A stretch of DNA of 63,996 nucleotides, the filler included, from Reclinomonas americana ATCC 50394 (taxonomy: Eukaryota), in assembly GCA_048213135.1 (NCBI GenBank). It is 14 parts of 14 records of this genome, joined end to end, with 100 filler letters (N's around TTAATTAATTAA, not from the genome) between each part and the next. Parts side by side here need not be neighbours in the genome. Positions count along the whole stretch, not along the records: positions 1 to 4,909 come from AFZH01016920.1; positions 5,010 to 9,429 come from AFZH01016921.1; positions 9,530 to 16,218 come from AFZH01016922.1; positions 16,319 to 21,063 come from AFZH01016923.1; positions 21,164 to 23,832 come from AFZH01016925.1; positions 23,933 to 26,985 come from AFZH01016926.1; positions 27,086 to 33,258 come from AFZH01016927.1; positions 33,359 to 35,500 come from AFZH01016929.1; 6 more parts are not named here. The stretch is one strand, 5' to 3'. Numbering within the stretch: the stretch's first letter is position 1; every line of letters begins with the position of its first letter. The translations under genes were made by a program, and so were the position numbers. This document shows, piece after piece, positions 1-63,996 of the stretch. Under the pieces are notes generated by a model. It was not told the DNA's origin. It saw only the letters and a list, made by a program, of their open reading frames with translations, and searched no databases.

Positions 1-1113
1 AAGCCAGAATTCATCGACACGTGCCCTTCGAACAAGGGCATGGAGTTGTCATGCTGCACGAGCAACACCTTTTCCAGTTGCGATTGGTGGAGAGCCGCGT
101 GTGTGTTTTTAATGCTTTGCTCATGGTGTGCGCTGCAGATCTCAAGATCGACTTGACGAATCGCACCACCGTGTACACGCGGGGTGTGGAGGGATTCGGT
201 GCGGCATTGGAGCGCATGGCCAATCTGGCGGCGGCCTGGGTGCACACGATGGTGACGGGTGACGACGCAACGAAGCGTCTGGCCACGGCACACGCCGACG
301 CGCTGGCCACCGTGCAGGCGTTTGTCAAGTCACGTGGTGCCGACGTCAACCGGTGCTTCACGGCCATCCAGCAGTACCTGTCGGGATTGGCGTGCCTGGC
401 GTGCCGCTCCGACTGGAGCACCTTCATGTCCACCAGTGCCACGGGCATGACCACCTTGCGGCTGGCCACGAGCACCTGCGACGCCCTGGAGGCCGGCTGC
501 ACCGGTCTGGTCGACAATTACTGGCGCGCTGTGGCCGGTATCCGTACTATTCTGGACCTGGTGACCGACTCGTCGGTGACTCGACCGTTTGAGGTGCCGG
601 CGGCGTCGCCCTGCGACGCTGTCGTCGCGCCGGCTGTGACCACCACCAGTGCCGCCACCGCGACCACCACCACCGTCACCACGCCGACCACGACCACAGC
701 GAGTGCGGTGCAATGCAGGCGTCATGTGTGCGAGACTGTGTTCCGCGGTCCGCACGTACGCCTCGCTGCACCCAAGGCGTCGTCGCAGAGTGGTGGCACG
801 AGCTCCACCACAGCGGCGGTTCTGGCTGAGGAGATGCTGGTGTTGGCCGGTGCCATGGAAGACACGACGGCGGCCACGGTCTCGAACACGTACGGCGGCT
901 CCGGTTTCGATGTGTCGACCTCGGGTGCCTCGGCAAACCTCGGTTGCGTCGCGACACAATGTCGTCTCTCCCTCCACAGCTTTCGTCTCACTCGCTTTCC
1001 ACGTCGCAGCTCCGCAACGGACCTCAATGTCGAGCGGCCACCGTTCGAATGTGTGGTTGGTTGGCGTCTGGCTGGCCACCCTCCTGGTGACCGCCGTGTG
1101 CAGTGTCATATAA
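1..1113 (+). CDS. Cys-rich, probably GPI-anchored surface protein (5' partial; folate-receptor/Frizzled-CRD-like Cys pattern)
   Basis: Splicing GT-AG introns 77-138 and 943-1009 gives an open frame: ...CPSNKGMELSCCTSN...GLACLACRSDW...LRLATSTCDALEAGC, a Thr-rich linker, and a hydrophobic C-terminus VWLVGVWLATLLVTAVCSVI*. Confidence 0.55.
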
Positions 1114-1151
1114 ACATAATGCAAGTAATGAAAACGAAGCAGATGGGATGC

Positions 1152-2352
1152 TCATTTACTGCTGGCGTCGGCAAAGAAGGCAATCTCGGCGGCCACCGGC
1201 ACATGGTCGCTGCCGTGTTGCGCATTGGGAATGCCACCACCCTCGGCTCGCAAGCTGGCGGCACTGTCGACCTGCAACACGCGCACCACGCGCGTGCCAC
1301 GCGCATCGCAGAACACGTGATCAATGGCCGAGCAGCGCCGCGGCGTCACCGTGGTGTGTGTCGGCGGGGGCGTGTACACACTACGCAGACGGCCAGCACC
1401 GCCCAGGAACTCCTCGCAGACGTACTGCACGACGCGACTGCGTGGCTCGTTATTAAAGTCGCCACTCAGCACCACATGCACCGCACCCGGCGGCCACCCA
1501 AACTGCTTCTCCCACTCGCCGAGACGCTCACGCACGTGCGCGTCGAGTTGTCGCAGCTCGGCCAGCTGCTCTTCTTCTTTCCGCGGATCCCAATACAGAT
1601 GAGTGCACACAACGAGGATGGGTGGCGGCGGCGTGGATGTGGCACCGGTGCCAGCACGCGGCTGCAGCAAGGCCAGAGCGGCCACACGATCGTGCTTATC
1701 GTCAAAGTCTACGGCGTCGGCGGCCAGCAACTCAAACTTGTCGGTGCGGAAAAACACCCCACATCCATCCTGCTTGTTGCGCCCACTCCACGACGAGTAG
1801 TGCACCGACGGTCGCCGTACATACACTGCAGCAAGGAGAACATGAGAGGCAGCAGCAAAAGCAGAAGCAGAAGCAGAAGCAGAAGCAGGCTGACCGCTGT
1901 CGAAACCGGCACTGGCGAGGTGTGGCTTGAAGAACGTCCAGTAGTCAGTGAGCTCCTCCAGGCACCACACATCGGCATCGATGGCCAGCATGCGCGACAG
2001 CAGCACCCACTTGCGCGACGACCACTCCAAGTGCTAGCACGGCGACGACGACGATCAACAAAGTTTCAAGCATCCTCACACGCATGCATTTTACCTCACG
2101 CGCGACATAGCCAAAGTACTCCGGGAGACCGAGGTTCGAGCCCAGAATGTTGTACTGGCCCACTACGCACGAGAAGGATGGTGCATTCGTGGCCGAGACA
2201 CCATCATTATCATCAGCAGCCGCGACTGTTGTCCACTGCACAGAAGGTTGTCGCGGCAATGGCGACTGCGACTGCTGCTGCTGTGAAGAGTGCAACCAGC
2301 GGCGCCCAAGGACACTGCGCACAGGCGGTGATCTAATCGCCCGCCACAACAT
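1152..2352 (-). CDS. EEP-superfamily CCR4/nocturnin/Angel/PDE12-like phosphatase-deadenylase, probably mitochondrial
   Basis: Motifs QYNIL, DADVWCLEE, DGCGVFF, THLYWDP, SGDFN, IDHVF, GSDHVPV; one intron 2034-2094; Arg-rich amphipathic N-terminus MLWRAIRSPPVRSVLGRRWLHSS. Confidence 0.85.
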
Positions 2353-2521
2353 CGTCAAAGTCGCCACTTTGGGGTTCAAGTCCCCGACCAACGGAATTTA
2401 TCATATCTTTTTATTTCGCGCGTGAGGGAGAGAAGACAACTTGACTCTTTCTGTGTGTTGTCAGAGAGCGTGCACAAAAGCATCGGAGAGAGAGAGAGCA
2501 GAGTGCAACATTTGACGAAGA

Positions 2522-4806
2522 ATGTTCACGGATTCTGTGTTTGGATGGGGCGACTACCCGATGGTATCTCCGTCGACTCCGACCTCCGGCGGCCCCTCAT
2601 CGTCGTCACAAGGCGGCGCAGTGCAGTCGCGTCGCCTGTCGTCGGGTGGCACTGGCAGCAGCAGCAGCAACAACAACAACAACCTTACCAGCAGCGACGA
2701 CGTGATTTCGTCACCGACTACTGAGGGTGTGTATGTGTGGTGGCGAGGGTGGCCGCAGCAGCAGCCGCCGGCTGACGCCACGTGTACCACCGCTACTGCA
2801 GGTCTGCCGCTCATGCCCTCGTCATTCGCTGCCAGTGCGCCACTGCCACGTGGCGCGTCGGCGGCCGCCGCCCTTGATGTCCATGATGATGGCGATGACG
2901 ACGACGACGACGAGGACCTGCCTCCGTCGGCGCACTTGTGGCGGCCCACCATGCTGAAGAAGGTGCGGCCGGCGGTGGCTTCCGATGGGAGCACGCCTGC
3001 CACGCGGCGCACGGGGGCGGTGGTGGGTGTGGTGGGTGATGGCCACAACCTGATGCGTCCGTCGTCGGTCGACGAGAGCACCAACTTGCCGCCGCTGACG
3101 CCCATGGTGCCGCCGACGCCAAACACCACGGCGGGTGGCACCTTGGCCTCGGCGGCAGCAGTGCAGCCGCTGATGGATTCGGCGCACCGGTTTTCGCCAC
3201 ATCAGGTGTCACCATCAGTGGTGCCGACGCGCGATGCCTCTCGAACGTGAGTGTGTGTGTGCTGTTGTGCATAGAGTGCGTGCGTGTGCAGGGGGTTTCG
3301 GGGTCTATTCTGGGGGTCTTTCGTTTCCATTTTGAGTGGGCACCTTTGTTGTGCTGCTTGCTTTCCCGGCGCTGCATTCCTCATTTGTGATGTGCATTCC
3401 GACGCAGACCACCGCCACCGCTGCAGCTGCCGGTTGCCGGGCGCAAGAAGACCGTGGTCAGTCGGCGTCGCAGTGCGTCGCCGGCGGCCGACAGTGCGAG
3501 TAGCAGGGGGAGCAGCAATGTGGCGCCGCAGCCGCCGGTGGTGTACGACCGGACGCCTGTGGTGAGCAATGAGCCGGCGCTGTTGCATGGGTTGGCGGGC
3601 GAGACGCGTGTGTTTCTGCGGCCGGCGGACGATGATGCGCGGCACCTGACGGCCGTGTTTCGTGTCAAGTTGGCCACCACATCGTATCGTGAGTCGCGCT
3701 CGGCGTTCCGGCTGCGCATGAATGTGTTCCACGCCGGCCACGGTGACCAGCGGCCTGTGCTGACGGTGCTGTCGCCGCGTTTCCTGTCGTTTGCCAAGCG
3801 TCGCCAGTCGACAGCCGCAGCGCAGCGGTGCAGTCGGGAGTGGGCCAGTGACGTGAATGCGCGACGATGGTCTGGTGTGCCACGCGGCGGCTCTGTGTCG
3901 ACCAAGCCGGCGAAGAAACTGGCGACGTTTTACACGGAGGACATGCCGTTCTGCTTCCTGTCGGCACCGTACACGCATGATTTCCGTCTCGATGTACCCG
4001 CCTCTGCACTCGGTTCCGAGGCGGCAGCGGAGGCCGCAGTGGGTGCGGGTCTCTCGGCCTCTCTGGAGTTGGTGGAGGCACCGGCGGGTGGTGCGTCGGC
4101 GACGCAGGGACGGACACGTCGGTCGTCGGCTCACTTGTCGGGCGACGAGGAGGCCACGGAGGACGAAGACGAGCACGAGCGAGTGGTTCACCGAACCGAT
4201 GCCGGTAGCTCTGTTGCTGTTGACGACGCCAAGCAGCATCATCATCAGCCGCAAGAGGTGGCTGGTGGTGGTGGTGCTGGTGAGGTGGAGGATTCGGTGG
4301 CTCGCCGACGACCAGTACGTGCCGCGGCCGCGCGTCGTCGCTCCATTGTGGAGATGCTGGGCGGAGAGGACGATGATGAGGAAGAGGGAGACGATCACGC
4401 GGGTGGTGCCGGTGACGAGGGCGAATACAAGGAGGACGTGGTGATGGGTGGCGATCAGGCTGGACACGTGGTTCACGACGACGATGACGAGGATGAGAAC
4501 GAGGACGTCTCTCATCGTCGTGGTGGTGGTGGCAAGCGAGGCGGCGCACGCTCACGCGCAGCGCAGCCTGGCATCCACAGCACGAGTGGCAGCCGTCGTG
4601 GCCGTCGTCCGCCGCCGTTGAACGGGCTGGCGCCGGCAATGGCCGTCGAGGAGGAGTCAGTAGCGGAGATGCCGATGAAGCGGCAGCGTGTGGAGAGTGC
4701 CGGCGGTGTTTCGCGTGCGGATCTGCCGGCGCTGGTGCGCAATCTGACGCCGGACGACCGGGCGTATCTGCGCTCGCTGCTCGACGAGGCTGCACTTGCA
4801 CGGTGA
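2522..4806 (+). CDS. Hypothetical nuclear protein; disordered flanks around one beta-rich domain, possibly a CudA/p53-like DNA-binding fold
   Basis: ORFs 2522-3250 and 3454-4806 joined by a GTGAGT intron starting near 3247; globular segment AVFRVKLATTSYRESRSAFRLRMNVF...VLSPRFLSFAKRR; acidic tracts; NLS-like PMKRQR. Confidence 0.5.
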
Positions 4807-4909
4807 GAAGGTGTGCCACGGACACGCGTGCGTGCAGCCAGTCGGCCGGGGAGAAAGAGGAGGGACGGGGAGGGGAGGGAGGACAGGAGAGATTGGTGGC
4901 TGTAAGCGT

Positions 4910-5009
4910 NNNNNNNNNNNNNNNNNNNNNNNNNNNNNNNNNNNNNNNNNNNNTTAATTAATTAANNNNNNNNNNNNNNNNNNNNNNNNNNNNNNNNNNN
5001 NNNNNNNNN
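4910..5009. other. Artificial assembly spacer N44-TTAATTAATTAA-N44 (first of 13)
   Basis: Identical 100-nt six-frame-stop linkers also at 9430, 16219, 21064, 23833, 26986, 33259, 35501, 38111, 46187, 50205, 60875 and 62733. Confidence 0.98.
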
Positions 5010-5651
5010 GTCTTCGCTGTACGTGTGTGTGTGTGTTTGTGGTGTGCGTTTGTTTGTAGATCTCCGTGTTCAGGTGCCCTGCCTTGTTGATGTATGCTTG
5101 CTTTCGCACTTCACCACCCCCCGTGTGTGTGTGTGTGCGTGTATCCGTGATGGTGGGTTGCTCGTTTGCGTTGACACTGTTCCAGTTTGCTGTTTGCATC
5201 CGTGTGCGTGTGTGTATGTGCTTCACTCGTGTGCATTCGATGGAGTCAGGGGTGTATGCGAGGTAAGCTTTGTGCAAGAGGGAACAGGGAAATTCTGCAG
5301 CTGCCGGAGGCAAGCAACTGGAGCGGGAAAAGCAATTCCTCATGGTCAATTAATAAACGTTTGCGCACGCCGCTGTGTGAGTACAGTGGCCGTTCTCGTT
5401 ACCTTCATGTCAGGCTGCTAAATGAAACCAAAAGCATCGACGATGACGCATCACCAAATTAGGGCATCGGCCATTCGTTGTCCGGTTGCTTGACTTGCAA
5501 CGCAAGCACCACAAAGCACAGCGAGCGTTGCAGCAGGAGACGAGCAAGGTGCGCGTGTGTAACACATCACCGAGTGTCTCTCCTTCTGCGCGTCTCCTCC
5601 TCAATACTTGTCGTTATTCGCGCGCACGCAGAGAGTACATCAAACACACGC

Positions 5652-6630
5652 ATGAGTCTGCTGCACTGCCTCTGCTGCTGCGACTCCACCGGCCGTGTGG
5701 TGTACTCCCTCGACGAGCCACCACGCAAGCATCGACTGCTGGCCAAGCGCGTGGTCTTCACCGTCACCGAGGGCTCACTGGGACACCGCAACAGCTTCCT
5801 CGACATTGACGAGTGGACTGCACTGCGTGTGCACCACGCCCACACACACACCGAGCCATTGTACTCCAAGAGTCACGAGGATGCATCGTGGGTGCTTCCA
5901 GAGTCGCGAGACTTTATTGGTGCGCGTGAATCAATGACGACGTCTCTCGCCCTCTCACTCACGATTGTGCGCAGGCACGAGTCACGGGCATCGCAGCAAG
6001 ACAGATGATGTGCGCATGGAGGACGTCAGTGTGGACTACAGTCGCATGGCGCCCTCTGTCATCTCTGCGCAGTTCATGACCGAGGTGGAGCGTGCGGCGG
6101 CTGTGGCCTCGGTGGCGCGTGTGAATCGCGCCGAGATTACCGAGTGCTCGGGCGAATGCTGCCGACTGTCGTTCTGTGGTGCATGTTTGCCGTCGGCGTT
6201 CGGCACCTTTACGCGCGTGGATCGCGTGCTGCGCAAGTGGAACACGAATGTGTTTGCGCAGCGCGGTCTGCACTGGCGTCGCGTGCGCCTGTCGCACAGC
6301 TGTGCCGAGCATCTGCAGCGCGATTGCCTGTGCGGGTGTCTGGCGTGCCCGTTCTCCGACCCCAACACCACCATGAATTATCCGGTGCACAGCTGCCGGG
6401 CGTACGTGTGCCTGACGTGTTGCATTCCGCTGCTGCTCTGCTCCTGTCCGCAGCCCGTCATCTTCCTGCAAGCCGTGCGCAACAAGCCAATGCGACGGCG
6501 CAACAACTACACCGCCGATACCAGCAGCCCTTCGGCGCCGGTGACCCTGGAGCGCGCCAGCAGAGCTGTCATGGCGCAAGGAGGCCGACCGGGCAGTCCA
6601 GCCGCTCTGCTCGGTCACACGGTGATATGA
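5652..6630 (+). CDS. Cys-rich protein, Erf4/Golgin-A7-like (probably palmitoylated)
   Basis: Start MSLLHCLCCC; intron about 5920-5973; segment VARVNRAEITEC...RVLRKWNTNVFAQRGLHW resembles the Erf4/GOLGA7 family. Confidence 0.45.
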
Positions 6631-6928
6631 AGTAAACAACAGTCAGGGTTTGTGTTTTTGGTTTTTCCTTTGTTTCAGTTTTTTTTTACGCATCACACAT
6701 GCACAAACACACATCACACATCACACATATACTGACGAGAGCATACACACCCCAAAAAATAAGAAAAAGAGAGCTGGGAGGGGGAAAAGCAGCGCCACCA
6801 CCACCACCACATGCACAGCGACACACAAGACAGGCAAAAAATATCACATTGGTTGGTTGGAGGAGAAGCTCACAGGTGGCGGAGGGGCGCCGGAATGAAG
6901 AGCAAAGAGAGGTGCTGCAGGCTGCGCA

Positions 6929-8427
6929 CTAGTAGTCCTCTGCATCCACGGGCTTGGAGCGCGACTTGAGTCTGTCTGACAGCTCCGACATCATGGGGGC
7001 CATGGCCAGGGCCGGTGCCAAATCGCGCTTTCGCAGCGAGCACGCCACATCCTTGGTCTTGCCAAAGTAGATCTGTGTGCGTGCAGGCAGGCGAGTGAGT
7101 ATGCAGCAAGGCAAGAGGTGAGAGACAGTAATTATGTACCCGATCCAGCTGGTTGAACATGCTGTTCTCCAGGTCCTGCACCACGTTGCCAATGTTGACC
7201 AAATGGGCGCGGCTCTTGTCGAGCGCCGACAGCTTCAGCGTCTTGGCGTCGGTCTTGGTCAGCGAGCCCGACAGATCAATGGCGCCGCTCTCCGTCACCA
7301 CCGACAGGATAATGGTCGACACAATCTTGTACGTGAAGGCACCGTTCTCGGCCGCCGCCACATCCACCACATGAATCGCATCCCACACACCAGTCTCCAC
7401 ACTCCGCCCGCCCGCCGCCGCTGCAGAGAAGCGTGAGATGCAGTAGTACGACGCACAGCGGGCACACGCAGCGCGCAACTCTTTTTCAGCAGCACCGCCA
7501 CTGCAAACTCGCCCTCCGACTCGAATGCATACACTGAGCTCACACCGCCACCATAGTACCTGTGCGCGGGTGCGTGAGCCACTGGTGCAACTAGCACACG
7601 ACAAAGGGTATGGAGCGCAACTGCTCGCGGTATGCGCGGAACACATCGTTGGCGGCGAGCTCCAGCTCTCGCAGGTGCTCTGGTGGTGTGCGACCGTCGG
7701 GCAATGGCGGATCATATTGATTCGACCACGGCGATCTGTGTGCGTGATTCGGAACACAAAATATGAGGAAAGAGGGAGGGAGACAGTGAGAGGCCATGCG
7801 TCGTGCAGAGAGAGAGAGAGGGGAGTGTCTGCGTGTAGAGTGGCCTGACAATGGCCATGACTCTCTCTTTCTCGCTCTTACACTTCCCACTGGCTTATGC
7901 TCTTCAAGTGGAGACATGTGTGCGTGTGTGTGCGCGACTAGGTGCATGTGCGTGTGTGCGCAGAGGGGTAGAGGAGAGGCGCATGCGACGGAGGAACTGT
8001 GTGTGTGGTCGACATGTCGGAGCATCTTCACCACGCAAGCAGACACGCACACACACACACACACTCTCTCTCTCTCCTTTCACACTCACCGGTAGCTGTC
8101 CTCATCACGGTTGAATTCGCATTGAATGTACTCGGCGCCACTTTGTCTGCACACACACACAAACACATCATTGCGCGTGTTATTTCTCCTCACCATGCAC
8201 GCACATGTGCGTGTCTCTCTCTCTTTTCGTGGTGGACGCAACGGGCAGATCTGCACATCCAGTGGCTGATCCACGGTATCCAGCAGATCGGCCGCAATGT
8301 CGGGAGCAATCTGCAACACGTACGCCAGATTGTTGCGCATGTTGGCCGGCGGCAGTCTCTGCAACAGGTCCAGTGCCTTGCTCAGCTGGTCGCCACCACC
8401 GCCGCTGCCGGATGCTGGCGCAGACAT
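6929..8427 (-). CDS. CAPZB: F-actin capping protein beta subunit
   Basis: Spliced translation ALDLLQRLPP...LLDTVDQPL...[25 protein letters not shown]...YYGGGVSSVY...GVWDAIHV...LSGSLT...HLVNIG...IYFGKTKDV; 5 introns. Confidence 0.97.
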
Positions 8428-8784
8428 TGTGCTCTTGGAGGGAGAGTGTGATTGAGATGGGGTGTCCCGCATGACATCTTTCAAGGCGAAGGCGATCATG
8501 CACGCATGTGGTTCGTTGAGAACATGCTCCGGGAGAGGAAGACGAGTGGATCATGCACGAAATGGAGGCGAGGAAAGCAAACAGGAGCGGGAATGATCGG
8601 AGCGCGAAGTTCATGCCGGATTTCATTCCAAAGCCTCTCCTTCCACTGCTGGCGTCTCTGGCTGAAAGACATGGTCGTTGAGGTAGAGAGATGATGCTCA
8701 TTGTGCATACACAGCGGCTTGGCATGACAGCGGATCCAGCACGAGCACTTCCTCCTGTTCTTCTCTGCCTTTCGCAAGCCTGGC

Positions 8785-9177
8785 GTGCACGTGCATCCAC
8801 AGTGCTGTGACGGGACAGGTGGCACATCGGTGATCAGCCCGTCTTGTCCGCGCACGGTGCACTGGACACAAAGGCTGGCGTGGCTCAATCGCTCATTTCT
8901 TGCTCAATCAGACGCAATGCTCGCCTCCACACTCGCACAGTTCCTCACCGGCGGCCTCTTCTGGCTCTACATTGGCGCCACGCACGTGATGGAGATCGTC
9001 TCCAACGGCGACGGCATCGACGAGGCACAGCGCGTGTACTATTCATGCCCAACCTGTCACCGACAAGTGTTTGTCTTCGCACCGCTGCGGAGCATGGTCG
9101 GCACCAAGTGCTTTGGTTGCCAGAGACAGGCACTGGCGATCCCTCCGCATCGCCTCCTCGCGAGCGCGCCTCCTTGA
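8785..9177 (+). CDS. Hypothetical small protein with CxxC...CxxC zinc-ribbon-like C-terminus (5' end unresolved)
   Basis: ORF ending YYSCPTCHRQVFVFAPLRSMVGTKCFGC; no convincing start exon found. Confidence 0.3.
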   Translation: MHVHPQCCDGTGGTSVISPSCPRTVHWTQRLAWLNRSFLAQSDAMLASTLAQFLTGGLFWLYIGATHVMEIVSNGDGIDEAQRVYYSCPTCHRQVFVFAPLRSMVGTKCFGCQRQALAIPPHRLLASAPP

Positions 9178-9254
9178 GTGAAAAACGACGAGCGGAGAAC
9201 TCCGAGTGAAATTCCCGAACACCACAACTTTTTTTGAGCCCACACAGAGAGAGA

Positions 9255-9371
9255 ATGTCAGCCCGCACACTCACCTGCCTCGGCGACACCTTTGTCCGCG
9301 CCTCTGGTGGCGAGGATGTCTCCATGGAGGCAGTGCTGCAGAGCAGCAAGTACGTTGGCATCTATTGCAGC
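9255..9371 (+). CDS. Nucleoredoxin/tryparedoxin-like thioredoxin, first exon only
   Basis: MSARTLTCLGDTFVRASGGEDVSMEAVLQSSKYVGIYCS matches the nucleoredoxin N-terminus (K.VG.YFSA.WC); followed by donor GTTGCGT and a gap. Confidence 0.65.
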
Positions 9372-9607
9372 GTTGCGTTGTCAAACAACACACTCTCTCT
9401 CTCTTTGCGCTCTCTCACTCACACGTTCGNNNNNNNNNNNNNNNNNNNNNNNNNNNNNNNNNNNNNNNNNNNNTTAATTAATTAANNNNNNNNNNNNNNN
9501 NNNNNNNNNNNNNNNNNNNNNNNNNNNNNCAGACTGCATACATTAAAGACAGTTCTCGTGCGCACTGCATGAGCGTGCGATTCGGCGAGAGGAGGCAGAA
9601 ACGCCGC

Positions 9608-11837
9608 TCAGCGTCGCATGCCTTGTGAGTCGGACATGACGTTGCCGGTGACCACCGAGACGACGGGATTGTGCGGGTCGCGGCCCACCGTGTAGACGTG
9701 GAAGCCGAGCTGTCGCAATTCGACGCCGTCGATCACGTTGCGGCCGTCAAAGACAAACGCTGGCTTGCTCATGGAGGCGTAGATGCGCGGGTAGTCGAGC
9801 ACACGGAACTCGGTCCACTCGGTGAGGATGAGGATGGCGTGCGCACCGGCGCAGGCTGTGTATGCATCGGCGCACACCTCCACGCTCGACTCCAAGTCGA
9901 CATCGTCGGGTGTGTCGTGGCACTCCTCCAGGTCGCGGAAGATCTGCACGAAAGAAGGAAATGAGCAAACCACACGACAGTAACACCTGTTTCTTGCGCG
10001 CGTGTCATCCCGTACCTGGTCCTTTTGCACCTTCGGGTCGTACACGGCCAATTGCGCTCGTTCCCTCAGCATGTCGGCACACACGTAGATGGCTGCTGAC
10101 TCGCGCGTGTCGCCCGTGTCCTTCTTGAAGGCAAAGCCGAGAATCGCAATGCGCTTGCCGGCGAGCGTGTCAAACAGCGAGCGCACCACCGACTTGGCAA
10201 AGCGCTTCTTCTGGAAGTCGTTGATCTTGATCACCTGCTCCCAGTATCTGGCCACCTCCGGCAGGCCAGACGTGTAGCACAGGTACACGAGGTTGAGAAT
10301 GTCCTTCTGGAAGCACGAGCCGCCGAAACCCACCGATGGTTGCAGGAAACGCGAGCCGATGCGCTTGTCCGTACCGAGAGCCACAGATACCTGCCAGAGG
10401 TATGCGTGTGTATGTGAGAGAGTGAAGCACAGCGCACGCGATGTTCATGCGCTCTCGTCATCGCACCTCGGCACAGTCGGCGCCAACAGCCTCACAAATG
10501 GCACTGAGAGCATTGATGCTTGACACACGTTGCGCGAGGAAGGCATTGGCCGCCAGCTTGCTCAGCTCCGACGACCACAGGTTGGTGGTGATGATGCGAT
10601 CCTTTGGCACCCAGTGCTCATACAACCACGACAGGCGCTGCGGGCATAAGGGGGAGGGCGCGCGAATGAGCGACGACACGCACAGAGGGATTGTGTGTGT
10701 GTGTGAGAGAGAGAGAGAGACAGACCTCCACCGCTCGCTGTCCGTCGGGCGTCTCGCGCCCACCAATCAGCACACGATCCGGCTCAAACAGGTCGCGAAT
10801 GGCCGTGCCCTCCGCCAAAAATTCCGGATTCGACAGCACCTCCACCGTGTGGTCTGCAGTGGCGTTGGCCGCAAAGATCTTGGCCAGCGTCTCCGACGTG
10901 CGCACCGGCACCGTCGACTTCTCCACCACCACTACGAAGCACACACAATGAGTAACACGATTGTGCGCACACCCGGCGGACGCGACAGCTGCATTCACCC
11001 TTGAAGCCGGGGCCGAGGTTGGCCACCAGCATGCGCGCCACACGCTCCACGTTCTTCACCTCGGCCGCACGTCCCTCGCCCACACCGTAGTGCTTGGTCG
11101 GTGTGTTCACCGCCACAAAAACCACATCGGCATCGCGCACCGTTTCCTCCACCTGATTTCCATCATCACCGTCAGTGTCATGTGAACTGCTCCAACTCCT
11201 GCTCCCCACTCACACACACATGTACACACAGACACACACATGCAGAGGCAAGTCGTGCAACACACACACGTGGAATCACACCTCGGAGATGCAAAGTCAT
11301 GAGAGCAAACTGACACACACGCACGCACGCACGTGTCGTGCACACGCGTGTACAGGCACACACACACGCACAAGGAGGAGAAGGGAAAGTAATGCGTGTG
11401 TGAGAGTGTGTGACAAGAAAACACAACTTGAGATGAGAAGAACAGATTGCGACCGCGGCATTCCATGACGACCTCCTCCAGTTGCGGCTCATAGATCGGC
11501 AGCTTGTCAGAGTTCCACTTGTCAATGAGTGCTGCACACACACACGCACAGAGAGAGAGAGGTCAGAGTGTGTCCGCGAGAGAGAGAGAACTGCTCAGTG
11601 AGGAAAGAGACCTTGATTCAAGTCCACCACGTGCACTTGCACGTCCGGCGACTTGAGCGCCATCACAGCCATTGTGGGGCCGCCTAGTGTGTGTGAGAGT
11701 GAGTGAGAGTGTGCGAGTGAGTGTGAGTGAGAGGAGGGAGCGAGTGTAGATGAGCATGTCGGCCACTCACCGACGTAGCCGGCGCCGACACACACCACCT
11801 TGCGCACAGGGGGGATATCTACAGAGGAGGCCGACAT
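9608..11837 (-). CDS. UGDH: UDP-glucose 6-dehydrogenase
   Basis: [86 protein letters not shown]; 7 GT-AG introns. Confidence 0.98.
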
Positions 11838-12215
11838 GGTGAGCTCTCTAAACTAGCCAAGGATAGCAGTGGTGGTAAAGAATGCCGGGACACGACGTCG
11901 AGCCAGTTTTTCCGAGCCACGAGACAACACTGGAGAACAGCTGTTCAGTGGCCAACCGCTATGAATAAAACAACATACGTCGGTGCACTGAAGGGCGACG
12001 AGAGAAAGGAAACGTGCTGCGATATCGTAATCGATATCGCTATTCCGAAACCGCGCGCTCTCTCTCTCTCTCTGTTGCACTCGGTGCATGTGAGGCATCC
12101 ACGGATAGCCGTCCTGTCGCTGTGTACGTGGTCTTGAAAGTGCCTCTTATCTTCGTCGTCAGTGGATACAAAAAGCGAATTACAATAATTTATCGATATC
12201 AGTTTTCCTTGCATG

Positions 12216-14312
12216 CTATACAACATCTACCATCTCACTGTCAGCGTCGTCGGCCCGCCCTATCAGCACGACTGGGTCCACGTCCATCGAGTCCAAATCG
12301 CTGTCGGTGGCCAGCAGCGGCATCGCCAGTTGTCGCAATCCGGGTCCGCCTTTTATCGCAAAACAAATATCGTCCTCGTCTTCGTCACCGTCGTCACCAC
12401 CAACATTCATGTCGTCCGCGGCCGCAAAGAACACTCGGCCGTCTGTGGAGAACAACTCGTCCTCGTACCAGTCGGCGTCCAGCGCGTCGCGGCCGGCCAT
12501 CTCCACCTCGCGGTCACCGTCGTACGCCGGCGTTGGCGTGTTCGGATCAATCGGGTGGGGCATCGGGGAGAGTGTCGGCGACGGCGACGGCGTGGGCGAC
12601 TTGTCGGCCTGCAGCTGCAGCTGCTGCAAGTGTTGCTGGAGTGTGGGCAGGAAGCGGAGGTCGAGCACAGTCGGCGCGTGCTGCAGCACCGTCACACTCT
12701 GCGGTGGGAGAAAACTGACCATGCGCGGCCGCACATTGATGGTCGCCACTACACGCTGCAGGTCGGTCGCCAGCTCGTCGAGTAGTCTCGGCCGCAAGCG
12801 CAGCATCTCTGCCAAGCACACGCTGCGCATGGCCCTCTCGTCGGTCCTCAGCACTTGCTTGAGTGTCAGCGGATCGTCAAACTGCACACTTCTCAGCGCT
12901 CGATCCTCCTCCACGTGCTCTTCTCGGAAGAGGCCAGCGAAGCAGCGGTGGCGCATCGCCTGTTCGGCAGTGTACCGTGCACCCTCATCGCATACCACGG
13001 CAGCCAGCAAGTCGATCACTGCAACACAGACAGACAGCTGTTGAGAATCCCATACGGTCAGCACAGATTGCGTGCAAGTGCACGTGCACTCACCATCCAA
13101 GTCCGGTCGGTTCTCCGCGAATGCAAAGTACGCCTGCTTGTGCTGCGTGTCGGCCTGCATCCAGTTGTTGAGCTCCGTGCGATGCGTCAACTCGCGACCG
13201 TTCAGCGAGGTGACAAAGAGTGGTCGCCGCAGGTACAGCTCGGCGATCACACAGCCGACGGCAAACATGTCGACAGCAAACGGGTTGTACGCCGTCGCCG
13301 CTTGCCGGTTTCCACCGTTGCCGCAGGCGAGGCACTCTGGTGCACGATACGGCAGCGACACAATGTCGCCACTGAAGCACTGCTCGTCGGAGGGGCACAG
13401 GGGAGCATCGGTGAGGACGCCTCTCGCGATGCCAAAGTCGCACAACTGCATGCAGGCACACACACACAAGTCGCGAGAGTGAGCAATGGTCAGAGACGAC
13501 AATAATGCATGTGAGCCAAACGCACCAGCACTGACTGCTTGTCGGCGTCGAGGAGCAGGTTGAGTGGCTTGATGTCGCGGTGGCACACGCCGAGGCAGTG
13601 TAGTCTGTGCACCTGGCGCACCAGCGAATACGCCAGTCGGCGTGCGGCGGCGTCACCGGCGAGTGGTGAGCTGGGCGACCGGTCTCGCAGCGCACCCGCC
13701 AGTGTACCGCCACTCTCGTACTCAAACACCATGGCAAACTTCTGCATCTCGCTGACACCAGGCAGCGGTGCCACGGGAAACGCGTCGAGCAAGTGTGGTG
13801 CGATTCGACCCTGCAAAAACCCATCGTATGAGTAATGCAACTGCGTCAGAGACAATGCCACAAGGCAGCGTGCGCACCTCTCGTACGGGCAGTCGTCGCG
13901 TGAGGAAGCCATTGACCAACAGCTCACGCACGTATCGCGTTCCTGCCGAGCCTTGAATGTGACTGTCGGGGCGCATGGATCCGTGTCGCATGGCTCGTGG
14001 CTCTTGAATCTTCACCGCCACGGTCTTGTCTGTTTGCTGACACTGGCACAGGCTGTGTGGCGGACAAGGGAGGAGAGAGATGAGAGTCGTGTTGCACAGG
14101 GACGCGCGCAGATTTTACATAAACACGTGCTCACAAGATGGTTCCATATGCACCCGAGGCCAGCTGCGCGTGACACAGAACAAGGAGGCAGTGAGCAAGA
14201 GGAGACACGTGGGCGAGAAGAAACCACGTCGCACCTGTTGATCCAGCAAATATCCATTCGCACTCAACACCGCTCTCCATTGCTCCAAAAACTCGCTGCT
14301 TTGCACCAGCAT
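12216..14312 (-). CDS. Divergent CMGC (MAPK/CDK-like) Ser/Thr protein kinase
   Basis: Spliced motifs LASGAYGTI, VAVK, HRDIKPLNLL, LCDFGIAR, YRAPE, DMFAVGCVIAEL, RYTAEQAMRH; acidic C-terminal tail; start codon uncertain. Confidence 0.85.
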
Positions 14313-14526
14313 CCTAACGTGATCTGCTCTCTCTCTCTCTCTCGTTCGTATGTGAATCTGACAGCCACGGCGGTGGTGTTGTCCAGTGTCAATCTTCTCT
14401 CCGACAACACACAAATTAAAATCGACACTTGGGGGCATGACCGGACGCCATGTGAAACCCGGCAGCGCCAATTGCTCCAGTCACACGTCCTTCCCGTCTT
14501 CCCACCCCCGCCCTGCAACTGACAGG

Positions 14527-15795
14527 ATGCATCTGCTTGCCGTCCGTCGCTTCGCCACCAGCAGTGCGTTTCCCTTCCCGCTTGAGTACCTCTCTGCTCT
14601 GATCGCGATCTCTCATCACCTGCTGTCTGTCTGTCTGCTTGTGTTGGCCTGCGCGACGGACAGCCGTGTCTGCCGGCGCTGTGTCCGAGCGGTTCCTGCT
14701 GCGCTCACTGCTCTTTGTGCCGGGAAACTCAGAGAAGATGCTGCGCAAGGTGATGACGCCAAATGCATCCGTGGTCGATGCACTGGTGCCCGACTTGGAG
14801 GACTCGGTGGCCACGGTGGAGCAAAAGGTGGCAGGGCGACAGCTCCTTGCGCAGTTGCTGCCGGAGCTGCGTGCGAGCGGCAAGTGTGCGTTCTTGTGAT
14901 GGCATGCATGCATTGCATTCGCAGATGACTGATGATCGGATGGTGAAGACGTCATTCCGCGCTTCAACTCGGTGCACAGTGGGCTGCTGGAGGCCGAGTT
15001 GAGTGCACTGGTGGGTCCGCACATTGACGCGGTGCACATTGGCAAGATCGACTCAGCGGAAGATGCGAATCGTCTGTGTGAGGCGGTGGAGAGGGCGGAG
15101 CGCGCCAGTGGGATGCCAGTGGGCTCGTTGCCGGTGCTGCCGACCATTGAGAGCGCGCGGGCGGTGATGGACGTGCGGGAGATTTGCGTGGCGTGCGGGC
15201 CACGGCTGCTGGGACTGGCATTCGGCTGCGACGATTGTTGCGCGCACGCGCTTTTCTCTGGCGTTGCCGAGATCGCCTGACTGACTGACTGACTGTGTCG
15301 AGCGCAGATGCCAGTGACTTGGGCATTGATCGCACCCTCGAGGAGCGAGAGATGGAGTACGCACGCCACGTGATTGGTGTGGCCGCTCGGGCATTCGGTG
15401 TGCTGGCCATTGACACACCACACACGCAGTTTCGCGACCTGGACGCACTCAAGTCCATGACTGAGCGCTCGAAGCAGGCCGGCTTCACCGGTCGTCTGTG
15501 CAGTTTTGTCGTGTCGACAACGGCGTCGCCCACCACGTGTACCTCACCATCCTCGTCTCCCACAGTTCACCCCTCGCAACCCGCCATTGTCAACGCCGTC
15601 TTCTCGCCGTCGGCCTCACAAGTCGAGTTTGCACGTGCCGTCGTGGCGGCCTACGAGGAGAGTGTGCAGCGGGGTCGCGGCTCGACGCAAATTGAGTGGC
15701 GTGGTCACCCGCGCATGGTGGACAAGCCGGTTGTGTTGCAGGCGCAGCGTGTGCTGCAAGCACACTCCAAGATCGCAACCCCCAAGAAGGACTGA
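14527..15795 (+). CDS. CitE/HpcH-HpaI aldolase family (citrate lyase beta-like, CLYBL-like), mitochondrial presequence
   Basis: RSLLFVPGN, DLEDSVA, TIESARAV, AFGCDDYASDLG, AIDTP, GFTGRLCIHPSQ, MVDKPV after removing 4 introns; N-terminus MHLLAVRRFATS. Confidence 0.92.
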
Positions 15796-16042
15796 CTTTT
15801 AAAAGCTTAACATTCGTTTATACGTACGTGTTGTTGGTGATTATTGACCCCACTCTACCTCGCTCTCTCTATATGTCTCTACACTTACACGAGCAGGCGG
15901 TCGATTCTTCCCACGCGGTGATGCAATCGTCACACGCGGAGCGAGACCGGCACGCCGCTCTGTTGTTGTTGTTGTTCTAACAGTCCAAAAAAAAAATGTG
16001 CACGCGCTGGCATGCACCGCTCCGCACAGCGCGGCCTCGAAA

Positions 16043-16538
16043 TTAGTACATGCGGTCGGCATCGGAGCCCGACGACATGGAGCTCGGCGAGTCCGACGAG
16101 GCAGTGGCCGACGGGGAGGCCGAGTCGGTGGCCACTGACGACGATGGTGACGTCTGGTAGATGACCTTGCGCACCGCCAGTGAGACGGCACCGCTGCGTG
16201 CCTGCGGCGAGGTCTTAANNNNNNNNNNNNNNNNNNNNNNNNNNNNNNNNNNNNNNNNNNNNTTAATTAATTAANNNNNNNNNNNNNNNNNNNNNNNNNN
16301 NNNNNNNNNNNNNNNNNNGGCGGGTCACGCGGAACGAGCTGCCGCGGAGGCGGGTCGAAGCTGTGGGGCTCGAGGGTGGGCTCGTTTGACCCGAGGACAC
16401 AGCGCGCATGCCGCTCTTGATGCCGCTGCTGCCGACCGATGGGGACGACGACATGCCTGCCGCGCCACTCTGCATGGCCTTGAAGCCAGCGCTGCCAGTC
16501 GAGGAGCCGTCTTGGGAGAAGGTGCGGTAGCCGATCAT
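16043..16538 (-). CDS. Ser-rich hypothetical protein; 5' and 3' pieces on either side of a gap
   Basis: MIGYRTFSQDGSSTGS... from 16538 into the gap; ...LAVRKVIYQTSPSSS...DRMY* ends at 16043. Joining the two is inference. Confidence 0.4.
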
Positions 16539-17580
16539 GATGATGTGTTGGTGGTGGTCTTACACACAGAAAAAAAGCTGGCGAGGGAGAAGAGAGAAGA
16601 GTGTGATTAGTACAACGGTGGATGCACGAGATGGCGACACGCTCACAACGACGACGACGATCATGATGATAATGATGCTAAGGTGATGGTGGCTGGGAGA
16701 CACGCGGTGAGTCGGGCACAAAAACACGGGGGGCTGCCTCGAGAGAGGCACCCGCGGTGGGGACAAGACGCGTAGATCGGGAAGGGAGGCACCAACCTTG
16801 GCGGTCTAGGGTGGAGGGGGCAAGTGGGCTTCTCTCGCAACGCTTGATTGAACTGAGTGTGCTGACAACGAATGTGAGCGATGAATGTGATCGACGCGGG
16901 TTTCTAGACGACGCGCAGCGAGTTGTCTCGACCTCCCGATATACTTCGGACACCACCCCGCATATCGAGGTCGATAGAGTGTGTGCGGGGGGGCGGATCA
17001 TGATGTGGTGGAGCTGCACGCACGCACCGGTGGAGAGGTCGCGACAAGTGCGATTGTGGTGCGAGACGAACATTCCGAACCCAACAACGGTTTTTGCACA
17101 AAAGAACTGCTGCATCGCGAAGACGAGGTGAGGTGAGGAGGTGGTGGAGGGCAGGGGGCACTGTCGGTAATGCACACGGTGGTGCAGCACAGCTTGCGCC
17201 AATAGAAAGAGGGACGGATTTGAAGAGGAGAACGACGAATTTCTTCGGAAGGTACAGTTTGCCCGGACACCCATTTTAGGCATCCCAAACACAGTCTCTT
17301 GTTGGAATCAGAACAGAGACAATAGGTGGATTGAGACAGCAGTAGCATTGCTGTGTGGTGGGATGAGATGTACGCCGCGTGCAAGGCGTGGGGGTTTCGT
17401 TCGAAAAATAATGCCAGTATCAGGCATGTCGGTTTTCCCTTTCCTGTGCAAGCGTGCTGCAAGGTGCCTCTGTTCGTGGTTATCCAGCGAGGCCTTACAC
17501 CATCACAGCTGCCTACAAGAGAAGAGACGCTTGCTCCGCGGCTTGTTCGAATTCGAAGTCCCGAGAGCAAATACACGCCA

Positions 17581-17874
17581 GCAACAATTCAACAACGAAT
17601 TCATTCACCAACAGCTGTCTTGATGACTAAGTCCAACCATATCCAATACAACAACAACAACAACAACAACTTTACTAATCCAAACAGCAACACAGCTGCA
17701 TGATGATCACCATCTTGTCAACACAAACACCAATCTTGAGGCAGCAGAAGGTTCCTTGTGTGTGGAGCTCCGGATCCGAACAAGTTGAGAACCGCGATCT
17801 TCACCGCATTATGTGCATGTTTGGATATGGTTGGACTTGGTCATCAAGACAGCTGTCGGTTGCTTGTTTGTTGC
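17581..17874 (+). ncRNA. Long stem-loop (36-bp inverted repeat); candidate pre-miRNA/hpRNA, or a MITE remnant
   Basis: 17611-17646 is the reverse complement of 17821-17856 except one position, which is a U.G wobble on the + strand; outer pairing GCAACAA (17581-17587) with TTGTTGC (17868-17874). Confidence 0.5.
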
Positions 17875-19010
17875 TACGAGGTGGTCTTGTTCGATGTCGA
17901 TATCGGTATCGCCGCGTCAGTGATATCAATGTCGAGGATCTTGGCATTCGCAAACAGCGACATGATCCAAGCAGCATCAGCAGCTACAGGATGATCACCC
18001 TTCAAGTGAGCACCGGAAACTGAGAGATATCACAGAGAGGCAGTTCGAGAAAAGTGATGGCGTTTCTGCGAGAAAGCACGATTCGCTCTGTGGCGGACTC
18101 CCTGTATCACCACCCTCACCGCCGCTGCCAGCGCTGCAGCTGCCGAAGTAAGGCCCACATGACCATTGAGCTGTCTCCGCAAATCTGTCGGCGCCCTGAC
18201 GCACGCGCGCGCGCGCACAGCGGACAACAACATCGATTCCGGAGCGCTGTGTAACAACCCCTGTGTGCCACTGGAAGAATGTCGAATACGAAGATTCCCT
18301 CGAGCTGCTGCTCCCCCCTGCACGTGGCACCCGAGCTTCCTCCCTCCTCGCACACACACACGGAAAGATCCCGTAACAAGGAATATTGGAATCTGCACTC
18401 ACACAAATCTTCCCGCGCTGCGCTGGTGGTGGCGCGCTGCGACTGCGCATCCGCGTGTACACCGCTGACCGCGCTCTCCGAGTCGTTCTGAGGGCAAGGT
18501 GCCCGGCCGTCGTCCACGCATCGAACATGATGGGTATTTTGATTACTTTTCTCAAACTCCGCCTGGCGCACTGCAGCACTGCGACACAGCACAGTCGCCG
18601 CTGCATCCTCGCCACCGCACCCCTTGGAAGCTGCATCTTGATACCGACGACGTGCACTGGATTCCACGGGCGGTGGTGCGTGCACGAGAGCGGGAAAACT
18701 GACGCGACGTCTGCTGGTGCCAGCGCTAGCAGTTCGTTTGCGATCTCGTGCACCCAGGCGACCTCCCTCACCACGACGACCACCACCACCCTCACCCCCT
18801 TCACATTCTCTACACGAGGATCTCTCCTGCCACCTCATGGGGACCGCCGCATTCCACGTGCAACAAAAAAGAAACCTCGACACCGGAGATGCGATTCGCC
18901 GATCCACATCTCCGGTGTTAATTTTTTTCTTCCACGATCACATGCTGAGCGAAGGTTTTCCACCTCTGCCACCATCCTTTTCCTACACTGCCCACGGCAA
19001 CAGCACCCGT

Positions 19011-21063
19011 ATGGACGCAGTGATGATGAGCAGCAGCAGCAGCGCCTCCGCTGCGTCAAGTACTGCTGCACCGCCAACACCTCTGACGACTGGTGCACTC
19101 GCCACTGCTGCACCACCGCGCAACCGCAAGCGCCTAGCGCGCCCCACTGATGATGATGATGGCGACGACGATGATGCCGACTATGAAGTAGGCATGGACG
19201 AGGAGGAGGAGGAAGACGACGAGGAGGAAGAAGAAGAGAGAAAAAAGACAATACTCTCGTCCACTCCTCCTCCGCTCAAACGCGCGCACACCATGGCCGC
19301 GCCTTCCTCGCATCATCTGCATCATGTGGCGTTGCCGGTGCTTGATCGCAGCACTATTCCTCAGGAGAAGCTGGCGTTGCGTCTCTCTTTATATATTGAC
19401 TACTGTCACAGTCGCGCTGATTTTTGCGCGCGCATGTGTGTGTTCCGTTGAATGTCGAGAGTGTGAGAGAGGCACTTGTTTGAATTCCCTTTTCACCTTC
19501 TTGCGCGCTGTCTGTGTGTCTCTGTGCACGCTCCATCGTCATCCTCCATCACGCTCTGTGTGTGTATCAGTGTCGAGAGAGAATGATGCCGGGAATCCAT
19601 GAGGTGTTCGAATCTCCCGTGTCGAGAGACCTCCTTTCCCCTTTCTCTCTCTGTTGTCTCTCCAGTGTGTGTGTGGCGCGCAGTGTTTCCATCTTGTCTA
19701 TCTGTCTCTCTGTGTGTGTTTGTGTGCGAGGATTGTTTGTGTGGTAGCTTTTCAAGCTTCTCACACACAAGTGTCGCACAACAGAATCGTGGCTGAATTG
19801 CGGAAAAAGCGGCGGTTTGTCTGGAGCGATGAACTGCACCAGAGGTTCTTGGAGGCGCTGGCGCTGCTCGAGCCGGACGATGGTGTGTATCGTCTGCACG
19901 TATTACGGTGTTCGTCGTGCGCGTGTTTGTTTTCCTCACATTGGGCCGGCGCAGTGGGACCCAAGAACATCCACGCGCTGATGGCCGACGTGCCCGATCT
20001 TACCACCGATCACGTCAAGTCGGTGAGTTTTGCTCTCGAATACCGTTCTTTTCTTTTGCTGTATGCTCACGTGCGTATTGAATACAGCACTTGCAAAAAT
20101 TCCGCCAGTCGGTGCGTCGCCAGCAACAGCACCCGACATCGGGCTCTGCGGCGGCGGCAGTGGCGGCAGCAGCAGCAGCCGCCTCCTCCATGTCGTTGTC
20201 ACGGCAACCGCGGATGCAGTCGGAGCTCAAGTCCGTCGTGCGCAGCATGTTGCCCACGTCGGCTTCTCTGCCGTCGCTGAGTGACATGGGCAGCGCTCGC
20301 TCGCCGCTGCTCTCCCGTTCCGCACCACTCGAGTCATCTCCACTCGCCAAGGGTCTGGCCCTCCCGCCGCACGCTCTTCTCCCTCCTCCTGCCTCTTCTT
20401 CTTCCGCCGCGGCGGCAGCAGCAGCAGCAGCAGCCGCGGCAGGCACGGCGACTCCCATGCTGCAGGCCTCCGACTTGTCGCCGAGCCGATTGCCGAATCA
20501 CCCGTCGGGTGCTTCGTGGGACGAGGGCTCCTGCTCCATGTCGACATCGTCGTCGTCGTCGGCACTGGACGTGTTGAGTGAGATCGCCACGCAGCTGGAC
20601 CAGCAGAGCGCAGTCGTCGAGTCCGCCGCACCTCCATCGGCACAGTCGATGCTGTGCGCCAGCGGCGGTGGCGTGTCGTCGAGCGTGTCACGCCAGAACA
20701 ACACTGGCAGCCACGGACGCGCCGGCCACTACGATCCCGACTCGGCCCGCAACACACCATCGCGCCCCGCCCCGTCACCGACGATTGTCGCTCCGTCACC
20801 GCATGCCATGCGTGCCGTGTCACCATCACCAGCCGTGCCGTCGCTGCCAGCCGCTCTGTTCGAGTCGTGGGACTTGTCGACGGCCCTCGGCTGCCTCAGC
20901 AACACACAACTCACGTTGCCGGCGGGCTTTGATCGTTGCGTCAGTCTGTTTTCTTTTCATGCATACCCGCCCATTTATACTCACCTGGCATCGCAAACGC
21001 GCAGAGAGTAACCCGTTCTCGTGGCTTGCTCTTGGATTCCAGCTCGGCCGCAACTCGTCATAA
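19011..21063 (+). CDS. GARP/G2-like (SHAQKYF-class MYB-like) transcription factor
   Basis: Spliced domain KKRRFVWSDELHQRFLEALALL...VGPKNIHALMADVPDLTTDHVKSHLQKFR; acidic N-terminus; Ala/Ser/Pro-rich C-terminus; at least 4 introns. Confidence 0.9.
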
Positions 21064-21268
21064 NNNNNNNNNNNNNNNNNNNNNNNNNNNNNNNNNNNNN
21101 NNNNNNNTTAATTAATTAANNNNNNNNNNNNNNNNNNNNNNNNNNNNNNNNNNNNNNNNNNNNACGTTCGGTACCGTACCGTACCTACCGGGTACGGGAC
21201 GGTACCGTCGTCCGACTACGACGTCGTCGTCGTAGAGTAAGAAGAAAGAAGAAGAGAGAGACGACGAC

Positions 21269-21270
<2 letters not shown>

Positions 21271-21331
<61 letters not shown>
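21271..21331. repeat. (CA)n microsatellite in an intron
   Basis: About 30 perfect CA units; similar CA/GA tracts occur in introns throughout. Confidence 0.95.
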
Positions 21332-21332
<1 letters not shown>

Positions 21333-21333
<1 letters not shown>

Positions 21334-21447
21334 CTTCATGAAGAGTGGCATTTGATCAATCTCGTCAATGGTGCGCGGTGTCCATCCGGGTGGTCGGAAC
21401 GAGTCCACATCCAGCGCATCCCACGAGTCACTGTCTTCCTCGCCCAT
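21333..21447 (-). CDS. First exon of a possible TTC4/Cns1-like TPR co-chaperone
   Basis: MGEEDSDSWDALDVDSF...DEIDQMPLFMK; the PLFM motif resembles the TTC4/Cns1 N-terminus; the rest is lost in a gap. Confidence 0.4.
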
Positions 21448-21672
21448 CTCTTCTCCCTCTCACCTCGTCTCTTCTCTCACTTGAGCTAATCGATGATTGC
21501 GTGACACATGACAAAACAAGAAACACTTCACTCGAAACAAAAATGGTACACAGCAACGTTAACAAAGAAAGGGCAACAACAGAAAGGGGACGCTGGAAAA
21601 ACAAAGCAAAACAGCCGGCAGAGAAAAAACACGAGGTCAAGACGACGCTGGTCGTCGCGCTCAGAAGTCGCT

Positions 21673-24600
21673 TCAAGCGCAGCTGAAGGTCACATCGAGC
21701 ACGCGCATGCCAATGCACTGCGTCTCAAAGTCGCTGAGCTCCGTGATGCACTCGTTCAGCGACTTGCAGTGCGACGACACGTCGGCGGTGTGGTCCAGAA
21801 TGGCCGTGCAGCTGCTCGGGTCGGTGGCCGAAGGGCTGGGGCAGCCGTCAGCCTGGTTCGCCGGGCGACCAAGCGCGTTCGAGACGCTCACAGTCTGGCC
21901 CGCCGGGCACCGGATGTTGGCCGAGTAGAAGCCACCGCAGGTGCGGCTCGTCATGGCTGTGGGGAAGACGACCAACAGCGGTTAGCAGCAGAAACGGTAT
22001 GCAACAACAGGAGGTACACGAGACGCAACAAGACGGGGCGGGGGTGGACGACGAAGAAGACGACGACGACGAGCTAGAGCTGGAGCTGGAGCTGGCGGTC
22101 GAGTCAGTGTTGCTCGGGGCGGTGGGGGCGGTGGTGGTGCTGCCGCTCGACGAGGAGGAGCTCGACGAGGACGACGAGGACGACGACGACGAGGTGTTGC
22201 TAGAAGCAGCACCAGTGCTCTGGCTCAGGTCCAGGGAGGCACCGGCCGGGGCGCAGGCGTACTGCACCTCGAGCACGCGGCTCGTGAGGCAAGTCGAGGC
22301 AAACTCGTAGTCAAGAGCCGACTGCATGCAGTTGGTCTTGCCGTTGCACACCAGTGCCACCGTCGGCGTCACGTTGGTCACGTACTGGCAGTCCGAGGTC
22401 GCCGCAGGGCAGCCGTCAGCTGTTGGTGGGAGGTTCACGTGAGCTTCAATGAATCTCAAGCAGGGGAATGGCAAGACACGAAATGTGGACGCAACATTGG
22501 TTGGCACCGCGGAGCACAGCCGAGAGGACTGTGGCCACCTCGCCGGCGTTGTGGCACACCACCGACACCGTGAAGTCACCGCACGCGCGCACAGTGTCAA
22601 TGGTCGACGGCACAGCCACGCTCGGCGCCGGTGTGCTGCTGGTCGAGCCACTGCTGCTGCTGCTGCTGCCAGAAGCGGGGGCAGTCGAGCCCGACGATGA
22701 CGACGACGACGACGAGCTGCTGCTGCTGCTGCTGCTGCTCGACGACGACGAAGACGACGAAGACGACGAGTCAGCGGGGGCCGACGAGGAGGGCGACTCA
22801 GCAGCCGTGGAGCTGCCAGTGTCGGCGGTCGGGCCGTCAGACACGCTGTTCGACGCCGGAGCCACAGTGCAGTCAAACTGAGTTTTGTCGCGAATGTCAG
22901 CCACACACACAGGGTGAGAGCAGTACAAAAATAATAAGGCCGACGCAACGTTGACTTCCACCGAGCGCTGCGCCGTGCACGAGTCCGGAGCCTCGTAGTT
23001 GTTCCAGTTGAAGATGCAAGCCGTCTGCTGGCCGTTGCACAGGGTCTGGATCGGCGTGGTGATGTTGTTCATGCTCGTGCACGGCGACACGGCAATGACG
23101 TTGTTGCAGCCGTCGGCCTGCGTCGAGCCGCGGATCACAGCCGAGTTCACCTTGACGTACAGGTTGCTCGGGCACAACAGGCCAGTAATGATGCCGGAGC
23201 AACCGCGCGCCACCAGGCCAAGAATCGCACTGCCACTCGGGTTCGGTGGCGGGCCTGGCGGCGGGTTCGGGTTGGGGAACGGGTTCGGCACCGGCACCAC
23301 AGTCGGCTGGCACGTGTACAAAATGTACAGCGCACGCGAGTTCGAGCACATGCTCGGCGCCTCGACGTTGGCCACCGACTGCGGGCACGTAGTCAGCCCG
23401 TTGCACTGGGCAGCCACCTGGTTGTACACGTTGTTCACTGCCAGGCATCCAGCTCCAGCCGCCGGGCAAGCATCGGCTGCACAGTTTGTTGACAGTGAGG
23501 AAACGAGTGTGTAAAGCACACAATCATCGTGTAAAACAACGCACCAGCAGTCGAGCCGCGGACATCAGCCGCGAAAATGGTAATCACACCGGCGCTGCAA
23601 GTCGGCTGCGCAGTTCCGCTGCCGCAAGTCCTGCAAAAACAGAAAAGCAATGAGCAACCACGACGCACTCGGAAAAGTGTGCATGCGCAGCAACGCACTT
23701 GGCCAAGTAGATGCCGTTCGGTGGGACCGGTGGCGGCGGCACTGGGTTGGTCGAACCGCAAATGTACTGCGCGGGATGGAGAAAAAAATGTCAGCAACCC
23801 AATCCTCCTCTCATTCCACGATTTCATCGACANNNNNNNNNNNNNNNNNNNNNNNNNNNNNNNNNNNNNNNNNNNNTTAATTAATTAANNNNNNNNNNNN
23901 NNNNNNNNNNNNNNNNNNNNNNNNNNNNNNNNTGCCCCAGCAGTTGTCGCTCGAGGTGTTGTCGCAGCGATCGCGCAGCTGCTGCGTCACGTCAACGACG
24001 CGGTGGCAGGCCGGGTTGCGCCCAGTGGTGTAGGGGCTGGTGCCGGGCTCCACGGGGAAGTTGAGCTCCTTCAGCGACTGGTAGTCGTGGTTGATGGTGA
24101 GCAGGTTGCACTGGTCCTCCTCAAAGGCCGGACGCAGGCGAGCGCGGAGCACCAGCGGCACCGAATCGGCAGGGCACGAGAGGCCAGCCGCCAGGCCGGG
24201 GCAGGCGGCCTTGCGAGTCACAAACGGCGGAGGGGACGGCCAGACGAGGTTCGAGCTGTCCGCATCGTGGTACTTGTCGTTGTGCGCCTCCAGCGAGCTG
24301 TACTTGTGACCATCGGCGGGCACCGGGTCGTACAAAATGCCCCTGCTGCGGTGCTTGTGGCCGCTGCCCAGGTAGGCACGTCCACCATTGTTGTAGCGGC
24401 CGCCACGGCTGCCGCGGCTGCCACTGTAGTACAGGTCGTCGCTGTCGTAGTCGCGATCGCCGTCCACATCCCAATAGTCCGAAGTCACGAGCGCATTGTA
24501 CTCCTCGCCGCCATGGTGCGGCGGGCGATACGCGGGACCACCAGCAGACGCATACTGCGACTGGCCAGAGCCAAACGCGTACGAAGGAGCAACAGCAGGA

Positions 24601-24782
24601 GCATAGTCAAAGTTGTCGTACGGTCCAGGTGCCGGATCGTAATACGACGATGGATCAGCGTAGCCGGCGAATCCGGCGTAGCCGCCCTGTGCGGCACTCA
24701 AAAGTGCGCAAGTCGATACTGCAAGCACTGCTGCGGCGAGCAGCAGCAGAGGCAGCCGTGTGAGCTGGCGTCGTTGTCCCAT
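21673..24782 (-). CDS. Secreted protein with five tandem SUEL/rhamnose-binding-lectin-like (Gal_Lectin) domains
   Basis: Signal peptide at 24782; Tyr/Gly/Asp-rich region; five roughly 90-aa Cys-patterned repeats (C...C...A.GC...C.G...C...C...L.V.Y.C) separated by Pro- or Ser-rich linkers; the first domain is completed across gap 23833-23932 (YIC exon). Confidence 0.75.
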
Positions 24783-25115
24783 CTTACAAAATTCAGGACA
24801 ACCGTCTGCATAAACCAAAAACCACACAAACGGGAAGGAGGGAAATCAGCACACTGTAGGCAATAGCACAGAGGCACACAGGCGTGTTGGGCAAGGTGTG
24901 CTGCGCGCGTGTGTGTGAAACGGAGGAATGCCAAGCCACCAACACGCACCTTCTCTTCTCTCGACAAACACCGAAAAAGATTACAAATCCAGTTTTCGTT
25001 ACGTCCCAACCTGACTGTAAGCGTGCGTTTCCCGCGAATCCATGCCCGCCGCGTCTCGACCTCGCGTTACAAACATTAGCGCGGGAATTCATTTTCTCTT
25101 TTACCTACAAAGCCA

Positions 25116-28100
25116 TCAATCGTCGTCAGCCAACAGCAGCGGTGTGTGCTCACCGGCACCGTCAGCCCGCCGCGCGCCCTGCTGAATCTGGATGGACGAG
25201 CCGGCACGTACACCATCTGCAAGCTGCGCCTGTGCTCGTGCATCCCACCGGTGCACGTCGTGCAATTGAACCTCGTCGCCGGCCTCCTCCACCTCGATAA
25301 TCTTCAAAAACACCTCCTCCAGCGTCGTGCACGAGAGGCCGTAGCTGTCGACTTGCAACTCGTCGCGCCGCCGATCGAGCTCGGCCAGGAAGCGACCATA
25401 CTCGCCCACGGCGTCTAGTGGTAGCAGAAAGAGAGACTCGGCGCCGCGCGAGCTCAGCACCTGGCAGCCTGTGTGTCTCACGTGCCGTCAGCGCAGGCGC
25501 CTATGATAGAGACGGAGGACATGCAGTAATCGACAAACCGACAATGGAAGTGGTGACAAAGGTGCGCAGTGCTGATGTGTTGGCGCCTGGTCTTGTGACC
25601 ACCTCCAGGTAGTAGCCGAGCCCGAATCTGCCGACCAAGTACGGCGGGGTAAAGACTCTCTCATGACTGATTTCCTCGCACAAATGCACGCAACTGCTGC
25701 TTGAGTTCCATGGAGGTACCGAAGCACTTGAGCGATCCGTGCGACATGATGGCAATGTAATCGGCCAGCAGATCGGCCTCCTCCATGCTGTGCGTGGTGA
25801 GAAGAATGATTCGATCCTGTTTCATGCGCTGCAGCAGCGCCCAGATCTGCCGCCTTGATCCCGGATCGACACCGGTGGAGCACTCGTCGAGGACGACCAC
25901 TCGCGGATTGCCGACAAAGGCAATGATCGTCGACAGGCGGCGCTTCATGCCACCCGAGAACGTCTCCGTGAAGCGGTCAATGTGTTCCTCCAGGCTCACC
26001 TACGACACCAATAAATGTCAAACGGCAGAGAGACGGGACTGGAGCGAGAAGTTGTGTCACCTGGCGCAGATACTGGAGAATCTCCTCGCGCGACAGCCGG
26101 TGGCCCTTGATGGCGCCGTACAGTGCGACGTGTTCACCCGCCGTGAGCTTGCCAAACAGCACATCGTGCTGCGTGGGGAACAAAATGAACAATGCAAGAC
26201 AAGCAAGATGCATGAGAGAGAGAGAGAACACGCGTACCTGCGGGCACACGCCCAGCATTTGCCGAATGTGCTCCATCTGGTGCGTGATGGAGTAACCGAG
26301 GAGGTGCGCGTCGCCCGACGAGGGCGGGTAGAGACCAGTGAGCACGTGGAGTGTGGTGGACTTGCCGGCGCCTGCGTGACTGCTCCGTCAGATCTCGTTT
26401 TCATGCACCAGTGCACAATCATTCTCTCTCTCTCTCCCTCTCCCTCCCTCTCTCTTCCTCCCCAACACACCATTGTGACCGAGGAGAGCCAGAATCTCGC
26501 CCTGGTTGACATGCAGCGTGAGACCGCGTACGGCCACCGTCTCCTGTCGCCGGTGGCAGCAGCCCTTGGAAAACACCTTGCGCAGGTTCTCAATCTCCAG
26601 TCCGGCACCGTCCTCCTGTTTTTTCCCACCCACCCACACAGTGAGATCACTCTCCATCTCTCTCTTCGTCTCTCTTGTCAACCGAGTACGCAACAGCATC
26701 CACCAGCATGCTGCGCTTGAGCGCTCCACGCCAGTACGACGGCTTGAGGAAGAACAGCGGGCTGAGAGCGGTGCCAAACTCGCCTGCATGCACACAAGAG
26801 AGAGGTAGAGCGCATGAGGACGTCGAAGCAACACCACCACCACTTCGTGCTGCAGCACCTCCCCCACCTTTCCACGTCTTGCTGAGGTACCACAGAATGA
26901 TCCAGTAGATGACGCAGTTCAAGGGCAGCCATATCAACGCCCAGTACACCTTGTACTGCTCACCGACGGAGCCAATGTTGCCGAANNNNNNNNNNNNNNN
27001 NNNNNNNNNNNNNNNNNNNNNNNNNNNNNTTAATTAATTAANNNNNNNNNNNNNNNNNNNNNNNNNNNNNNNNNNNNNNNNNNNNAGTGGGTCAGAAGAC
27101 AGCGCAAGCGGGTCACGAGAGTGTACAAACACACACATACCTCTTTCAGCTTCTCCTTCTTCTCGGTGACGAGCAGCACCAAGAACTGCACCATGACCAG
27201 GAAGAAAGCCAGCAACGTATAGATGGCCCAGATATCGGGCAGACCCGTGTTGGCACCGGGACGCGACGGCATCTGATTGGTCGTCACCGAGAGCGACGGC
27301 GCTGGCACATTGGCGACCGTGGCTTGCGCTTGCACTAACAAATGACAATGAGCGCCCCACACGATGCAACTATGCGACAGTCGCGACATGCACGCAACAG
27401 AGCGACTGGATCACCGACAATTGCAGGCTCACCAAGCCCGTGTAGACCGAGTTGCTCTGTGAGATGCCGACATACGACGTGTTGGAGATGATCATGTATC
27501 CGGTGTCGGCATGCACCGTCGTGTCGGTGGCGGCCAGGTTGGTGAACACGACGCCTGCCACGAACAACCACACATCATCAGCACACTCACACATCCCAAG
27601 GTACAAAAAAAAGAGATGCGCACACACGCACCTCCCCACAATCGACCCGGATTCAACGTAAAGTCATTCTGCAGTGCGTTGCTGTCGGAGAATTGTTGAA
27701 AGTTGTTGTAGCCGGTGGCACCCCGCAGACTGGCCAGCAACTGCGCACCAGCTGTGCCTGCATCACCCACGGGCGCCACACCGACCTTCGGTGACCCACT
27801 GCACACATTTGCAGTCAACAACACAAAAGCGCCGAATGCGAACATTTGGCGAGCAGCTCACCTGGCAATCAATACCGCTGCAATGGGCGTGGGGGTCGAC
27901 GGTGTGTACGTGGCTGCATGTGCACACACACACACGCGTGTGAGAGAAGGAGAGAAGGGGAGAGAGAGAAGAGGAGAGAATGATGAGGCAACTCCACGGT
28001 GCATTCGCATTGTTTCCACCGGTTGTCTTTGTGATGATGATGAGGAGCGCGAGAAAGTACACTGGATACAGCACCTGGTCGCACACACAGTCACTCTCTC

Positions 28101-28282
28101 TCCTCTGCAGCAACCAGCAGAGAGACAACCGTACTCACCTCCATGAAAAACGCGCGCAATGCACGACGCTGTTGCAGCCTCGTGAGCACACACCACACAC
28201 ACACACACACAGAACGCAACACACCGACCTTCACAAGAATGCTCTTGCGCAACAGCGCACGCAGTTGCACGCGAAAGTGCAT
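25116..28282 (-). CDS. Half-size ABCA-subfamily transporter (one TMD + one NBD), spanning a gap
   Basis: N-terminal [29 protein letters not shown]; Walker [58 protein letters not shown]; ends with dileucine-like EHTPLL. Confidence 0.92.
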
Positions 28283-28308
28283 TCTCTCTAAGTGTTGTTT
28301 ACTTGAAA

Positions 28309-29217
28309 CTATGACTCACGAAGACAATTGAGCCACATCAATGCGGCGGCCACTCTCATGCTGGTCTCCGCCTGATCCACATCATGCCCGCCGCCCTCCA
28401 CAAAGCCCCACGCCCTCGCCTGATAATCCTCATGCAATCGCGCACACTCCACCACCGCACGCGCACTCGTCAAGTGCCCATCAAACGCCGCCAGTGCAAT
28501 CACTGCCGACTTGCACGCCGTGACCATGGACTGAATGCCCATGAGATGCCACTCATCCAGCGACTCCAACAGCGCACGCACAGCTGCAATGGTGGCAGGC
28601 GGCTGGCGCACAGCAGTGAGGCCAGTGGTGGGCGCAATGGGCCCGTAACGCGCCATGAACCACGCGCACACAGGCTCCCACACGCGCTCCTGTCGCTCCA
28701 CGAGCTCGCGCGGTGACTCAGCACGGTAGAGCACGGTGTCGGTTGGGAGGTAACGCATAATGTCGTCGACGAGGTGGGCGCGGCCGAGGGCGCGATCGGT
28801 CAGTGTCGAGGCGAGCGACATGAGAGGCATGGTGTGTGGGCGGATGAAGCGACGCTGGTACTCCCACTCGGCGGCAATGGCGGTGGCGAGTGCGCGAGTC
28901 GGCAGGTGCAGAGGCTTGCGCGCGGGTGAGCGGAGTGTGCGGTGGTCCAGGTGCACTGCAAAGGCGGTCGCGCTGTTGTTGTTGGTGGCGTCGCGTGGCA
29001 CCTCGTGGACGCTCACCGACTTGTAGAACTTGCGCGCGGGGGTGTTGCCTGTGCGTGCGTATCGGTGAGCGTGTGCATTGCGAGACAACACACAGAGAGA
29101 GAGAGAGAGCGCGGAACTGCGTGCGGGTGGTGCAGCGCGCGATGATGGCGATGCTGCTGTGCTAAAGGCATAGGCGGGTAACCGCGTGCGCGTCAACGCC
29201 ATGGTCAGTGCGCGCAT
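28309..29217 (-). CDS. ATP12: Mitochondrial F1-ATPase assembly chaperone ATP12/ATPAF2
   Basis: KFYKSVSV, LDHRTLRSP, LATAIAAEWEYQ, PHTMPLMSL, YLPTDTVLYR, Q..VWEP, KSAVIAL, QARAWGFVEGGGHD; in-frame intron 29049-29117. Confidence 0.95.
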   Translation of the reverse strand: MRALTMALTRTRLPAYAFSTAASPSSRAAPPARSSALSLSLCVLSRNAHAHRYARTGNTPARKFYKSVSVHEVPRDATNNNSATAFAVHLDHRTLRSPARKPLHLPTRALATAIAAEWEYQRRFIRPHTMPLMSLASTLTDRALGRAHLVDDIMRYLPTDTVLYRAESPRELVERQERVWEPVCAWFMARYGPIAPTTGLTAVRQPPATIAAVRALLESLDEWHLMGIQSMVTACKSAVIALAAFDGHLTSARAVVECARLHEDYQARAWGFVEGGGHDVDQAETSMRVAAALMWLNCLRES

Positions 29218-29265
29218 GGTCGTCAGAGTGAATAGAAGAACGAAACGATCGACTCATCGGAATCG

Positions 29266-30245
29266 ATGTTGCTGGTGGTGGGAGCAGGCGATCTGGGTTC
29301 TCGCGTGATCGCACAGTGGCTGCGTGCGCGTGTCGACGATGAGGTGATCGCAGAGACGCGTACTGCATCGGTGAGCTTGCGTGCATGCATGCGTCGATGT
29401 CTTGCTGATGCGTTTGCTGATGCACTGCGCAGCGACATGCAGCACTGGTGGACGCTGTGGCGCCCGAGGCACGCAGTCGATTGCACGTGCAAGTCGCTGG
29501 CGAGGCTACGGGGGAGCAGCGATTCTCCAGCGTTCTCTTCTGTGTGCCATCGAATGTCGACGATTACGGTGCGACGCTGGAGCAGGCGCTTCGGCGATGG
29601 AGCGGCGGCGAGGACGGTGGTGTGTTTGTGCTGGTCTCCAGCACATCGGTGTACCCGTCGGGCGTGGACCTGAGCATTAGCGATGAGGAGCAGGAGGAGT
29701 GGCCGGCGTCGGCGGCCGCCGAGAGCGACATGGGAGAGGGCGAGCGGCGATTGTTGGCCTGCGAGCGGCAGGTGATGCAGCAGGGCGGCTGTGTGATGCG
29801 TCTGGCGGGTCTCTACTCGGCCAATCGAGGGGCGCACGCGTTCTGGTTGCGCTCCGAGTCGTCCAAGATGCCCGGCGACGGTCTGCACTCGAATGCTGCT
29901 CTTGGTCGTGGCCAATCACTCACTCGTCTCTCGGCAGGCTACATCAACCAGATCCACTACGAGGACGCCGCCCGCTTGTGTGTGGCGGCGTTGAGTGCGC
30001 CTGAAGTGTCGCGCGGTCGCGTGTTCCTCGGCTGCGACGGCGCACCAATGACGCGCAAGGCCATTGCCGAGGCCGCGGTAAAGTCCGGTCGCTTCCCCGC
30101 TGCCGCACGATGTGTGTTCACCGGCGCACCCGGCACCTCCCCGGGCCGACAGCTCACCAATCCGCGCACGCGACGGCAGCTGCATTGGGAGCCCACGTGG
30201 AACAGCTTTGCCGAGTTCATCCAACAAGAGCAGTTGGACGCGTAA
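29266..30245 (+). CDS. Atypical SDR / NAD(P)-dependent epimerase (YeeZ-like)
   Basis: Rossmann LLVVGAGDLG; FVLVSSTSVY; RLAGLYSANRGAH; INQIHYEDAA; GRVFLGCD; TRRQLHWEP; 2 introns. Confidence 0.85.
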
Positions 30246-30282
30246 AACAACCGTGTCTATACACTGTCCTTTTGCGTGTTCT

Positions 30283-31766
30283 TCATGAGTGATTAACTGC
30301 TGGCGGCAGTGGCAGTCGTGCTTCGGCGCTCGCCAGGCGCTGCTCCAGGTGCCGCACGTGCTGTTCGAGTTGCTCTCGTCGATCACGCTCCAGCGACATT
30401 TGCGCCGCCATCAACACCAGCTGGTTCATCATCGTCTCCCGTTCGCGGCGCTCCACGGCCAGCGCCTCCCGCAGCTCTTGCACCACCGACGACGAGAATA
30501 ACAACGACGACGACGACGCCGAGGCCGACGATGACATCTCGTCACGGAGCTCTCGGGCGGGCGAAAGCGCCAGGGAGCGCGCATCTGGAGGTGGTGACAA
30601 TGGCGCATCGCCGGCGATCGCAGACGGCGACAGCGGTGCACAACTGGGGGCAGCGGCGGCGGCGGCGGCAGCAGCACCGGCGGGCACAACGGCGGCATCT
30701 GCGTCGACAAGATCCCACAGTCGCACCGTGCGATCTTCGGAGCCGCTGATGATGCGTCCATCGGGCAGCGCGTCTGCACACGTGACCACACCGGTGTGTT
30801 CGCGCAGCACCGCCACCGCTTCCCACGTCTCCGTTCTCCACACCCGCACGGTCTTGTCTGCAACATAACACAGCGCAAGTCAGTCACATGGTGGTGGAAG
30901 TAGATCTAGAACATGAGCAGACCTGCACTGGTGCTGTGCAGTGTGCGGCCGTCGGCAGCAAACGCCACCGTGGTCACCCAGTAGCGATGACCCACGAGCT
31001 CGCGCAGCAACTGCCCGCCGTCCATTGACCACACGCAGAGTCGCCCATCGTAGTGGCCGGTGACCAGCGTGGTGTCGTCGGGCGACAGCGCCACGGCATA
31101 CACATCGGCAGCCGTCAGCTCCCCGCTCTGCAGCACATGCACCGTCTGCCCCGTCTCCACGCCCCACACTCGCGCCGTGCGATCGCGCGAGCCACTGACA
31201 GCCATGCGCCCATCCTTCGTCATCGCCACATCCAACACCGGCGCCGTGTGTCCCTCGAGCATCGCCAGACACAAGCCATCGTCGACCGACCACAGACGAA
31301 CCGTTGCATCGACACCGCCACTGACAATCACATTGCCGGAGACCGCCAGTGCACTGACACTGCGCTGATGCCCATCTCGACTCCACATCACCACCGGTCG
31401 AATCGGCTGTCGCGAAGGCGACGCCGCCGCGACGACCAGCAGCCGACTGGCATCCCACAAGACAACTGCACAAGCGGTCGTCGACTGCGTCTGCGTCCAC
31501 TCGCCAGCCACCACATAGCAGGCGTCTGCATTCGCCAGTGCCATGCGCGCGAATACATGCTGTCGCGAGGAGTTGCGCACGTGCACCTCGATAGGTTCGC
31601 CGTCGCCGTCTTCTGCCTCGACGTCGCACAAAAGAACTGCTCCATCGGCCGTGCTGCACAGCACGTATTGTGGCGACAGTGCGACCACTGCCAACACAGT
31701 GCGTTGCGTGTTGCTGCACAGGCGCCGGCTTTGCGCAGGTGGCCGTGGTGGCGGGCGGCCACTCAT
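30283..31766 (-). CDS. WD40-repeat protein with C-terminal coiled coil
   Basis: Repeated GH...SGG/SGS.D.T.R.W motifs; one intron about 30858-30923; C-terminal heptads. Confidence 0.85.
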
Positions 31767-31846
31767 TCGTTTTCGAAGTCTCGAAAACTGGTGTGTCCTG
31801 GTGTCCAACGTCGCGTGTGTGTGTCGGTAGTGGTCAGTGTGCGCGA

Positions 31847-33258
31847 ATGAGCTTCCTCTTTGGCCGGCGCAGCAAGACGCCTGCGGAGCAAGTGCGTCAG
31901 GCTGTGGAGGACTTTGAGGTCATTGAGCGCAATCGCGACCAGAAGAGTGTCGACAAGGTGTGTGTGTGTTGGCACATGTCTGTTCTGTATTTTCCTCTTG
32001 TTTCTCCCTCTGTCTCTCTCTCTGTCTCTTGCTCTCTCTCCCTCCGAGTTGTTGTTGTGTGCACACAATGGCGATGCCGCGAATGATGATTGTGATTGTG
32101 ATTGTGATGATGATGATGATGACAACACGCGCTCGTCTTTCAACGTGCGTGTGAGCGGTTTTTTTCACTCGCTCATCATCCACTTCACTGCGGCGCAGGC
32201 GATTGATGATCTATCAAAGCTGATCCACGAGTTCAAGACCACCTTGCTGGGCTCCGGCGACCATCACCATCACAAGTCGGCTCCAGCAGGCTCCTCATCC
32301 TCCTCCTCCTCCTCTTCCTCGTCGTCGTCGACCACGACGGCGTCTGGAACAGCTGCAGCAGGCGGCTCGGTATCTGGTGGCAGTGGCGCGTCTGGCAATG
32401 TCGGTGCAGGCGCCGGATCATCATCCTCGTCGTCATCTTCATCGTCATCGTCGGCGGCGTCGGCAGCCGCGGGTGCCGCATCGTCGGCTGCCTCGGGCGG
32501 AGCGTCGTCGGCGGTCGGTGGAGCGTCGTCATTGGGAGCGGCAGCAGGGGGCATGGTCGCGGGTCTGGCGGGCAACGGAGGCAGCGGTGGTGGCACAGGA
32601 GGTGATGGGGACAAGGCGGCTGGGGGCGACGGGGGTGCTGGCGACGAAACCAATGGTGGGTCGCGCACTCGCGCCTCCTTGAGTGTCTTGTATCTGTGCG
32701 TGCGTGTGTAGTAACGTGAGCGTGCGAGGCAGGCGGTTCTTCCGAGCCCAACGCCGAGCAGGTGCAGCAACTCATTCGTGAGCTCCTCGCCACGGATCTC
32801 TTGTCGACGCTGGTCTCGGAGATCCACCGACTCGAATTCGAGGTGCTCCGCTCTCCTCTGCCTGTCCCCCGCCACTCTCACGCACTGACCTCCCCTCACA
32901 TACGCGCACAACAGACAAGAAAATCAGTGGTGCAGATCTTCAGCAACCTGTTGCGTCGGCAGCAAGGCGGCAGACTACCGGCCGTTGAGCACATATGTCG
33001 AAACGACTATCTGCTCGACAACCTGATTCTGGGGTTGCGTCGCGTCGTTGTCTCCCTTTCCCAATCTCCTCTTTTGCCACGCGCTCTGAACATGCACACG
33101 CACACAGGTACGAGAAGCTGGAGATCTCATTGCATTGTGGCTCCATGCTGCGCGAGTGCATTCGGCACGAGGAGCTGGCGCGCATCATCTTGCGGTCGGA
33201 GAGGTTCCCGAAGTTCTTCGAGTACATCGATCTCACCAATTTCGATGTGGCCTCGGAT
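31847..33258 (+). CDS. CAB39: MO25/CAB39 kinase scaffold (3' partial)
   Basis: [70 protein letters not shown]. Confidence 0.95.
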
Positions 33259-33358
33259 NNNNNNNNNNNNNNNNNNNNNNNNNNNNNNNNNNNNNNNNNN
33301 NNTTAATTAATTAANNNNNNNNNNNNNNNNNNNNNNNNNNNNNNNNNNNNNNNNNNNN

Positions 33359-35839
33359 ACCGAGACCGCTGTGCAGCGGCGTGCTAGCAGCCTCCTCCTC
33401 TCGCTGCTTCTCCTCCTCCGCCACCTCCTTGCGCATCTTGGTCACCACATCCTGCAGGAGTGACTTCAGCCACAAACAGCGCAGTGATTGACTCCACAAA
33501 AGAAAAAATACACAGCACAAACCAGCATCTCCAACAGCTGGCTTCGTAGCGTCTCGTTGGAATCGGTGAGCAGCTCGATCATGGTCGTCTTGTCCTGGTC
33601 ACTAAAGGCGATCTTCTCATACTCGTAGCGCGTTTGCTTGATGGCCTGTGATTGCGCGATACATCGCGAGTGAGTGGACGATCGACAGACATAGAGATGC
33701 ACTGCAGCTTCACCTCCTCCAATCGAGCATTCTCCGCCTCGATTTCCTTGACGCGCTCCAACTGCCCCTTCATGTCGGCAATCTCCTCCCTCAACAACTC
33801 CTTCTCCTCCTGCTCGCTCGTCACCTGATCCTTCAGCTCCGTCACCTCCTCTGCGCGACGTCTATAAGCCATCTCAAAGAAAGAGAGCGAGAGAGAGAAT
33901 GACAAATGCTGCATGTGAACGCACCACGCAGGTTGACGAGCTCCTCACTCGAGGCACCCGTCAAACCGAGATGCGCCACGTCGCCGACACCGAGACCCCT
34001 GATAATGTCGGTGAGGCGAGCAATCTCGGCCTCGGCCTTTTGCAACATGAGCGACAGCTGCTGGACAGTGAGCTCCTTGTTCACACGAGGCTTGTTGCGG
34101 ATTTGCTTGGCACTGTACACAGAATGCGTGTGTGAGTAGAGAGTGACACGATGTGCGCGTGTGCGCGGCACATGCTCGCTTCGTCACGCACCGCTCGCCG
34201 AATCTCAGCGTGTTGAGTGTTTCCTGATCGTTCCAGCTACTGCATGAGCAGTTGATGATCAGAGCAGTTTGCGAGTTGCCGCCCAGCGAGTCCGTGAGCA
34301 GACGAGTCAGCTTCGAATCACGGTACGGAATGTGGCTGCGGTCGCCCGGGCGCTTGGGCTTGGTGAGCGCCTGAATGACGATACCGAGCTGTGTCAACGA
34401 CTTGTTGATCTGCTTGGCCTCCTCCAGCTGCTGGCCCTGTGCACCAGTTTTGCCGACCTGCGCAACACGGGTGGCGATCAGTGATACAGCGCGACGAAGA
34501 CAAGAGAGAGAGAGAGAGGCAGAGGTGTGTGTGGGACCACGAACTCTCTCGGAACCGGCCAAATCCACAAGATGCAGCTTGGACGTCTTGCGCTCGTCGC
34601 TCTCATTGTCGGTCGATGTGAGCGAGATGATGAAAATCGAGTGCGAGCGCGACGAGTCCAAGTTCATGTCTGCAATATACCGTCAGAACACAAGCATCAT
34701 CACAGGAGAAGAGCAACAGCATCGCAACTGGTCGATGCCACCACACGATTGGCGGCACCATCGCGCAGCAGCATGAAGATCTCCTCCTCCTCCAACACAG
34801 GTTCCACACGTGCGCCCTTGACATACATGGAGTGCGTGGGAGTCTCGTGGATGGTCAGGTTTTGGCGAGTGGCTGCGACGCGCACACGCACAAGTCAGTA
34901 TGTGGAAGCTACAGCCGATGCCACAGCGCTGCGCAACGATCAAGCAAATCACGGAGGCGCTCCAAGTAGATTTCCACATACGACACCGTCAGTTGGAACT
35001 CCATCGACGCTGGTGCATTGGCAATCTCGCTGAAAATGGCCTCCGCAATGCGTGGAATGAGACCCTTGAGTACGGGGTCGTCGCAGTAACCCTGCAGAGT
35101 GAAGACACATACAGGAGTGAGAAGACAGCGGGTGCACGGCCGAGAGGTGGTGGAGCACGCAACTCGCAGATCGTCGGTATTCGGTCCCATCATGGTGAAC
35201 GTCTTGCCAGAGCCCGTCTGGCCGTACGCAAAGATGGTGGCATTGTAGCCCTCGAAGATGGCTGTGTGAGCACCAGCGACCGCGTCAGCAAAATCAATCA
35301 CCACAACAACAAACGCGGACAAGTGGAGGCGGTGCGCACCATTCACGGCAGGCGCGCCGACAGCCTCGTACAACTTCAACTGGTCTGTCTCGGGTGGAAA
35401 CACACGATCAAAGGCGAACTTGTGCGTCGCCGAGTCTCGCATCTTACCACAGCAGCGTGAGCACAGACAGCATCACTCAGAGAAAACACGATGGGAGAGA
35501 NNNNNNNNNNNNNNNNNNNNNNNNNNNNNNNNNNNNNNNNNNNNTTAATTAATTAANNNNNNNNNNNNNNNNNNNNNNNNNNNNNNNNNNNNNNNNNNNN
35601 GGCGCAACTCGAATGCGAATCTGATTGCGAACGTTCTCCCATCCAAAGTCAATGTTGCGTGATCCGCCCTCCTCAATCTCGCGCGAGTTCTCGGGACGGA
35701 ATCGACACACCACCTACCGCGCGCACACACACACACAGTCACTCTCTTGTCACAACTCACATGTCGCACAGATAAGCGCACACGTGTATGTGCAATTCCT
35801 CGTTACCTTGATGTTGCTGCGATCACTTGAATCACCCAT
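33359..35839 (-). CDS. Kinesin-1 (conventional kinesin heavy chain)-like motor, spans a gap, 3' partial
   Basis: NIKVVCRFRP, FAFDRVF, GYNATIFAYGQTGSGKT, NMNLDSSRSH, LVDLAGSE, INKSL, HIPYRDSKLTRLL, LRFGERAKQIRNKPRVNKEL neck, then coiled coil. Confidence 0.93.
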
Positions 35840-36536
35840 GGTCGTCAAGTGTCACACAAACACGCGCTCACACAGAGAGGAAAACGAGGGACCTGCGAGC
35901 GACAACAGTCGAGCTCAGTTGAAGTCACTCAAAAGTGACCCGTTGGCACGAAAAATGTATTTCCAGCTCGCACACAAACACGAGAACACAGAGAGAGGGC
36001 GAGAGAGAAGAGTGACACACACACAGACAGGCAGTGCGTGTTGACGAGCGAGTGCGTGTGTGTGAGAGAGAGTGTGCATAAAAGTGCCATGGCCATCACT
36101 GGATCGACACGCGCGCACACAAGGAAACACACACATAGAGAGACAGCCGTGCCTCTCCTTCACACATTGACAGCCTCACTCTCTCGCACACTCACACAGA
36201 CACACACGCGCACAAAGAGTGAGCGAATTTGAGACAACTCACCCTCCTGACAACTCTGCGCTCGTTGCACCACGAGAGTGTGTGTGTGTGCGCGCACGTG
36301 GTATGAGAGCCACCACAGACAGAGTGAGAGAGAGACTGAATGCGCGTGTGCGTGGACGAGCAAGTTGAGTGTGTGACAGTGTGATGACTCACAGTGACCG
36401 TTGCACGCAAATTGTCTTCTTGTGTGTGTGTCTGTGCGAGTGAGTGAGCGAGCGTGTGTGTGTGACCAAGTGTGTGTTGATAGAGTGAGACGGGAGAGCA
36501 ACAGAGAGAGAGTGAAAGAGTGACGCAAATTCGATC

Positions 36537-38110
36537 ATGAAGCTGAAGCGGTTCCTGTTGCGGTACTTCCCTCCAGGTGTGTGAGCGTCTCTCTGTCTGT
36601 CTGTCTGTGTGTGCATGTGTACCTCTCCTGCGTGTGCGCACTTGCGTGTGTGTGTGTGTGAAGCAAGAGCCATGGCGGTCATGGTCGACTTGTCTCTCTC
36701 TTGGCCTTCCTCGTGTGCTCATTGTGCATGTACGCACACGCAGGCATCACAATGGAGTATGAACGATCCAATGGAGAATGTGTCACAAAAACAATTGATC
36801 TGCTGGGATTGACTGCCGAGTTGCGCATCAACACGAATAGAGTCACACAGCTGCATGCATGTGCGAGAGAGACTGAGTGATCATGAGAGAGTGTGTGGGT
36901 GTGGGTGTGAGTGTGCGAGAGACAACTGACTTGGTTTGCTTGGTGTTATATTTCGCATTGGGCAGTTCGGATCCCGATCAAGTCGCGGCACAGGTGGTGC
37001 GCGATGAGCAGATTGCGGAGAGTCGGCGGCCACAAGTCAGGAAGCTGGCTGTCAGTTGCGCTCTCTCTTACTCTCTTTGCCTCTTTGCATGTCACTGACT
37101 TGTGCGTGCAGAGCTGGTGGAGAAGATGAGGAGTGATCCAACGCAAAAATTTTACTTGTTCAAGATTCTGCGTGCGCACGTGCTGCCGCTGACCAACTGT
37201 GCATTCAACAAGATGGGTGATCGGTGAGTCGCGCGCATGCCCCGTTTGTTGTTGCTTGCATTCACTCACTCTTTTTCGTCATTGCAGTTTCATCACGGGA
37301 TCGTACGATCGAACATGCCGTGTGTGGGACACCATGACGGGCGAGGAGCTGTTGACACTGGAGGGCCACAAGAACGTGGTGTATGCCATTGCATTCAACA
37401 ATCCATTCGGCGACAAGATCATAACAGGCTCGTTCGACAAGACTTGCAAGCTGTGGGACTCGCGGTCAGGCGAGAATTTTTACACTTTCCGCGGCCACAC
37501 GGCCGAGATTGTGTGCCTCTCGTTCAATCCACAATCTACCACCATTGCCACGGGAAGCATGGACAACACGGCCAAATTGTGGGACGTGGAGACCGGTGTC
37601 GACTTGCAAACATTGCTGGTGAGAAGAAAGAGTTCATCGTTGTCAGCAATGTGTGCTCACTCGCTGCTGCAGGGCCACACGGCCGAGATTGTCAGTCTAA
37701 ACTTCAACACGGAAGGCAACATGGTGATCACCGGCTCGTTCGACCACAGCTCCAAACTGTGGGACGTGCGCACTGGCCGCTGCGTGCACACGCTGAGTGG
37801 CCACCGTGGCGAGATCTCATCCACGCAATTCAACTTTACCGGCGACTGCTGCATCTCCGGCTCCATCGACCGGACGTGCAAGATATGGAGTCTCAAGACG
37901 GGCACTTGTGCCTTCACGCTGAGGTTTCGTCGACCCTCCTTCCTCTTCTTCATCCTTGCGCCTTGTTACTGACGACATACGTAGGGGTCACAATGATGAA
38001 GTCCTTGATGTGACGTACAACTGCTCGGGATCTCGCATTCTGACGGCCAGTGCCGACGCCACGGCGCGCGTCTACAATGCACACACGGGCGAATGGGAGG
38101 TGACGTTGAC
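36537..38110 (+). CDS. DAW1: Dynein assembly factor with WD repeats 1 (ODA16), 3' partial
   Basis: [19 protein letters not shown]...[21 protein letters not shown]...[10 protein letters not shown]...[29 protein letters not shown]. Confidence 0.96.
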
Positions 38111-38210
38111 NNNNNNNNNNNNNNNNNNNNNNNNNNNNNNNNNNNNNNNNNNNNTTAATTAATTAANNNNNNNNNNNNNNNNNNNNNNNNNNNNNNNNNN
38201 NNNNNNNNNN

Positions 38211-50367: not shown

Positions 50368-51086
50368 CTCCAGTGCAATACCCGTTCTGCAGCAGTGCAC
50401 GCGAGACGTCAGTTTGTTTACCAAGAAACGCAGCTGCAGCGCGAGAGAGAGAGAGAGAGAGAGACGCAACTTTCTGGCCAGCGTGCGAAAGTGCTCCGAC
50501 TTGGAGGCCTTGTAGATTTCCGAATGGTGCGCCGTCTCGTGCAACTTGCGGCCCCCACTCGTCTCAAACAACCGCAAACACTCCTCCGCCCTAATCACAC
50601 ACGCACACACAGAGTCGGTCCTCCACGTTATTGCAGCGTCCCTTTTCTCTCTCCCTCCAGCCTACCACTCGGGCTCATCGCAGCAACTGACCCACGCCAC
50701 CGTGACGCCCTCCCAGTGATCCGCCGTGTGCAACTCGTGCAGGATGTTCTGCGAGTCGCCCATCAGATTGACTTTCTGGCCCTTGCGATCGACTAGTTGC
50801 CCGCTGTGCTTGCCGCTCTTGAAGGGAGCTCCCCCGCCCCACAGCTGGTACATTTCCGGGTACCATATGGTGCCGTCTGGGATGAGCAGGGTGAGACAGA
50901 GAGAGAGAGAGAGAGAGAAGGAGGCATGCGCACATGAATGCATGCACACAGGCACTCACCGAGATCAAATGCCACCAGCTTTGGTCGCACGTGGAGGCGT
51001 GCGGCAGTGGATGACGAGGAGGAGGAGGAGGAGGAAGCCATTCTTGTGTTGATGGGTGTCAACAGTCGTGCCGCGAATGGCAGCAT
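50368..51086 (-). CDS. MDP1: Magnesium-dependent phosphatase 1 (HAD IIIC), 3' partial
   Basis: PKLVAFDLDGTIWYPEM, GAPF, VS..DEPEWA, EIY..SK..HF..L..KTGI. Confidence 0.9.
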
Positions 51087-51487
51087 GGCGCCAGCGAACA
51101 CACAGACGGCGAGAGCCACAAACACGAACCTGCGAGACAGTTTGAGCGGCAAGTGCGCTTGCTTCACAATCACCGACGAAAGCACGCAAGGCCAAGCAAG
51201 TGCAGGACAATTGCAAATGCATGCATTAGTCCCCTTCTTTCTTTCTCTCTCTCTCTCTTCTGCCAGGGTTGCAGAACGACACCCAGGGCATTCGTGGTGT
51301 TGAACGCAGCACACCTGCATTTGCCCCTTCTTTTTTCTCATGACATAAACGTCGCAAAGAGCTTAATCGGGCTGTCGGGTTGTCGGAATGCCGGGAATCG
51401 GCTGCAGTCCCGTCATCAATCTTGTCAACCCAAGATTATTATACGACTTTCCGAGAGCGAAGAACGAGACCCACAACGATAACGACC

Positions 51488-52429
51488 ATGACGACCATGA
51501 CGACGACGACGCACGACGGAGGAGTGGAGCTGGAGTGGAGCGCCGTGGGCACGCCGTCTTTCAGTGTGCCGGTGTCGCGATCGCCGACCCTGGCACAGTT
51601 CGTGGCCGTGGCCGACGCGCAGCTGGCGGGTGTGTGCGGCGACGATCTGGATGGAGAGCGAGCCGCATTTGGCCACCTTGGTGTCGCACTGCGACAGCCG
51701 GGTGTGCTGAGTGCGGTGCTCACCGACGTGCTCCACGATCCGACGCGCTTGGCGACGGTGGTGGCCGACTCGGTGCGCCATCCGCTCGGCTTCTTGCGCA
51801 TTGTGCTGACGGTGGGTGACCACTTCCGCATGCGCCTCCACTACTTCCCGCCGGCCTCGGCGTCGGTAACCAGCGAGTTCCGCGAGGACGTGCATCCGCA
51901 CAAGTGCAACTTTGTGTCTGTGAACGTGCGCGGCGCCTACGTCCACGAGTTGTGGGCGGAGTGCGATTCGGCTGACGCGGACGCTGCGTTGAAGCGCAAG
52001 GTGCTGACCGAGCGCGAGGACGATGCGTACGTGCTGGACGATGTGCACCGTGCTCCTACGCTGCCGGCGAAGCTCGTGCACACGCACGACTTCACCGAGG
52101 GCGACGTCATGACGTTGCACCCGACCGTGCTGCATCGCCTCTCGCAGGTGCAGCCGGGAACGGTGACGCTGACGATGCGTGGCAAGCCGCGGAACCAGAC
52201 GTTTATGCTGGTGGACGAGGACAAGGCGGCCGGCCTGGCCTCGCGAGTGCCGATGAACAAGCTGAGCGACGACGATGTGCGGAGTGCGTTGCGCGACGTG
52301 GTGCAGCACCTGCACGCTGTCGATCAGCAGCATTCCGGCGCCAGCGGAGCCCGACGGATCGATGTGCGGCTGTCCACCACAGCAGCCTCCTCGATGGCGT
52401 CGATGATGGCTTCCAGTGCGGCTGCATAG
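51488..52429 (+). CDS. Intronless cupin-fold metalloprotein, bacterial type
   Basis: Single uninterrupted ORF; SVRHPLGFLRIVL...RMRLHYFP...EDVHPHKCNFVS..VRGAY...LHPTVLHRL...TVTLT gives an HxH...H cupin metal site. Confidence 0.7.
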   Translation: MTTMTTTTHDGGVELEWSAVGTPSFSVPVSRSPTLAQFVAVADAQLAGVCGDDLDGERAAFGHLGVALRQPGVLSAVLTDVLHDPTRLATVVADSVRHPLGFLRIVLTVGDHFRMRLHYFPPASASVTSEFREDVHPHKCNFVSVNVRGAYVHELWAECDSADADAALKRKVLTEREDDAYVLDDVHRAPTLPAKLVHTHDFTEGDVMTLHPTVLHRLSQVQPGTVTLTMRGKPRNQTFMLVDEDKAAGLASRVPMNKLSDDDVRSALRDVVQHLHAVDQQHSGASGARRIDVRLSTTAASSMASMMASSAAA

Positions 52430-52636
52430 CCGAGGCCAACCCAGATGATATGATTTTTAACAAGCTCCAGCCGTGTCGCGGACATTCTCCCCATATGGAG
52501 AACCATTAGTTCTGCCGACACAGCTGCGAGCCATGATGATACGAGATGATACGATACATTAATGATAATAACGATGATGATAATAATGAAAGAATGAATG
52601 AATAATGATTGCACATAAAACTCCCCCTCTTTTTCA

Positions 52637-55600
52637 TTATCTTCTGGGGGCGGCGGCGGCAGCAGCAGCAGCCCCGGCTGGAGCAGGCGGTGCTGTATCG
52701 GCGTGCAACGACCGGTACACGTCGGCAAACTGAGCCGAGGTCAGAATGCGCCGCACCGCAGCACCAAACACCTTGTCCGACTGACACCGACAAACAAACA
52801 GCGTCAACTAACAACAACAACAACAAGCAAGAGAATCAAAGAACCCACCTCCAACACGCCCTCCTTGGCCGTGTTGTAGGTCGTCGAAAAGATCTCCACA
52901 ACGCGATCAATGGTCGACTCGATGGCCTGTTGAGTACGCCAGTGAGCGAGAGTGCAGAAAAGAAGAGAGAAAGCAGTGTGTATGCATGCATGCCTGGCGT
53001 GTCTCCTCAGTCGCCAGACGGCCCACGAACTGCAGCCATAGCCTGAGGTCCAACACAAACTGGTTGACCGCTGCGAGGGAGGTTCTCGAGGTCAAACAAG
53101 CGCACTCACACTAAATGAAAAAGACACACGTACCTGGTCTCGTAATGGTGACTCCCGTGGACTCGCCGTCGAGCCCGAGCGATACCCACAAACCACAGCG
53201 AGGGTCGGCGATAAAGTGTGCCGACTCCTCCACAAACTGCGTGAGAACCTCACTGATGCTCATGGAGCGGCGGTCCATGAAGAAGGGTCGCATCGACACG
53301 GCCGCGTCACTCAGAATGTGGCACACTTCGCCAAAGAACGAGGTCGGGGCCGCCTGTGCCGGGTCGGAGAACGGATGCTGTGGGCGAGAGACGCGCGCTC
53401 AGTCGACGGTGCACAGCATCCACCCCAGCACCACACACGAATGGAACGCAACGTCGGGATACGGACGAGCCGGTGGAAGCAAGTGGACTTTGGCCAGGCG
53501 CGTCAGCACCATGTGCATGTAGTCCGAGTGGAAGTCTCGCTCGCTGTTGCACAGATACTTGCGTAGTCTGTCCAGCTCCGGAATGTTTTGCTTCAGACGA
53601 CCCTGCATTCACGCACGACAGTGTGAAAATCAAAACCGTGGTGATCAAGCTGTGCGGCTCAGGCACGGAACCTTAAAGTCTTCAATGACGCGCGGCAGCA
53701 GGTCGTCGGTCATCGACACCACATTGGAGATCATGGCAAAGTACTGCGAGACAAAATACAGTTAGCGACACAAGCAAGTCGAGACGCGCACCGATCCAAC
53801 AACACTCACATGCGAGTGCTCCACGAACGGACACGAGTCGACCGAGAGCAGGTCGGCCAGACGCGAAATGTACTCGTCAAACACCGTGTTGATGCCACCG
53901 ACCACCTCCGAGTAAATCTGTGCGGCACAGGAGAGGTGGTGAGCAGAAACTCAACAGACGATGAGCGCATGAGAAGGGAGCGCGCCTCGGTGGACAGGAT
54001 CTTGGAGAGGTTGTGTGCAAACGACTCGGTGAGGTGGTAGATGGTGCGGCCGCTGGCGGTCAGAATCACACGCTTCTCCGTGTGCTGATCTCCGACGTCC
54101 TGCATCACCGGAACTTCACCAGCCTCCCAGGTCTCGGCAGCGAGAGACGACTTTGCGGCACACATGGAAAACGGGTGAGCGATCGGGCGAGACGAGGCCA
54201 ACAACAGAGAAAACTGCTTGTGCACCTTGACTTCGTCGCGCATGGTGCCGACCACGTGCTGAATGGCACCAATGAGGTCCCGCTTGAACAGCTGCTTGAG
54301 GTAGTAGTTGAGCGAGAGTCCCTGCTTCTCCAGCTGCCATGCGGGATCGGTGATCAACAAAACGCGGAAAGAACGAGAGAGTGAGGCCGAGACGAGACAT
54401 ACCGACTTGCAATGGCGATGTGCAATCTGCAGGCATCGAGCGGTTGTCTCGAACGCATCCGACAAGAACACTTGTGAGTGCAGCATCTCCGCAAACAGCT
54501 CCACCTCGCCGACGGCCCACGCAATCAGTGCTACACAAGGCCACCGTCAGCATCCCAAGACACTCTGTTATTCGTCGCACCACATTGTGTGCACGCAACT
54601 GGAAAAGTCCGACGTCTCGACCGAGAACAGCTGGCGGAACTCCTTGGCCGTGTTGTCGAGCGTGGAGAACACCAGGTACGAGATCTCGTCCGTGTACTGC
54701 AAAATGTCGCCCTGAAACTTGAGCTTGCGCACTTCGGAGCGGATCGACGTGGATCGGCTCTGCAAGAAGACAGCGCGCGCCTCGCTCGTGCGACCGAGTT
54801 TCACCAGCAGTACGACGATGCGCCGCGCCTCCAGTGTATCCAATGCCGGCACCCTGCACAGCACCACCGGTGGTGTTACTGCGGGGTGACGCTCGAAACA
54901 ACACCGACAACAACAACACCGACGCAACTGCAGCATGCTGAAGAGGGCACGGATGAGGCGGTCGCGACGTGCATCGAGTTGTGCGTGCAGACCCTCGACA
55001 TCAATCGACTTCCACTGGATGGCCGTGACTCGATCTTCACGACTGACTTTCTGGCCGGCGTTGCGCTTCGAGTACGAGGCCGCTGCGGGAACCATGGTTG
55101 ACGACGAAGCGCCACCGGCACCTGCACTCGCAGTCACCAGTCCGCCGGCGGTCGGTATGACAGCCGATGACGCTGCGGCAGCCGGCTTCACGGCACTCGG
55201 CGCCGAGTCGAGAATCGTGTATCCCTCCTCCAACAGCGCCAGTGCCTTCTCGTACAGCAGGCACGCGAGAGCCACGTCGACCTCGTCGGGAATGTCGCGC
55301 AGGTGTTCCAGCTCCTCCGACACCTCGGTGGCAGCCCTCGGCAAGCGGTAGTTGGCTGCACACATGCAAGTGTAAGCCGTGCGTGCGAGTGTATGTGTGA
55401 TGAGATCGAGCGACAAGCCTTCTTCCGGGTTCTCAAAGGCGAACCGCACATCACGAGACACGCGCAGAAAGTTGGCGGTCTCGCTCAACAGGTTGCCCAG
55501 TTGCATCATCTGCTGCTCCATGGCTGCTCACACGCAAAATGAGTCGTCGTCGTGCTCACACACATGCACAGCGCAAGGCGAAAACCAACCTGAGATCTCA

Positions 55601-56027
55601 CGCGCAACATCAATGAACACTCGATACTCCTTGTGCACTGCGCAAGAGAGTGAGCATGTTGGATCTCTCTGAGTGAGAGAGAGAGAGGGCGAAACGGAGG
55701 CACACCATGCTGCTTGAGTTGTTGCGACAATGCCGCCTTTTCTTCGCGCAATCGTCGCAGATGAATGCGAACGCGTCCATCCGTCTCTTGCTCAAACCTC
55801 GCCTGTGAGTCTGCACTCGAGCACGTGTTATTCGTATGTACACACGCGCGTGCGTGTGCTGCATGATGCACGCAACAATCAATGGGATCAAAGTCGCCTC
55901 TGGCAAACTGGCGATGACTGACAGTGTCGGAGACGGCACGAGCGACGGGTGCGCCTCCAGACGAGGAGGAGGTCACCCCAGAGCGCATGTCTGGTGGGCC
56001 TGTGCTGCCCGCACGAGTGCGTCGCAT
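52637..56027 (-). CDS. EXO84: Exocyst complex component Exo84/EXOC8
   Basis: Vps51/Exo84 N-terminus FDPIDY...LKQHVHKEYRVFIDVAREISAME; LRDIPDEVDVALA; LVKLGRTSEARAVFLQSRS..IR...L...GD...Y; LIAWAVGE; LEKQGLSL; about 13 introns. Confidence 0.85.
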
Positions 56028-56205
56028 GGCTGGGATGGTGATAGGGGAGACAAGTCCTGCATGACGATGCGATGTGCACAAGGAGGGTTTTACTTCGAGA
56101 GGATGCCTCCCTCTTCGTCTACGAGCCACAGTCCGTACGACCTCATCTTCACTTCCTTGGGTGGCGACGAGCTGTTGATGTGGATCTGCAAAGAAAAAAA
56201 AAACG

Positions 56206-58677
56206 TCAGCCGACTTCTCTTCTGCCACAAGCGTGCTTCCCTGACAAACGAACCACAACGAGGGAGCTCATGTCGCGCAGCTGCTCCGTCCACGGACCAG
56301 GCTTGCCCACCATGGCACGCAAAGACAGGCCACTGCCGACTTGGTGGCCGTCGAACCAGTCGAAAACCAGGCGCCCAAGCCGACCGTGGTAGTCGATGAG
56401 ATGCTGCAGCAGCATCTGCTCGTTGTGGGTGCTCCAGTGCACGTCGAGCAGGCCGAGTAGGTGCGTCACGAGTCGCATGGAGAACTGTGTCGGCCGCAAC
56501 GTGAAGACGCCGACATTGGCGGACATGTAGCGTCGTTGGTCGCCACAGACGCGCGTCACCCACGGAGGCGGTAACACGCTGCGACCCACCGTGTAGTTCC
56601 ACGGCGCGCGACGCCGCTCGCTCGTCGGCGTGCCCACCGTTTCCGCAAAGTCCATGGCCTCCCAGAGAATGTCGACTTGCGCTAGCAAGTCGGGGGCGGT
56701 GTGCTCGTAGTCTGCGTCGGCCAGCGCCGCGATGTTGGACAGGTGGCCGACAAACACCGCATCGACGTCCATGTGGAACGGTCGGTAGCCGCAGCGCAGC
56801 AGCATGTAGGCGTAGAGCCACTTCAGATTGATGGCGGCCGGGTACGACATGGGCAGTGGGCCGCGACCCTGCGACCTGCGATTGCCACGAGAGTGAGCAT
56901 GACGGAATGTCGCAAGAGAAGAAAGTGCGTGCGTGTGTGGATGCATGCAAGTACCAGCCACTCTGATCGAGAAAAGCGAAAGCAGGCTTGCCGAGTGAAG
57001 CCAGCAGCCGCAGCACTGTTTCGTGTGTCAACTGGTCCTCGCAGACAATCAGTGGCATCACGTGGTCGCCGTGATACATCCAGAAATGCAACAGCCAGTT
57101 GTGCGTCAGCTGCAACCAAGTGACGCTGTCGACGCCGGGTTCCAATTTCAGAATAGTGTACACGACAAAGCGATCGCTGCTGCCGGCGACCGTCAACACC
57201 AACGGGTGCGTTGTGAGGTGACGCGCGAGACGCGCCAGTTCGGCACGGTTTTCCCGGAAAGCCGATTCAATGGGGAAGAGCGACTGCGGCGCAGCACCGT
57301 GCGGGCGACCGACGGACGCCACCGCCTCAATCAGTGACCTGGGGGTCGTCAGCACCCTCCACAGGTGCGACTCGGTGCGCTCGCAGAACTCGTCGGCGTA
57401 CAGCTCGTAGAGTGGTTTCGCCGGTTGATCGCTGCTGTCGTCATTACTGTCAGCCACTCCCTCTGGTACAGATGATTGGCGCACCACCAGGCTGCGGTCC
57501 ACACGAGAGGGATCCGGCAGTGGTGGTGGCGGTCTCCAGAGGCCACGTGCGGTAAACACGCGACCAAAGTGCTCCCTCGCACACGATTCATCTCGACTGG
57601 CCAAACACAACGCAAGGGCGATTTGTGTTCGCGAACCGCGAGAGAGTGCGCCCGTCAACAGCTGTCTTCCGCGCGACCAGTCGGCAAGCATGGCACGGTC
57701 AACGTTGCTCGCAGTCGGCAACGTCGGGTCCGTGCGTGTGGGAGAAGCAACAGGCAACGTCCAGTGGCGTGGTCTCTGCGGACGTGAGGGTCAGCATTGT
57801 AGCCTACCTGTCACAATTGCTCGACTCACTAAGCGCACCACCGGCACGTGCACGCGGAGGGCACACACAAAGTCGCGGACGACGAGCAGATCCGGGTCCG
57901 CACCGACGAGGTTGGTCCACGCAATCTCCGCCAGTTTATCTCTCGACCAGCCAGTCCGCTCTGCGAACGCCACGACTACCACACCACGCCATGCCTCAGC
58001 ACACATGGAAACCCCGCCTCCAGCAGCACAGCCTTGGCACACAAACCTGTCTCGCGCACAGACTGTGCGTCGCCAAACATCACATCGTGCGACTGCTGGC
58101 CACGAACAATAACACGCCATCCCACCTGCGATCCGTCCACAGCATCCCGCGGCGCATCAAAATACAACAGTGGCTCCTGCAGCGTGCTGAACAAGTACCC
58201 GCAGCCGATCGCAGCCGCTCGTTCTCTCTACGATACATGCGTCGGCGACAAGTGCAATGCCAAGATATTCCGCCCTCAACACACCATCAGAAGCCGATAA
58301 GCACGCTGCTGTAGCGATGCGCCCCCGTGGCCCGCAAGCGTCACTGTGTGGCACACGATGATCAACAAATCATGCGGAGAAACCAGCCACCGCTCTCATC
58401 CGTGCGCAACATGCATCGCCCAACGTCGTCGACTGTTGCACATGCGTGTGCTTGCCTGTGTGGCGCATGATTATTATGCACGCAAGCTAACGACGCTTTC
58501 TTGACACACACACTTGATTGGCAAACCTGTGATCTCACTCAGCAGTCGCGCGACTGTCTCACTGCCGAGAGTGCGCACAAACGGACGCAGTGGAACTCCT
58601 CCCAGCTGCTGGCCGTGTACATGGACGACAACAAGAGCGACAACTGCAAGGAGCACGAGAGACACAGCTCTCAGCAT
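56206..58677 (-). CDS. Secretory-pathway GT-A glycosyltransferase (nucleotide-diphospho-sugar transferase, GT77-like C-terminal domain)
   Basis: Signal/anchor MLRAVSLVLLAVVALVVV; C-terminal K...LL.CGY...MDVDAVF (DxD), NVGVFTLRPT, NEQ motifs; N-terminal exons only partly resolved. Confidence 0.65.
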
Positions 58678-58729
58678 GCGAAAAAAGGCAAGTCCTGAAG
58701 GACAGTTGCTTGTGTGTTGGACGAGTCGA

Positions 58730-60874
58730 ATGTGGAGCATCGACCGCGCAGTGTTGCAAGCGGCGCACGAGTGGGCAAGCAGTGGAGACCGCCGATGCGC
58801 GTGGCTGGTGTCACCAGACTAGTTGCGCGCGCACACATGCACACACACGCACACTGCATTGCATGCTGACACTCACACACAGCAACAAGACCGCCATTGT
58901 GTGGCTTGTGCGATGCGTGTCGGCTGACTTGGAGCACGAGTGGCACGAGAGCAACTCTCTCTTGCCGGCGGGAGTGAGCATCTGTGGAATCGTCTCTCCC
59001 AAACGCGTCAATGTGCCAGCCTCGGTGTCTCTGGGACTCGTGCACGGTGTTGTCGACAGCGGTGCTTCACCAGTCGCGTGGTCTGTGGCTGGTGTGGAGG
59101 CAGTGGACCAGCTGGCAGTGCACGTGTTGCGTGAGGCTGTGTGTGTGGCCACGAGGACCACTCTGCGATCAGCGCGCTTTGTGCCGCGAGCGACGCATGC
59201 GATGCCTGTGGGTGTGCCGACGGCACTGGTGGCGCTGGCGGGGCGACGAGCGGCGACACCGGTGCAGCAGGTGTGGTCGGCGGCGGCAATGGAGTTGCCG
59301 AGTGGTCGTGTGGTGCGTGTCCTCTGTGAATAGTGTTTTTTCGCTGCGTCTCACTGCCGCCGGCAGGGCGTGCCTTCGTGCGTTCCGCTGGCGCTGCTGT
59401 ACTCGGTCGGCCAGCCACCTGCGGCGCAGGCGCAACCAGGAGGCGGAGTTTGTGCCGTGCGCAGCAGCAGCACCGTCAAGGATGCCGACAGCAATCGTGT
59501 ATTGTCGTTTGACTGCGTGGCCGTGGCCGTGGTCAAGGCCGACGAGGCGTCGACTGCCGAGGCAGTGAAGGCACTGGAGGCCAGCATGCGCCGACAAGTG
59601 GAGTCTGTTGGCGGCGAGGTGATGTCGACGGATTGCATGCATGTCCCTGTGTTTGTATGTGCGGAAGCTCACAAGCAGTCTCGCAGACGCAGCGTCTTCG
59701 CTCGTGCTGGTTCCAGCCGTCGCACGATTTGGTGGCCGCGGCCGCAGGCGCAGTGCCGCCACCGTTCCCCATTTGTCGCCAGTTTGCCGACAATGAGCAA
59801 GACAGTGCGGACAGGCGGCGTGAGGTGCATGTGCGTTGCAGTTTGCCGGACGACCGACCCTTTGTGAGACAGGCGCAGGCGCTGGACCTCGTGGAGTCTA
59901 GTTGCGTGCCTCCCATCCCCATTGCACGGATTGTGCACGCGTGCTGACATTTGCTGTGCTGACAACAGCAGCAGCGACGGCAGCCACGTCCACGGCGAAA
60001 TCAGCTGCGGTCGACGGTGGTGCCGGTTCATCATCGGCCGCGCCTTCACTGCAGCGGCGATTGCAGAACGTGCACACGACGCTGGCGCTGCCCGAGCTCG
60101 CCGGCAACCCCACAGTGTCTCTCGTGCGTGGCGTGTACGACTATTACCACTACAAGCAGGACTCGTTCGACGACGATGGCTGGGGCTGTGCGTACCGCTC
60201 GCTGCAGACCATTTGCTCGTGGTTTGTCCGACAGGGCTATCTGGAGAGCGATGGTCGCATCCCAGAGGGGTGCGTCCATGTATTGAGACGCGTTGTGTCG
60301 TCCTTTTCTGAACACCACCCACATGCAGATTTGTTGCCGTGGGAGTGCCGTCTCATCGCACCATCCAGGAGACACTCGTCAAGGTCTCCCCTCACATCCC
60401 TCTTCCCTCCTCCTTTCTCGCCCGCTGCTGACGAGTGGTGACGGAACGCAGGCGGGCAGTGCTCAGCGGTCACTCATCGGATCGCGACAATGGATCGGCT
60501 CACAGGAGGTGGGCACATGCTGCGAGAAGATCCTCGGCATTGAGTGGCGCGTGCACAACATGAGCCGCGGGTCGGAGCTGAGCGACATGAGCTGTGCGCG
60601 CGTGGTGCAAAACCATTTTGAGACGCAGGGCTCGCCCATCATGATTGGTGAGTTGTGGTAGGCGGTGAGCACTCGCTCGACTCCCGCCCTCCGACTGACA
60701 CCAAAAATGCAGGCGGTGGACAGTACGCGTACACGATCCTCGGCGTCGCCTTCAACGACGTCGGCGACGTGCGGTACCTGATCCTGGATCCTCACTACGT
60801 GGGCAAGGACGCGCTGCCGGCCATCTTCAAGTGGGGAGGTGTGGCATGGTTCCGACCGGCAGACAAATTCGATC
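58730..60874 (+). CDS. UFSP2: Ufm1-specific protease 2 (peptidase C78), essentially complete
   Basis: [70 protein letters not shown]. Confidence 0.95.
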
Positions 60875-60974
60875 NNNNNNNNNNNNNNNNNNNNNNNNNN
60901 NNNNNNNNNNNNNNNNNNTTAATTAATTAANNNNNNNNNNNNNNNNNNNNNNNNNNNNNNNNNNNNNNNNNNNN

Positions 60975-62499
60975 CGTGCTGCGGAAGCAGAGAGTCGTGC
61001 AGGGCTGCTCCGCCTCCAGCCGCACTGGCACGCTTGCTCCTTCCGCGGTGTGATCGACACAAGAGGCCTCGGAGGAACTGCCACCACTTGATGAAAATGG
61101 GAAGTGCCAGCACTGCACAGGCCACACCGAGGATACTGAGGCAGACGATCTTCTTGGCGCCGTCATCGATTGCAGAGGTAAAGACGCCGGCAATCGCCGT
61201 CAGACACATTAGACCAAAGGCCTACTCATGGTGTTTCGTCAGTAAACACGCCAACATGCATGCACTCTCTTCCAACATACGCACCTCTAGATAATTGTCC
61301 ATGTCGTGGTGGAACGCCTGACACCACGAGTGAACGAGCAGGCACACCGCGCATACACACCACAAGCCAAACGACAGATTGTCTGTGTGGCCAGTCGCCG
61401 CCATCGCAAAGAACACGGCGAGGAAAATGAAGCGCCGGTACAACTGGTAACTCTCGTACCACACGAAGCGCGGTTTGAAATGTGAGTACAGGCCGCCGAA
61501 ACGTCTCTTGAAAGACTCGTCTTGCAGCCGTGCCGGGTTCGCTGTGCGCAAGCGCACAAAAATCCATCCGGAGATGGCTGGCGCGGCCGCCGTCACCAGG
61601 AACACGGTGCCGTACAGAATCAGCAAGTAGAAGTAGGAGCCAGAGCACTCGATACTGGGCTTCAGCAGCACAACGCGCGTCTCGTCGACCGGGGTGCACG
61701 TGAAGTAGCTCAGGCACGTCTCCCCGATGCCCTCGAATGCGCCGACACCGAGCACCACGGTTGTGCTGATGTAATAATCGGGCGCAGCAGTGCGCGTGAA
61801 CCAGCGTAGCACGCGTCCACACAGGCCAGTGCGCTTGCGACTTGTAGTGCCGCTCCGGTGATCCGCGGTGCAGCACCGCAGCGCCCACGCCAGCGTTCTG
61901 TGAGACACAAAGAGCAGCCACAAGAGCGCCACATACACCAAGGGCATAATGAGGTGCCACGCCATGCTCAGCTGCGGAGAGACTGGGAACGGGCAATGCT
62001 CGTTGCCGAAAGCAGGCACCCAAAAGTTGACAATCCTGGCGCACATGTTTCGCAGGGTGGTGAGTATGCAGTAGAGCTATCAAGATATCTTGCTTTTCCG
62101 TTTGCATCTCCCTTTTCCCAATCATACACGCAACTTGCTCAGACTCAGCAGTTCAATGTTGGGATAGAACAGCAGCGCCGTAGTCTGCATCTCGAATAGG
62201 ATCATCTTTGTGGATCCGGCAACCTCGCCCTGTGACAACAGATGCTGCAAGCACGTGCAATCACTATGTGAGGCACGAGAATTCAACTAGAGGGGGCACA
62301 CGCACATTCATCGAACCTGCACGAACACAATGCCGAGCGCACGGGCAAACATGAACGCAGTAGCACCGGCATTGGCCGAGGGGCACTCGATGCACTCAGC
62401 GTTCCACTCCGAGTATCCTGCGCACATCACCATTTGTGCGTCAGAAGTCAACTCAGTACCGTTTGCAATCCGGGCGCAATACACTCTCATCGTGAGCAC
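60975..62499 (-). CDS. Multi-pass membrane protein of the protist Cys-rich + TRP-like/7TM type (both ends unresolved)
   Basis: GYSEWNAECIEC; YFTC...PSIEC; RFGGLYSHFKPRFVWYES...RR; QAFHHDMDNYLE; several hydrophobic segments. Confidence 0.65.
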
Positions 62500-62993
62500 T
62501 CAGCACACTGACACATATCTATGTCGGTGTTGCCACTTCTGCCTCCATCAATCACTCTAAAGTACGGTGGTCTCACTTCCGCTCGCTGTCAGACGACAGC
62601 GTTCCCCAAATCACTGTTTGCCTCAAATCACTCTCATACGTGTCAACAGAGGCTTCCTTTCGTCGCTCTCACTCCCTCTTGCTGTCGATCCCAGTCTGTT
62701 ATTTCACCTCTCTCTCTCTTTCTCTCTCTCTCNNNNNNNNNNNNNNNNNNNNNNNNNNNNNNNNNNNNNNNNNNNNTTAATTAATTAANNNNNNNNNNNN
62801 NNNNNNNNNNNNNNNNNNNNNNNNNNNNNNNNTCCTCCCTCTCCTCCTCCTCCTTCCTCCTCCTCCTTCCTTCCTCCTCCTCCTCTCTCCTCTCCTCCTC
62901 CTCCCTCCCTCCTCCTCCTCCTCCTCCCTCCTCCCCTCCCCTCCTCCTCCCCTCCCTCCTCCTCCCCTCCCCCCCCCCCCCCCCTACCCACAG

Positions 62994-63195
62994 CCCCCTC
63001 ACCTGGAAAGACTTCCTGGCCTGCCACAAACCACTGCTGCGCATCCTCGAGCGCCGCGGCCTCGACCCCAAGACCCCCGGCATCGAGTACGAGCAGGTGC
63101 TGATGGCCGTGCAGAAGCGCCGCAGCGGCCTCATTCACCTCGACGCCGCCGTCGACCTCAGCCTGGCCGATGCTGCTGCTGCTGCCTCCGAGTAA
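62994..63195 (+). CDS. Terminal exon of an unidentified protein
   Basis: Polypyrimidine + CAG acceptor, high-GC3 frame PLTWKDFLACHKPLLRILERRGLDPKTPGIEYEQVL...SE*. Confidence 0.5.
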
Positions 63196-63440
63196 CACCT
63201 TTGTGTGTGTTTGTGTGTGTGCAGCAGACTTGTCGTGTTTGTCGTGTCTGTCTGTTCTTTGCCGATTTGATTGATTGAAAAAGGAAGCAAGGAGAATGTC
63301 AAGAAGAGTGCTTTTGTTGTCTGTGGTGTGTTGTGTGGCTGCGGCGTGGTTGATGGTGATGGGCGTGCAAGGCGATCCACAGAAGCTGAATGGTTTCAAC
63401 TTTTTGAATGGGTTTGTGAGGGCAAAAGGCAAAGGGGAAG

Positions 63441-63996
63441 AGGAGATGAGTGAGAGAGAGAGAGGGAGGGAGGGAGGGAGGGAGAGAGAGAGAGAGAGAT
63501 GCGTGCGTTCAGGGTGTATTCGTGCAGTCTCCGAGTGTGTGAAAGAGAGAAAGTAGGAGTGTGTGTGTGAGAGAGAGAGAGTGAGAGGAGAGAGTGAGTT
63601 TGTGAGTGACTGAGTGTGTATGTGTGTGTGTGAGAGAGAGAGTGAATGAGTGAGTTGTGCCCTCACTCTATTTCTCCTTTCTCTATTTCTCACTCTTTCA
63701 CTCTCTCTGTTTCTCTCTCTCTCTCTCTGCCTCACTCACTCACCCTCTCTCTTTCTGTCTCACTCACTCACCCTCTGTTTCTCTCTTTCTCTCTTTCACA
63801 CTCTTTCTCTATTTCTCTCTGTCTCACTCACTCACCCTCTCTCTTGCTGTCTCACTCACTGAACCTCTCTCTCTCTCCCTCACTCCTCACTCTCTGTCTC
63901 TCTCTGTCTCTCTCTCTCTCTCTCTGTGTCTCTGTCTCACTCACTCACTCTCCATCTCTCTCTCTCTCTCTCTCTCACTCCCTCCCTCCCTCTCTC
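63441..63996. repeat. Degenerate (GA)n tract followed by (CT/CTCA)n tract
   Basis: Purine-rich about 63441-63650, then pyrimidine-rich to the window end. Confidence 0.9.

What the first reader, a model, noticed from the sequence alone, without database searches (positions are those of the whole stretch)
77..62134. A major class of +1-shifted 5' splice sites (N|GTTGCGY): possible variant donor-recognition system
Seen: restoring conserved reading frames forces donors whose usual +3..+6 motif (GCGT/GAGT/GTGT) is displaced one base by an extra T. First intron bases: 77, 943; CAPZB 7479, 7621, 8242; 9372; UGDH 11427 (GTTGTGT); CitE 15237, 15503 (GTTTTGT); GARP 19376, 20935; lectin 22029, 22495, 22949; ABCA 25694; ATP12 29117 (GTTCCGC); MO25 33034; kinesin 34728, 34937, 35163; DAW1 36820, 37055, 37924 (GTTTCGT); DUF4349 39760 (GTTGAGT), 39979; RBM39 42439, 42884, 43257; 44398, 44837; MDP1 50470; Exo84 54599, 54928, 55876; UFSP2 58822, 59901; 62134. 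That is 37 sites, roughly a quarter of my estimated 130-140 introns, and 34 of 37 lack G at exon position -1. Several are pinned by conserved residues (CitE GCDD-Y-ASDLG and RLC-I-HPSQ, kinesin AST-N-MN, ABCA LKQ-Q-FG), and at 58822 splicing removes an in-frame TAG. Known: rare mammalian /GUUAAGU donors are read by U1 in a shifted or bulged register (Roca and Krainer). Inference: here this register is a mainstream class, implying altered or duplicated U1/U6 snRNAs or relaxed U6 ACAGAGA-box geometry. I do not know of a description at this frequency.
Basis: partly seen in the sequence, partly recalled or inferred. Interest (0 to 1): 0.92.

Follow-up and report, generated by a model that had tools for sequence, protein, structure and literature searches.

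The report
One-base-shifted GTTGCG splice donors
About a quarter of the short introns in this stretch begin with GTTGCGY, which looks like the organism's ordinary donor signal read one base out of step; in human genes such out-of-step readings are rare.

Summary
All 37 listed bases start a GTT on the stated strand: 32 GTTGCG and 5 variants, and 34 of 37 lack G at -1.

I wrote a gene parser that knew nothing about donors except "GT". It chose 30 of the window's 86 GTTGCG hexamers as donors, against a base rate of 1.7% per GT (p=4e-31). It almost never chose one-letter variants. It hit 30 of the 37 listed sites.

Protein evidence fixes cleavage before the G at 11 listed sites. Pfam profile positions or alignments to homologues run across the junction with no gap.

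These introns have the same length, branch motif, acceptor and phase spread as the others, and share no further sequence.

Their exon -1 base matches the -2 base of ordinary donors (p=0.87) and differs from their -1 base (p=3e-11). GTT donors with G at +5 keep G at -1. The ordinary A-G-G-T-G-N-G-T pattern is therefore read one base out of register.

Whether a normal U1, a variant U1 or another factor does this could not be tested. No genome, snRNA gene or RNA run was available. The class is 24-29% of about 145 introns. I found no published description.

The parts
8147..8242 (-). CAPZB intron, donor CC|GTTGCGT
   Evidence: PF01115 positions 47 -> 68 are bridged exactly by split codon + 18-aa exon + split codon
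7560..7621 (-). CAPZB intron, donor CA|GTTGCGC
   Evidence: Profile 104 -> (split codon 105) -> 106, no gap
7421..7479 (-). CAPZB intron, donor A|GTTGCGC
   Evidence: Profile continuity within one position, in a variable loop; in all parses from then on
11153..11427 (-). UDP-glucose dehydrogenase intron, donor AA|GTTGTGT
   Evidence: PF03721 positions 68/69 -> 70/71 continuous at a phase-0 junction
15237..15307 (+). HpcH/CitE-like gene intron, donor T|GTTGCGC
   Evidence: PF03328 153 -> (154) -> 155/156 continuous
15503..15565 (+). HpcH/CitE-like gene intron, donor A|GTTTTGT (parser preferred GTCTGTG at 15494)
   Evidence: Pfam alignment of the open frame runs on to profile 218 of 221, i.e. 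three residues past 15494 up to 15502; parsers chose 15494
33034..33107 (+). Mo25 intron, donor GG|GTTGCGT
   Evidence: PF08569 129/130 -> (131) -> 132 continuous
35092..35163 (-). kinesin-1 intron, donor GA|GTTGCGT
   Evidence: Gap-free against close relative P0121, which shares the lineage-specific loop
34873..34937 (-). kinesin-1 intron, donor TC|GTTGCGC
   Evidence: Gap-free against 15 of 16 homologues; P0121 has one extra residue; Pfam skips 2 profile positions here
34670..34728 (-). kinesin-1 intron, donor CA|GTTGCGA
   Evidence: PF00225 193 -> (194) -> 195; gap-free in the 16-homologue alignment
34458..34544 (-). kinesin-1 intron, donor GA|GTTCGTG: GTT donor in the ordinary register (G at +5), control
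   Evidence: PF00225 237 -> 238; gap-free
42439..42500 (+). RBM39-like intron, donor GA|GTTGCGT
   Evidence: Gap-free against P0243 across the junction in the second RRM
42884..42948 (+). RBM39-like intron, donor AA|GTTGCGT
   Evidence: Gap-free against P0243 (NMFDP.. block)
43257..43328 (+). RBM39-like intron, donor CT|GTTGCGT
   Evidence: Same length as P0243 up to the shared FPQ
54531..54599 (-). Exo84 intron, donor CA|GTTGCGT
   Evidence: PF16528 153/154 -> 157, one profile position skipped
77..138 (+). intron, donor A|GTTGCGA
   Evidence: Final parse; no homology test
943..1009 (+). intron, donor G|GTTGCGT
   Evidence: Parses; no homology test
19376..19784 (+). intron, donor C|GTTGCGT (409 nt)
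   Evidence: Parses
20935..21004 (+). intron, donor C|GTTGCGT
   Evidence: Parses
21957..22029 (-). Cys-rich repeat ('lectin') gene intron, donor T|GTTGCGT
   Evidence: Parses; no similarity to the two sister introns beyond the motif
22420..22495 (-). same gene, donor T|GTTGCGT
   Evidence: Parses
22878..22949 (-). same gene, donor C|GTTGCGT
   Evidence: Parses
25628..25694 (-). ABC transporter gene intron, donor A|GTTGCGT
   Evidence: Parses; Pfam does not reach the junction
29049..29117 (-). ATP12 gene intron, donor A|GTTCCGC
   Evidence: Parses; junction lies upstream of the Pfam domain
36820..36965 (+). DAW1-like WD40 gene intron, donor A|GTTGCGC
   Evidence: Parses
37055..37111 (+). DAW1-like gene intron, donor A|GTTGCGC
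   Evidence: Parses
37924..37984 (+). DAW1-like gene intron, donor G|GTTTCGT
   Evidence: Parses
39760..39824 (+). DUF4349 gene intron, donor A|GTTGAGT
   Evidence: Parses
39979..40036 (+). DUF4349 gene intron, donor T|GTTGCGT
   Evidence: Parses; upstream exon matches PF14257 to its last residue
44335..44398 (-). intron, donor C|GTTGCGT
   Evidence: Parses
44770..44837 (-). intron, donor A|GTTGCGA
   Evidence: Parses
50387..50470 (-). MDP1-like (Acid_PPase) gene intron, donor A|GTTGCGT
   Evidence: Final parse; downstream exon is cut by a gap
54854..54928 (-). Exo84 intron, donor A|GTTGCGT
   Evidence: Final parse
55811..55876 (-). Exo84 intron, donor T|GTTGCGT
   Evidence: Parses
59901..59971 (+). 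UFSP2-like (Peptidase_C78) gene intron, donor A|GTTGCGT
   Evidence: Parses; gene lost in the strand merge; junction lies in unconserved sequence
61898..62134 (-). intron, donor A|GTTGCGT (237 nt)
   Evidence: Parses
   Evidence: Final parse
27335..27398 (-). further intron, donor T|GTTGCGT
   Evidence: Parses
47103..47177 (+). further intron, donor T|GTTGCGT
   Evidence: Final parse
53378..53452 (-). further intron, donor C|GTTGCGT
   Evidence: Final parse
58344..58410 (-). further predicted intron, donor T|GTTGCGC; weak gene model
   Evidence: Final parse only; lies among tiny exons that conflict with the plus-strand UFSP2 gene
53603..53671 (-). further intron, donor G|GTTCCGT
   Evidence: Parses
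9372..9378 (+). listed GTTGCGT with no supporting gene model
   Evidence: Motif present; no gene predicted on the plus strand at 8600-9429; 58 nt from a gap
58822..58828 (+). listed GTTGCGC with no supporting gene model
   Evidence: Motif present; the plus-strand parse starts the gene at 59202

Best explanation
These are genuine GT-AG spliceosomal introns, cut immediately before the G of GTTGCGY. They form a second donor class, and they use the same branch site (CTSAC, 11-32 nt before a CAG acceptor) and the same ~70-nt length as all other introns here.

The class signal A|GUUGCGU is the organism's ordinary signal AG|GUGNGU with the third letter changed from G to U. The scissile bond therefore sits one base further upstream relative to the shared pattern. 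Whatever reads that pattern first, most likely the 5' end of U1 snRNA, sits one nucleotide out of its usual register. The cut is then placed by the later recognition of the GU itself (U6, U5, Prp8).

Shown: the boundaries, the class frequency, and the one-base offset of both intron-side and exon-side preferences.

For: Boundaries:
- 11 listed GTT donors are gap-free against Pfam profiles or homologues, and ordinary donors in the same genes behave the same way.
- Of 42 class introns in the final parse, 22 carry an in-frame stop and 12 more would shift the frame if retained.

Class reality:
- GTTGCG is chosen as donor 30/86 times by a donor-blind parser (p=4e-31), while one-letter variants are chosen 0-1 times.
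- In the final annotation, 35 of 50 sense-strand GTTGCG within genes (35 donors, 9 in exons, 6 in introns) are donors. The figures for GTGCGT are 11 of 62 and for GTGAGT 11 of 30.
- GTTGCG is rarer on the sense strand of exons (9) than on the antisense strand (22).

Register:
- Logo correlation peaks at offset +1.
- The -1 composition of the GTTG class (A18 C8 G4 T13) equals the -2 composition of other donors (A37 C15 G13 T25, p=0.87) and differs from their -1 (p=3e-11).
- In the donor-blind parse, GTT donors with G only at +6 have G at -1 in 4 of 36, and those with G only at +5 in 8 of 10 (p=7e-5). Non-donor GTT sites show no link.

Hand count against the U1 5' end AUACUUACCUG, as printed in PMC4856993:
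- shifted register: 5 Watson-Crick pairs + 1 wobble
- ordinary register: 2 + 1
- bulged register: 4 + 1
Against: - No RNA evidence was available.
- The organism's own U1, U5 and U6 are unknown.
- C at +5 (79% of the GTTG class; 35 of the 42 shifted-class donors) is not explained by pairing to a standard U1, which has pseudouridine opposite it. The equivalent +4 of ordinary donors shows no C preference (A30 C34 T30), even among those lacking G at -1.
- A U6 pairing shifted in the same way would predict cleavage one base downstream. The protein data exclude this, so an unobserved bulge at the U6 step must be assumed.
- 8 of 42 class introns stay open in frame.
- The final parse was trained on its own output, so I rest the statistics on the donor-blind parse where possible.
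- 24 of the 37 listed sites have only parser support.
Confidence: 0.58

Rival explanations
1. A dedicated reader: a second U1-like snRNA (or a divergent sole U1) whose 5' end is fully complementary to A-GUUGCGU, roughly ACGCAACU. The GTTGCGY class would then be a perfect-match substrate and not a mismatched, shifted one.
For: The class motif is far more constrained than the ordinary one at every position: C79 at +5, G85 at +6, T69 at +7. The C at +5 is unexplained by a standard U1. GTTGCG is highly specific as a donor, with 35 of 50 sense-strand occurrences within genes being donors.
Against: No snRNA gene could be examined. From recall, the U1 5' end is among the most conserved RNA sequences in eukaryotes. 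A variant U1 would still bind one base out of step with respect to the cut, so this rival refines the main reading and does not replace it.
Confidence: 0.25
2. Bulged register: U1 pairs in its normal register with G+1 and U+2, one U (+2 or +3) is flipped out, and pairing resumes at GCGU.
For: Single-nucleotide bulges at +2/+3 are validated registers in human cells (PMC4856993, passages seen). This register needs no change of frame between U1 and the cut.
Against: In this register exon -1 still faces U1 C9, so G should remain favoured. It is instead depleted to 4 of 36, against 8 of 10 in GTT donors with G at +5 and 58-71% in other donors. The -1 composition copies the ordinary -2.
Confidence: 0.1
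3. Misplaced boundaries. The real donor would be another site, for example GC-AG splicing at GTT|GCGT, the second GT in GTTGC|GT, or cleavage after the G with a compensating acceptor shift.
For: Without an acceptor model the parser took the +5 GT at five sites (948, 22944, 25689, 37929, 54923). An offset of 3 keeps the frame, so open reading frames alone cannot exclude it.
Against: An offset of 3 would add one residue at every junction, yet 11 junctions are gap-free against profiles or homologues. Ten of the 35 GTTGCG donors in the final parse have C or A at +7 and so have no second GT. Offsets of 1 or 5 change the frame or need non-AG acceptors.
Confidence: 0.03
4. A family of introner-like mobile elements that brought their own GTTGCGY end.
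For: A sharply conserved intron terminus shared by many introns is what young introners show (recalled).
Against: Class introns share no more sequence with each other than other introns do: mean longest common substring 5.67 against 5.66, and 5.60 across classes. They have the same length, branch motif, acceptor and phase spread. The three introns of one repeat-rich gene do not align beyond the motif. An old origin of this kind cannot be excluded and would not change how they are spliced now.
Confidence: 0.03

Closest known systems
Shifted-register U2-type 5' splice sites of mammals (Roca and Krainer 2009, as described and cited in PMC4856993; example oligo ACA/GUCAAGUAUA)
   Same: GT-AG introns whose pairing to the U1 5' end is better when every pair is moved by one position. 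U at +2 faces U1 C8, and cleavage still occurs at the GU.
   Different: In humans all validated noncanonical registers together are estimated at about 1.5% of 5' splice sites (PMC4856993, discussion passage). Here the class is 24-29% of introns, has its own tight consensus GUUGCGY including an unexplained C at +5, and is the single most specific donor word in the window.
Bulged and asymmetric-loop 5'ss/U1 registers (PMC4856993); non-canonical U1 and U6 registers proposed for the STAT3 tandem donor (PMC11162779, listing and abstract start only)
   Same: One extra nucleotide between the GU and the downstream paired block.
   Different: The exon-side statistics here argue for a shift and not a bulge at the stage that reads the exon. 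A bulge may still be needed at the U6 stage.
Two major 5' splice-site classes, AG//GUNNN and //GURAG (PMC9803359 and PMC11842720, listings and abstract starts; PMC11732430, passages)
   Same: Donors fall into an exon-anchored class (G at -1, loose intron side) and an intron-anchored class (no G at -1, tight intron side), and the two are anti-correlated.
   Different: The intron-anchored class here is not GURAG but GUUGCGY, one base longer. Ordinary donors here keep G at +5 in about 80% even when -1 is G.
Lineage-specific donor consensuses: GTGCGTG in Ostreococcus outside chromosome 2 (PMC2483917, passage); GUUUGU in Entamoeba (recalled, not checked)
   Same: A genome can settle on an unusual, tight donor word.
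   Different: Those are single consensuses in the ordinary register, with G at +5. Here two registers coexist within the same genes.

Membership tests
U2-type GT-AG spliceosomal introns | Removal of GT...AG restores the conserved reading frame and protein | tested here: met
   11 listed junctions are gap-free against Pfam profiles or homologues, and 2 more are within one position
U2-type GT-AG spliceosomal introns | Branch-site motif a short distance upstream of a YAG acceptor, as in the genome's other introns | tested here: met
   CTSAY-type motif near the 3' end in 74% of the GTTG class against 81% of non-GTT introns; C at -3 of the acceptor in 38 of 43 against 75 of 90; median length 69 against 72 nt
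Shifted-register 5' splice sites | More base pairs to the U1 5' end when shifted by one than in the ordinary register | tested here: inconclusive
   Hand count against the human U1 5' end printed in PMC4856993: 5 WC + 1 wobble shifted, 2 + 1 ordinary. The organism's own U1 is unknown.
Shifted-register 5' splice sites | Exon-side and intron-side preferences displaced by one position relative to ordinary donors | tested here: met
   Class -1 equals ordinary -2 (p=0.87) and differs from ordinary -1 (p=3e-11); best logo correlation at offset +1; +6G/+5G against -1G, Fisher p=7e-5
Shifted-register 5' splice sites | Rescue of donor mutants only by U1 suppressors designed for the shifted register | not testable with these tools
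   Needs a minigene and suppressor U1 in the organism or in a surrogate cell
Bulged-register 5' splice sites (bulge at +2/+3) | Exon -1 still pairs with U1 C9, so the G preference at -1 is kept | tested here: not met
   G at -1 in 4 of 36 (donor-blind parse), 4 of 43 and 3 of the 37 listed sites
U12-type (minor spliceosome) introns | Donor RTATCCTT and branch TCCTTAAC (recalled definition) | tested here: not met
   None of the 55 GTT donors begins GTATCC; the branch motif is the same CTSAC as in other introns
Introner-like mobile introns | Sequence similarity among copies beyond the splice signals | tested here: not met
   Longest common substring 5.67 within the class, 5.66 among others, 5.60 across; three introns of one gene do not align
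GC-AG introns (reading GTT|GCGT) | Exon keeps GTT, so the product is one residue longer at each junction | tested here: not met
   Gap-free junctions under the GT reading at 11 sites

The most novel reading that the evidence does not exclude
This lineage runs two donor-recognition systems side by side within the major spliceosome. The ordinary one reads AG|GUGNGU. The second is dedicated to A|GUUGCGU and is read by a variant U1-like snRNA (5' end about ACGCAACU) or another specific factor. Catalysis then proceeds with an obligatory extra nucleotide between the GU and the U6-paired block. That would be a third natural intron class, defined at the donor alone.
Probability: 0.25. Interest if true: 0.9.

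Novelty: new variant of a known kind. Interest (0 to 1): 0.7.

Why it matters
How the spliceosome fixes the exact cut when U1 pairing and the GU disagree has been studied only on rare human sites and on engineered reporters. A genome in which roughly one intron in four uses the out-of-step form, next to ordinary donors in the same genes, offers hundreds to thousands of natural test cases.

It would show:
- which snRNA or protein changes allow the out-of-step form
- whether U6 tolerates a bulge as routine
- how the exon-anchored and intron-anchored donor classes evolve

It also matters practically. Gene finders trained on a single donor matrix will mis-set a quarter of the exon boundaries in this organism and break reading frames.

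Tried and rejected
- **RNA evidence:** no RNA holder was listed for window:38211-46186.
- **Whole genome:** none is held, so genome-wide logos and snRNA searches were impossible.
- **Rfam:** no match at gathering thresholds. At E<=1 there were only weak miRNA-like and scaRNA-like hits and no snRNA.
- **Protein searches:**
  - A WD40 exon of the DAW1-like gene brought only bacterial multi-repeat proteins, useless for junction tests.
  - The RBM39 linker exon found nothing by word search and 3 proteins by the exhaustive search, of which 2 were usable.
  - No 100%-identical protein appeared in the kinesin search, so no public gene model for this gene could be compared.
- **Relatives:** a metagenome scan with the lineage-specific kinesin exon gave only 48-57% identical loci, L001-L004, which I did not use.
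- **Lineage:** the Atlas does not hold the window's ATP12 exon. For homologue P0121 it returned only generic kinesin clusters. The lineage stays unknown. Plasmodiophora brassicae was considered and is unlikely, because its reported introns average 55.7 nt with weak branch motifs (PMC2483917 table), against a 71-nt median and a strong CTSAC motif here.
- **Literature:** two full-text searches for GTTGCG/GUUGCG, alone and together with splice, intron and donor, returned primers and unrelated sequences in the listed hits. None of the 45 listed titles concerned a donor consensus. The Roca and Krainer 2009 paper is not held.
- **First parser attempt:** long open frames could not seed the coding model, because 214 ORFs of at least 130 codons total more than the window. 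Pfam-matched stretches were used instead.

Full report
**What the window is.** It is 63,996 nt at about 58% G+C. Thirteen 100-nt linkers (N44-TTAATTAATTAA-N44) split it into 14 pieces of 2-8 kb. Genes stop at the linkers and unrelated genes follow: the DAW1-like gene is cut at 38108 and a TPR gene begins after the gap. The pieces are therefore probably separate small contigs of a fragmentary eukaryotic assembly. No whole genome is held, no RNA run was listed, and the window holds no Rfam match at gathering thresholds and no snRNA match even at E<=1.

All 37 coordinates carry GTT at the stated base and strand: 29 GTTGCGY, 3 GTTGCGA and 5 variants. Only 943, 33034 and 37924 have G at -1. GTTGCG occurs 86 times on the two strands.

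**An independent, donor-blind annotation.** I wrote a small generalized-HMM gene parser.
- The coding model was seeded from 6.7 kb of Pfam-matched frames and then self-trained.
- Donors were any GT at a constant penalty.
- With nothing else, it predicted 112 introns. GTTGCGT was the commonest donor 7-mer (13), and 18 of the 37 listed sites were hit exactly.
- Those introns revealed a tight length peak, with 67 of the 112 at 45-120 nt. They also revealed a branch motif near the 3' end: CTCAC 26 against 4 and CTGAC 21 against 1 in the last ~40 nt compared with the rest of the intron, mostly 11-32 nt from the AG.
- I added an acceptor matrix, this branch motif and the length profile, and left donors blind. 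This gave 148 introns with a median of 71 nt. Of these, 52 start GTT and 30 start GTTGCG, against 10 GTGCGT and 9 GTGAGT. It hit 30 of the 37 listed sites.
- Against the base rate of 148 donors among 8702 GT sites, 30 of 86 GTTGCG gives p=4e-31. One-letter neighbours are not chosen: GTTGCA 0/60, GTTGCT 0/62, GTTGCC 1/34, GTCGCG 1/100, GTGGCG 0/114.
- A final round with a two-matrix donor model gave 145 introns, 55 GTT and 35 GTTGCG, and hit 33 of 37 listed sites. This round is trained on its own output, so I use it for coordinates and use the blind round for statistics.

**Is the cut really before the G?** I translated each predicted exon on its own and scanned the translations against Pfam (67 exons). 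Profile positions then run across the junctions, with one position reserved for the split codon.
- CAPZB: 47 -> 68 across two junctions and an 18-aa exon (donor 8242, plus an ordinary GTGAGT donor); 104 -> 106 (donor 7621).
- UGDH: 69 -> 70 (donor 11427).
- HpcH/CitE: 153 -> 155 (donor 15237).
- Mo25: 130 -> 132 (donor 33034).
- Kinesin: 193 -> 195 (donor 34728).
- Donors 7479 and 54599 are off by one position in loops.
- Ordinary donors in the same genes are equally continuous (kinesin 68 -> 70, Mo25 91 -> 92, RRM 27 -> 28, Acid_PPase 74 -> 76).

A MAFFT alignment of the spliced kinesin with 16 kinesin-1 homologues shows no gap at 35163, 34728 or the GTTCGTG donor 34544. At 34937 there is no gap against 15 of the 16; P0121, a close relative that shares two lineage-specific insertions, has one extra residue there. 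The RBM39-like gene is gap-free against P0243 at 42439, 42884 and 43257.

These results exclude three alternatives:
- the frame-preserving GTT|GC reading, which would add one residue at every junction
- the +5 GT
- cleavage after the G

At 15503 the parser preferred a GT 9 nt upstream, but the Pfam alignment of the open frame runs on through three more residues to profile position 218 of 221. Site 59901 is used when the plus strand is parsed alone. Sites 9372 and 58822 have no gene model and remain untested. For 24 of the 37 listed sites the only support is the parser.

**They are ordinary introns in every other respect** (GTTG class n=43, non-GTT n=90).

| Feature | GTTG class | Non-GTT |
|---|---|---|
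| Median length | 69 nt | 72 nt |
| Branch motif present | 74% | 81% |
| C at acceptor -3 | 38 of 43 | 75 of 90 |
| Phases 0/1/2 | 12/18/13 | 37/33/20 |

- They share no more sequence with each other than other introns do (longest common substring 5.67 against 5.66).
- Three class introns in one repeat-rich gene do not align beyond the motif.
- If retained, 22 of 42 would bring an in-frame stop and 12 more a frameshift; 8 stay open.
- In the final annotation, 35 of the 86 GTTGCG are donors, 9 lie in exons on the sense strand, 22 in exons on the antisense strand, 6 in sense introns, 3 in antisense introns and 11 in unannotated sequence. Among sense-strand occurrences within genes, GTTGCG is a donor in 35 of 50. 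The figures are 11 of 62 for GTGCGT and 11 of 30 for GTGAGT.

**The one-base offset.** Ordinary donors with G at -1 (n=56, blind parse) read:
- -2: A43 C23 G11 T23
- -1: G
- then G T
- +3: G70
- +4: A30 C34 T30
- +5: G80
- +6: T50

The GTTG class (n=39) reads:
- -1: A38 C21 G13 T28
- then G T T G
- +5: C79
- +6: G85
- +7: T69

Written as patterns, these are A-G-G-U-G-N-G-U and A-G-U-U-G-C-G-U. They are the same word with one letter changed, cut one base earlier. Three tests support this.
- Logo correlation between the classes is 0.59 (blind) or 0.64 (final) at offset +1, against 0.25 or 0.17 at offset 0 and lower or negative values elsewhere.
- The class's -1 composition is indistinguishable from the -2 of other donors (p=0.87) and very different from their -1 (p=3e-11). 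Its -2 resembles their -3 (p=0.77).
- There is an internal control. In the blind parse, GTT donors with G only at +6 have G at -1 in 4 of 36, while GTT donors with G only at +5 (GTTCGT, GTTTGT, GTTGGT) have it in 8 of 10 (Fisher p=7e-5). Non-donor GTT sites show no such link (34 of 236 against 51 of 299).

So T at +3 does not define the class. The register does.

**Mechanism.** The exon-side shift argues that the factor reading exon -2/-1 together with the intron block sits one nucleotide out of register with respect to the cut. This is the shifted U1 register described for rare human sites (PMC4856993 passages, citing Roca and Krainer 2009, which I could not read).

By hand, against the U1 5' end printed in that paper, A|GUUGCGU makes 5 Watson-Crick pairs and a wobble when shifted, 2 and a wobble in the ordinary register, and 4 and a wobble with a bulged U. 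A pure bulge model predicts a retained G preference at -1, which is not seen. Because the cut is still at the GU, the later U6/U5 steps must accept one extra nucleotide between the GU and the GCGU. This last step is inference.

**What does not fit.** The strong C at +5 is not explained by a standard U1. It is also absent from the equivalent +4 of ordinary donors, including those without G at -1. This is the best argument for a dedicated reader such as a variant U1 complementary to AGUUGCGU. I cannot test that here.

**Comparison with what is known.**
- In humans, validated noncanonical U1 registers are put at about 1.5% of 5' splice sites (PMC4856993). Here the shifted class is 24% (36 of 148) to 29% (42 of 145) of introns.
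- The split into an exon-anchored and an intron-anchored donor class resembles the two major classes described for animals and plants (PMC11732430 passages; PMC9803359 and PMC11842720, listings only). The intron-anchored word here is one base longer.
- The 45 titles listed from two full-text searches for the motif as a splice signal held nothing relevant.
- The organism could not be placed.

**Verdict.** The shifted-register reading is supported by sequence statistics. The snRNA part is untested. I classify it as a new variant of a known kind, at a frequency not described in anything I could find.

Noticed in passing
window 4910-5009, 9430-9529, 16219-16318 and ten more: Thirteen identical 100-nt linkers (44 N, TTAATTAATTAA, 44 N) join the pieces. 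Genes are cut at them and unrelated genes follow, so neighbouring pieces need not be neighbours in the genome.
   Followed up: partly
whole window; e.g. introns 7421-7479, 7560-7621, 35092-35163: Introns are very uniform. The median is 71 nt, with a CTCAC/CTGAC branch motif 11-32 nt before a CAG acceptor. Many contain (GT)n, (CT)n or (CA)n runs.
   Followed up: partly
exons throughout: GTTGCG is under-represented on the sense strand of predicted exons (9) relative to the antisense strand (22). Control hexamers are balanced (GCTGCG 40/47, GTCGCG 30/36). This suggests selection against cryptic donors.
   Followed up: partly
window 33359-35442 (-); protein P0121: The kinesin-1 gene carries two lineage-specific insertions, a 7-residue loop after the P-loop region and 4 residues before HIPYRDSKLT. 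Among the 16 aligned homologues only P0121, an unnamed 1061-aa protein from an ENA assembly, shares them. It may come from a related organism.
   Followed up: no
window 63546-63737, both strands: Weak matches on both strands to plant miRNA precursor models (MIR533, MIR408, mir-9201; 25-31 bits, against gathering scores of 64-95). This is probably a low-complexity or hairpin-prone stretch and not a miRNA.
   Followed up: no
window 39796 (+), 42641 (+), 28220 and 28253 (-), 34466 (-), 44079 (-): Six GTTGCG lie inside predicted introns on the sense strand. Some may be alternative or decoy donors, for example 39796 inside the intron that starts at 39760.
   Followed up: no
   Followed up: partly
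window 9608-14312 (-): My parser fused a protein-kinase gene and the UDP-glucose dehydrogenase gene into one 15-exon model. Gene ends in my annotation are unreliable even where the introns are good.
   Followed up: no
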